From Azolla caroliniana (lineage: Eukaryota > Plantae > Polypodiophyta), in contig JBHGNT010000001.1 of assembly GCA_043228905.1 (NCBI GenBank), forward strand, positions 27,652,001-27,716,000: a stretch of DNA of 64,000 nt. The letters run 5' to 3'. Positions within the stretch are counted from its first letter, which is position 1, and each line of letters opens with the position of its first letter. The position numbers and the translations under genes are program-made. Shown here piece by piece: positions 1-64,000 of this stretch. The notes beneath the pieces were generated by a model, which saw only the letters and a list, made by a program, of their open reading frames with translations, did no database searches and was not told the DNA's origin.

Positions 1-60
1 TATTGACATCGTCCGTTTTTTTGCTTCTAGCCGCCGACGCTCCCGTTTGAATCGCTCAAA

Positions 61-2441
61 CTAGAGTTGTGTTCCGAGCTTATCATCATCAAGTCTTTCA
101 ATCAGCCTCCGAGCGGCTTCGAGGTGAGCTCCAACCAAGGAAAAGAAGTCGTCTGCCAACTCCTCCCGGATAGTGACAATACTTTCTTCATCCATCTTGT
201 AAATGTTGTCATCGGCCTTTTTCCAGTTTTCTGCATTTGCTTGGAGGACCTGTAATTCCGCCGCTTGTCGCGACCATTGAGTCCACCAGCCCACCGAACC
301 GTCGTAGATATTCCTCTTTGTCTGGTCCTTCCATGCCTTCACCATTGCCTGGATCCGACCCACTCTGAGCTTTGACTTGTCCTCCTTCATCTTCTTAATG
401 AGGACTGCGGTAGCCTGAGCCTACACTTCATAGCTCACCAATTGGGTTTGGTAGGTTGATTGGACCCTATCCAAAGCCATTTTTGTCTGTTCTACTTCTT
501 CATAGTGCTTCTTGCTCAGCTCCGTTTTGTCCATTGCCGCTTCTACAAGTGCCTTCACCGTAGTAACCGCCTTGGTTTGTTTGTTCACATGCGCCTCCGT
601 TTTCTTGGCCTATTCCATCTGGATTTCTTTCACCTTTTCTTGTTGCCTGTCAAATTCCGACCCAAGCTTCTTATGTTCGGCGTCTAGTTGCTTGTGGTCC
701 CGGTGCAACTTTTCAAAATCCTTTTCAAAATCTTTTGTTTTCTGCTTTAGCCGACAGTTTATCTGGGAGCGCGCTTGGTCCTCTCTCTCCTTGTACTGCT
801 AGATTTCTTCTTTCAACCGTTCTATTTCCATTTCCGCCATTCTCCGGAGTTTATCCTTTTCTTGCATCAGCTTTTCTCGCTCTTCCTTCAGCCAATCATT
901 ATTAGCTTGACTTTTCCAGATATTTTCTTCCAGTCTCTGTTTTTCCTCTTCGGTTGCCCTCTTCTAATCCCTTTCTCTACCTCGTAGCGCTTCTTGAGCA
1001 GCTAATTCTTCTTTTAGTGTTATCATTTCCTACTCCCGCTCAATGTCATTTGCCGGGGTTGTACTAACCTCTGGTTGTGCATCTGTTTCCAAAGCTTCCA
1101 TCTGTAGATTAGCCGGTGGCATCGGCTCCATTGCTACACTTGTAGTTTGGCCCATATTGGGCATGATGGTCATGCATTATTTAGCCTTTTTCAATTCTTC
1201 CTCCAAGCTCCAGGCTCCGGATCTATGTCCGGGCCTTCTCTAATTCTTTGGTTGTGGCTAGCAACCGTTTCGCCTAACTTTCGACTTGCTGTTGTTCATC
1301 CTCCATCCAGTCGGCCACACCGGATACTTGCTCTCCGAGCCACTTTAACCATTGGCGGCATGTTTCGTGTTGTGTTAAGGTAGGAAACTGCTGCACTGGC
1401 TCCGGTCTTGGTTCGTGCTCCTTCTTGAGCCAATGGGTCAACGGTTCCAATATTCGCTCCGGACGACGTTCCTCATGCTGTTGCGCTTAAAGACTCGGTG
1501 AGGTAAGTCTCTCTGTAACCGGTTCCCATTGAGCTGTTGTCACTGCGTCTGGTCTTATTACCGACTCTTCCTCCGTCCTGGGTTCTACCACCGTTGAGTA
1601 GGTCTTTGAGGTATTGTCCTACTCCGAACCCAATCCTTCCCCTTGCTGCTCCATGTCGCGCTTTCTTGGGCGACGTTGAAGGGCTTCGACTAGTTTGTCT
1701 TCAACCTCTTCCTCTGTGGTTTCTTGGTTCACCCTCTGGACCAGGTCGTCTGTGTCCCTGTCCTGCCGGTGCAACTTGATTTTGATTGGTTTGGTCATTT
1801 TCTCTGGAACTGGCTCCACTGGCTCCTGTCCTGGGTCGTTTGTACTTCTTCTTGTTGAGATGATTCCCCTACCGTCCATCCGGGGTTGTGCTTTGACAGG
1901 AGCTGTTACCGTTGGGATTCCTTATACGGTGTGGTTTCCGGCCAGGTCCGCATCTTCGGCTTCATGGCGTGTGTTGGGGGTACCAATAATGTTAGCCATT
2001 GGGCTAACCCGCACCATGCCTTCTTCCCGTTCGCTATGGATGCGATGCCTACTCATAGAGAGGTGGCTATAATTACCGGCCAATCCACCTTGAGTCCTTC
2101 AAATGTTGCTATGATAAGTCCGGCCTGATTCTTTAGCATGGCCCGTGGTCGAGGATGCACAAATCCATATTCTAATAAAATGCGAGCCACCTCCCTGAAC
2201 AAGGGATTCTTGCTGCCTTGTGTTCGGTACACTTTGCTGACGATGGAGTACTCCATGAAGTATTCTGTCAGGATTTCTGTGGAGGGGTTCTCGATGGAAT
2301 ATAATCTCCCGACAAGTAACCAAATGAGGGCTTGGATGGTGCCTTCAGAGATCTCGTCGAGGTCAATCTTTGTTGCGATCTTCTCCGGTTCTTCATGTGG
2401 TGGCGCATCTGCTACCCGGAGAAATCCTTCCAAACCATGTT
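61..2441 (-). pseudogene. Disrupted extra ORF (ORF3, env-position) of element A1; its 5' part continues at ~13462-13620 beyond the copia insertion
   Basis: Peptide GLEGFLRVADAPPH..FREVARILLEYG..IIATFEGLKVDW (2053-2441) aligns by eye with GFEGYIQIAEVPPH..FKEVAKFLLEVG..VINTFEGRAVDW (32973-33400); E/K-rich coiled-coil-like coding follows (~60-1100). Confidence 0.6.
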
Positions 2442-2446
2442 TGTTG

Positions 2447-3056
2447 TGTTGGGAATCGACGCTTCGATTCACCTTCACCACTCGGCCACAACCGAGTAAG
2501 CGCGAATCAATGCAGCAGAAAATAGGAATCACAGAGAGAAACACACGAATACACAGGGATTAACGTGGAAAACCCTAGATGGGAAAAACCACGGGAGTAC
2601 AAGACTCCAAACCAACACTATACAAAGAGAAGTATACAATGGCGAGCTGCAAGGCGACGACCTTGAGCTCGCTGTCCTCGCCACAGGCGGCGGAAATACA
2701 CAGAGGCGTCGTCCTCTTCCTCTCTCACGCTCTATCTCTCTCTCTCTCTCACGGCTGCTCTCTCTTCACTCCTCTTTAGTGGAAAAACAGAAAAAATGAT
2801 CAACAGCATTAAAATTGTTTGCCCTAAGTCATATTTATACACATATGACTTTGGGGCTATTTACAACTATAGCCTCAGGGGCCCTTGGCAAACATATTCA
2901 CAGATATGTCCCCGCATCCGGATCTCTCTCCGGGTACATTCGTCATCCGGCTCCGAAGCCGGGGTCTTCATCATCCGGTTCCGAAACCGAAACCGGGCTT
3001 GTCGGCATTCCGTCCGACATCCGACCATCCCATCCGAAGGGACCGTAATCCCAACA
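2447..3056 (-). repeat. 3' LTR of copia element 1
   Basis: Direct repeat of 12847-13456; PPT (minus strand GTGAAGGGGGAG) adjacent at ~3059-3070. Confidence 0.95.
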
Positions 3057-3066
3057 AACTCCCCCT

Positions 3067-5826
3067 TCACTTCGGCATGGGATGTCTCTCCAATCCGATC
3101 CTCTTCCGGCATGCTTCCAGCTTGTCGGGTGTGAGGACCTTGGTCAGCATATCCGACCCGTTCTCGTCCGTGTGGATCTTTGTCAGCACGAACTCCTTGT
3201 CTTCTATCCTTTCCCGGATCCAGTGATATCTTTGCTGGATGTGCTTCGTCCGGGAGTGATAGGCCGCGTTCTTCGCAAGGTGGATTGCACTCTGACTGTC
3301 GCAGTAGAGTCGGTACTCCTCCTGCCGGATCCCGAGCTCTCTTATGAAGTCCTTCATCCATATTATTTCCTTGCCGGCTTCAACAGCCGCCATGTACTCC
3401 GCCTCCGTGGTTGACAGCGCAACCGTCTTCTGCAGCCTCGACTGCCATGAAACAACTCCCCCTGCATACGTCATCACATACCCTGATGTGGACCGGCTGG
3501 TATCTGCATCAGCCGACATATCCGAATCGGTAAAGCCGTCGAGTTCGGGCTTGCCGGAGCCGAATCGGAGGCACACGTTTGCCGTGCCCTTCAGGTATCG
3601 GAGTATCCACTTGGCCGCGTTCCAATGCTCTTTGCCGGGATTGCTCATGTACCGGCTCACCACTCCGACTGCATATCCTATGTCCGGTCGGGTACACACC
3701 ATCGCGTACATCAAGCTCCCGACGGCAGAGGCATATGGTACTTTCATCATGTCCTCCTTCTCAGCCTTTGTCTTGGGGCTTTGCTTGCTGGACAGCTTGC
3801 AGTTTGCCGGGAGGGTCGATCCGACCGGTCTTGCTTCCGACATGTTGAACCGGTGAAGCACCTTCGTCACGTACTTCTCCTGTGACAGCCACAACTGCTT
3901 CTTGCTCCGGTCCTGGATGATGTGCATCCCTAGTATTTGTCTCGCCGGACCCAAGTCCTTCATTGAGAAGGTTCGGTGAAGAGCCTTCTTCAGCATCCGT
4001 ATCTTGACCTGGTCCCGTCCGACGATCAACATGTCGTCCACGTACAGGAGGAGTATTAGAAAGTCTCCTCCTTCGAACTTCTTCACAAACACGCAGTGGT
4101 CGGACTGCGTTTTGAGGTACCCTTCGTCGGTCATGAAGGAGTCGAACTTCCGGTACCATTGCCGGGGAGCCTGCTTCAGTCCGTAAAGGCTCTTCTTCAA
4201 CCGGCATACCAGGTGCTCCTTCCCTTTCTTCTCGAATCCTTCCGGTTGCTGCATGTAGATCTCTTCTTCGAGGTCACCGTGAAGGAATGCCGTCTTCACG
4301 TCCATCTGTTCTACCTCGAAGTCCATGCTTGCCGCTATGCTCAGCACCGTCCGGATGGAGGTCATCTTCACTACCGGGGCAAATATCTCGTCGAAGTCGA
4401 CGCCCTTCTTCTGCTGAAACCCCTTCACCACGATCCTGGCTTTGTATCTCGGGGGGTTTCCGGCATCTCCCGGCTTCAGCTTGAACACCCACTTGTTTCG
4501 AAGTGCCCGCTTTCCTTTCGGCAACTCCACAAGTTCATATGTGTGGTTCTCATGCAGGGAATCCATCTCGTCCTGCATGGCACTCAACCACCTGCGGCTC
4601 TGGGTGTCGTGCTTTGCTTCTTCAAAGCTCTCCGGCTCCCCCTCGTCGGTTAGCAGCACGTACTCTGGATCCGGAAATCTCCGGGGGGCCCTCCTCTCTC
4701 TTAGAGGATATCTCCGTTCGGGAGCTTCGGTAACCGGTTCTTCCGATTCTTCTTCTTCATCCGAATCCATTTCGGGATCGGGGCCGGTTCCGGTATCATT
4801 TTCATCTTCTTCGGCCGGTTCTGTTTCTTCACCGTCTTTGGCCGGATCCTCGAGTGCTAACTGGTCCCTTGCCGGTCGGGACTGCTCCTCGTAGAGTTGA
4901 TCCTCACCGGTCGACTTGGAGCTCTTCATCTTCTTCTCCGACTCCCAGTCGGCGAGTGTCTTGTTCTCCATGAAGATGATATCACGACTCCGGAATATCT
5001 TCTTGTCGACCGGGTCCCATACTCGGTAGCCGAACTCATCGTCGCCGTAACCGAGGAATATGCATGGTCGGGTCTTTGGATCTAGCTTTCCTCTCCGGTC
5101 CTTTGCCACATGCACGTATGCGAGACACCCGAACACCTTTAGATGCCGGTAGGATACTTCCCTACCGGTCCACACTCTCTGCGGCGTGTCTCCGTCCAAA
5201 GGTACTGAGGGTGATCTGTTTATCACGTATGTCGCCGTCGACATCGCCTCAGCCCAAAACCCCTTAGGTAATTCCGCATGCGCCAGCATACTCCGGACCC
5301 TCTCCATTATGGTCCGGTTTATCCTCTCGGCCAGCCCGTTTAGTTCCGGCGTCTTCGGCACAGTAAACTCGAGTCGGATTCCCTTCGAGCGACAGTACTC
5401 CTGGAACTGCCCCCGGTATTCCCCTCCGTTATCCGCTCGTATCGCTTTCAGCTTCTTGCCGGATTCCCTTTCCACTCTCGCGTGGAGTTCTTTGAAATCG
5501 CACAACACTTGGTCCTTTGTCTTCAACGGTGCCGTCCACAGCTTCCGGCTGTGATCATCAATGAATGTTACGAAGTACTGGGCTCCGCCATGTGACTTCG
5601 TTTCTACCTGACACACATCAGTGTGCACCAACTCCAATGGTGCGCTACGTCTCGTCGGTGGCCTTGAGTGGAAGGAGGTTCGGTTCTGCTTACCGGCCAG
5701 GCAATCGGTGCACTTCTCCAGGTGCACATGCTTCACTGGAATAAGGTTGTCTTCTGCAAGCCTCTTCATCCCCTTCTCACTCATGTGGCACAGTCTTTTG
5801 TGCCACAGCTCACCGGCAGTGTCGGC
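3067..5826 (-). CDS. pol: Copia pol 3' part (integrase, RT, RNase H), separated from its 5' part by the nested chromovirus
   Basis: LWHKRLCHMS zinc finger, LVHTDVC..ADNGGEY..LAER integrase core, MDVKTAFLHG and YVDDMLI RT motifs, FTDSD..TEAEY RNase H. Confidence 0.93.
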   Translation of the reverse strand, partial: ADTAGELWHKRLCHMSEKGMKRLAEDNLIPVKHVHLEKCTDCLAGKQNRTSFHSRPPTRRSAPLELVHTDVCQVETKSHGGAQYFVTFIDDHSRKLWTAPLKTKDQVLCDFKELHARVERESGKKLKAIRADNGGEYRGQFQEYCRSKGIRLEFTVPKTPELNGLAERINRTIMERVRSMLAHAELPKGFWAEAMSTATYVINRSPSVPLDGDTPQRVWTGREVSYRHLKVFGCLAYVHVAKDRRGKLDPKTRPCIFLGYGDDEFGYRVWDPVDKKIFRSRDIIFMENKTLADWESEKKMKSSKSTGEDQLYEEQSRPARDQLALEDPAKDGEETEPAEEDENDTGTGPDPEMDSDEEEESEEPVTEAPERRYPLRERRAPRRFPDPEYVLLTDEGEPESFEEAKHDTQSRRWLSAMQDEMDSLHENHTYELVELPKGKRALRNKWVFKLKPGDAGNPPRYKARIVVKGFQQKKGVDFDEIFAPVVKMTSIRTVLSIAASMDFEVEQMDVKTAFLHGDLEEEIYMQQPEGFEKKGKEHLVCRLKKSLYGLKQAPRQWYRKFDSFMTDEGYLKTQSDHCVFVKKFEGGDFLILLLYVDDMLIVGRDQVKIRMLKKALHRTFSMKDLGPARQILGMHIIQDRSKKQLWLSQEKYVTKVLHRFNMSEARPVGSTLPANCKLSSKQSPKTKAEKEDMMKVPYASAVGSLMYAMVCTRPDIGYAVGVVSRYMSNPGKEHWNAAKWILRYLKGTANVCLRFGSGKPELDGFTDSDMSADADTSRSTSGYVMTYAGGVVSWQSRLQKTVALSTTEAEYMAAVEAGKEIIWMKDFIRELGIRQEEYRLYCDSQSAIHLAKNAAYHSRTKHIQQRYHWIRERIEDKEFVLTKIHTDENGSDMLTKVLTPDKLEACRKRIGLERHPMPK

Positions 5827-6257
5827 TGTCATGAGATGGCAAGACTCGAACCCATGACCTTATGGTATATGGGTCGAGCTCTTAACCATCTCACCATCTA
5901 TTGTAATTCATAGAATATTATTTTCATTTATGTTTTATTATAAGAAAGTAATGTATATTCCAGATTTCTCTGGAACATTCTAGAAGCTTCAGGATTATTC
6001 CTGAGAACACTATAAAAGAAGGCACTAAGCATTATGTTGAACCAAATTGGTTCAACACCAGTCTTAAGCCTCTTAGTCGATTTGTACTTATCTTTCATAT
6101 AATATAAGAGCTGCTGTCATCATCCTATTTCCCTCTCTCTCTCTCCTCTTCTCACTTCCTCTCTCTCGGGAATCTTACGCAGTCCCGTCCTCTTAGTACT
6201 AATAGTACTACTCTTCTTAGTACTAATTCCATCTCTGTTTTAGTACTATTCCTGACA
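5827..6257 (+). repeat. 5' LTR of chromovirus 1
   Basis: TGTCA...TGACA termini; TATA box TATAAAA at 6011-6017. Confidence 0.96.
5957..6017 (+). promoter_or_regulatory. Heat-shock element array plus TATA box in U3 (duplicated in the 3' LTR at ~11195-11255)
   Basis: Perfect GAAcaTTCtaGAAgcTTC at 5973-5990 inside 10 phased alternating nGAAn/nTTCn units at 5957-6006; TATA at 6011. Confidence 0.75.
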
Positions 6258-6271
6258 GTTTGAACCAATTT
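6258..6271 (+). promoter_or_regulatory. Non-tRNA (self-priming) primer binding site
   Basis: TTGAACCAATTT (6260-6271) is the exact reverse complement of AAATTGGTTCAA (6044-6055), ~33 nt after the TATA start; no TGG tRNA-type PBS is present. Confidence 0.8.
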
Positions 6272-6326
6272 TTTCCTCTAGCCTACTTGTCACTCTCCCT
6301 CATCCTCCTACCCTTTCCCCTATACT

Positions 6327-7484
6327 ATGGCTACTGTTAGCGCCCAAGAATACCAATCCGTTTTCTCCGAGCTACAGTGCCTAAAAGAAAAGTTTGTTGC
6401 CTTGGAACAAGAAAACCAACGGCTGATAGGGGATCTGCAACAAATCGCTCTAGAAAAACAACAAACGCAACAACAACATGGGGAGTTAGCGTTACGGGTA
6501 CAACAACTCGAAGCAGCGTTGCAACAACAAGGATCCAGTCCCCAAGGATTTCATAAAGAGCCCAAGATTGGACTTCCTGTGAAATTTGATGGAACGCGTT
6601 CGCAATTTCGGGGATTCCTTAATCAGGTACGCTTAGTCATCCAGATGCATCCTTCCCGATATCCCACTGATGCATCTCGAGTCGGCCTAATAGGCACGCT
6701 ACTTAGCGGCTCAGCCTTGGCATGGTTCGCTCCGCTTCTAGAAAAACAATCGCCCTTGCTTAATAACTTTGAAGATTTTATTGGTGAGTTTAAAGCCTGC
6801 TTTGGAGACACCGACAGCATCAGGACGGCGATCAACAAGATCCGGCGATTGCGTCAAGGCGATCGTCCAGCCTCTGCCTACGCGGCGGATTTCCGCCTAC
6901 TTGCTTCAGATATACCCTGGGATGATCAAGCACTAATGGAGCAGTTTCGCTATGGCTTGCGAAACGATGTCAAAGATCTACTTCTAACTTTCCCCGAAGA
7001 ACCAAAGTCTCTTACGGAGGCAATCAGTCGAGCAGTTCGATGTGACAACCGCCTTTTTGAACGGCGTTCAGAACGCCAATTACAGATACCACGCTCTAGG
7101 CCAGAGCCCACTTACGCCGCAGTCGCGGCTAAACCGTTTGCACGAGACATACCTCAAGCAAATACTTCGACACCGATGGAGATCGATACCATGCGTCGAC
7201 GCGGCCCGTTATCGGAAGAAGAAAAGCAACGACGACGTGCCAATCGATTATGCCTTTATTGCGGTGGACCAGGACATATCGCCATCAATTGTCCCCATAG
7301 GCCAAGAAGACAGGTAAATCAAATTGTCGCCTGTACTAAACCTGAGTCAATTCTTCCCTTCGGAGTGTCTGATAGTAGTAATAGTACTAATAGAGTGTCA
7401 GATAGTATTCATAGTACTAATAGCCCAAGTATCTCAAATAAATTTGAAATCCTTAGTCAATTAGATGAAGAGTTAAACGATTGA
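6327..7484 (+). CDS. gag: Chromovirus Gag (coiled coil, capsid, zinc knuckle)
   Basis: 385-aa ORF with PVKFDG, PMEID and CLYCGGPGHIAINC motifs. Confidence 0.95.
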   Translation: MATVSAQEYQSVFSELQCLKEKFVALEQENQRLIGDLQQIALEKQQTQQQHGELALRVQQLEAALQQQGSSPQGFHKEPKIGLPVKFDGTRSQFRGFLNQVRLVIQMHPSRYPTDASRVGLIGTLLSGSALAWFAPLLEKQSPLLNNFEDFIGEFKACFGDTDSIRTAINKIRRLRQGDRPASAYAADFRLLASDIPWDDQALMEQFRYGLRNDVKDLLLTFPEEPKSLTEAISRAVRCDNRLFERRSERQLQIPRSRPEPTYAAVAAKPFARDIPQANTSTPMEIDTMRRRGPLSEEEKQRRRANRLCLYCGGPGHIAINCPHRPRRQVNQIVACTKPESILPFGVSDSSNSTNRVSDSIHSTNSPSISNKFEILSQLDEELND

Positions 7485-10400
7485 GTCCAGCCAAAATAGG
7501 AGCCATTTGGTTGGACAACAGCCCTAGATCTGTACAGCCCATTAGTGGTTCCATTCCTTCCAAGCAAGTTAGCAATGTGTTCCTAGCCCAAGTCATTGTT
7601 AGTACTAAAAGTACTCCCCCAGTACCCGTCCTAGCACTTCTAGATTCCGGAGCTAATTCCTGTTTCATGGATCGAAATTTTGCCCAAGCTTCTCAGATAT
7701 CCTTAAGAAAACTTCCTTGTCCCGCATCTGTAGTGGTCATTGATGGTCGTCCCATTGCTTCCGGGAATATTGTAGAAGAATCAGAACCCATTCAAGTTGT
7801 CCTAGGTAGTTTTGTGTGTATAATATCATTTAATATAATTAGTAGTCCAGAGCATCCCATTGTCCTAGGATTACCTTGGCTTGAGTTACATAATCCAGCC
7901 ATAGATTGGAGAACAAGAGAAGTCCGATATCGACCACCCCAAGAATCAACTCGCCGAGTTTCGACCATTTCACTCCATCAACTACGCGAAGAAGGACCCA
8001 AGGAGGCAATGTTCCTATTTTCCATATCAGTACATCCTTCCAGCACTATTAAGAAGGACTCCTCAGTACAACTTCCGGCAAAATATCATCCTTATGCCGA
8101 TGTATTTGACAAGGTAAAAGCCGGTACCCTTCCTCATCACCGTCCCTATGACTGTCCCATCGATTTACAACCAGGAACCGAGCCACCATGGGGACCAATT
8201 TACAACCTGTCACCCACCGAGTTAGAAGTCCTTCGAGCCTACATAGAGGAGAACTTGGCAAGCGGGTTCATCCGTCATTCGAAATCTCCGGCCGGTGCAC
8301 CCATCTTCTTTGTCAAGAAGAAAGATGGCTCACTTCGTCTTGTCGTTGATTACCGCGGATTAAATAAAGTCACCATCCGGAATAGGTATGCACTTCCTCT
8401 TATATCAAGTCTTTTAGAGCGAGTTAATGGTGCCAAGTTTTTTACTAAAATCGACCTACGCGGAGCGTATAATCTCGTGCGGATCCGACCGGGAGATGAG
8501 TGGAAGACCGCTTTTCGCACGCGGTATGGGCATTTTGAGTATACTGTTATGCCGTTTGGCCTAACCAATGCACCCGCAGTCTTCCAACACATGGCAAATG
8601 ATATATTCAGAGACCTCTTGGATATCTGTTTGATCATTTATCTGGATGATCTGTTGATTTATTCGAAGACCCAGGAAGAGCACGACTCTCATGTACTATT
8701 AGTACTAAAGCGACTCCGCGAGAATGGTCTTTATGCCAAGCTAGAAAAATGTAGCTTTGACTGCAAGCAAGTGGAATTTCTAGGCTACGTCATCTCCTCA
8801 AAGGGCATCGCCATGGATCCAGCTAAGATCCAAACTGTACTAGAGTGGCAAATTCCACGGTCGGTACGAGATGTACAATGTTTTCTAGGTTTTGCTAACT
8901 TCTACCGTAAGTTTATACAGGATTACTCGAAGATTATTTTACCTCTCACACAACTTACGAAGAAGGGCCAAGCATTTCTTTGGTCCATTGAAGCAGATAT
9001 GGCTTTTCGGCATCTTAAGAAAGCCTTTACATCAGCACCGATTCTAGCTCATGTGGATACAAGCAAACCATTCATCATGGAGGCCGACGCATCAGATTTC
9101 GCCCTCGGTAGCATCCTTTCTCAACAAGGTGATAAAGAAGAGTTGCATCCGGTGGCTTTCCATTCGCGCAAATTCGATGTCGCAGAAATCAACTACGAAA
9201 TACATGACAAGGAGTTATTAGCCATCGTGGATTCATTTGTACAATGGCGGCATTTCTTAGAGGGCTCTCCACATCAGGTCATTGTCTTCAGCGATCATAA
9301 AAATCTTGCTTATTTTCAGAACGCTCGCGTACTAAATCGACGGCAAGCTCGGTGGGCGCAATTCCTCACGCGTTTCGACTTCAAAATCACATATCGACCG
9401 GGGAAGCAGCAAGGAAAAGCAGATGCACTATCACGACGTTCATATCTTGCACCTCGTCCTGGTGAAGCAACATTTGATAATCAAAAGCAAGTAATCTTGG
9501 GACCAACACGATTGCACACGACGCGGATTTTTCACACCCCGATGGATTCACGGATTACCGATGACATACGTGCAACCTTGAAGACGGATAGTTTTGCTCA
9601 AGACATCCTGGCGCACATTGATACTTCTCGGGCATCCTGTTCTCAGTCTCAACAACCAGGTATTGACTACCGACAATTCGAATATCATGATGGTCTGTTA
9701 TTCTTTAAAAAGCGCGTATATGTCCCCGATTGCTCCTGTCGCCTTCAAATTGTCCAACATTGTCACGACACCCATACGGCGGGACATTTCGGTAGTACTA
9801 AGACGTTGGAGCTAGTGCAGCGATCTTTTTGGTGGCCCCACATGCGCCGTTTTGTCAACGACTACGTTCGGACCTGTGATGCTTGCTGCCGAGCAAAGAT
9901 GCCACGACACCATCCATATGGCTTGTTGGAACCTTTACCAATTCCAAGTAAGCCATGGCAGTCTATTTGTCTTGATTTTATCACAGATCTGCCGGTCTCG
10001 AAAGGGTTCGATGCTATCCTAACCGTCGTCGATCGATATACGAAGATGGCACATTTTGTGCCATGTACTAAAGCCATCACTAGCGAGGAAACCGCCGCTC
10101 TTGTTATGCGTGAGGTTTTTCGGCATCATGGCCTCCCAGACAGTATTATCAGTGACCGAGGCCCGCAATTTGTCTCCAAATTTTGGCAGCATCTCTTCAA
10201 GATGCTCAAGGTCTCCTGCAACCTCTCCTCCGGCTACCATCCTCAAACCGACGGACAGGCGGAACGAACAAACCAAACGCTGGAGCAATATCTCCGGTGT
10301 TTCCTGAGTTATCAACAGGACGATTGGGCCGGGATTCTCCACTTTGCGGAGTTTGCGTATAATAATGCTATTCACTCCTCGACTCGGGTCTCCCCATTTT

Positions 10401-11053
10401 TCGCTTATACCGGTTTCCATCCTCGCTGGTCGGTGATCGACACTCCGGAGCTACCCACCAACCCTCGTGCCGAGGATCATTTGGAGAGGCTACGCAAGAT
10501 CCAGATGGATCTCTCTACTCACCTTCGTCATGCTCAACACACACAGAAGACTTATGCGGATCGTCATCGGATTCCCTCCTCTTTTGCCATCGGAGATCGA
10601 GTATGGCTCTTACGTCGTCACATCAAGACTACTCGACCGTGCGACAAGTTGGATTATCGACGACTCGGTCCTTTCCGTATTACGGGGAAGATTAATGATG
10701 TCACCTTCCGCCTTGATCTCCCTCCGCAGCTTCAGATACATCCGGTTTTCCATTGTTCTCTTCTTGAACCTTATAAAGCAAACACCATTCCCGATCGTGT
10801 GACACCACCGCCGCCCCCACTAGAGTTGGACGCCGGCCCGGAGTATGAAGTTGCTGCCATCCTCGATTCCAAACTTGTTCGCAACAAACTCTATTACTTG
10901 GTCGATTGGCTCGGTTATAGTCCGAGCGAACGTACTTGGGAACCCGTCGAGAATGTTGCCAATGCACAAGATCTTCTTGCTGATTTCCACCGAAAGTATC
11001 CGGACAAACCCGGTCCACAAGTAGCGCTGACTCGTTCCACTCGTCGTCTTTAA
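7481..11053 (+). CDS. pol: Chromovirus Pol (PR-RT-RH-INT-chromodomain), in the -1 frame relative to gag
   Basis: LLDSGA protease, YLDD RT, EADASD RNase H, HHCC and DDE integrase, C-terminal chromodomain EYEVAAILD..YLVDWLGY..TWEP. Confidence 0.96.
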   Translation: MSPAKIGAIWLDNSPRSVQPISGSIPSKQVSNVFLAQVIVSTKSTPPVPVLALLDSGANSCFMDRNFAQASQISLRKLPCPASVVVIDGRPIASGNIVEESEPIQVVLGSFVCIISFNIISSPEHPIVLGLPWLELHNPAIDWRTREVRYRPPQESTRRVSTISLHQLREEGPKEAMFLFSISVHPSSTIKKDSSVQLPAKYHPYADVFDKVKAGTLPHHRPYDCPIDLQPGTEPPWGPIYNLSPTELEVLRAYIEENLASGFIRHSKSPAGAPIFFVKKKDGSLRLVVDYRGLNKVTIRNRYALPLISSLLERVNGAKFFTKIDLRGAYNLVRIRPGDEWKTAFRTRYGHFEYTVMPFGLTNAPAVFQHMANDIFRDLLDICLIIYLDDLLIYSKTQEEHDSHVLLVLKRLRENGLYAKLEKCSFDCKQVEFLGYVISSKGIAMDPAKIQTVLEWQIPRSVRDVQCFLGFANFYRKFIQDYSKIILPLTQLTKKGQAFLWSIEADMAFRHLKKAFTSAPILAHVDTSKPFIMEADASDFALGSILSQQGDKEELHPVAFHSRKFDVAEINYEIHDKELLAIVDSFVQWRHFLEGSPHQVIVFSDHKNLAYFQNARVLNRRQARWAQFLTRFDFKITYRPGKQQGKADALSRRSYLAPRPGEATFDNQKQVILGPTRLHTTRIFHTPMDSRITDDIRATLKTDSFAQDILAHIDTSRASCSQSQQPGIDYRQFEYHDGLLFFKKRVYVPDCSCRLQIVQHCHDTHTAGHFGSTKTLELVQRSFWWPHMRRFVNDYVRTCDACCRAKMPRHHPYGLLEPLPIPSKPWQSICLDFITDLPVSKGFDAILTVVDRYTKMAHFVPCTKAITSEETAALVMREVFRHHGLPDSIISDRGPQFVSKFWQHLFKMLKVSCNLSSGYHPQTDGQAERTNQTLEQYLRCFLSYQQDDWAGILHFAEFAYNNAIHSSTRVSPFFAYTGFHPRWSVIDTPELPTNPRAEDHLERLRKIQMDLSTHLRHAQHTQKTYADRHRIPSSFAIGDRVWLLRRHIKTTRPCDKLDYRRLGPFRITGKINDVTFRLDLPPQLQIHPVFHCSLLEPYKANTIPDRVTPPPPPLELDAGPEYEVAAILDSKLVRNKLYYLVDWLGYSPSERTWEPVENVANAQDLLADFHRKYPDKPGPQVALTRSTRRL

Positions 11054-11064
11054 GGGGGAGATAG

Positions 11065-11495
11065 TGTCATGAGATGGCAAGACTCGAACCCATGACCTTA
11101 TGGTATATGGGTCGAGCTCTTAACCATCTCACCATCTATTGTAATTCATAGAATATTATTTTCATTTATGTTTTATTATAAGAAAGTAATGTATATTCCA
11201 GATTTCTCTGGAACATTCTAGAAGCTTCAGGATTATTCCTGAGAACACTATAAAAGAAGGCACTAAGCATTATGTTGAACCAAATTGGTTCAACACCAGT
11301 CTTAAGCCTCTTAGTCGATTTGTACTTATCTTTCATATAATATAAGAGCTGCTGTCATCATCCTATTTCCCTCTCTCTCTCTCCTCTTCTCACTTCCTCT
11401 CTCTCGGGAATCTTACGCAGTCCCGTCCTCTTAGTACTAATAGTACTACTCTTCTTAGTACTAATTCCATCTCTGTTTTAGTACTATTCCTGACA
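11065..11495 (+). repeat. 3' LTR of chromovirus 1
   Basis: Same sequence and length as 5827-6257 by eye. Confidence 0.96.
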
Positions 11496-11500
11496 TCGGC

Positions 11501-12816
11501 TGCCACATTCAGCTCTTCTGGACATAACCGGGCATTCATCAGGTACAGTGTGTTGTCTTTCCGGGCCCGAGCCACTATCAGGCTCCCCTTGCTGAACTTC
11601 ATTACGCCGTTCCGGATGCTACCTGTGTAGCCTTCATCGTCTAGCCTCCCGGCCGAAATCAGGTTCAATCGAACCTCCGGAACGTGTCGGACATCCTTCA
11701 GCAGCATTTTGCATCCGGTCGGGGTTGTCAACCACACGTCTCCTATGCCGGCAATCCGGCACGTACCTTCATTTCCCATCCGAACACAGCCATGCTCACC
11801 GGCTGTGTAGGATGAGAAGTATCTTCTCTCCGGGGTCAGGTGGAACGATGCTCCGGAATCGACCACCCAGGTCGTCTCATCGCCGGCAATGTTTAGTTCA
11901 CCTTCTTCGGTGATGAGCATGATTTCTTCCTCACTTGCCGCGAGTGCCGTTGTTCCTTTCCGGTCTTGCCCTCGCCGATCCGAACCTCTCCGGTCCGTGG
12001 CTCCCCGGTATGCACCGTTTCTCTCCGGTGACTTCTTCGAATCGGTGTCGTCGGCTCCGTTGTCTTTTCAGTAATGCCGACAATTCTTTCGGAAGTGCCC
12101 CGGCTTCCCACAGTGGAAGCATGTGGGCCTTCCTCTTGACTGCGACCGGGTCCCCGACTTCTCCCGTCTTTGCGGACTCCGGTTCCATTGTCTTCCCCGA
12201 TCCGATTCGGTAAGCAGCGCCTTCGAGTCGGAGGCGGTTCTTTATCTCTCCGACGCGCTTCTTCGTTCAAAATACTTGTCTTTACCGTTTGTAAGGACAA
12301 GTTATCTTCTGTGCAGGAGGTGCTGAGAGTCACCACCAAGTTCTCCCAGCTTTCCGGCAATGTACACATCAGGATGATGGCTTGCATTGCATCCTCCAAC
12401 GGGAACTTGATCGCCGCAAGTTGATTCACGAATCCCATGAACGTGCTTACGTGTTCCACCATACTCTCGCCGTCCCGGTACTTGAGATTCACTATCTTCC
12501 TCATCAGGGAGGTCCGGTTCAACGCATTCTTCCTCTCGTAGAGGCCCGACAGCTTCCGCCACATCTCGTATGCGTTGGTGTCGTTCGCCACATGTTGTAG
12601 AACGCTCACGTCGACGTATTGCTGAATGGTTGCAACGGCTTTCCGGTTCAGAAGCCTCCATTCCGACTCAAGTACCCCTTTCGGTATTTCCGACCTGTCA
12701 ATCGGTTCGTACAGGTCCCGAACAATCAGAAGATCCTCCATCTTGATCTTCCAGTCGGCGTAATTCTGCGCATTCAGCACCATCATCCCCGGCTGCCCGC
12801 TGCCGCCGCCTTCCAT
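11501..12816 (-). pseudogene. gag: Copia element 1 gag-protease, with a 1-bp frameshift (~12235) and a premature stop (~12070)
   Basis: Homologous to the N-terminus of ORF 44794-47805; WVVDSGAS protease; GGAGGCGG versus GGAGGCCGG and CGA>TGA relative to copia 2. Confidence 0.85.
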
Positions 12817-12831
12817 TTTCTGCAGCAGCCC

Positions 12832-12843
12832 GCTCTGATACCA
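12832..12843 (-). promoter_or_regulatory. tRNA-iMet PBS of copia 1
   Basis: Minus strand TGGTATCAGAGC, 3 nt from the LTR. Confidence 0.93.
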
Positions 12844-12846
12844 GTT

Positions 12847-13456
12847 TGTTGGGAATCGACGCTTCGATTCACCTTCACCACTCGGCCACAACCGAGTAAG
12901 CGCGAATCAATGCAGCAGAAAATAGGAATCACAGAGAGAAACACACGAATACACAGGGATTAACGTGGAAAACCCTAGATGGGAAAAACCACGGGAGTAC
13001 AAGACTCCAAACCAACACTATACAAAGAGAAGTATACAATGGCGAGCTGCAAGGCGACGACCTTGAGCTCGCTGTCCTCGCCACAGGCGGCGGAAATACA
13101 CAGAGGCGTCGTCCTCTTCCTCTCTCACGCTCTATCTCTCTCTCTCTCTCACGGCTGCTCTCTCTTCACTCCTCTTTAGTGGAAAAACAGAAAAAATGAT
13201 CAACAGCATTAAAATTGTTTGCCCTAAGTCATATTTATACACATATGACTTTGGGGCTATTTACAACTATAGCCTCAGGGGCCCTTGGCAAACATATTCA
13301 CAGATATGTCCCCGCATCCGGATCTCTCTCCGGGTACATTCGTCATCCGGCTCCGAAGCCGGGGTCTTCATCATCCGGTTCCGAAACCGAAACCGGGCTT
13401 GTCGGCATTCCGTCCGACATCCGACCATCCCATCCGAAGGGACCATAATCCCAACA
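12847..13456 (-). repeat. 5' LTR of copia element 1
   Basis: Direct repeat of 2447-3056. Confidence 0.95.
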
Positions 13457-14316
13457 TGTTGAACCAGTCTTTGGTAGCGGTCGAGAGTGCCATAGGGCTT
13501 GTGTCTTCTTCGTCGACTGCACCACTACAGTTGCCTGTTGATGCTTGGGTGATTGCTTGTGCTTGTCCGGAAGCTTGTGTGCTCTATTGTGCTCTCAAAA
13601 GCCTTCTCTCGTGAAATGACAATCCTTCGTTTTTTCGGAAGTTTTGTGCCCCCATTTCTATCAGCCGTCACTTCTTGAATCCCGCGCATGCACGTCGTGT
13701 ACCATAATAGTGTGAGTGCACTGCTTGGTGCGCTTTAAATGGTTGTCATCGCGTATTTTCATGTTGACCGCTCATCATATCGAATAATATCAAAAAAAAA
13801 TTACATACGGCTTGAAGTACCTGGCCGTACTGGGTGTCGTTAAGTTAGTCTTTAGTGCATGACTACACCAGCTCTGTTGTCGACGGAAGTTCACCGGTTA
13901 CCTCTTCTATTTCCGGAACATGTTGTTCCTCCGGTTGTTTGAATGGGTTCTTCGGCATCGGGCCTTTGTATGGTTTTAACCGAAAATCGTTTATCCATTT
14001 TTCCAATAACTTGCCAGCTAGCGTGCCCAGTTGGTAAGATCCCTCGAATTCTCTTGTAACCTAGAACGGTCCGGTACATCAGAACCACAACTTTCCCAGC
14101 ATGTTGCCCATCCGAGTCTGGAACACTAACACGGGCTTGCCAATGCCGAAGTCCTTTTTGTTGTCGTGCCTATGCTGGTCCATAAAAGCTTTTCGTCTGT
14201 GTTGTTCGAGTTCTAGTTGCAACACGCTAGATATATGGCGTTCCTCTAGTTCGTACAATATTGCCAACCAGATTTTTTCGGACTCCTTGCTTAACCGCTC
14301 TCGGGCCTGTATCCGT

Positions 14317-15352
14317 TGTCGTGAAGATTCGTCACTACACGCGGATCGTGAGGCGGAACCGCAAGGGTTCTGAACTGGAAGGATTCGAAGTTGCACTAGC
14401 TTTCGCGAGAAAGGATTTAAGGTAGATTGAGAGAGAGAGAAATTGAGATTAAACGCTTGACTTTAGATTGAGGGAGATTGAAATGAGAGAGAGATTAAGA
14501 TTGAACTTTTAACCTTTAGATTTAAGAATCAAGATATATCATCAATTGGATTACAAGTTTCTTATTTGATCATCCAAAATTTTTACATTAGTTCTTTCAT
14601 CTTTTTCCTCCCCTCTTTTATAGATGCCCTCATGCATTTGAGGGTACAAGACATGCATAAAATGCATGTTTGCCATTTGGCGCTCATGTATTACATGTGG
14701 TGCATGATAACCACGTCACTCATTTAAGGTCTCGTGTATGAGAATTTACATGTAAATCTATAATGACAAAAATATTATTTTATGAAAATGTCTTGGCTTA
14801 GTGATAAAGCCTATAGACTCTCAACTTGGAGGTACAAGGTTCAAATCCACACTTGCACTCTTTATGTATATATGTATATATATACATATATTTATTTATT
14901 TATTTATATATCTATTCGGTCGCCGGATGCCGGATGCCGCCGGATCTCGGTTCTGTCGCCGGTTGCCGGATCCTGGTTGCCGGTTGCCGTCCGATCGCCG
15001 GCTCCGTCATCGGTCTGGGTTTGGTTGGCCAAAACCTTTGCAAGTAGCCAGGCCATACCCATTCATCTAATAGCTTAGTTCAAGTCACCTTGACCTCTCT
15101 ATGCTCCACACATAGACACAAAGATAATAGCTTTTGCTCTACCTTATATATGGTGAGATCCTTATTTCCTGTCTATGTGGGATATCTCACAATTTTATTT
15201 TTTTCTTTGTCTTTACAAACTTCCAACCCACATAAGTTGACACTTAGATGTATGTTTCTTATGTAGTAAAGTGTATCCGAAAGCTCTTCAAGACCTCCAT
15301 CCTTTTGTAGTTTTATGTGATTTTCACACCATTGCCGAAAATCTTCACGACA
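14317..15352 (-). mobile_element. Solo LTR (1036 bp), family S1
   Basis: TGTCGTGAAGATT..AATCTTCACGACA termini; TSD CCGT at 14313-14316 and 15353-15356; inverted homologue of 50929-51952 and 24294-25413. Confidence 0.85.
14794..14848 (+). promoter_or_regulatory. tRNA-like Pol III A-box/B-box cassette inside a solo LTR
   Basis: TGGCTTAGTGA at 14794 and GGTTCAAATCC at 14838; starts 44 nt apart. Confidence 0.6.
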
Positions 15353-18134
15353 CCGTAAACTGGGAATTTGGAACTCCATAGGCATGATCGCCTCCAATCT
15401 AAATGCCAATCAGAATGGTGTTGCCCAGATACTCGTTTTATAAGCCCATAATGCGTTGTGTAGCTTGGCGTCCCATAATGCGTTTACAATTTTCCGGAGA
15501 ATGTTTTGTAGCATCTTGTTCGTGGACTCCGCTAATTTGTTCGCATGCGTGTAGTATGGTGTATTGCGTTTATGAACTACCGTATAGAATGTCGTTAGGC
15601 TTTCCACCACATGCCCAAGGAATGTCCTCTCAGGTCGTTGATCAGCTTGATCGGACATTCGTACCGGCACCATATATATTCATAAAGAAATTTTGTCGTT
15701 GATGTTGCGGTGTTGTCCCGGAGCGTTTTTGCTTCCACCCATTTCGTACAATAGTCGGTGGGTACAATAATGTACCAGTTACCCGTGCACATTCCTCGTG
15801 GCTTAAATGGCCCCACAAAATCTAATCCCCATTTTTTAAAAGGTTATAGTGGCAATACGGGTTGATGGGGCATCCGAGCCTGCTCTGTGGGTTGGTCCAA
15901 CCGCTACAGAGATCACATTCTTTGCAGAATCAGATAGCGTATTTGAGAGTTGTCGGCCACCATAACCCACTTCTTTGAATCTTCTAGGCGGTAGCGTCTC
16001 CGGCATAGTGGCCACCGGCAACTCCGCAATGAGCTTCTCGTAGAATTGCTTCCTTTTCATCGCTCCTTACCACGCGCCGCCAGATCCTGTCGGCACCTTT
16101 GTGGTACAATGTGTCCTGTATCAAACAGAAATGGTGACCTTGGACTGCCAATCGTTTCCATTCATCCCGGCTTAGCTCTTCCTAAGGTAGTCTGGTACTT
16201 AGGAATTGATGCATGTCGGTGAGCCATTTGTCCTCGCCGACCATCGTCTCATCTACCACCATTGTCGGGGTAAACTTGAATAGCTCGGCATCCGGGAACT
16301 CATCTCGGATTGCTTCCCCTGCTTCTCCGTATTCCAACCGGCTCAAGTAATCTGCCACCACGTGTTGTATTCCCGATCAATGGTATATTTTGAACTCGAA
16401 CTCCTGCATCAGCAGTGTCCACCTTGCTAATTTGCCTGTTAATGATGCCTTGGACACCAAATAAATTAGTGTGGAGCGGTCCACATGGAACGAAAATTTA
16501 CTTGGTGACGTTGTAGACAATTCCTAGTGATTATCTTTTTGTTGTCAAGTAATTTCGTTCGGCTTTAGAGAGTTTCCGGCTTGCATAGTACACTGGACCA
16601 TACCACTTAGGTTTGGTAAGCTTCATTAGAACACTCTCGATTGCTATATCCGATGCGTCCACGAACACGTGAAAATCCTTTGTCCAATTCGGAGGTTGCA
16701 CCATCGGGACTTGCGACAACATCACTTATAACGCTTTATACGCCATTTCTTCTTGCTCTGTCCATTGAAAAGGCACGTGGTGTACGACTGCATGTAGTGG
16801 AGTTGCGAAGTCCACTAAGTAACGAAGCATCCGGTTGTGCCACCGGATTTGACCCAAGAACCGACTCAATGCCTTGGCGTTTGTTGGCGCCGATGCTTTT
16901 AAGATGGCAGACACCTTGTCTGCATCCACAACGATTCCGTCATTACTAATGATGTGCCCGAGTAGCGTGCTGCCTGTTACCCCAAAAACACATTTTGCCA
17001 GATTCAGGCTCAGTCGGGATCCCCGACACTTCTCTAAACACATCATCTAGAGGTGGTTCAGATGTTCTTCCTTCCGACTATAAACTACGAAATTGTCCAA
17101 AAAGACCTGCATAAATGTCAAGATGTATTCCCCGAATATTTCCATGATAATCCTCTAGAAAGTTGCCAGTGCCATCTTCAGTCTGAACATCATAACCACC
17201 ATGCTGAACACTCCCCATTCTGTGACGAATGCCGTTTTTTCTTGATCCGCCAAGAACTATAGCTTTGAACCCGTCCAAGAAACTATATACCTCATGACCA
17301 GCTACCGCATCTAACACCCCGTCCGTGAATGGCAGCGGGAACGTGTCTGTCACCGTGGCAACATTCAGCTTTCGGTAGTCAACACAGACCCATATATTTC
17401 TGTTTTTCTTCGACACGACTACGATTGGACTGAGCCATGTTGCTTGTTTTACTGGTTGGATAAAACCGACTCTTAGTAGTTTATCAATTTCTTCCTTGAC
17501 CTTTGCTACATAATTGGGATTCATTCGGTAACATCGCTGCGCTACCGGCTTCGCGTCCTTGCTGAGGTGGATCTGATACTGGTACAGTTGGGGATCCAAC
17601 CCTCGCATATCTTCGTATGACCAAGCGAACACATTTCGAATTCTTTGAGTAGTTCAATTGTTGCCTTTTTCTCATCCGGGGGCATTTCCTTTGCCACATT
17701 CATTGGTTTTGGTGCTTCACCGGTCCCGAGGTCCACCTCTTCTAGCTGGGATGCTTTTACTCGTTGAGACATGACCATTTCTTTGATCCCCAGGGTATCG
17801 CATGTTCGTTGGTTGATCACGTTCACACCGAAACCTCCATCCACAATTGTTCTGGGTATCTCCCTTCCTTTGATAATAACCGTAATCCCCAGACTACTAG
17901 TGTCTGCTACTGCCAACCCTTCCTCCGGATTGGAGAAGAATGCTCGTGCTAGGTTTGGGTTTTGTGATGTGAACATCAATTTAAGTCCTTTCGTAAATCG
18001 GGGAACTAACTGCAATAGGCAGCCTAGAGGCAACATGATTTGACATTGTTGTAACACCTACTAGGTGGGGTCATTGTCTGTGGTCTCTACTGGTTCTTCC
18101 AGAGGCTTCATCTATTCTTGTACTTCGGCCACGT

Positions 18135-21100
18135 TGTCATCAAGAAAACCGGCCAAAAGCAGAATCGGCGAAGTAGGGCGCATGAACCGGCCCTACACTT
18201 TCCCACACCAATTAATACCTTGTACATAACTAGGAGTAGGACGATGGGTGTAGATAGACTAGATGTGACGCATTGAATGTCTAGGAAATCAAAGAGTATC
18301 TTTGTTCGAAAGGACAGAGAATAAATTGATGAAAACGAGGGTGCAACGGCCTGCTTCGACGACCTATAAAAGGGAAGGAAGAAGGCGGATGAAGGGATCA
18401 CGTTTTAGGAGCGAGGACGAAGTGCTGCCAGACTGGGACCGAGCTCTCTCCTCCATCATTCGTCGTTCTCTGCAGGATATCAGACTGAGTTCCCTCTGCT
18501 TCATGGACAACCCGTGTGCTTCCGGCAGAGGCTCCACAGTGCAATAGGGGTTGTGTGTGCGCGTGAACGTCGTGTGTGTGTGTTCGCTTGAGTTGGGTCC
18601 GTTGTCGGCTTGCCGGTTGTAATCGTTATGGATTTAGTAATTAAGACTTTGTTCTCTCTCTCTCTCTTCCTCCCTCTGTGTTTCTGCAAGCTGCTCTCTC
18701 TCTCTTTGTTCTCACGCTCCTTGGTTCAAGACCCCTGCGGTCCCGCCTCTTTTCACACATGAAGAGCCTAATAACTCGACATATTTGGTGAACCCGACAT
18801 GAATTAGGAGGCAAAGGAGTGAAGGATGAGGGGATCCAAGCTTGTTGAAGCTATGGCCGTAGCCGTCGACCGACTAGTGAGCACTCGCGAGGGAACGGGT
18901 GCCCTTGACAGGGCCATTGAGTCGATCGTCGGCACCATAGGTCGAATTCGGTGGGAAGAATGCCACGAGCTACTTGGAGGCCTACCGGGCTGAAATGATC
19001 ATGAGGGATATCTTGGTGGACAGGCGGCTGTCTGGATTCCCTCAGGTGGTGATACTGAGCATCCACGCAAAGGTGCTCGAGGTGCTGGCCGGATGCCAGA
19101 CTTGTGAGGAGTTCAAGCTGCGGCTCCTCGAGATGAATGGGTTCGATGACTCACTTCGGCTATCGAAGCGAGACTTCATGGCGTGGGTTGAGAGCCCTGG
19201 GAAGGGGAGGAACACGTCGGCGCTCCTCCAGGAGTTCGAGAAACGATTCGCATGGTTGTCAACGCTGGACCGGACCGTGCTCGACACAAGCCGGGTACTA
19301 CTATTCGTCAAGTCGGTGGACGCCATGGACCGGGAGAAGGTGGGTCTCCTGTTGGAAACGGATGAAGGGCTCACGGCAGACTGGGCCATGGTAAGGCCGG
19401 TCCCGACGAGGGAGCTCGAGGAGCCGGTGTCGGTACTGGCTAGGAAGGAAGAATCTTGGAGTTGGCTTGAGACGAGCTCAACCCCGAGCGGAGTGGTCAA
19501 AGGTTCCTCCGGAGGCGCGGCTCTAGAAGAGCTGTCGTAGATGGTGCGAGATCTCCAAATCGCACAGGCCCTGAGGGACACCGGCGAACAATCTCGTGAC
19601 CGAAGGCCGGAGGCGGGGCAGCGGTGCATGTGGTGCGACGCGGTCGACCACATCCGGAAAGAATGTGCGGATTTCGCCGAGGCACTCAAGACCAACGTGG
19701 TGTATGTCTAGAACGGGCGGGTGCACGCGAGCGAGACCCGGAAAGCCCTAGAGTTGAATACGGGGCGCGACGGAATGAAGCGGTTGATGGAAGAGGCTGT
19801 GGCACGACATACAGAGGCCGTTAACTACTCGGCATTGACGGGAATCTGGGTTGGGGGCGATGAGGCCCGAAAAGCGAAGGACTCCAGATTCTAGCCGTTG
19901 GTGCTAGAGGGTCTCTCCGGAGTACAACTGAAGAAGGAAGAGGCAGACCGCGCGGAACAACGGATCCAGGAGGTCACCGGATGGGACGACCCGGTGGAAG
20001 AAAAGACTGGCTTTGTGGCAGCCGCATGCCAGGACTACGAGGTTCTGGTAGGAGACAAGCGCGCGGGAAAGGCTAGAGGGGGCCGCCCCTCGTAGTAGTA
20101 CGAGACCCAGTTCGGACTGAAGCCAAATGAGGCCGCCAACGCTGGTGCACCGGAGAAGAAGAAGCAGGCCGGTTTCTGGCTGAGCACCGAAATCGAACGA
20201 ACAACGGACCTGGGGAAGGTCCTGGAAGAGAGAATTCTCGACATCAAGGTCGAGTTGTCATTACGGGAGGTGTTGGGAATCGCCAAGAAGGAGTTCCATG
20301 ACTCCATCGTGGACTTGGTGAAGCGGAAGAGGCTCTCGACGGAACCGGAACCGGAGAGGCCGATGGAAGTGCGGACGACGCACTTAGAAGACACGGCCCT
20401 AGAGGATGAGTTGGCGGAAAGCCACTACGCGAAGCCGCATTGGGCTAGGGCCAGTACGGAAACCCCTATTCGGATCGGCGATGTCCAGGAGCCAGTGGTG
20501 GCATTGGTAGACCACGGTTTGGAGATCAACCTGATGTCCATGGACTTCTATAAAAAGGGTAAATGGCCGATCAACACCAAGCATGGGTGGAAGATACGCG
20601 CGGCGACGCGCGCTACAGAGGAGCTGCATGGTGCGTGCCCGAACGTATGCGTGAAGATCGGCGACGTCAAGATAGATCAACATTTCTTCATGCAGGAGAC
20701 TTCCTCGCACCCGGTAATTCTCGGCGAACCGCACATTACGGCCGCACGCATGGAGACGAATGTACTGGACAACGGTTCGGCGTATGCGCGCGTCAAGAGC
20801 CAAGACGGTCGACATTCCGTCCAATTCATGACAGTGCGACCCAACCACGAGCGAAACCGCGAGACCCTCGACGACGACAACCGAGGGGATTTTTAGAGAG
20901 GGCTATCAAGGCGTGGGGCCGCGATAGTCCGGACACCCCAGAAGAACCCCACACATGTATTATAGGTAGGAAATTTTGGCTCTCTGAAAATAGAGGTTAT
21001 ACGTTAACCGACATCAGTAGTCAGGAGAGGAAGCGAGCGGAGAGACGACTTAGGGTGTGTGGAGTCCTCTCCCCTGACGAAGAAATTAGCGGCACCGTGG

Positions 21101-23070
21101 AGGCGGTCTCTTTTGACGACACCTTGGGTGAATTATGAAAGGTGGTCGGTGAAGGCCTTAGCGAAGACCGGACCGTTTCGGTTAGCTCGATGGGAATGTA
21201 CGAAGTCATCGCGGACTTCGGGGAGAGGATCTGGTCGGATCAAATGGCCCGCGTGGATACGAAGTATAAGACTGTGGACCGGAAGGTGAGGTTAGTTGTG
21301 GCACCCTTGCCGGAGGGCAGCGGAGAGCAGATAAAAGGGGTCGTGTTGGACCCAAGTTTACGGAATCCAACCGGCATAGGACACCGGTTCACCAACATAA
21401 TGCTATGAGAGCTCAAGGTTGGTGGGGGTGGCTTTGTATTGCCAGAAGAGGAGGACCGGTTTCGGAGGATGCTCGGAAGGCACGGGAAGGCCTTTGCATT
21501 CTCGCCGGAGGAGATCGAGTGTGTAGACCCGACAATCGTCGAGCCAATGGTGATCTTCACGGTACCGCATGTGCCGTGGAATCTCAAATCGATTCCGGTA
21601 CCCAGAGCTCACATCCCGAAGCTGATGGAGCTGCTGAAGTAGAAGGTGGAAATGGGCATCCTCGAACCGTTGAGTGCCCCATACTCGAAGCGGTGGTTCA
21701 CGGTGCCATAGAAGAACGACACGTTGCGCTTCATACAAGACCTGCAACCAGTCAACAAGGTGATCATCCGTAACGCAAGAATCGGGCCGACCATAGATGA
21801 GTTCGCGGAGGCCTTCACCGGAAGGTCGATCTATTCGGTCGGTGACTTATACTCGGGGTATGACCAGTTCCAACTAGCCGTAGAGAGCAGGGACATCACG
21901 ACAATGCGGACTCCTCTCGGCTTGGTGTGGATGTGTACCCTACCGCAAGGAGGAACGAATTTGGTGGTGCACATGGTGAACGCAATGAACAAGGTGCTGA
22001 GGGACTACATCCTGGACATCACTATGTCGTTCCTAGACGACGTATCGATAAAAGGGTGTTTGGTGGAGGATGCAGACGAAACGGTCGGGCCGGACGGATG
22101 CCGGAGGTTCGTCGTGAACCACATCAATGACTACGATAAGGTTCTGCAGAGGCTCAAGAGCGCGCGACTCACCTTCTCTGGAGAGAAATCAGCGTTCGGG
22201 CAAAACAGAGATCCTGGTAGTCGGACACCTGTGCGGGCCCTATGGCCGGAAACCATCCCCAGCAAAGGTAGAAGCCATCTCTGTGATGAAGGACGATTGC
22301 GGGTCGGTTACGGAGGTCCGCAGATTCTTGGGTGCGTGCGTGTTCTACCACATCTGGATTCCGCACTACACACATGTCGCGGAACTGCTCTACGGGCTAT
22401 TGAAGAAAGAGCGTATGTTCAAGTGGAGGACGGAGCACACAAAGTCGGTCCGGAGACTGAAGGAGGCACTTGCTGCGGCACCGGCTCTTTGGAAAGCGGT
22501 TTACGGCAAGGAAGTCCCCATCTATGTGACGGTGGACACGAGTCCGACCAAGATCGGGTGGGTGATCAATCAGGAGGACAAAGACGGCGTATGGTTCCTG
22601 ATCCGGTTCGGGGCGAAGGTATTGAGCGAGCGACAACGAGGATACGCCCAAGTTAAGCGTGAGCTGTGGGGTATCGTTTCGGCAGTTAAGGCCGACAAAG
22701 ACTATCTGATCGGGACAGAAGTAATCATTGAGACGGATTGCCTACCGATTCTCGGTATGGTTTTCGAAGGCGCGACGCCGGACCTGGCAATGCTCCGGTG
22801 GATAGCGTACGTCAAGCCCCTGAATCCGGAAATACGACATATTTCCGGAAAGGACAATGCCATGGCCAACATGCTTTCGAGGGCGCGGTTCAGCGACGAG
22901 GACGACATGGTTTCGGAAGACGAAGAAGTCGGCGAGGACTTATTCGGATCAACTAGCGTGACAACAAGAAAGGGGAGCACTCCGGCACTAAACGAATTCG
23001 ACAAGAGCGAATACGACGGAGAGTGGCTCTGAATTGGGAGGTTCTTACGGACGATGATGCCGGACGCGAT
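18135..23070 (+). mobile_element. Trp-primed gypsy element, decayed and 3'-truncated before the integrase core
   Basis: 5' LTR 18135-18781 preceded by ACGT; PBS TGGTGAACCCGACATGAA at 18786; gag-PR-RT-RH remnants with many stops; homology ends ~23070. Confidence 0.88.
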
Positions 23071-23074
23071 CGGT

Positions 23075-24279
23075 GAATTTCTTCTCTATGAAACTGAAAG
23101 CGGGTATTGTTTTAGCGCCCCATTGAAATCTGAGAGCCAAGAACGATGGATAGTATTCACATCGGGGCCACATGGGCATAACCCCCGTTGGCCGCTATCG
23201 CCGCTACTACCGCCATCCGCTAGAATCGAAACGGAAGCAAATGTTTCGTAGCCCTATATTGATATATGTCCTTATGTGGTTCCTAGAAAAAAGAAAGTCA
23301 AGCAAGATACCGATGATGTCGAAGGAAGGGGAAAAGAAGGAAGGTTGATTCAAGTAGAAAGAGAGAAAATAATCAACAAGGGAGTAGATTTCTAGAATGA
23401 AGTAGAGAAGATTTAGAAAAGTGACAAAGAGGAATAAAGAAAAAGAGAGAAGAAGAAGAGAAAAAAAGGGGCAATTGACAGAATTTAAAAAATGACAAGG
23501 GCAGAGAAGACGGAATTTCAAAACCTCGAGGGTAGAGAGGAGAATTTCGAAAACGCAAGGGTAAAAAATAAAAAATTGAGGGTAATTTTTTTTTTAAAAA
23601 CGAAAATTTCTAAAACCAAGGGGTACAAATCATGAAATTTCGAAAACACAACTCACATGATGAAAGAACGACACGATTTCACAACCCATGCCACATGAAC
23701 TAGCCGATTGGTGTATGATCCAATCACAACTTATGCTAACTGAACGAGAAGGTTTGAGTCAAGCTAAGCTCCGATCAAAGTTATCAATCGTAGAGCAGTG
23801 ATCCGGTCGAGGGATTTCCGACCGTTGAGATGACCGATTGAGTTCCGGTCGAGAAGAGTTGCCATGGCGAGTGGGTTCACCATGCAATGCATTGTCCCAC
23901 ATGCATGCCATGTGTTACCCGTAAGAATATACAGGGAGGCATAAGGGTATGTGTAATGATGTGGTTGATGTGTATGTATAATATGACTGAGTGTGTGAGG
24001 ATGAGTATGTGTATGTGTATGAACACATGCACATTTGTGTGCATGTGTACAAAGGTGAGAAAGTGGGTAAGTAATGTAACTCCCTACTTGTCTCATTCTT
24101 TATTTGTAACGGTTACCTCTTGTACTATATAAACCCACCCATGGGGCATAATGGAACATAGTTTTTTCCCTCTCATTTTGTGTTTGTCTCAATGTTTCTC
24201 TTTCCTTCTCTTTCCTCACATGTAACCCCCTTGGGAGGGGGGTGGAGCTATTCTAGGCTTCACCCCCCACCCATCAACA
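23075..24279. other. Unassigned repeat-like segment, possibly an LTR fragment of another family
   Basis: Purine tract, CATGCA cluster, TATATAAA at ~24126, terminal hairpin at 24237-24268, ends in CAACA; no matching start or TSD found. Confidence 0.3.
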
Positions 24280-24293
24280 GTCGTGGGTTCCGT

Positions 24294-25413
24294 TGTCGTG
24301 AAGATTTTCGGCAACGGTGTGAAAATTGCATGGAATGTAAAAAATCAAGTGTGGTTCTTCACACACAATATGAAACAATAATAGTGAAGATACTATTTTA
24401 TATTAGTTTAATATCTTGGTACGAAAAGATGGATGTCGTCAAGAGCTTCCGAATGCACTTTACTACATTTGAAATGGACAACTAAATGTCAAGTTATGTG
24501 AGTGTGAAGTTTGAGAAAAAGAAGAGAAAAACAAAACTATGAGATAGGACAAATCAAGATCCCACAGTATATAAGCAGAGCCAGAACTTATTGCTTTTTG
24601 TCTATGTGTGGAGCACAAAATGTTCTTGGGCTAAACTATTCGGATGGATGGATGTGGCTTAACTACGCGTAATGGTTTTGGAGAACCGGGACTAGGACTA
24701 GACGGACGACGACGGAACCGGAACAGACCGGACCAGACGGAATGCGGATCGAACCGGTAGGGACTGTACAGACGGATTGGTCGGGTCAGTCGGATAGGTT
24801 GATCGCACGGTGTCTTGAAGATTTCGGTGTGAAACGAACAATAAATAAATAAATCGTCTATAGGTTCCGTCAGCTCATTAGAGGTCGACTGAAGGTGTAA
24901 TATGCAGTTAAACATTTGTAAAATACAACAGAAAAACCTAGTAATATTTTGTGCATTGAAAGGGATGCAAGCAAGGCTTGAACCTTGCACATCCAAGAAA
25001 AGAGGCAATAAACTTACCACTAAGCCAAGTTATTTCTTTAAATTATATTTTTGTCATTATACTTCTCATACATGAGAGCTTGAATGAGTGACATGGTTAT
25101 CATGCAACACATGCAATGCGTGAGTGCCAAATGGCAAACATGCATCACATGCATGTCTTGCACCCTCACATGCATCATATGCATGGGGGTATCTATAAAA
25201 GAGTGGATGAAAAAGAAAAATGGAGCTATGTATTATCAAAGAATTTAATAATAATAAAAAGAAAATTTGTTATCCAATTGGTGATGTATTAATCTTCTTT
25301 CTCTCTCTCTCTCCATGTCAATCTTTCTCTCCTCATATCAATCTCTCTCAATCCATCTAGGACCCCGGTGGTTCCGCCTCACAATCCACACATAGTGACG
25401 GATTTTCACGACA
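24294..25413 (+). mobile_element. Solo LTR (1120 bp), family S1, diverged variant
   Basis: TGTCGTGAAGATTTTCGG..GATTTTCACGACA termini; TSD CCGT/CTGT; TATA at ~25194; U5 motif GGTTCCGCCTC. Confidence 0.85.
24974..25027 (-). promoter_or_regulatory. tRNA-like Pol III A/B-box cassette inside a solo LTR
   Basis: Minus strand TGGCTTAGTGG ... GGTTCAAGCCT; starts 43 nt apart. Confidence 0.6.
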
Positions 25414-25924
25414 CTGTGGGGGTGGAATTTTCGATCGGTGCAGCTGTATCCTTTACCAATCCGCGACCATCCTTACGATCTAGTCTTTGGAGCTTAGGCT
25501 TGGAACTGCCACGGTTCGGCTGTTGTTCCTTCTATTAGACTATGTTTTGTGCTTCCTTGGAATCAACGCGATTGTCCTACTGCGTTGCTTGTCGCGGTCC
25601 TTCTTTAGTGGTGGAAAGGTTCGGCTCTTTCTCCCATTCCGTTGTCGCGAACTTTCGCGCGCGCGTGTTAGTTGGGCGGGACCACGGGGGTCTCGGACTA
25701 GGGAGTACTCAAGGGATAGAGAAGACCCGAGGTTTGCTTTATGACAATACTACTTCCCCACCCCTTCCTGAGCAAGGTCTCGTTCCCCTTTTGTTTTGTG
25801 AGGCCGGTGGCTCTCGTTGATCACGACTCGTCGACCTTCCGAGATCACCTTACGATCCAAGTGACCAAACGAGTACAAGCAAGATGAGCACGCAACATGA
25901 ACACACAAGGGGACGATAACACAG

Positions 25925-26549
25925 ACACGAATGTCCGTACGACTTTATGAGGAGGAGAGGTGCATGGGCGCGCCTGAACGCTCCCTCGTGACAAGACGTC
26001 GAACGTACGAGGAAGACACAAAACACACGCACAAAATGCTCATATGCCTTTATGAGGAGGAGAGGTGCATGGGCAAGCCCGAACGGTCCCCTCGTCACAA
26101 GACGGTCGAACGTACAAGGAAGACACGAACACACACACAAATGCTCGTACGTCTTTATGAGGAGGAGAGGTGCATGGGCAAGCCCGAATGGTCCCCTCGT
26201 CACAAGACGGCCGAACGTACAAGGAAGACACGAACACACGAACAAATGCTCGTACGCCTTTATGAGGAGGAGAGGTGCATGGGCAAGCCCGAACGGTCCC
26301 CTCGTCACAAGATGGTCGAATGTACAGGGAAGACACAAACACACGCACAAAATGCTCGTACGCCTTTATGAGGAGGAGAGGTGCATGGGCAAGCCCGAAC
26401 GGTCCCCTCGTCACAAGACGGCCGAACGTACAAGGAAGACACAAACACACATACAAATGCTCGTACGCCTTTATGAGGAGGAGAGGTGCATGGGCAAGCC
26501 CGAACGGTCCCCTCGTCACAAGACGGCCGAATGTACAAGAAAGACACGA
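25925..26549. repeat. Tandem array of about six 105-bp units
   Basis: TTTATGAGGAGGAGAGG recurs at 25944, 26049, 26154, 26259, 26365 and 26470. Confidence 0.95.
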
Positions 26550-27097
26550 ATAAAGAAAGAAGGAGAGAAAGTAACACGAACAATATTGACCAAAGAGTTA
26601 AATACGTGTTTGATTCTAATGCAAGAGGACCCTTTATAAAATAGGGTTTTGTTTACAATGGCAAGTTATAGTTAACCACAAGCTCAATCAAAACATAAAT
26701 ATTAAATGCCCTTAGAGATAAGGCAAAACCGAACACGGCGAAGACGAACACACGAGCACCACCAAAATGCCAATCCCAACGAACCACGACCACCCGAACG
26801 GCAAGCACACGGGCTCGCAAAGACGAACGGGGCGGAGCAACGTCGAACCAACGAAGCTTGGGCTCACGAGCACGTGGCGATGGGGGGATGAAGGGGTATG
26901 AGATGAAGAAAAGTGGTGAATAAGGAGATGAAGAGCTTCGAAGGAAAATTGGCGATAGTCTCCTCCTCCCAAAACGTCCTTCCAAATGAGCCCCCCCTCG
27001 ACCTCCTTTTATAGGAAAAAAAAGAAGGGAGGGTCGCCAAATTTGTCTTCAATGAAAAAGGACTAAAATTCCTTAAATCACGTTGCATTGTAAGACT

Positions 27098-27151
27098 AGA
27101 TTCAAACCGTGCACCTCTAGCTAGTATTCAATGTGACTATCCACTAACCTA
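27098..27151 (-). promoter_or_regulatory. Degenerate tRNA-like A/B-box cassette in solo LTR S2
   Basis: Minus strand TAGGTTAGTGG ... GAGGTGCAC-GGTTTGAATCT; starts 43 nt apart. Confidence 0.5.
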
Positions 27152-28337
27152 CTAACTCTTTCTTATATAATATGTAAGTCTATCTCTATAAATTTATAGC
27201 CTGTCTCCCCTCTACCCTTTATCTCACCTCTCTCTTACTTTTTGCACGAGCTTGTATACCTCCCTTTTACCCTTTCTTTTCCTTTTTTATTTTGCATATG
27301 CACAATTAATCGCTTTTGTGTGCACACACATTGCACATGCACATTTTTGACCCCCTTTTCGCCGTTTTTTCCCACCCTCGAGCACGCCACATCACGACAC
27401 CGTCGTTGCGAGATCCGCCAATCTTCGTTTCGTAGACCGTGGTGGAGGCGTAGGTCTACTCGTGTCCGGGGCGGGGAGACCTCAAGGTGGGAATAGTACA
27501 GTTAAGTATTGTTGTATTACCAACCGTAGCTTCTTCCCGGTGTCGTGAAGAATTTCGGCCAGAGGCGGAAACCGGGAAACATTGGCTACATCGGCGGGGT
27601 GCAGCGTGTGTACGCACCCATGTACATTTAGTGTGAATATCGAGGGCGCCTTTATGGCACCGAAGAGTAGTCAAGTCGGGGCAAACGATCCCATGTAAGG
27701 CGGGATTTGTCCCACATTGTAACGCATCCCTTTCCTTGTTCTATAAAAGTAAGGGAACACCCTTTATGAAGGGGTTGCCCATTTTGCATTAGAGGGTATA
27801 CCGTTAGGTTTAGAGTTAGCTTCTTCTTCTTCTTCTCCTTCGTGTTCGCTTAGGGTTTGATGCAACTCATCTCCTGTGCAAGACCCCGCTCGGTGCGACG
27901 AGCCCGAGAGCTCCCCGACGGCGGCTTGACAGTAGACGACTGTTGTAAGCTATCTTGGTCCGGCTCGAAGCCGAGAATGTATTCTTCTTCTATATATATA
28001 TATATATATACACGTTCGTGTCTGTCTGTGTATGTTCGTGTCTCGGTTGGTGTCAGGTGCTTCCCCTTTCCTACGTTTCCTGTACATAAGGGCGTGAGTC
28101 GGGCCGGCATGTGCGTGTGTGTGCGTGAGTCGGTGTTAAGCGCGCGCTCCCTCTCTTTCTCTCTCTCCCTTCGGTCGCTTTCGGTGTTCTTCTGGGATTC
28201 CCTGGAAACGGTGAAGCACGACTTCCTACGCACCGTCACTCCCTGGTCCAAGACCCCCGTGGTCCCGCCTTTCTCCACGCACGCGCGTAACAACGCGACA
28301 TATTTGGTGAACCCGACGTGAAAGGCGGCAAGGGAGG

Positions 28338-29247
28338 ATGGAGTCGGAAGACGACGACCTTGCGGAGATGGTGGCCGAAGTGGTGTTGGAGTCGGCACGA
28401 GTGGTGATGAGGCGAGAAGCAGCGCAACAAGCGGTTGAGCGAGTGGTCGAAAGAGTCGGCCGTTTCAACGGGGACAAAGTCCCATCTTACTTGGAAGCCT
28501 ACAACGCGGAAATGGAGGAGCGTGGCGTAGACAAGGCGTTGAGGCTGGAGTTCTTCTGCCGGGTCGTAGCTGTCCGGATGCATGCGGAAGTAAAGGAGAT
28601 CCGTGAGGCTCATAGTTCGTGGGAGGCCTTCGAAGAGGCGCTCCTAAAGGCATACGGAGGACGGCGGAAGAGCCGGGGACGGCACAACCTTCGACCAGTG
28701 GGTAGCATCGGCAAAGACCCACCGGGGCGCGACGAAGGCGTTCCGAGAGTTCGTGCGACGGCTTGCCCGACTCCCAGAGCGGGAACAAGGTTTGGTGGGG
28801 GCGGACAAAGTCCTTTTATTCGTCAGGTCGATCGACCGAGCGGAACGGGAAGCCATCGGGATTGAGCTTGAAGACGATGACGGAGCGAATGGGCTTACGG
28901 AGGACTGGTCGAAGGTCGGAAGGGTGTGCCAACGGCTAGACAACGAGCGAGCCGAGAAGGCTAAGAGGAAGGTACGCGACGGCGTGCCATCACAGCGGGA
29001 AGAGGCCGAACGGCAGAGAGAGTCGGCAAGGGTCGGCGTTGGGGCCAGGATTGCGGAGGCGTACGCAGCTCTCGAGGCGATGCTCGAGGAAGAGGAAAGA
29101 CGGAGGCCGCAAGCCGAGACTGAGAAGACGTACTTGCCCCACGCGACGGCGGAAGATCGGTACGACGGTACCATGGGAGATGGTGCGGAACGAAATGCCC
29201 TCTCGACTTGCGGAGACAGAATGGCCAAGGACGAGGCCGAGATATAG
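28338..29247 (+). pseudogene. gag: Frameshifted Gag N-terminal/capsid-like region
   Basis: DLAEMVA..VGRFNG..YLEAY and KVLLFVRSID..GLTEDWSKVGRVC align with the Gag at 61845-63971. Confidence 0.8.
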
Positions 29248-32129
29248 ATCACAGAACCGGAACGTTGGGACCAGCGGTTTCGGGCATGTCAGCCCGAGAT
29301 CTCGGTCATGGGAGAAGCAAGCCCAGACGGGGCTTGCGCGATCGGTAAGAAGACGACCGCCGACCACGAAGAGTCAGTGGCTACGGACAAGGGCGTAAAA
29401 CGGACGGGCGATTCTTTGTGTCTTCCCACACTTGCTCCCGGGACGATGGCAGTCGGGCCCGAGTGCCCACGTGAGTCCCAAGCGGAGGAAGGTGGCGGCG
29501 AAAGGCCGAGAATCACCGGCGAGACGATACAGGGAAGGAATGGACGAAAGCCCACGGACCCGATTCCGGAGAACTCGGCATTCGGGTCTGTATGCCCATG
29601 TAAGACCGAGGAGATGGATAGTGGTACTGAGGAGTCCTGGCGCAATGCCAACGAAGTCGGATGGGAAACGGCCTGCGAGGAAGCCGAGGACGGACGCGGC
29701 ACGAGGGGATCGGCATTCCGATACGGGTGGAGCGTGATCCGGTCGTGGAAGTGCCGATACGGAAGGGGGTGCGGGACGAGCCGCCCTCTTTTACATGGGG
29801 AGAAAGACCGACCGGGCGAAGGTCGAGAGTTGGAAAGAGAATGAAAGCCGGTCCTATGGGATTCCCTACACCGATTCAGCTGCAGGCCCGAGTGCCGGCG
29901 TGAGTCCGACAAGAGAGTCGGTTGTGACAGGAGAACGGGACTCAGCAATCCGAAGGAAGGACGAACGGACCCGAGCGAGAACCGGGCGGAGCGGACTCCC
30001 GGATGACCATTCCGGGGGGGGAGGAAGAGAGCTGGCCTACGAAGAGGCTGAGGACACGGTACGTCGGTACCACGGGAGAGGGTGCGGAGTAAACCGCCCT
30101 CTCGGCATGCGGAAAAGGACGACCCGGGACAGGGTCGGGAAGATGAATGGGCGGTCTATGGAGGATCCTTCACACCGGTTCTAGAGACTTCGGCAGTCGG
30201 CAACGCGGTCGACGTAAGACCAAGATACTGACGGTGGCGGCGAGGTGACGAAGACAAAAAGGAGCTAAGGACGGGCGGTCTACGGAGGATCCTTCACACC
30301 GGTTCTAGAGACTTCGGCAGTCGGCAACGTGGTCGACGTAAGACCAAGATACTGACGGTGGCGGCGAGGTGACGAAGGCAATGGGCGTAAGGAAGTCCGG
30401 TCCTACGGGATCCCCACACTTAACCGGAGACACCGGCTGTTCGGCCAACAGGGCAACGTAAGACCGAGGGAGAAGGAAGGTGGCGGTGGGAAACGGGACC
30501 CGACTACGCGGAAGACACGAGGAGAGTCCGAGAGGGACTCAAACAAAGACACCCGAATTTCTGCAAGCATAGAAACGGAGTCCGGTCCTATGAGACCCTC
30601 ACACCGATCCGGAGACCCCGACTGTTCGGCCAACGTGGCAACGTAAGACCGAGGGAGAAGGACGGTGGCGGTAGGGAACAGGACCCGACGACACGAGGTT
30701 TCGTAAGGAGCCGGTAACGGCAAAACACGGGGAGGTGTGTCGGGCCGGAAAGGCACACCTGGGACAGAACAAGAGTCTCACAAGTGGCCATCGCGGGCCG
30801 GATCGAAGCATGACTACGGGACGGTGTTCGGCGCGGGCAGGGCCGAACGAAGGAAGCGGAAGACGGCACAAGGGAGGTGCCGGGAACGAGGTGACAAGTG
30901 CCTAGTGGACTGCACAGGGTCGGAGTCAGGGAATGGCAAGAGAGGCTGGAGGAGGATCTTCCACACTCGCTTCGTAGATCTCGGTAGCTCCGTCGAAGTA
31001 GCGAAGACTGACACGGCAAGCCGAGATGACAAGCTGGTGGGGGCGAGGGGACGACGGCAAGCGGAAGACTCAGGACCTATCGTGGCAGCACGAAGACGGG
31101 AAGGGCCATGCGGGCTACTACGGGGTGTTCCTCGGACGCAAAGGACGCCGGTATGCGGGTGAGTGGCGAAGCACGATCTGGCCGGAAGAGGGGCCGACGA
31201 GGAGTGCAACACAGGCAGTGCCAAACAACGGACGAGGGTATGTGGCACACGGAGGTGCCGGAGCGGAAAGGCGAGCGCGGAAATAGGTTGCGCGGAGAAG
31301 GCCGGAAAGGGATCCTCCACACCGTTCCGGAGACCATGGCGGTTCGAGCCAACGCGACGATGTAAGACCATGGAGAAGGAAGGTGGCGGCGAGAGGACGA
31401 GGGCAACGCGAAACGACATGGGACGACAATCAGGACGACGCGAATGATCAACGGAGGCCAAGCGGGCCACTACGGGCATGCCTCAAGCGGAGGACATCGG
31501 GCATACGACGGGAGCGGGGCGTTCATACGGCCAAACAAGGGCCAGCGAAAGTACGCGTACTACGGAGATCGTGGCAGAGGACCCGTCGACGGGTCGAACG
31601 AGCCTACGAGGAGGCGAGCGCGAAGGAAGACTCGAAGCCGACGGGTCAAACCGGCAGCGAACCGGGATGCGGATCACGGAAGATCGATTTCTCACCGGCC
31701 GAAATCTCTCACCCTTCAACCGGACTTGGCACATACCAGTGGATGTGCGGTTAGGTGGGGACGGATGTCGTGAAGAATTTCGGCCAGAGGCGGAAACCGG
31801 GAAACATTGGCTACATCGGCGGGGTGCAGCGTGTGTACGCACCCATGTACATTTAGTGTGAATATCGAGGGCGCCTTTATGGCGCCGAAGAGTAGTCAAG
31901 TCGGGGCAGACGATCCCATGTAAGGCGGGATTTGTCCCACATTGTAACGCATCCCTTTCCTTGTTCTATAAAAGTAAGGGAACACCCTTTGTGAAGGGGT
32001 TGCCCATTTTGCATTAGAGGGTATACCGTTAGGTTTAGAGTTAGCTTCTTCTTCTTCTTCTCCTTCGTGTTCACTTAGGGTTTGATGCAGCTCATCTCCT
32101 GTGCAAGACCCCGCTCGGCGCGACGAGCC

Positions 32130-32229
32130 NNNNNNNNNNNNNNNNNNNNNNNNNNNNNNNNNNNNNNNNNNNNNNNNNNNNNNNNNNNNNNNNNNNNNNN
32201 NNNNNNNNNNNNNNNNNNNNNNNNNNNNN
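32130..32229. other. Assembly gap (100 N) with overlapping flanks
   Basis: Sequence ~31906-32129 is repeated at ~32231-32456. Confidence 0.95.
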
Positions 32230-32540
32230 AGGCAGACGATCCCATGTAAGGCGGGATTTGTCCCACATTGTAACGCATCCCTTTCCTTGTTCTATAAAAG
32301 TAAGGGAACACCCTTTGTGAAGGGGTTGCCCATTTTGCATTAGAGGGTATACCGTTAGGTTTAGAGTTAGCTTCTTCTTCTTCTTCTCCTTCGTGTTCAC
32401 TTAGGGTTTGATGCAGCTCATCTCCTGTGCAAGACCCCGCTCGGCGCGACGAGCCCGAGAGCTCCCCGACGACGGCTTGACAGTAGATGACTGTTGTAAG
32501 CTATCTTGGTCCGGCTCGAAGCCGAGAATGTATTCTTCTT

Positions 32541-32557
32541 CTATATATCTATATATA

Positions 32558-32622
<65 letters not shown>
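32541..32622. repeat. (TA)n microsatellite in the 3' LTR
   Basis: About 40 TA units versus about 10 at 27991-28010 in the 5' LTR. Confidence 0.9.
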
Positions 32623-32624
<2 letters not shown>

Positions 32625-32927
32625 GTTCGCGTCTGTCTGTGTATGTTCGTGTCTCGGTTGGTGTCGGGTGCTTCCCCTTTCCTACGTTTCCTATACATAA
32701 GGGCGTGAGTCGGGTCGGCATGTGCGTGTGTGTGTGCGTGTGTGTGCGTGAGTCGGTGTTAAGCGCGCGCTCCCTCTCTTTCTCTCTCCCCCTTCGGTCG
32801 CTTCCGGTGTTCTTCTGGGATTCCCCGGAAACGTTGAAGCACGACTTCCTACGCACCGTCACTCCCTGGTCCAAGACCCCCGTGGTCCCGCCTTTCTCCA
32901 CGCATGCGCGTAACAACGCGACACCGG

Positions 32928-34910
32928 CTTGAAATGTGTGCAAGCCCTCCTCCCTTAGCGTTAGTCCCGTGATTACCCCCAGTCCACAGCGCGTCCCTCG
33001 AATGTGTTGATGACGATGCATGCCTTCTGCTTTGGCGTCCTGTAGGCGTTGATGCGGACACAACCGACTTCTAGCAGGAACTTCGCTACCTCCTTGAAAA
33101 AAGAATTGCCTTGGCGGAGGTTGAGTACTCTTCGAAATATTTCTCCAAGTCCTCTGCAAGGGGAATCTCGAAGTATTTTTCTCCTGTCGCTGTCAAACCC
33201 AGCTTCTTTCTGATGCTGGCGTTCGTAATTGTGTCGATATTCAGCTTTTTGGCGATTTCTTGGGCGTTGGGGTGCGGTGGCACCTCTGCTATTTGGATGT
33301 AACCTTCGAAGCCCTTTTCCAGAAGCCATCGACGTAGTGTTGAGGAGATAGGGATCGACATACTAGCGTGGCAAGGATTGTGTGAGGAGTGATTAGGGGT
33401 TAGGGCACGTGAGTGTTGCGGACCGTGCTGCCTGTGATAGGTTGGGGAGCGAGGAGAGCGAGGAGCACGAGGAGAGCAGAGAGCTTGAGAATGTTTTTCG
33501 TAATGTGTAGAAAACCATCTGTTCTCCTCTTTTTGGGACTTCGGGTTCATGGGCATGTGCATTATTGTGCCAACGTGTGTTCTTTTCCTAGGAAACTCTA
33601 CATGCATGAAAGCTTGTTAATAGTCGTGCTTATCTTCTCTTTTTTTTTCGTTTTCCTTTTTTTTCTTTTTTCTTTTCTAACGATAAAGTACAATATTACT
33701 GTTACATTCTTACAAGTGGATCCCGGCTAATGGTTGGTGCGAGACCCAACTGTCGTATCATTTATGACATAAAACGGATTCAGGGGCGTAGGTCCCAAAT
33801 ACAACTTCAAGCGGAACCTGTTCACCTTTTGCCCTAGTATTCCGCCGACAAGGGTGCCTAATTGAAAGGTCTTGTTTTCTACTCCTATTATCCAATACGG
33901 CCCTGTCCAGCGGAATCGTAGTTTCCCCCGCATTTGGCCCATGTGGGTTTGGAAGACTAGCATGACTTTCCCAAATTTGAAGTGCTTGTCTCTCGTGCCT
34001 CGATGCCGAGCTACGAACGCTTTACGCCTTCGTTGCTCATGCTCTAGTATTGCCATACTTGCGGACTCAAGTTTCTTCTAATTCAAGTAATTGTTGCAAC
34101 CAGATTTGCTCGGACTGTCCCTCCGATAGACTTTCGGGTACTTCAATCCACAAGTTGGGGACCTGAAATTCAATGGGCATTACGGCTTCCAACCCGAATT
34201 CTAGTCGAAAGGGAGTGGATTGTATGCTGGTTTTATAGCTCGTTATGTAAGCCCACAAGGCGCTATGCAGCTTCGTATCCCAGTCCGTTTTATTCTCATT
34301 ATCGATCTTTATAAGGATGGTCTGCAACGTCTTGTTCGTTGATTCCGCTAATCCATTCGCCTAAGGGTAATAAGGCGTACTCTTCTTATGTACTACGGTG
34401 TAATGGTTTGTGAGCTCGTGGATAACCGTATTCAAAAAATGGCTCCCTTGATCACTTATGAGTTCTATTGGGCAGCCAAAACGGCTCCAAATCTGTTCAT
34501 AGAGGAACTTTGTCGTAGATGTCGCGGTATTATCTCGTTATGCTTTCATTTCTACCCACTTTGTGCAGTCATCCGTGGCGACTAGGATATGTGTAACGCT
34601 GCCTCCTTCTCATCCTGCCATATACAGTGCCTCCAGATACCATCGCTTCCTTTATGATATAGCACTCCCTCCACCAAGTAGAAATTGCGACTCCGTACTG
34701 ACAGTCTTTTCTTTTCGTCCGTCCATAGTTGTGGTGGTGTCAGTCCCATTGTCAAGAAATAGGTCATCTCCATCAACCATCGATCTGGAAATTTTTTTCT
34801 CGTCCAGTGATGTTGTAGTCGCAACCCAAAGAATATCTACGTCGGGGAAATCGTCACCTTGTTTGATTACGTCGTCATCGTTATCTATTCTGCTTAGAAA
34901 ATCGGTTATG
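32928..34910 (-). pseudogene. Integrase remnant and start of ORF3 of element A2
   Basis: DWDTKLHSALWAY, GKLRFRWTGPY and VNRFRLKLY motifs, followed by an ORF3 homologue of 2053-2441. Confidence 0.8.
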
Positions 34911-35754
34911 GCGTTGTCGCGTTGTTACGCGCGTGCGTGGAGAACAAGGCGGGACCACTGGGGTCTTGGACCGAGGAATAGGTGAGGAAGCGAAAGGAGA
35001 GAGAGAGAGAGACACGCTCTCACACGTATAGACAAAGAAGCGTGCGGGAACGCAGCCAAACAACACAAGAGATAGGGTAAAAGGAGATAGGGTAAAAGGA
35101 CGCGTTGTCGTGAAGAAAACTGTCCACTAGCGGAATCGGTGCACCAGAGCGTAGGAACCGGCTCTTCATGCACGTACGTCTTATGTTGTACATAAGAGAG
35201 AATTAGGTACATAGAAGATCCTAGGTAGGTAGATTCGGTAGGTAGGAAGTTAATGGGAAACGGCTCCTTTCTTGCCTATAAAAGGAGGGAGACGGGGAAG
35301 AGGAAGGGGATCATGGTGAGAGAGGACGAAGTGCTGTCGGGTTGACGGCCGAAGGCTTCTCTCTCTTCCATACTCCGTAGCTTCTTTCGGTGTAGGGGTT
35401 TCGGGAGGCTCGCGATGCTCTGAGGAATGCCCGAGTGCTTCCGGCAGCACCTCCAACCTACTCCTTTCTTCCTGAGCGTTTACGAACAGGCACCGGCATC
35501 TGTTCGCCGGCCTGTTCGGTTGTAACCGACTTCGTGCTTCTTGTTGTTTGTCCTTGTTAATATATATATACATACATTCGTGTCTCTCTGCGTCAGTGTC
35601 GCACTCGCGTCTTTGTGTCGAAGGGCTGTGCCCCTGTGAATCTACGCCCACACGTAGTGGGTCCCCTCCCTTCTCCTTTGTCTCTTGCTCTTCGGTACAA
35701 GACCCCCGAGGCCCCGCCTCATTCCACGCATCCGTGAGGAATACCAGGACATTT

Positions 35755-35772
35755 TGGTGAACCCGACGTGAA
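35755..35772 (+). promoter_or_regulatory. tRNA-Trp PBS
   Basis: TGGTGAACCCGACGTGAA is complementary to the 3' end of plant cytosolic tRNA-Trp (TTCACGTCGGGTTCACCA, recalled from memory); the same motif occurs at 18786, 28305 and 53302, and partly at the window end. Confidence 0.85.
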
Positions 35773-37921
35773 GGAGGCGACAGAAGAACAGAAGATGAAG
35801 GGGTCGGATCTTGCGGAGGCCATGGCTTCGGCCGTGGATCGGATATTGAGCGCACGCGAGGGCACCGGCGCCCTCGACAGAGCCATTGAGGTGGTCGTCG
35901 GTACGATCGGCCGATTCATCGGAAAGGATGCCACGAAGTATTTGGCGTCCTATGGGGCAGAAATGCTGATACGGGACATTCCGGAAGAGAGGCGTCTTGC
36001 CGGGTTCCCTCGAGTGGCGATGCCAAGCATCCATGCGGAGGTGCTCGAGGTACGGGCGGAGAGCCGTACCTGGGAGGAGTTCGAAGGCCGACTCCTAGAA
36101 AAATACGGGCTGGACGACGCGCTCCGGCTTTCGAAACGGGACTTCATGGAATGGGTGGAGTCCCCCGGCAAGGGAAGAAACGCGTCGGCACTCCTCCGGG
36201 AGTTTGAGGAACGCTTTGCGCGCCTTTCGGCGCTTGACCGAACCGTTCTGGATACGAGCCGGGTCCTACTGTTCGTCAAGTCGGTGGACGAGCGGGACCG
36301 GGATCAAGTCGGCTCCTTGCTAGAAACCGAAGACGGGCTGACGACCGACTGGGCTGCGGTTAAGAGAGTCTGTGGCCGTTTCGACAAACGACGAGAATGG
36401 ACTGACAACGGGGCGGCCGGAGCGGGCTCTGTCACAGCAAGGGGGCTTGAACCGGCACCGCAAGGGCGAAGGGCAGAGACCCGGGAGTGGCTCGAAACCA
36501 GTTCGGCTCCGACCGGCATGGTCAATGACTCGTTCGGAGGAGCAGCGCTGGAGGAGTTGACGCGGGCGATAAAAGATCTCCAGATCCCCCAGACTCGAAG
36601 GGAAGGCGGTGAACCGGCTCGTGACCGATGGCCGGCAACAGGGAACAGGTGCATGTGGTGCGACGAGGTCGGCCACATTCGGAAGGACTGCGGCGATTTC
36701 GCAGAGGCGTTGAGGAACCGGGTGGTGTACCTATGGGAAGGCCGGGTGCACGCCGGCGATACCAGAAGGGCCCTAAACCGGAACGACGGGCGAGGAGGTA
36801 TGAAGAGACTGATGGAAGAGGCAGCGGCCCGACACGTGGAGGCCATCCACTACTCAGCGACGGCCGGTATTCGGGTCGGGGGCAGCGAGGCCCGAAAGGA
36901 GAGCAAAGACGGATTCTGGTCGGCAATGCTGGAAGGCCTCGCCGGCGCATGACTGAGGAAAGATGAAGCGGACCGCGCTGAGAGACGGGTCCGGGAAATA
37001 ACCGGGTAGGGCGACTCGATCGAGGAGAAGACGGGCTTCGTAGAAGCCGCCTGCCGGAACTACGAGGCTCTGGTAGAAGACAAACGAGTGGGGAAAGCCG
37101 GAGTGGCCGGGCCCTCACAACGATACGAGACCCGATTTGGGCAACGACGGAACGAAGCCGGTGGGTCCAGTGCGCAAGATAACCCCAGGAAGGGCGGATA
37201 CCGACTGGCGACGGAAATAGAAAGGACCACGGATCTACGAAAGGTCCTAGAAGAACGGATCCTCGACAGCAAAGTGGAGCTGTCATTGCGGGAGGTGCTA
37301 GGGATCGCTAAGATGGAGTTCCACGACTCCATTGTGGACTTGGTGAAGCGGAAGAGGCTGTCGACGGAGACGGAACCGGAAAGACCGGTGGAGGTGCGGA
37401 CGACGCACATCGACGACTTGGCGCTGGAACATGAGTGGGCGGAGAGCCACTATTCGAGGCCACACTGGGCCCGAGCGACCACGGAGACCCCGGTAAAGAT
37501 CGGAGATGTTCAGGAACCGGTGGTGGCGCTGGTGGACCACGGTTCGGAAATAAACCTGATGTCCATGGACTTCTATAAGAAGGGAAAGTGGCCGATCAAC
37601 ACCAAGCACGGGTGGAGGATACGGGCGGCGACGTGCGCCACCGAGGAGCTGCACGGGGCCTGCCCGAACGTGCGAGTCAAGATCGGCGACGTCGAGATTG
37701 ACCAGCACTTCTTCGTACAGGAGACGTCCTCGCACCCGGTCATATTAGGGGAACCATACATCACGGCGGCGCGGATGGAGACCAAGGTGCTAGACAATGG
37801 TTCGGCCTACGCAAGGGTCAAAAGCCAGGACAGGCGCCATTCGGTCCAATTTCTAACGGTGCGACCGAACCACGAACGAAACCGCGAATCCCTCGGTGGC
37901 GAGAACCGGGAGGATTTTTAG
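35768..37921 (+). pseudogene. gag: Gag-protease with premature stops
   Basis: CMWCDEVGHIRKDC knuckle, LVDHGSEINLM protease; stops at ~36950 and ~37007. Confidence 0.88.
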
Positions 37922-40900
37922 AGAGGGCTGCCAAGGCGTGGGGCCGAGACAGTCCGGACACTCGGGAAAGACCCCACAGCTGTACGATAGGTAAAAAATT
38001 TTGCTTCTCCAACAACGGAGGGTGCATGATAGTCGGCATCGTTGGCCGAGAGAAGGCAAGGGCGGAAGTGCGACTTCGAGCGTGCGGAGTTCTCGGCCCG
38101 GACGAGGAAATCAGCGGAGCCGTGGAGGCAGTCTCCTTCGACGACACCTTGGGGATGCTGAGGAAGGTAGCCGGAGAAGACCTTAACGAAGACCGGATGA
38201 TACCGGTATGTTCCGAAGAGATGTACGAAGTCATCACAAACTTCAGTCAGGGGCTCGAGTCGGATCGGACGGCCCGAGTTAGCACGAAGTACAAGACTGT
38301 GGATTGGAAGGTAAGGCTAGTCGTGGCACCCTTACCGGAGGGTAGTGAATCCCGAATTAGAGGGGTTGCGTCGGACCCCAGTTTACGAGATCCGGACCGC
38401 ATAGGACACACCTTCACCGACGGGACGCTCCGGGAGCTCAAAATAGGTGGGGGCGGGTTCCTACTGCCGGAGGAGGAAGACCGGTTTCGGAGGATGCTCG
38501 GAAGGCACGGGAAAGCCTTCGTGTTCTCACTAGAAGAGATCGGGTGCGTAGACCCGACAATCGTGGAGCGGATGGTGATATTCACGGTACCGCATGTACC
38601 GTGGAATCTCAAGCCGATTCCAGTACCGAGAGCTCACATCCCGAAGTTGATGGAGCTATTGAGGCAGAAAGTCGATATGGGCATTCTCGAACCGTCAAGT
38701 GCCCCATACTCGAACCGATGGTTTACCGTACCAAAGAAAAACGGAACATTGCGCTTCATTCAAGACCTGCAGCCGGTTAACAGAGTGACCATTCGGAACG
38801 CGGGAATCGGACCGACCATAGACGAGTTCGCGGAGGCCTTCGCCGGAAGGTTGATTTACTCGGTCGGTGATCTGTACTCGGGGTACGACCAGTTCCAGCT
38901 AGCCGTGGAGAGCAGAAACATTACGACAATGCGAACTCCCCTCGGCCTAGTGCGAATGTGTACCCTGCCACAAGGAGGGACCAACTCGGTGGCCCACATG
39001 GTGAATGCAATGAACAAGGTATTGAGGGATTGCATCCCGGACATCACCATGCCATTTCTAGACGACATCCCGATAAAGGGGTGCTCGGTGGAAGAGAAGG
39101 ACGAGACACTCGGGCCGGACGGATGCCGGCGATTCGTGGCAGCGCACATCGACGACTGCGAGAGGGTGCTACAAAGGCTAGAAGATGCGAGGCTCACCTT
39201 CTTCGGGGAGAAATCGGCCTTCGGGCAATCAGAAATCCTGGTGGTCGGACACCTATGTGGACCATATGGCCGAAAGTCGTCTCCGGCAAAGGTAGAAGCC
39301 ATCTCCGCGATGAAGACTGACTGTAGCTCGGTTACAGAAGTTCGGAGGTTCCTGGGGGCATGCGTATTCTACCACATATGGATCCCGCATTACGCCCACG
39401 TTGCGGAGCCGCTATACGGGTTGCTGAAGAAGGGGCGAAAATTTGAGTGGCGAGACGAGCACACGGAGTCGATCCGGAAGCTGAAGGAAGCTCTTGCGGC
39501 AGCACCGACACTCCGGAAGGCTGTCTACGGGAAGGGTACCCCGGTATACATAACAGTGGATACAAGTCCAATCGGGATCGGATGGGTCGTCAACCAAGAA
39601 GACAAGGACGACATTCGGTTCCCGATCCGATTCGGCGCGAAGGTCCTCAGTGAGCGACAACGAAGGTACGCCCAGGTTATACGCGAACTCTGGGGTATCA
39701 TTTCGGTAGTAAAGGCCGACAAAGACTACCTGATTGGGACAGAAGTGATTATCGAGACGGATTGCCTGCCAATTCTCGGCATGGTTTCTAGATGTGCGAC
39801 ACCGGACCTGGCGATGCTCAGGTGGATAGCGTACATCAAGTCCCTGGACCCGGAAATACGACACATTTCCGGAAAGGACAACGCCATGGCCGACATGCTT
39901 TCAAGGGCGACATGGTTTCGGAGGACGAAGAAGTCGGGGTGGACTTCTTCGAGGCAACGTACGTGACGACCGATGGGACGAGCACTCCGGCACTCAACGG
40001 CTTCGACGAGAGCAAGTACGACAGCGAGTGGCTATAGATCGGTGGTTTCTTAAGGACCATGACGTCGGATGCGTCATGGACGAGGGACGAGACCAACCGG
40101 ATCCGGAAGAAAGGATACCGATTCTTTGTCCGGGACGGATACTTATGGAAGCACCAGAAGAAGAGGAACGACGTCCCGCTCTGGGTGGTGGCGATGAAGG
40201 AAGAACAGGAGGAGCTGCTGACGGCCTACCACGACAGCCCTTGGGCTGGACACTGTGGAACGTGGGCCACGTTCGAGAAGATAAAGGGGAAGTACTGGTG
40301 GCCGGGACTGTACCGGGACGTGCATCGGTTCGTGACAACTTGCGAGAGCTGTCAGATGCACTCCATAGTCTGACAGCGGGACGAGCTTCACCCTACGTAC
40401 CCTCCTACCATCCACTTCAAATGGATGGTAGATTTGGTGACGATGCCGATGGGAATGGGACAGATGCGGTATTTGGTCCTGGCTCGGGAAGATTTGATGA
40501 ACCAGGTGGAAGGCCGAGCCCTTCAGAACAAAACGACCGCGGCCGTATGTCGGTTCCTGATCGAGGACGTGATATGCCGGTACGGGTGCATCGGGAAGAT
40601 CGTGGCTGATCGTGGGGAGTTGGACGCCGAAGAGGCCGAGGAGCTGTTCGACCGGCTAGGAGTCAAGCTCTCGCTTACCACTGCGTACAATCCGGAGGCG
40701 AATGGGAAGGTGGAGCGCGGACACGGACCGATCGTCAAGGCGTTAGTTCGGGCATGCGGAGGGCAAGTCGGGAACTGGCCGCGGCTGCTGCCTTACGCGT
40801 TGTGGGCTGACCGAACTACGCACAGTTCGGTGACCGGATTCATGCCGGCAGAGCTCATGTTTGGGCAAAAGCCGATCATGCCGATGGAACGTACGATCTC

Positions 40901-41366
40901 CTCATGGGCAACCGTGGACTGGAGAGACGAGATGAGCCGGGAGGAACTGTTGGCGGCGCGTATACGACAGCTCGAGCGAAGACCGGAGGACGTGGAGCAG
41001 GCTGCGGGAAAGCTTCGGGTGGCAAGGACGAGGAACAAAGCCCGGTTCGATTGGACGCACCAGCTCCGACCGAAGAAGATCGAGGAAGGCGACTGGGTGC
41101 TAGTCGACGACAGCAGCCTCGACAACCAGCACCGAGCGACGCGGAAGTTCGCAAGAAGGTGGTTCGGGCCTTACGTGGTACAAAGCGCCAACGACAACGA
41201 GACGTACCATCTAGCGGAACTCGACGACACGAGAATGGCGATACCGGTAGCTGGGAAACGGATCAAAGCGTTCAAGAAGCGTCACGACGACAAGCCGGAT
41301 CCGGTTAACCTGGACCGCGACGACGAACGATCCGAAACCGAGGAAGAACCGATGGGCGGGGAATGA
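37912..41366 (+). pseudogene. pol: RT-RH-INT in the -1 frame, with a frameshifting deletion (~39907) and stops
   Basis: DLYSGYDQ, PFLDDIPIKG, TVDTSP and ADRGE..NGKVERG motifs. Confidence 0.88.
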
Positions 41367-44300
41367 AGGCTGGACCGGTTTTCTCCGTCCCAACTCAATT
41401 TGGCGCATGCCGGTGGATGCGCGGTTAGGTGGGGGCGGATGTCGTGAAGAAAACCGTCCACTAGCGGAATCGGTGCACCGGAGCGTAGGAACCGGCTCTT
41501 CATGCACATACGTCTTATGTTGTACATAAGAGAGAATTAGGTACATAGAAGATCCTAGGTAGGTAGATTCGGTAGGTAGGAAGTTAATGGGAAACGGTTC
41601 CTTTCTTGCCTATAAAAGGAGGGAGACGGGGAAGAGGAAGGGGATCACGGTGAGAGAGGACGAAGTGCTGTCGGGTTGTCGGCTGAAGGCTTCTCTCTCT
41701 TCCATACTCTGTAGCTTCTTTCGGTGCAGGGTTTCGGGAGGCTCGCGCTGCTCTAAGGAATGCCCGAGTGCTTCTGGCAGCACCTCCAACCTACTCCTTT
41801 CTTCCTGAGCGTTTACGAACAGGCATCGGCATCTGTTCGTCGGCCTGTTCGGTTGTAACTGACTTCGTGCTTCTTGTTGTTTGTCCTTGTTAATATATAT
41901 ATACATACATTCGTGTCTCTCTGCGTCGGTGTCGCACTCACGTCTTTGTGTCGAAGGGCTGTGCCCCTGTGAATATACGCCCACACGTAGTGGGTCCCTT
42001 CCCTTCTCCTTTGTCTCTTGCTCTTCGATACAAGACCCCCGAGGCCCCGCCTCATTCCACGCATCCGCGAGGAATACCAGGACAGCGTAAATAAATATAT
42101 GTATGCAGACGACTCGAACGGTTACAGCTGATCAGGTCGACGAGACGGGTGCCGACGCCTGATCACCCACGCACACAGGGGAGCAAGATGGAGATTCTGT
42201 CGGAAGCACACGGGCGTTCCACGGAGCAGAATCATCCTCTCGAGAACCTGCGCCAAGAAAGCTATGGAGAACGACAGAGGAGAAGAGCTCGGTCCTAGTC
42301 CGACAGCACTTCGTCCCCTCTAGCGCGCTATATCCCCTCTCTCCCTCGTCTCCCTCTCCTTTATAGCTCAAGGAGGGAGACCGTTTCACCCGTTTACATC
42401 ACATTAATTCTCTGTCCTTTCGGACAGAGATACTCCTCGATTTACCTTATAGAATATTGCTACCTAGGATTTAACCTTTGCGCCTACCTATCTACTTTAC
42501 GACAAGGGACGTGCCCACGTGTAAGGGCCGGTTCACACACATTATACACGGTTTGCGCCTGGGGACGGTTTTCTTCACGACATCCGCCCCCACCTAACCG
42601 CCCATCCACCGGTATGCGCCAAATTGGGTTCCTACGGGAGAAAACCGATCCTTGCTTTTATTCCTCGTTTACCGGTTCATCCTCCGCCTCGGGCTGCTCG
42701 TCGTCGCTGTCCATGCCTCCTAGCCCCAACTCCCCGTCGTGCCGTTTCTTGAACGCTTTGATCCTCTTCCCCGCTACCGGTATCGCCATTCTCGTACCGT
42801 CGAGCTCCGCGAGATGGTACGTCCCATTGCCGTTGGCGCCTGTTACTACGTAAGGCCCGAACCACCTCCTCGCAAACTTCCGCATGGCCCTGTGCTGATT
42901 GTCGAGGCTGCTGTCGTAAACTAGCACCCAGTCGCCTTCCTCGATCTTCCTTGGCCTGGACCGGTGTGTTCGGTCGAACCGGGCTTTGTTCCTTATCCTC
43001 GCTACTTGAAGTTTCTCCGCGGCTCGCTCTACGTCCTCTGGCCTCTGCTCGAGCTGTCGAATCCGCGCCACCAACAGTTCCTCCCGGCTCATCTCATCCC
43101 TCGAGTCCACCGTGGCCCACGAGGAGATCATTCGCTCTGTTGGCATGATCGGCTTCTGTCCGAACATCAGCTCGGCCGACATGAACCCGGTTACCAAACT
43201 GTGCGTAGTCCGGTCCGCCCACAAGGCATAAGGTAGCAACCGTGGCCAGTCCCCGACTCGGCCTCCGCACGCCCGTACTAGCGCTTTGACAATTGGCCCG
43301 TGTCCGCGCTCCACCTTCCCGTTCGCCTCCAGATTGTACGCTGTGGTGAGCGAAAGTTTGACTCCTAGCCGGTCGAACAACTCTTCGCCCTCTTCTGCGT
43401 CCAACTCACCACGGTCAGCCACGATCTTCCCTACGCACCCGTATCGGCATACTACGTCCTCAATCAAAAACCGGCACACGGCTGCCGTCGTCTTGTTCTG
43501 CAAGGCTCGGCCTTCAACCTGGTTCGTTAGATCTTCCCGAGCCAACACCAAATACCGCATCTGTCCTACCCCCATTGGCATCGTCACCAAATCTACCATC
43601 CACTTGAAGTGGACGGTCGAAGGGTAGGTCGGGTGAAGCTCGTCTCGATGTCGGATCATGGAGTGCACCTGACAGCTTTCACAAGTCGTCACGAACCGAT
43701 GCACGTCCCGGTATAGTCCCGGCCACCAGTACTTCCCCTTTAGCTTTTCGAACGTGGCCCACATTCCACGGTGTCCAGCCCACGGGCTATTGTGGTACGC
43801 CGCCAGCAAATCCTTCTGTTCCTCCTTCTTCACCACCACTCGGAGCGGGATGTCGTTCCTCTTCTTTGGGTGCTTCCATATGTATCCGTCCCGAAGAAAG
43901 AATCGGTAGGCTTTCTTCCGAATCCGGTTGGCCTCGTCCGTTGTCCATGCCGCGTCCGGTGTCATTGTTTTCAGGAACCCGCCGATCTGCAGCCACTCCC
44001 CGTCGTACTTGCTCTCATCGAAATCGTTAAGCGTTGGAGAGCATACCCTGTCGGTTGTTACGTTAGCCGCCTCGAAGAAGTCCACGCCGACTTCCTCGTC
44101 TTTTAAAACCATGTCGCCCTCGTTTTCGAACCTCACCCTTGAAAGCATGTCGGCCATGGCATTGTCTTTCCCAGAAATGTGTCGTATTTCCGGATTCAGG
44201 GACTTGATGTACGCTATCCACCTGAGCATTGCCAGGTCCGGCGTCGCGCATTCGGAAACCATGCCAAGAATTGGCAGGCAGTCCGTCTCGATAATTACCT

Positions 44301-44793
44301 CTGCCCCGATCAGGTAGTCTTTATCGGCCTTTACCGCCGAAACGATACCCAAGAGCTCGCGTTTAACCTGGGCGTATCCTCGATGTCGCTCGCTGAGGAC
44401 CTTCGCGCCGAACCGGATCTGGAAACGCATGTCGTCCTCGTCCTCTTGGTTGACAACCCATCCGATCCCGGTCGGACTCGTGTCTATCGTTACGTAAATC
44501 AGAGTGTCCTTTCCGTAGACAACCTTTCGGAGCGCCGGAGCTGTGTAAGGATTTGACGCTATCAAATCCTTCGCCTCTCGGCCACAACCGAGACAACACG
44601 GATCAATGCAGCAGAAAATAAAAAAAAACAAAGACACAGAGAGACGAATACACAGGGTATAACGTGGAAAACCCTAAACGGAAAAAAAACCACGGGAGTG
44701 CACGACTCCAACTATCACTATACACTGGAATATACAATGGCGAGCTGCAAGGCGACGACCTTGAGCTCGCTGTTCTCGCCACAGGCGGCGGTA

Positions 44794-47700
44794 TTACACA
44801 GAGGCGTCGAACTTCCGGTACCATTGCCGGGGAGCCTGCTTCAGTCCGTAAAGACTCTTCTTCAACCGGCATACCAGGTGCTCCTTCCCTTTCTTCTCGA
44901 ATCCTTCCGGTTGCTGCATGTAGATCTCTTCTTCGAGGTCACCGTGAAGGAATGCCGTCTTCACGTCCATCTGTTCTACCTCGAGGTCCATGCTTGCCGC
45001 TATGCTCAGCACCGTCCGGATGGAGGTCATCTTCACTACCGGGGCAAATATCTCGTCGAAATCGACGCCCTTCTTTTGCTGGAACCCCTTCACCACGATC
45101 CTGGCTTTGTATCTCGGGGGGTTTCCGGCATCTCCCGGTTTCAGCTTGAACACCCACTTGTTTCGTAGTGCCCGCTTTCCTTTTGGCAATTCCACAAGTT
45201 CATATGTGTGGTTCTCATGCAGGGAATCCATCTCGTCCTGCATGGCACTCAACCACCTGCGGCTCTGGGTGTCATGCTTTGCTTCTTCAAAGCTCTCCGG
45301 CTCCCCCTCGTCGGTTAGCAGCACGTGCTCTGGTTCCGGAAATCTCCGGGGGGCCCTTCTCTCTCTTAGAGGATATCTCCGTTCCGGAGCTTCGGTAACC
45401 GGTTCTTCCGATTCTTCTTCATCCGAATCCATTTCGGGATCGGGGCCGGTTCCGGTATCATTTTCATCTTCTTCGGCCGGTTCTGTTTCTTCATAGTCTT
45501 CGGCCGGATCCTCGAGTGTTAACCGGTCCCTTGCCGGTCGGGACTGCTCCTCGTAGAGTTGATTCTCACCGGTCGACTTGGAGCTCTTCATCTTCTTCTC
45601 CGACTCCCAGTCGGCGAGTGTCTTGTCCTCCATGAAGATGATGTCTTGACTCCTGAATATCTTCTTGTCGACCGGGTCCCATACTCGGTAGCCAAACTCG
45701 TCGTCGCCGTACCCGAGGAATATGCATGGCCGGGTCTTTGGATCTAGCTTTCCTCTCCGGTCCTTTGCCACATGCACGTATGCGAGACACCCGAACACCT
45801 TCAGATGCCGGTAGGATACTTCCCTACCGGTCCACACTCTCTGCGGCGTGTCTCCGTCCAGAGGTACTGAGGGTGATCTGTTTATCACGTATGTCGCCGT
45901 CGACATTGCCTCAGCCCAAAACCCCTTGGGTAATTCCGCATGCGCCAGCATACTCCGGACCCTCTCCATTATGGTCCGGTTCATCCTCTCGGCCAACCCG
46001 TTCAGTTCCGGCGTCTTCGGCACAGTAAACTCGAGCCGGATTCCCTTCGAGCGACAGTACTCCGCGAACTGCCCCCGGTATTCCCCTCCGTTATCCGCTC
46101 GTATCGCTTTCAGCTTGTTGCCGGATTCTCTTTCCATTCTCGCGTGGAGTTCTTTGAAGACGGACAACACTTGGTCCTTTGTCTTCAACGGTGCCGTCCA
46201 CAGCTTCCGGCTGTGATCATCAATGAATGTCACGAAGTACTGGGCTCCGCCATGTGACTTCGTTTCTACCTGACACACATCAGTGTGTACCAACTCCAAT
46301 GGTACACTACGTCTCGTCGGTGGCCTTGAGTGGAAGGAGGTCCGGTTTTGCTTACCGGCCAGGCAGTCGGTGCACTTCTCCAGGTGCACATGCTTCACTG
46401 GAATAAGGTTGTCTTCTGCAAGCCTCTTCATCCCCTTCTCACTCATGTGGCACAGTCTTTTGTGCCACAGCTCACCGGCAGTATCGGCTGCCACATTCAG
46501 CTCTTCCGGACATAACCGGGCATTCATCAGGTACAGTGTGTTGACTTTCCGGGCCCGAGCCACTATCAGGCTCCCCTTGCTGAACTTCATTACGCCGTTC
46601 CGGATGCTACCTGTGTAGCCTTCATCGTCTAGCCTCCCGGCCGAGATCAGGTTCAATCGGACCTCCGGAACGTGTCGCACATCCTTCAGCAGCATCTTGC
46701 ATCCGGTTGATGTCATCAGCCACACGTCTCCTATGCCGGCAATCCGGCATGTGCCTTCATTTCCCATCCGGACACAGCCGTGCTCACCGGCTGTGTAGGA
46801 TGAGAAGTATTTCTTCTCCGGGGTCAGGTGGAACGACGCTCCGGAATCGACCACCCAGGTCATCTCTTCACCGGCAAGGTTCAGCTCCCACTCTTCGGTA
46901 ATGAGCATTATCTCTTCTTCACTTGCCGCGAGTGCCGTCGTTCCTTTCCGGTCCTGCCCTCGCCGATCCGGACCTCTCCGGTCCGTGGCTCCCCGGTATG
47001 CACCGTTTCTCTCCGGTGACTTCTTCGAATCGGTGTCGTCGGCTACGTTGTCCTTTCGGTAATGCCGACAATTCTTCCGGAAGTGCCCCGGCTTCCCACA
47101 GTGGAAGCACGTGGGCCTTCCTCTTGACTGCGACCGGGTCCCCGACTTCTCCCGTCTTTGCGGACTCCGGTTCCATTGTCTTCCCCGCTCCGATTCGGTA
47201 AGCAGCGCCTTCGAGTCGGAGGCCGGTTCTTTATCTCTCCGACGCGCTTCTTCGTTCAAAATACTTGTCTTTACCGTTTGTAGGGACAAGTTATCTTCTG
47301 TGCAGGAGGTGCTGAGTGTCACCACCAAGTTCTCCCAGCTTTCCGGCAATGTACACATCAGAATGATGGCTTGCATTGCATCCTCCAACGGGAACTTGAT
47401 CGCCGCAAGCTGGTTCACGAATCCCATGAACGTGCTCACGTGTTCCACCATATTCTCGCCGTCCCGGTACTTGAGGTTCACTATCTTCCTCATCAGGGAG
47501 GTCCGGTTCAATGCATTCTTCCTCTCGTAGAGGCCCGACAGCTTCTTCCACATCTCATATGCGTTGGTGTCGTTCGCCACATGTTGCAGAACACTTACAT
47601 CTACATATTGCTGGATCGTCGCTACGGCTTTCCGGTTCAGGAGCTTCCACTCCGACTCTATTACCCCCTTGGGTATCTCGGCATTGTCGATCGGTTCGTA

Positions 47701-47805
47701 CAGGTCTCGGACGATGAGGAGGTCTTCCATCTTTATCTTCCAGTCGACGTAGTTCTGTGAGTTCAACACCATCATGCCCGGAGGCCCACTACCGCCGCCT
47801 TCCAT
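44794..47805 (-). CDS. gag-pol: Copia gag-PR-INT-partial RT polyprotein, truncated before YVDD
   Basis: 1003-aa ORF with CFHCGKPGHFRKNC, VVDSGAS and the integrase core; ends at QAPRQWYRKFD. Confidence 0.9.
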   Translation of the reverse strand: MEGGGSGPPGMMVLNSQNYVDWKIKMEDLLIVRDLYEPIDNAEIPKGVIESEWKLLNRKAVATIQQYVDVSVLQHVANDTNAYEMWKKLSGLYERKNALNRTSLMRKIVNLKYRDGENMVEHVSTFMGFVNQLAAIKFPLEDAMQAIILMCTLPESWENLVVTLSTSCTEDNLSLQTVKTSILNEEARRRDKEPASDSKALLTESERGRQWNRSPQRREKSGTRSQSRGRPTCFHCGKPGHFRKNCRHYRKDNVADDTDSKKSPERNGAYRGATDRRGPDRRGQDRKGTTALAASEEEIMLITEEWELNLAGEEMTWVVDSGASFHLTPEKKYFSSYTAGEHGCVRMGNEGTCRIAGIGDVWLMTSTGCKMLLKDVRHVPEVRLNLISAGRLDDEGYTGSIRNGVMKFSKGSLIVARARKVNTLYLMNARLCPEELNVAADTAGELWHKRLCHMSEKGMKRLAEDNLIPVKHVHLEKCTDCLAGKQNRTSFHSRPPTRRSVPLELVHTDVCQVETKSHGGAQYFVTFIDDHSRKLWTAPLKTKDQVLSVFKELHARMERESGNKLKAIRADNGGEYRGQFAEYCRSKGIRLEFTVPKTPELNGLAERMNRTIMERVRSMLAHAELPKGFWAEAMSTATYVINRSPSVPLDGDTPQRVWTGREVSYRHLKVFGCLAYVHVAKDRRGKLDPKTRPCIFLGYGDDEFGYRVWDPVDKKIFRSQDIIFMEDKTLADWESEKKMKSSKSTGENQLYEEQSRPARDRLTLEDPAEDYEETEPAEEDENDTGTGPDPEMDSDEEESEEPVTEAPERRYPLRERRAPRRFPEPEHVLLTDEGEPESFEEAKHDTQSRRWLSAMQDEMDSLHENHTYELVELPKGKRALRNKWVFKLKPGDAGNPPRYKARIVVKGFQQKKGVDFDEIFAPVVKMTSIRTVLSIAASMDLEVEQMDVKTAFLHGDLEEEIYMQQPEGFEKKGKEHLVCRLKKSLYGLKQAPRQWYRKFDASV

Positions 47806-48328
47806 TTTCTGTGTTACCGTGCTCTGATACCAGTTTGTAAGGATTTGACGCTATCAAATCCTTCGCCTCTCGGCCACAACCGAGACAACACGGATCAATG
47901 CAGCAGAAAATAATAAAAAACAAAGACACAGAGAGACGAATACACAGGGTATAACGTGGAAAACCCTAAACGGAAAAAAAACCACGGGAGTGCACGACTC
48001 CAACTATCACTATACACTGGAATATACAATGGCGAGCTGCAAGGCGACGACCTTGAGCTCGCTGTTCTCGCCACAGGCGGCTGTATTACACAGAGGCGTC
48101 GACCTCTTCGTTTCTCTCTCTCTCTCTCTCTCTCTCTCGCGGCTGCTCTCACTTCGCTCCCTCTAAGTGGAAAACAGAAAAAAAAGCAACAACAATAAAC
48201 TGTTTGCCCTAAGTCATATTTATACACATATGACTTTCGGGCTATTTACAAATATAGCCTCAAGGGCTCTTGGCAAACATATTCACAAATATGTCCCCGC
48301 ATCCGGATCTCCCTCCGGGTACATTCGT

Positions 48329-48512
48329 CATCCGGCTCCGTAACCGGGGTCTTTAGCATCCGGCTCCGTAGCCGGGGTATTCATCATCCGGCTCCGTAGC
48401 CGGGGTCTTCATCATCCGGCTCCGTAGCCGGGGTCTTCGTCATCCGGCTCCGTAGCCGGGGTCTTTATCATCCGGCTCCGTAGCCAGGGTCTTCGTCATC
48501 CGGCTCCGTAAC
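48329..48512. repeat. 28-bp tandem repeat (6 units plus a partial) in copia 2 U3
   Basis: CATCCGGCTCCGTA starts at 48329, 48357, 48385, 48413, 48441, 48469 and 48497. Confidence 0.92.
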
Positions 48513-50928
48513 CGCAACCGGGCTTGCCATCATTCATCTCCGGACATCCCATCCGGAGGGACCGAAATCCCAACAAGCTGTGGCAAGGGCTTCCTTCATC
48601 TTCTGAACAGACTCCATATGCTCGCCTCTCCACTCGAATTTTCGCCCCTTTTTCAGCAACCCGTATAACGGCTCCGCGACGTGAGCGTAATGCGGGATCC
48701 ATATGTGGTAGAACGCACATGCTCCCAAGAACCTCCGAACCTCCATGACTGAGCTACAGTCGTCCTTCATCGCGGAGATGGCTTCTACCTTAGCCGGAGA
48801 CGGTTTCCGGCCGTACGACCCGCATAGATGTCCGACGACCACGATCTCTGCTTGCCCGAAGGCCGATTTTCCCTCGAAGAAGGTGAGCCTCGCGCTCTCC
48901 AACCTCTACAACACCTTCTCGCAATCATCGATGTGCGTCGCCACGAATTTCCGGCATCCGTCTGGTCCGATCGTCTCGTCCCTTTCCTCCACCGTGAATC
49001 CCTTGATCGGGATGTCGTCCAAAAATGGCATGGTGATGTCTGGGATACAATCCCTCAGCACTTTGTTCATTGCGTTCACCATGTGAGCCATCGAGTAGTC
49101 CCGCCTTGCGGTAGGGTACACATCCGTACTAGGCCGAGAGGAGTTCGCATTGTCGTGATGTCTCTGCTCTCTACGACAAGCTGGAACTGATCGTACCCCG
49201 AGTAGAGATCACCGACCGAGTAAATCGACCTTCCGGCGAAGGTCCGATTCCCGCGTTTCGAATGGTCACGTTGTTAATCGGCTGCAGGTCTTGAATAAAG
49301 CGTAGCGTGCCGTCCTTCTTCGGCATGGTAAACCACCGATTCGAGTATGGGGCACTCGATGGTTCGAGGATTTCCATCTCGACCTTTTGCTTTAACAGCT
49401 CCATCAGCTTCGGGATGTGAGATCTGGGTACTGGAATCGGTTTGAGACTCCACGGCACATGCGGTATCGTGAATATCACCATCGGTTCCACGACTGTCGG
49501 GTCTACGCACCCGATCTCCTCCGGTGAGAATGCGAAAGCCTTCCCGTGCCTTCCAAGCATTCCCTGAAAACGGTCCTCTTCCGCCTGCAGTAGGAAGCCG
49601 CCCCCACCAATTTTGAGCTCGTGTAGCGTTATGTCGGTGAACGTGTGTCCTATGCGGGCCGAATTTCGTAAACTCGGGTCCGACGCACCCCCTTTTATTC
49701 GCAACTTGCTGCCCTTCGGCAAGGGAGCCGCGACTGGCCTCACCTTCCGGTCCACAGTCTTGTACCTCATGTCCACCCGGGCCGTCCGATCCGACTCGAG
49801 TCCTCTACTGAAGTCCGCGATGACTTCGTACATCTTTTCTGAACATACCGGAATCGTCCGGTCCTCTTTAAGGACTCCTCCGACTACCTCCCGCAGCTCC
49901 CCCAAGGTATCGACGAAAGAGACCGCCTCCACGGCTCCGTTGATTCCTTCTCCGAGGTTGAGGACGCCACATGCCCGAAGTCGCTCCTCTGCCCTTCTCT
50001 TCTTCCAGCCAACAACGTCGACTATCGTACACCCTCCGTTGTCGGAGAACCAAAATTCCCTACTTATAGCACGGGTCTTCTTCGCTATCATACACTTGTG
50101 GGGTTTTCCCAGAGTGTCCGGACTATCGCAGCCCCACGCCTTGATAGCCCTCTCTAAAAATCTTCCCGGCTTTCGCCCCTGAGGGTCTCGCGGTTCCTCT
50201 CATGGTTCGGTCTCACCATTAGGAACTGGACCGAGTGACGCCCATCCTGGCTCTTGACCCTTGCATAGGCCGAGCCGTTGTCCAGCACCTTGGTCTCCAT
50301 CCGTGCTGTCGTAATGTACGGTTCTCCTAGTATAACCGGATGTGAGGACGTCTCCTGCACGAAGAAGTGCTGGTCAATCTCGACATCGCCGATCTTTACT
50401 CGTACGTTCGGGCAGGCTCCATGCAGTTCTTCGGTGGCACGCGTCGCCGCCCGTATTATCCACCCGTGCTTGGTGTTGATCAGCCATTTTTCCTTCTTAT
50501 AGAAGTCCATGGACATCAAATTGATTTCTGAACCATGGTCCACCAACGCCACCACCGGTTCATGAACATCTCCAATCTTCACGGGGGTCTCCGTGGTCGC
50601 TCTAGCCCAGTGCGGCCTCGAATAGTGGCTCTCCGCCAACTCGTCTTCCAGCGCCATGTCCTCTATGTGCGTTGTCCGCACCTCCACCGACTTCTCCGGT
50701 TCTGTCTCCGTCGACAACCTCTTCCTCTTCACCAAGTCTACGATGGAGTCGTGGAACTCCTTCTTGGCGATCCCGAGCACTTCCCTCAGCGATAGTTCCA
50801 CCTTGTTGTCGAGGATTCGTTCTTCCATGACCTTTCGCAGGTCCGTGGATCTTTCGATTTCTGTGCCCAGCCGGTACCCGCCCTTCTTGGGATTATCCTG
50901 GGCGCCGGATGCACAGGCCTCATTCCGT

Positions 50929-51952
50929 TGTCGTGAAGATTTTCGGCAATAGTGTGAAAATCCCATAAAACGTACGAAATCGAGTATGAATCACATAGTA
51001 CAATAATTGTGAAGATAACATTTTAAATAAATTTAATATCTAAGTACAAAATGATGGAGGTTTCGAATGCACTTTATTACACGAGAAACGGAAACCTAAA
51101 TGTCAAGATATGAGGGTATAAAGTTTGTGAAAAGAAAAGAGAAAATTGTGAGATATCCCACATAGGCACGACAAATACGGCTCTCATCATATATAAGGTG
51201 GAGCAAAAGATATTATCTTTGTGTCTATGTGTGGAGCATAGAGAGTTCAAGGTAACTTGAACTAAGAGTGGAGGTGGGCTAGCTACTCGTAAAGGGTTTT
51301 GGCCAACCAAAACCGGACCGATGATGGAGCCGGTGATCCGGCGCCAGTGAGACACCGACATCCGACGGCAATCCGGCGACGGCATCCGGCGACACAACGG
51401 TAACCGGTGACATCCGATGAACCGGCGACTAGATAAATAAATATATAAATATATATACATATATACATGTACAAGGAGGGCAAGGAAGGATTCGAACCTT
51501 GCACCTCCAAGTTAGGAATCAATTGGCTTACCATTAAGCCATGCTATTTAGTTAAAATTATATTTCTATCATTGTACTTTTACATGTAAATTCTCATACA
51601 TGAGAGCTAAAATGGCAAACATGCAATTTATGTATGTCTTGTACCCTCACATGCATCATATGCATGAGAGCATCTATAAAAGAAGGAAGGGGGAGGAGAA
51701 AAAACACGGTTTTTTTTTGTTATGAAATTAAGAAGAAGAAATTCGTTATCAAATTGATGGTGTAACTTGTTTCTTAAATCCAAAGATAAAACTTCAATCA
51801 ATCTTTCTCAATCGTTTAATCTCAACTTCTCTCTTTCCCAATCTATCTTAAGTACTTTCTCGCCAAAGCTTGTATCGACTTTGAATCCTTCCGGTCCAGA
51901 ACCTCGGCGGTTCCGCCTCACGATCCGCGCGTAGTGACGGATCTTCACCACA
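50929..51952 (+). mobile_element. Solo LTR (1024 bp), family S1
   Basis: TSD CCGT at 50925-50928 and 51953-51956; TATA at 51675. Confidence 0.87.
51488..51541 (-). promoter_or_regulatory. tRNA-like Pol III A/B-box cassette (best preserved copy)
   Basis: Minus strand TGGCTTAATGG and GGTTCGAATCC; D-arm GCTT/AAGC and T-arm AAGG/CCTT can pair. Confidence 0.68.
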
Positions 51953-54015
51953 CCGTCTTTGCCCGAATCGAGTTTCATATCGCTGCGAGGGCCCGGCCCC
52001 TCCGGTTTTCCCTACTCACTTGTCCTCCACCAGAGCCTCGTAGTTTTGACAAGCGGCTTCGACGAAGCTCGTCTTTTCTTCCACCGGGTCACTCCACCTG
52101 GTTACCTCCTGAACCCGTTTTTCCGCGCGGTCCACCTCTTCTTTCCTCAGCCGTGCGCCGGCGAGCCCTTCTAGCATCGTCGGCCAGAACCCGACTTTGT
52201 TCGTCTTCGGGGCCTCGCCACCTCCGACCCGAATACCAGCTGACGCCGAGTAGTGGACGGTCTCTGCGTGACGAGCCGCCGCCTCCTCCATCAGCCTTTT
52301 CATACCCCCTCGCCCGACGTTCAGGTTCAGGGCCCTTCGGGTCTCGCTGGCGTGCACCCGACCGTTCCACAGGTACACCACGTTGCTTCTCATCGCCTCG
52401 ACGAAGTCCCCGCAGTCCTTCCGGATGTGCCCAACCGCATCACACCACATGCACCTGTTTTCAGCCAGAGGTCGTCGGTCACGGGCCTATTCGCCACCAT
52501 CCCTCCGTGCCTGGGCGATCTGGAGATCCTTTACCATCCGCGTAAGCTCCTCTAGAGCTGCTCCCCCGGACGAGCCATTGACCATACCGGTTGAAGCCGA
52601 CCCGGTCTCGAGCCAATCTCGGGTCTCTTCCCTTCGCGTTGGTGGTGTTGGCTCGAGCTTCTTTGCTGCGACAGAGCCCGCCCCTATCGATCCTTTGTCA
52701 GCCCATTCCCGCCGTTTGTCGAAACGGCCACAAACCCTTTTCACTACGGCCCAGTCGGCCGTCAGCCCGTCATCAGTCTCCAATAGGAGGCCTACCTGCT
52801 CTCGATCCCGCTCGTCAACCGACTTAACAAACAATAGGACACAGCTTGTGTCCAGAATAGTTCGGTCAAGCACCGAGAGGTGCGCGAAGCGTTCCTCAAA
52901 CTCCCGAAGGAGCACTGACGCGTTCCTTCCTTTGTCGGGGGTCTCCACCCACTCCATGAAGTCCCGCTTTGAAAGTCGAAGTGCATCTTCAAGCCCGTAT
53001 CTTTCGAGGAGCCGACCTTCGAACTCCTCCCAGGTCCGGCTCTCGGCCCGTACCTCACCACTCGAGGGAATCCGGCTAGACGCCTCTCTTCCGGAATGTC
53101 CCTCATTACCATCTCAGCCCGGTAGGACGCCAAGTAGCTCGTGGCATCCTTCCCACTAAACCGGCCGATCGTACCGACAACCGCCTCGATAGCCCTATCA
53201 AGGGCGTCGGTGCCTTCGCAAACACTCACTATACGGTCCACTGCCAAAGCCATGGCTTCTGCGAGGTCCGACCCCCTCATCTTCTACTCCTCTGCCGCCT
53301 GTTCACGTCGGGTTCACCAAAGATGTCGCGTTGTTACGTGCGTGCGTGGAGAACAAGGCGGGACCACTGGGGTCTTGGACCGAGGAATAGGTGAGGAAGC
53401 GAAAGGAGAGAGAGAGAGAGACACGCTCTCACACGTATAGACAAAGAAGCGCGCGGGAACGCAACCCACCAACACAAGAGACACAAGTTGAGCAGGAGAT
53501 AGGGTACAAGGACGCGTAAATAAATATATGTATGCATACGACTCGAACGGTTACAGCCGATTAGGTCGACGAGACGGGTGCCGACGCCTGATCACCCACG
53601 CACACAGGGGAGCAAGATGGAGATTTTGTCGGAAGCACACGGGCGTTCCACGGAGCAGAATCAGCCTTTCGAGAACCTGCACCAAGAAAGCTATGGAGAA
53701 CGACAGAGGAGAAGAGCTCGGTCCCAGTCCGACAACACTTCGTCCCCTCTAGCGCGCTATATCCCCTCTCTCCCTCGTCTCCCTCTCCTTTATAGCTCAA
53801 GGAGGGAGACCGTTTCACCCGTTTACATCACATTAATTCTCTGTCCTTTCAGACAGAGATACTCCTCGATTTACCTTACAGAATATTGCTACCTAGGATT
53901 TAACCTTTGCGCCTACCTATCTACTTTACGACAAGGGACGTGCCCACGTGTAAGGACTGGTTCACACACATTATACACGGTTTGCGCCTGGGGACGGTTT
54001 TCTTCACGACAGCGT

Positions 54016-55828
54016 GTTGCATGCCCGACTAATGTTGGATTGTGAATTCAAATTCCTGGAGTAGCATCATCCAACTGGCCAATTTCCCCGTTAATGCTTG
54101 GTGCTCGACTAAGTAGAGTAGTGCCACGTGGTCCACATGAAACGTGAATTTCCGCCCTAGTAAGTAATGTCGGAATTTGTTTATGTTGTAGATCATCCCC
54201 AGGGCTTCACGCTTAGTCATTGAATAATTCTGCTCTACATCTGATAATTTACGACTGGAGTAGTAGACCGGTCGGTACCAATTGGGCTCAGTAAGCTGCA
54301 TTAGCACGCTACCGATTGCAATTTCCAAGGCATCCACAAACACGTGGAATGATCTAGCCCAATCTGGGGACTGTACAATGGGCAGTTGGGTCAACATTAT
54401 TTTAAGAGCCTCTTACACCTTGTCTTCTATTGCCATCCATTTAAATGGAGTACGATGTACTACACCGTGTAGGGGAGTCGCGAAATCCGCAAAGTATCGT
54501 AACATACGGTTGTGCTAGCGTATTTGCATGAGGAAGTGACTAAGGGCTTTTGCGTTACCGGGAGTTTTTGCTTCAATGATCACCCGAATTTTGTTGGGAT
54601 CTACGCTATCCCCTCCTTACTCACTATGTGATCGAGAAGTGCTCCACTAGTGACCCCAAATGCGCATTTAGCCGAATTAAGGCTGAGACATGAGGTTCGG
54701 CATCGTTCCAAACAGAGCCGTAAATGGCCCAAATGTTCATCTCGCATCTCGTACACCGTGAAGTCGTCCAGAAAAACTTGCATAAAAGCAGGTATATATT
54801 CACCGAAAATCTCCGTAATCCTCCGTTGGAAGGTGGCGGGGGTCGTCTTCAGCCCGAACATCATTACTACAGCGACGAACACTCCCCAGTCCGTGACGAA
54901 CGCAGTCTTCTCTTGATCATCCGGGTGCATGCGTACTTGATTGTATCCACTAAAGCCATCCAAGAAACTATACATGTCATGGCCCGGAACTGCGTCTAGT
55001 ACGCTATCTGTAAACGGTAAGGGAAACACGCCTGTAATCGTAACGGCGTTCAATTTTCGGTAATCAACACACACACGTAATTTCCCATTTTTCTTTGGGA
55101 CCAGGACTATCGGACTCAACCATGTGGCCTGTTTGACTGGGCGGATGAACCCTGCTTTCAAGAGCTTGTCACTTTCTTCCTTTACGCGGGCCGCGTAATT
55201 TGGGTTCATGCGATAGCGTCACTACTACACCGGTTTCGTTCCATATTTCGGTAATGCTCGTCCTACCGGCCTTGGTCATTACGATGGTACTGTCGTTGCG
55301 GTTCCACACGGCGAACTGTCGGGGTGGGTCTGTTCAGGATATTATAATCGCATTGATACAACCCGTGAATGGCAAATAGGGGAATGTATCTGCATCTTAC
55401 AATCCACCGCAAAGTGCCCTGAGTTTAACCAGATTGTGCATTGAATTGCCTAGAGGAATCGATATTCCTCTTCTTGGGGCAACGCCTGCCAGAGCGATGT
55501 TAGGGACAGTCCTTCATCCTCGTCCTCTAATTCGAGCTGCAACGCCCGCTCGATAACTATATCCGCCCTTTACAATCTACGTGGTCAGCGTAGTCCTCAA
55601 GGGTCGCTATAAAGCTGCCAAAAATGTATCCTTGGCCTCTTCCTCTATTGGGGCTTGTGTGAGTTGACGTCGTAGACTCTGGAACCGCAGACTGAAATCC
55701 GCTACGGATTCCTTTGGAAGTTGCTTGATCATATAAAATTGACTGATAACTTCACGTTGTAGCACCCTTCGATGGAAGAACCACAAGAACCAAGATTGTA
55801 GTTGGTCGAATGTTGTGAATGTTGTTAG
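54016..55828 (-). pseudogene. RNase H, RT and gag remnants of element A2 (protease region not seen)
   Basis: LRVCVDYRKLN, YSFLDGFSGYNQ, VFLDDF and FHVFVDA motifs; degenerate knuckle QCTIxLNSGHFAVDC. Confidence 0.83.
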
Positions 55829-57488
55829 TGTCAAGATTCGAACTCTTGACACGACCATGTTATAATATAGTATCATGGGTTAACTAATATATCTAGTACA
55901 CAGTTATGTATGTAATTGGTCCTTATTGTTTTGCTAGCATCATGTGCATAGTTGCTCCCTTATAGTATTTACACTTGGCACATGCATGCATACCTACATG
56001 CTCTATTGTAGATTCACATGCGTGCAACAAGTATGCATGCCATGTAGTATAAATAGAGGAGTTCACCTTGAAGGAATTCAAGGTGAACAACACCAGTTAT
56101 GGAGTCTTTCCGTTAATACTACTCATCCATTTATCTATCTTCTTTCTTGTCTCTTGAGCTTATGATCTATCCGTGACAATTTGTTCATCTTCCCATCCTC
56201 ATAGCTCTCCCTCTCATAAGCCATAGCTATGTCCGATTCAACTAGTGAGTTAGGCCTAATAATGGTAGCCTTACGACAACTCCAGTTTGAAAATGAAGCT
56301 CTTCGAAATTCTTTACAAGAACTTCAAGTCGGTGCCTCCCTATCCTCACAACCCCCGAAGCCTAGTCTCCCACAGCAACCTAGCCTAGAGCCCGATCTTC
56401 TACCAGCATCTAGCCTAGCATCGTCGCATTTTCTTGAGCCTAAGGTTATCCTCCCAGAAAAATTTGATGGAACGAGGTCGCGTTTCCAAGGATTCATCAA
56501 CCAAGTTCAACTTATCATTCGGCTAAACCTCAACGCTATGGAGATGGTCTTCGACAAGTCGGCCTTGTGGGCACCCTTCTCTCCGGTCCGACCCAAGCTT
56601 GGTTTGCACCATTGGTAGAAACCTCTTCACCTCTATTGGAGGACTTTCCCGCCTTCCTCGCCGAGTTAGAGGCCACATTTGGAGAGACGGACTGACGACG
56701 TACAACTCTTAACAAGATTTATGCACTTGAACAAGGTTCGCGTGCAATTTCGGTCTATGCTTCAGAATTTCGACAACTAGCATGCGACGTCAATTGGGAT
56801 GATCAAGCTTTAGTTGATCACTTTCGGCGCGGCCTTCGATGCAATGTCAAGATCTTCTCTTAAACTTTCCGGAGCCCACCTTGTTATCCCAAGCGATTTC
56901 ATAAGCAGTCCATTGTGACAATCGTCTACTCGAATTTCGCCAGGAAGAGCACCGTACTTGGGTTCCACCTCCTTCACTTCCACGACACGCCCCGGTCATA
57001 CAACCCCAACCATACCCCCCACCGACTGCGTCACACTCCCCTACTTTGGCAGATGCTCTTGTCCCCATGGAAATTGATCAAGCCCGATTTCGGCCATTGA
57101 CTGATGCCAAACGACAATTTCAGCGGGCTAATGGTTTGTGCATGTATTGTGGCGCCTCCGGTCATGTCATTCGCCATTTTCCTAGGAGTAATCGCCCACA
57201 ATTCCATCGAGCTAATGGACCCCACCATCCAGAAAACGACATCGTTCGGTCGCAGTAGGAGCCATGCAACTGGACATCTCCCCTTACCCACATTCTCTTG
57301 GTTCCATTGCCGAACCATCAGGCAATTTCACATTGGAGGTATGGCTTTCATTTAACTCTAGTTCCATTCAATCCGTTGCTTTACTTGATTCTAGGGCATC
57401 TTCTTGCTTCATCGACATCGCGTTTGCCCAAGCACATGGCATACCTGTCGTTGGCCTCTCAAAACCCATTCCCGTTGAAGCCATCGAC
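55829..57488 (+). mobile_element. Decayed chromovirus 2 (Tcn1-like): 5' LTR, gag and start of protease
   Basis: LTR at 55829-56178 (TGTCA..TGACA); gag remnants PEKFDGTRSRF, PMEID and CMYCGASGH; protease LLDSRASSCFID interrupted at 57492. Confidence 0.87.
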
Positions 57489-58365
57489 GCGTTGTCGAGA
57501 TATTACGCAAGTGCGTGTGGAATCGAGGCGGGACCGCGGGGGTCTCGAACCAAAGAGCAAGCGTGGGAGGAGAAAGAGAGAGAACCGGCTACGCAGGACC
57601 GGGGATACACAGGGACACGGCCCTTCAGCACGGAGAACGCGAACAGAGACCGACACAGACAGATGCGAATGACTTAATATGTATATTAAGAAAAATGGCT
57701 AACACTACTACAACCCTCGATGGGGCACAGGTTGGTTACAACCGAACAGGCCGGCGAACAGATGCCGATGCCTGCTCGCTTCGACGCACAAAACGGGCAA
57801 AGGGGGGGGGGTAGCAGGTTGGAGGTGCTGCCGGAAGCACTCGGGCGTTCCTCGAAACAGCGCGAGCCTCCTCCGAACCCTGCACAGAAAGCTGTGGAGC
57901 TCAAGAAGGAAGGAAACAGAGAGAGAGCGACGTCCAGAAACGGTCCGACAGCACTTCGTCCTCTCTGCGCGAGATACCTGCAACAGCTCTTTCCCACTCC
58001 TTATATAGGCTGACGAGCAGGCCGTCGCGTCAGCTTTTATTCCCTGTCCCTTTTGGACAGGGATCCGCTCCGTTTTTCACGCTTCCGCGTAGTTACGCCA
58101 CCGGCTTGTACAATTCGCGCGCGCGACCGAAAAGACTGTTCGCGCGGTCTTTGTCTCCACTTGAGTTAGGGCCCGTTCCTGCCGATTATCCTCCTAATTC
58201 GTTTCTATGTACAACTTGGAGCGTGCGCGCGTGAAGAACCGGTTCCCACGCCTTGGTGCGCCGATTCCGCCTATGGACGGTTTTCTTCACGACATCCGCC
58301 CCCACCTAACCGCGCATCCTCCGGTATGCGCCAAGAGAGTTGGAACGGAGAAAACCGGCCCGTCT

Positions 58366-61300
58366 TCATTCCTCGCCCGTCGGTTCTTCCTCGTTTTCGG
58401 ATCGTTCGTCACTGCTGTCTAGGAGAGCCGGGTCCGGCTCGTCGTCATGTCGCTTCTTGAACGCTTTGATCCGCTTCCCTGCAACCGGTATCGCCACTCT
58501 CGTGCCGTCAAGTTCCGCCAGGTGATATGTCCCGTTGTCATTGGCGCTCCGTACCACGTAAGGCCCGAACCACCTTTGTGCGAACTTCCGTGTAGCTCGG
58601 TGCTGGTTGTCGAGGCTGCTGTCGTAGACGAGCACCCAGTCACCTTCGTCGATTTTCTTCGGTCGTAGCCGGTGCGTTCGGTCGAACCGGGCTTTGTTCT
58701 TTGTCCTCGCCACCCGGAGCTTCTCCGTAGCCAGTGCCACGTCCTCCGGTCTCCGCTCGAGCTGTCGTATGCGTGCGGCCAACAACTCCTCCCGGCTCAT
58801 CTCGTCCCTCCAGTCGACCGTTGCCCACGAGGAGATCGTCCGTTCAATCGGCATGATCGGCTTCTGGCCGAACATGAGCTCCGTCGGCATGTACCCGGTT
58901 ACCGAACTGTGCGTGGTCCGGTCTGCCCACAAAGCATAAGGTAGCAGCCGCGGCCAGTCACCGACTCGGCCTCCGCATGCCCGAACCAACGCCTTGACGA
59001 TCGGTCCGTGTCCGCGCTCCACCTTCCCATTCGCCTCCGGATTGTACGCAGTGGTGAGCGAGAGCTGGACTCCCAGCCGGTCGAACAGCTCCGCGGCTTC
59101 TTCGGCGTCCAACTCCCCTCGGTCAGCCACGATCTTCCCGACGCACCCGTACCGGCATATCACGTCCTCGATTAGGAACCGGCATACGGCCGCGGTCGTT
59201 TTGTTTGGAAGGGCCCGGCCTTCCACCTGGTTCGTCAGATCCTCCCGCGCTAGGACCAGGTACCGCATCTGTCCTACCCCCATTGGCATCGTCACCAGAT
59301 CTACCATCCATTTGAAGTGGATGGTCGGAGGGTACGTGGGGTGAAGCTCGTCCCGATGTTGGACTATGGAGTGCATCTGACAGCTCCCGCAAGTTGTCAC
59401 GAACCGATGCACGTCCCGGTACTGCCCCGGCCACCAATACTTCCCCTTTAGTTTCTCAAACGTAGCCCATGTTCCACGGTGTCCAGCCCAAGGGCTGTCG
59501 TGGTAGGCCGTCAGTAGCTCCTCCTGTTCTTCCTTCATTGCCACCACCCGGAGCGGAGCGCCGTCCCTCTTCTTCGGGTGTTTCCACAGATAGCCATCCC
59601 GGAGAAAGAACCGGTACGCTTTCTTCCGGATCCGGTTGGCCTCGTCCTTCGTCCATGACGCATCGGGCGTCATTGTTTTCAAAAACCCACCGATCTGCAG
59701 CCACTCCCCGTCGTACTTGCTCGCGTCGAAGTCGTTAAGCGCCGGAGTGCTTGTTCCGTCGGTTGTTACATACGCAGTCTCGAAGAAGTCCACGCCGACC
59801 TCTTCGTCCTCCGAAACCATGCCGCCCTCGTCATCGAATCTCGCCCTTGAAAGCATGTCGGCCATGGCGTTGTCTTTCCCGGAAATGTGTCGTATTACCG
59901 GGTCCAGGGACTTGATGTATGCTATCCACCTGAGCATTGCCAGGTCCGGCGTCGCGCATCCGGAAACCATGCCGAGAATCGGCATGCAATCCGTCTCTAT
60001 GATTACCTCCGTCCCGATCAGATAGTCTTTGTCGGCCTTCACCGCCGAAACGATACCCCAGAGTTCGCGTTTAACCTGGGCGTATCCTCGCTGCCGTTCA
60101 CTGAGGACTTTCGCGCCGAATCGGATCGGAAACCGATTGCCGTCCTCGTCTTCCTGGTTCACGACCCATCCGATCCCGGTCGGACTGGTATCCACCGTTA
60201 TGAATACCGGGGTACCCTTCCCGTATACCGCCTTCCGGAGTGCCGGTGCCGCTGCAAGGGCCTCTTTCAGCTTCCGGACCGATTCCGCGTGCTCGCCTAG
60301 CCATTCGAACCTTCGCCCCTTTTTCAGCAACCCGTACAGTGGCTCCGCGACGTGTGCGTAATGCGGGATCCATATGTGGTAGAACGCGCATGCCCCCAGG
60401 AATCTCCGTACTTCCGTGACCGAGCTGCAGTCGGGCTTCATCGCGGAGATGGCTTCTACCTTTGCCGGAGACAGTTTCCGGCCATATGGTCCGCACAGGT
60501 GTCCGACCACCATGATTTCTGACTGCCCGAAGGCCGACTTCTCCCCGGAGAGGGTGAGTCTCGCATCCTCTAGCCTTTGCAGCACCTTCTCGCAGTCGTC
60601 AATGTGCGTCGCCACGAATCGCCGGCATCCGTCCGGCCCGATCGTCTCGTCCTTCCCTTCTACCGGGCATCCCTTGATCGGGATGTCGTCTAGAAACGGC
60701 ATGGTGATGTTCGGGATGCAGTCCCTCAGCACCTTGTTCATCGCATTCACCATGTGGGCCACCGAGTTGGTCCCTCCTTGCGGCAGCGTACACATCCGCA
60801 CTAGGCCGAGGGGAGTTCGCATCGTCGTAATGTCTCTGCTCTCCACGGCTAGCTGGAACTGGTCATACCCTGAGTATAGATCACCGACCGAGTAAATCGA
60901 CCTTCCGGCGAAGGCCTCCGCGAACTCGTCTATGGTCGGTCCGATCCCTGCGTTCCGAATGGTCACTCGATTGACCGGCTGCAGGTCCTGGATGAAGCGC
61001 AACGAACCGTTTTTCTTCGGTACGGTAAACCATCGATTCGAATATGGGGCGCTCGACGGCTCGAGAATTCCCATATCAACCTTCTGCCTCAGCAGCTCCA
61101 TCAACTTCGGGATGTGAGCTCTCGGAACCGGGATTGGCTTGAGATTCCATGGCACATGCGGTACCGTGAATATCACCATCGGCTCCACGATCGTCGGGTC
61201 AACGCACCCGATTTCCTCCGGCGAGAATGCGAAGGCTTTCCCGTGCCTTCCGAGCATTCTCCGAAACCGGTCTTCCTCCGCCGGCAGTAGGAACCCGCCC

Positions 61301-61854
61301 CCACCGATTTTGAGCTCTCGGAGCGTCTCGTCGGTGAAGGTGTGCCCTATGCAGGCCGGATCTCGTAGACTAGGGTCCGATGCAACCCCTTTGATTCTCG
61401 ACGCGCTGTCCTCCGGTAAGGGTGCCGCGACTGGCCTTACCTTCCGGTCCACAGTCTTGTACTTGGTGCTTACGTGGGCCGTCCGAACTGACTCGAGCCC
61501 TCGACCGAAGTCCGCGATGACTTCGTACATCTCCTCTGAACATACCGGTATCGTCCGGTCTTCGTCAAGGTTTTCTTCGACTACCTTACCCAGTATTCCC
61601 AAGGTGTCGTCGAAGGAGACTGCCTCCACGGCTCCGTTGATTTCTTCGTCAGGGCCGAGAACTCCGCACGCTCGAAGTCTCCCCTCCGTCTTTGTTTTCT
61701 CTCGGCCGGCGATGCCGACAATCGCACATGCTCCGCTGCCAGAGAAGCAAAATTTCCTACCTATTGTACACGGTTTTATCGTACAGATGTGGGGTTTTTC
61801 CGGAGCATCCGGACTGTCGCGGCCCCACGCCTTGGCAGTCCTCTCTAAAAATCC
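58366..61854 (-). CDS. pol: RT-RNase H-integrase, entered by a predicted -1 frameshift
   Basis: 1087-aa ORF (61629-58366) whose frame stays open upstream to the GGATTTT heptamer at 61848-61854; no chromodomain. Confidence 0.92.
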   Translation of the reverse strand, partial: GFLERTAKAWGRDSPDAPEKPHICTIKPCTIGRKFCFSGSGACAIVGIAGREKTKTEGRLRACGVLGPDEEINGAVEAVSFDDTLGILGKVVEENLDEDRTIPVCSEEMYEVIADFGRGLESVRTAHVSTKYKTVDRKVRPVAAPLPEDSASRIKGVASDPSLRDPACIGHTFTDETLRELKIGGGGFLLPAEEDRFRRMLGRHGKAFAFSPEEIGCVDPTIVEPMVIFTVPHVPWNLKPIPVPRAHIPKLMELLRQKVDMGILEPSSAPYSNRWFTVPKKNGSLRFIQDLQPVNRVTIRNAGIGPTIDEFAEAFAGRSIYSVGDLYSGYDQFQLAVESRDITTMRTPLGLVRMCTLPQGGTNSVAHMVNAMNKVLRDCIPNITMPFLDDIPIKGCPVEGKDETIGPDGCRRFVATHIDDCEKVLQRLEDARLTLSGEKSAFGQSEIMVVGHLCGPYGRKLSPAKVEAISAMKPDCSSVTEVRRFLGACAFYHIWIPHYAHVAEPLYGLLKKGRRFEWLGEHAESVRKLKEALAAAPALRKAVYGKGTPVFITVDTSPTGIGWVVNQEDEDGNRFPIRFGAKVLSERQRGYAQVKRELWGIVSAVKADKDYLIGTEVIIETDCMPILGMVSGCATPDLAMLRWIAYIKSLDPVIRHISGKDNAMADMLSRARFDDEGGMVSEDEEVGVDFFETAYVTTDGTSTPALNDFDASKYDGEWLQIGGFLKTMTPDASWTKDEANRIRKKAYRFFLRDGYLWKHPKKRDGAPLRVVAMKEEQEELLTAYHDSPWAGHRGTWATFEKLKGKYWWPGQYRDVHRFVTTCGSCQMHSIVQHRDELHPTYPPTIHFKWMVDLVTMPMGVGQMRYLVLAREDLTNQVEGRALPNKTTAAVCRFLIEDVICRYGCVGKIVADRGELDAEEAAELFDRLGVQLSLTTAYNPEANGKVERGHGPIVKALVRACGGRVGDWPRLLPYALWADRTTHSSVTGYMPTELMFGQKPIMPIERTISSWATVDWRDEMSREELLAARIRQLERRPEDVALATEKLRVARTKNKARFDRTHRLRPKKIDEGDWVLVYDSSLDNQHRATRKFAQRWFGPYVVRSANDNGTYHLAELDGTRVAIPVAGKRIKAFKKRHDDEPDPALLDSSDERSENEEEPTGEE

Positions 61855-63971
61855 TCTCGGGTTTCGGAACCGAGGGAATCGCGGTTACGTTCGTGGTTCG
61901 GCCGTACCGTCAGAAACTGGACCGAATGGCGCCCGTCTTGGCTTTTGACCCTCGCGTAGGCCGAACCGTTGTCCAGCACCTTGGTCTCCATTCGCGCCGC
62001 CGTGATGTACGGCTCTCCCAGAATGACCGGGTGCGAAGACGTCTCCTGCACGAAGAAGTGCTGGTCAATTTCGACGTCGCCGATCTTGACTCGTACATTC
62101 GGACAGGCCCCGTGCAGTTCCTCGGTGGCGCGCGTTGCTGCCCTTATTTTCCACCCGTGTTTGGTGTTGATCGGCCATTTGCCCTTCTTATAGAAGTCCA
62201 TGGACATCAAATTGATCTCCGATCCGTGGTCCACCAAAGCTATCACCGGTTCCTGGACATCGCCGATCTTCACCGGGGTTTCCGTGGTCGCTCGGGCCCA
62301 GTGCGGTCTCGAATAGTGGCTTTCCGCCCACTCGTCTCCCAGCGCAATGTCGTCTAGGTGCGTCGTCCGCACTTCCACCGGTCTTTCCGGTTCTGTCTCC
62401 GTCGACAGCCTCTTCCGTTTCACCAAGTCCACGATGGAGTCGTGGAACTCCTTCTTGGCGATTCCCAGCACCTCTCGTAACGACAGCTCCACCTTGCTGT
62501 CGAGGATCCGTTCCTCCAGGACCTTTCGTAAGTCCGTGGTTCTTTCTATCTCCGTCCCCAGACGGTACCCGCCCTTCTGGGGTTTATCTTGCGTACCGGC
62601 CCCGCCGGCTTCGTCCCGTCGTGGCCCGGACCGGGTCTCGTATCGTTGTGAGGGCCCGGTCGTCCCGGGTTTCCCCACCCGCTTCTCTTCTACCAGAGCC
62701 TCGTAGTTCCGGCAAGCGGCTTCCACGAAGCCCGTCTTTTCCTCGACCGGGTCGCTCCACCCGGTCATCTCCCGTACCCGTTTCTCCGCACGGTCCGATT
62801 CCTCCCTTTTAAGCCCTGCACCGGCAAGGCCTTCCAGCATCGTCGGCCAGAATCCGGCTTTACTTTCCTTTCGGGCCTCGCCGCCCCCGACTCGAATGCC
62901 GGCCGACGCCGAGTAGTGGACGGTTTCCGCGTGTCGGGCCGCCGCCTCTTCCATCACCCTTTTCATACCGCCTCGCCCGTCGTTTCGGCTCAGGGCCCGT
63001 CGGGTGTCGCTGGCATGCACCCGCCCTTCCCACAAGTACACCACCCTGTCCCTCAGCGCCTCCGCGAAGTCGCCGCAGTCCTTCCGAATGTGGCCGACTT
63101 CATCGCACCACATGCACCTGTTTCCTGCCGCCGGCCGTCGGTCACGAGCCGGTTCGCCTCCTTCCCTTCGGGCCTGCGCGATTTGGAGGTCCTTTATCGC
63201 CTTCGTCAATTCCTCCAGCGCCGCTCCTCCGGTTGAGCCTCTGACTACGCCGGTCGAGGCCGAACCGGTTTCCAACCACTCCCGGGTCTCTTCCTTGCGC
63301 ACCTGTGGCGCTGGTTCGAGCTTCCTTGCTGCGACCGAGCCCGACCCGGTCGCCCCGTTATCCGCCCATTCTCGCCGTTTGTCGAAACGGCCACAGACCT
63401 TCCTGACAGCCGCCCAGTCGGTAGTGAGCCCGTCTTCGGTTTCCAGCAAGAGGCCCACTTGCTCCCGATCCCGCTCGTCGACCGACTTGACAAACAGCAA
63501 GACCCGGCTCGTGTCCAGGATGGTTCGGTCGAGCGCCGAAAGGCGCGCAAAGTTTTCCTCGAACTCCCGGAGGAGCGCCGACGCGTTTCTTCCCTTCCCC
63601 GGGGACTCCACCCATTCCATGAACCTTCGCTTCGAAAGCCGGAGCGCGTCGTCCAGCCCGTATTTCTCTAGGAGCCGACCTTCGAACTCCTCCCAGGTAC
63701 GGCTCTCCGTCCGCACCTCGAGCACCTCCGCATGGATGCTCGGCATCGCCACTCGGGGAAATCCGGCAAGACGCCTTTCTTCCGGAATGTCCCGCATCAA
63801 CATTTCTGCACCGTAGGACGCCAGATACTTCGTGGCATCCCTCCCATCGAACCGGCCGATCGTGCCGACGACCGCCTCAATAGCTCTGTCGAGGGCACCG
63901 GTGCCCTCGCGCGCGTTTACAATCCGATCCACGGCTGAAGCCATGGCCTCCGCAAGATCCGCCCCCTTCAT
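61845..63971 (-). CDS. gag: Gag-protease fusion (708 aa)
   Basis: Uninterrupted ORF with a CCHC knuckle and a protease (LVDHGSEIN..VILGEP), ending REDF-TAG. Confidence 0.93.
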   Translation of the reverse strand: MKGADLAEAMASAVDRIVNAREGTGALDRAIEAVVGTIGRFDGRDATKYLASYGAEMLMRDIPEERRLAGFPRVAMPSIHAEVLEVRTESRTWEEFEGRLLEKYGLDDALRLSKRRFMEWVESPGKGRNASALLREFEENFARLSALDRTILDTSRVLLFVKSVDERDREQVGLLLETEDGLTTDWAAVRKVCGRFDKRREWADNGATGSGSVAARKLEPAPQVRKEETREWLETGSASTGVVRGSTGGAALEELTKAIKDLQIAQARREGGEPARDRRPAAGNRCMWCDEVGHIRKDCGDFAEALRDRVVYLWEGRVHASDTRRALSRNDGRGGMKRVMEEAAARHAETVHYSASAGIRVGGGEARKESKAGFWPTMLEGLAGAGLKREESDRAEKRVREMTGWSDPVEEKTGFVEAACRNYEALVEEKRVGKPGTTGPSQRYETRSGPRRDEAGGAGTQDKPQKGGYRLGTEIERTTDLRKVLEERILDSKVELSLREVLGIAKKEFHDSIVDLVKRKRLSTETEPERPVEVRTTHLDDIALGDEWAESHYSRPHWARATTETPVKIGDVQEPVIALVDHGSEINLMSMDFYKKGKWPINTKHGWKIRAATRATEELHGACPNVRVKIGDVEIDQHFFVQETSSHPVILGEPYITAARMETKVLDNGSAYARVKSQDGRHSVQFLTVRPNHERNRDSLGSETREDF

Positions 63972-64000
63972 TTCCTACTCTTCTGCCGCCTCTTTCACGT

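What the first reader, a model, noticed from the sequence alone, without database searches (positions are those of the whole stretch)
14313..57492. CpG-centred 4-bp target sites at all nine insertions of the Trp-primed group
Seen: the plus-strand flanks are CCGT (14313), ACGT (18131, one side only), CCGT/CTGT (24290), CCGT (25639), CCGG (27537), GCGT (34911), GCGT (35102), CCGT (50925) and GCGT (57489, one side only). All nine have CG at positions 2-3. The 4-bp length is confirmed by the empty site GGACGCGTAAAT in the sister LTR (~53511-53522) and by restored host reading frames at 14312/15357 and 34910/54016. The copia and chromovirus TSDs here are 5 bp (TGTTG, TCGGC, AGCTG) with no shared motif. 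Known: most plant LTR elements make 5-bp TSDs with weak sequence preference. Inference: this chromodomain-less integrase selects CpG, possibly methyl-CpG. That could be a chromodomain-independent route into methylated TE nests.
Basis: partly seen in the sequence, partly recalled or inferred. Interest (0 to 1): 0.8.

Follow-up and report, generated by a model that had tools for sequence, protein, structure and literature searches.

The report
CpG-targeting Phygy-type plant retrotransposons
These jumping genes insert at CG dinucleotides far more often than chance and likely belong to the Phygy group of non-seed-plant retrotransposons, for which this habit was published in 2019; whether DNA methylation guides them is untested.

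Summary
All nine flanks have CG at positions 2-3; seven are two-sided 4-bp duplications, one decayed to CTGT on one side. It holds outside the window: 43 of 48 outer LTR flanks in related contigs are NCGN, against 3.6% CG in those flanks and 7 of 53 chance matches. A Riccia relative has ACGA/ACGA and the same type of primer site.

It is not new. Neumann et al. 2019 report that Phygy elements make 4-bp NCGN duplications (100% of 186), mostly use tRNA-Trp and lack a chromodomain. These elements meet every such feature I could test; a tree with reference Phygy sequences was not possible.

The motif is really VCGB (41 of 43), the foamy-virus VYRB pattern narrowed to CG, so the integrase itself likely makes the choice. 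The methyl-CpG idea is neither supported nor excluded: the DNA shows CpG decay, but nothing shows the targets were methylated before insertion. The scan noted a similar NCGN habit before, in a likely fungal genome (e1-10582392).

The parts
14313..15356 (-). Solo LTR A (14317-15352) with TSD CCGT/CCGT, in the integrase gene of another gypsy element
18131..23068 (+). Element B: flank ACGT, 5' LTR 18135-18781, primer site at 18786, decayed gag-pol breaking off after RNase H; no 3' end found
24290..25417 (+). Solo LTR C (24294-25413), TSD CCGT/CTGT (one CpG-to-TpG change)
25639..27403 (-). Solo-LTR-like element D (25643-27399), TSD CCGT/CCGT, holds a 6 x 105-bp array; group assignment by ends only
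27537..32927 (+). Element E (27541-32923), TSD CCGG/CCGG, primer site at 28305, only a decayed gag remnant; N gap 32130-32229
34911..54015 (-). Element F (34915-54011; about 7.05 kb without nested inserts), TSD GCGT/GCGT, 5' LTR 53324-54011, primer site at 53319
35102..42088 (+). Element G (35106-42084, 6979 bp) inside the 3' LTR of F, TSD GCGT/GCGT, primer site at 35755, polypurine tract before 41440
50925..51956 (+). Solo LTR H (50929-51952) inside the gag of F, TSD CCGT/CCGT
53510..53521 (+). Empty sister site GGACGCGTAAAT for the G insertion (single GCGT at 53514-53517)
57489..64000 (-). Element I: flank GCGT, 3' LTR 57493-58294, open pol (58366-61884; RT-RH-integrase, no chromodomain, no second RNase H) and gag-protease region (61845-63974, DUF4100); 5' end beyond the window
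58369..59580 (-). Integrase of element I (H2C2 zinc finger, DDE core, SH3-like C-terminal domain with a WFGPY motif)

Best explanation
These are chromodomain-less Ty3/gypsy LTR retrotransposons, likely of the Phygy lineage, that insert at CG-centred 4-bp sites, and their integrase likely picks the CG step itself, by sequence and bendability, without needing methylation. Shown: 4-bp duplications, CG at the centre, T avoided at the first and A at the last position (VCGB), no chromodomain, the same habit in related contigs and in one Riccia element. Inferred: the two active sites cut 4 bp apart and must unstack the central base step, as in the foamy-virus intasome (target VYRB). Bending alone would also accept TA, CA and TG, which are each about twice as common as CG in the flanks, so base-specific contacts must narrow YR to CG. 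The candidate is the conserved loop of the C-terminal domain (Q1094, H1095, R1099, K1100 of Pol), by analogy with foamy-virus Arg329; this is a hypothesis. Nesting in other elements would follow from the CG richness of transposon DNA plus selection against insertions in genes.
For: 9 of 9 sites in the window. 43 of 48 outer flanks NCGN against 7 of 53 chance matches (Fisher p 1.5e-15) and 3.6% flank background; TG 7.3%, CA 6.9%, TA 6.3% in the same flanks. VCGB in 41 of 43 CG sites against 43% expected, p 2e-13. Raw reads of a related organism: of about 1690 reads at the LTR end, 761 were laid on through the GCGT flank with first base A 474, C 130, G 131, T 26, and 769 broke off with a polypurine-tract consensus. 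Riccia element L001: 9927 bp, ACGA/ACGA, primer site of the same type. Phygy: 4 bp 100%, NCGN, tRNA-Trp 81%, no extra domain. Foamy-virus consensus VYRB with an unstacked central YR, and base choice largely independent of chromatin (PMC4422553). Best structure matches of the integrase model: foamy-virus target capture complex 4e7k (E 2.4e-17) and Ty3 7q5b (TM 0.56). Purified ZAM integrase binds CGCGCg directly (PMC2527525 abstract).
Against: No test of methylation dependence was possible, so 'without needing methylation' rests on analogy. CpG sites between LTR pairs mutate 3.3 times faster than other C/G sites (21 of 375 against 19 of 1115), so the targets lie in likely methylated DNA, and at least 19 of 43 outside flanks are transposon DNA; both fit the methyl-CpG rival. 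No reference Phygy sequence could be placed in the tree. Elements F and G (about 7.0 kb) are shorter than the published Phygy range of 7656-9968 bp. The Riccia site ACGA breaks VCGB. The C-terminal loop was not aligned to foamy-virus Arg329 (the sequence match covers residues 13-245 only) and the model has pTM 0.54.
Confidence: 0.68

Rival explanations
1. The integrase prefers methylated CpG (direct readout of 5-methylcytosine, or easier unstacking of the methylated step), giving a chromodomain-free route into silenced transposon nests.
For: All nine window insertions lie in or among other transposons. CpG decay in LTR pairs, in one TSD (CCGT/CTGT) and in 4 of the 5 non-CG flanks (CA, CA, TG, TA). 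Phygy reported enriched at centromeres of a liverwort (PMC12885004 passage) and often nested in Tcn1 in Physcomitrella (PMC6911290 passage). A 1992 paper on CpG methylation and retroviral integration in vitro exists (title only).
Against: Decay can follow insertion. The window was a transposon cluster to begin with. CpG observed/expected in flanks is flat, 0.73-0.83, from 5 to 1000 bp. No methyl-binding domain in Pol at E up to 1. CG-centred targets occur in Drosophila ZAM and Hydra Ginger1; that Drosophila has next to no CpG methylation is recalled.
Confidence: 0.2
2. A host CpG-binding protein (methyl-CpG reader, or a reader of unmethylated CpG) tethers the integration complex and sets the site.
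For: Tethering by host factors is the rule for Ty1, Ty3, Ty5, MLV and HIV (PMC5408687 passage).
Against: A tether sets a region or a distance; here the CG is at the exact centre of the cut in 43 of 48 cases, with no second strong motif out to 12 bp.
Confidence: 0.08
3. Chance or a boundary artefact: CG-rich region, or LTR ends called one or two bases off.
For: The window is CG-rich (7.2%, observed/expected 1.05) and the motif was chosen after the fact.
Against: Seven two-sided duplications, an empty sister site, colinear host frames, and the same result in 48 distinct outside flanks chosen by contig source, not by flank.
Confidence: 0.01

Closest known systems
Phygy lineage, non-chromovirus Ty3/gypsy of Physcomitrella patens (Neumann et al. 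2019, PMC6317226)
   Same: 4-bp TSD, NCGN, Trp-type primer site, no chromodomain, no extra RNase H, coding region fills the interior.
   Different: Described as species-specific in 2019; relatives here are named from Riccia, Calypogeia and Adiantum. F and G are about 0.6 kb below the published size range. VCGB edge bias not stated in the passages I read. Tree membership not tested.
TatI lineage (same paper)
   Same: 4-bp TSD (100% of 4) and tRNA-Trp (75%).
   Different: TatI carries an archaeal-type RNase H; none found here. No NCGN preference listed.
Prototype foamy virus and other 4-bp-stagger intasomes (PMC4422553)
   Same: Target VYRB, T and A avoided at the edges, flexible central step; top structure match of the integrase model.
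   Different: Any YR step and a weak preference, against about 90% CG here; 21% identity.
Drosophila ZAM/Tirant subgroup (PMC2527525, PMC5408687)
   Same: LTR retrotransposon integrase with a CG-centred palindromic target, bound directly in vitro.
   Different: Target CGCGCg/CGCG, errantivirus lineage, AGT-type LTR ends.
Ginger1 DNA transposons (PMC2836005)
   Same: Gypsy-like integrase with GPY/F motif, 4-bp TSD CCGG 75% or CCGT/ACGG 24%.
   Different: DNA transposons with long terminal inverted repeats and no reverse transcriptase.

Membership tests
Phygy | Ty3/gypsy order RT-RH-INT, without chromodomain | tested here: met
   Pfam scans of Pol at E up to 1: RT, RNase H, H2C2, rve, weak SH3; no Chromo, whereas the chromovirus at 7469-11053 hits it at 1e-13
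Phygy | 4-bp TSD | tested here: met
   7 of 7 two-ended elements; Riccia relative
Phygy | NCGN target motif | tested here: met
   9 of 9 in the window; 43 of 48 outside
Phygy | Primer site complementary to tRNA-Trp | tested here: inconclusive
   A conserved site TGGTGAACCCGAC(G/A)TGAA follows the LTR in 4 window elements, 7 contigs and (one change) Riccia. That it matches plant tRNA-Trp is recalled; no tRNA gene was found to confirm it (0 of 31 loci; window)
Phygy | Short element, polyprotein spans the interior, no extra ORF, no archaeal RNase H | tested here: met
   G: LTR-gag-pol-LTR with no room for more; no second RNase H
Phygy | Length 7656-9968 bp (descriptive range, one species) | tested here: inconclusive
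   G 6979 bp and F about 7050 bp fall below; the Riccia relative, 9927 bp, falls inside
Phygy | Groups with reference Phygy RT-RH-INT sequences in a tree (the primary definition) | not testable with these tools
   The paper's FASTA and element table are too large to read; no Physcomitrella-named protein among the 240 listed hits or 10 clusters. The RT tree shows only one clade with Riccia, Calypogeia and Adiantum relatives, far from the window's chromovirus and host gypsy
TatI | Archaeal-type RNase H in Pol | tested here: not met
Chromovirus | C-terminal chromodomain | tested here: not met
Methyl-CpG-directed integration | Site choice depends on 5-methylcytosine | not testable with these tools
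   Indirect signs are ambiguous

The most novel reading that the evidence does not exclude
The Phygy-type integrase reads 5-methyl-CpG directly in its target site, through the conserved C-terminal loop, and so finds silenced chromatin without a chromodomain, across liverworts, ferns and perhaps fungi: a retrotransposon integrase that is itself a methylation reader.
Probability: 0.15. Interest if true: 0.75.

Novelty: new member of a known kind. Interest (0 to 1): 0.22.

Why it matters
The CG preference itself is in print for Phygy, though in the text I read only as one sentence and one table cell, with no mechanism. This window adds modest points: the habit extends beyond Physcomitrella (one Riccia element, many related contigs), the motif is VCGB, and an element with open gag and pol frames is at hand for biochemistry. 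A near-strict CpG integrase would be a clean system for asking how an intasome reads the central base step and whether methylation changes that. If it does, it would explain how chromodomain-less elements gather in heterochromatin; if not, CpG targeting still gives the host a ready methylation site at each junction.

Tried and rejected
Whole-genome TSD count: no genome held; replaced by a contig scan (stopped at 118 of about 1000 stretches) and by reads. Fern check: the Adiantum locus returned no DNA. Reference Phygy sequences: supplement too large; two homologue searches and one cluster look-up gave no Physcomitrella name; a paper search for RLG3 + patens + retrotransposon + methylation found nothing. 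tRNA identity of the primer site: 31 viral-contig matches held no tRNA gene; the paper search returned nothing relevant in the 10 listed. Ylt1 target sites, sought as a comparison in a yeast: not given in the passages read. GingerRoot: 6-bp TSD, GC-rich only, not relevant. Flank CpG gradient as a methylation test: flat, uninformative. Glu924, aligned with the foamy-virus Ala three residues after the second catalytic Asp (Ala188; numbering offset recalled) and acidic in 95 of 95 rows, was considered as the CG reader and set aside because that residue contacts bases outside the duplication. 5-bp or other TSD lengths rejected. L034 (TGGA) is likely an internal junction (its flank matches window 31310-31406) but was kept in the count as a miss. 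Look-ups of earlier findings by sequence and by relatives gave nothing.

Full report
The window is a stack of nested LTR retrotransposons (52% GC, CpG observed/expected 1.05): two copia elements, one chromovirus, two decayed gypsy hosts and nine insertions of one further gypsy group. No whole genome is held. The host was not identified; named relatives of the group's Pol come from the liverworts Riccia (up to 64% over Pol) and Calypogeia and the fern Adiantum (75% over the RT), so a non-seed land plant is likely.

Observation. Seven elements have both ends and the only flush repeat is 4 bp; six pairs are perfect and one is CCGT/CTGT. The empty sister site carries a single GCGT at 53514-53517. 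Host flanks aligned separately to a sister host copy are exactly colinear at the F site and in frame at the A site. At 7.2% CG, 9 of 9 has p about 5e-11. Four elements show the primer site in the window; the solo LTRs A, C and H are linked to the group by contigs in which that LTR family has the same polypurine tract or primer site (L007, L053, L119); D is linked only by its ends.

Test outside the window. A scan of metagenome contigs for the LTR start returned 118 loci of about 1000. 65 lie on one series of assemblies and hold 67 matches: 19 follow the polypurine tract and 48 are outer flanks, all distinct. 43 of 48 are NCGN. The five misses are CTAT, CCAT, ACAT, CTGG and TGGA; four are what CpG decay gives, and the fifth is likely an internal junction. 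CG makes up 3.6% of dinucleotides in those flanks; the 53 matches on other contigs, taken as chance matches, have CG in 7 (Fisher p 1.5e-15). These contigs may come from one or a few related plants, so they widen the number of sites more than the number of species. Raw reads from a related organism agree: of about 1690 reads at the LTR end, 769 break off with a polypurine-tract consensus and 761 are laid on through the GCGT flank, first base A 474, C 130, G 131, T 26. Reads are carried on only if the next bases fit, so I take 45% as a floor for CG-flanked ends; the table lists no differences at the C and G among the rows shown (13 rows hidden). At another LTR end, 774 loose ends of low agreement (0.36) have a consensus that begins ACGT. 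One Riccia sorocarpa element (L001, 8012-17938, LTRs 99.8% alike) has ACGA on both sides and the same kind of primer site.

What it is. Pol has RT, RNase H and integrase, no chromodomain and no second RNase H; Gag hits DUF4100. Neumann et al. [quoted passage not shown] Jedlicka et al. (PMC6911290, passages; author name recalled) also report mostly 4-bp TSDs for Phygy and GC-rich centres in 4-bp TSDs. The elements here meet each feature I could test, apart from being about 0.6 kb short. That the primer site matches tRNA-Trp is recalled, not shown. TatI shares the 4-bp TSD and the Trp primer but has an archaeal RNase H that is absent here. The defining tree test could not be run; my RT tree of 31 rows shows one clade with the liverwort and fern relatives, far from the window's chromovirus and host gypsy. 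So: works like Phygy, very likely is Phygy, membership not proven.

How it likely works. Among the CG sites, 41 of 43 avoid T at the first and A at the last position, against 43% expected; all nine window sites do too. That is the foamy-virus consensus VYRB, explained by a sharp bend that unstacks the central step between active sites 4 bp apart, with base choice largely independent of chromatin (PMC4422553, passages). The integrase's closest solved relatives are foamy-virus and Ty3 integrases by sequence and by fold (model pLDDT 75.8, pTM 0.54; 4e7k and 7q5b). Bending alone does not explain it, since TA, CA and TG are each more common than CG in the flanks, so base-specific readout is inferred. 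In 95 aligned integrases (the query and 94 of 120 hits that cover the domain) the C-terminal loop keeps Q (89), H (89), R/K (89) and K (95); by analogy with foamy-virus Arg329 it is the candidate reader, untested. Direct CG-type readout has precedent: ZAM integrase binds CGCGCg in vitro (PMC2527525, abstract) and Ginger1 makes CCGG/CCGT duplications (PMC2836005, passages).

Methylation. Transitions between LTR pairs fall at 21 of 375 CpG positions against 19 of 1115 other C/G positions (p 3e-4), so this DNA is likely CpG-methylated. That says nothing about the state of a site before insertion. At least 19 of 43 outside flanks are transposon DNA, using only the window's elements as a library and with no baseline; CpG content is flat with distance. 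Phygy is reported enriched at liverwort centromeres (PMC12885004, passages). My paper searches listed no study that tests methylation dependence for Phygy; the library lacks most subscription journals, and a 1992 paper on CpG methylation and retroviral integration was seen as a title only. I put direct methyl-CpG preference at about 0.15-0.2.

Verdict. Real and strong, but a further member of a lineage whose NCGN preference is published. Interest 0.22; 0.75 if the integrase proves to read methyl-CpG.

Noticed in passing
window 18782-18785, 28301-28304, 35752-35754, 53320-53323; L001 9977-9980; L007, L010: The spacer between the 5' LTR and the primer site is 3-5 nt (TATT, TTT, TCTT, TCT, TCTTT, TAAG), longer than the usual 2 nt (recalled), which would mean a longer end for integrase to trim.
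   Followed up: partly
window 25918-26547: Solo-LTR-like element D carries six copies of a 105-bp unit, 91% alike.
   Followed up: no
window 27541-32923: Element E has young LTRs (98% over the part before the N gap) but only a decayed gag remnant and no pol: likely non-autonomous, still with a CG-centred TSD.
   Followed up: partly
window 14317-15352, 24294-25413, 50929-51952: This LTR family has longer terminal inverted repeats than the others (12 bp, TGTCGTGAAGAT, perfect in A) and could be mistaken for a DNA transposon; L007, L053 and L119 show it is an LTR.
   Followed up: yes
window 58366-61884 (Pol residue 924): An acidic residue (E 80, D 15 of 95 rows) sits where retroviral integrases have a small neutral one (foamy-virus Ala188, HIV Ser119).
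   Followed up: partly
window 18135-23068: Element B breaks off after RNase H with no integrase or 3' LTR, followed by unrelated sequence.
   Followed up: no
window 44544-48575: The second copia lacks the end of its RT/RNase H and most of one LTR, yet keeps the 5-bp TSD AGCTG.
   Followed up: no
window 5822-5826 and 11496-11500: The chromovirus (LTRs identical) has a 5-bp TSD, TCGGC, that also holds a CG at 2-3; a single case, likely chance.
   Followed up: no
window 32130-32229: A 100-N assembly gap inside the 3' LTR of E, with about 225 bp repeated on both sides of it.
   Followed up: no
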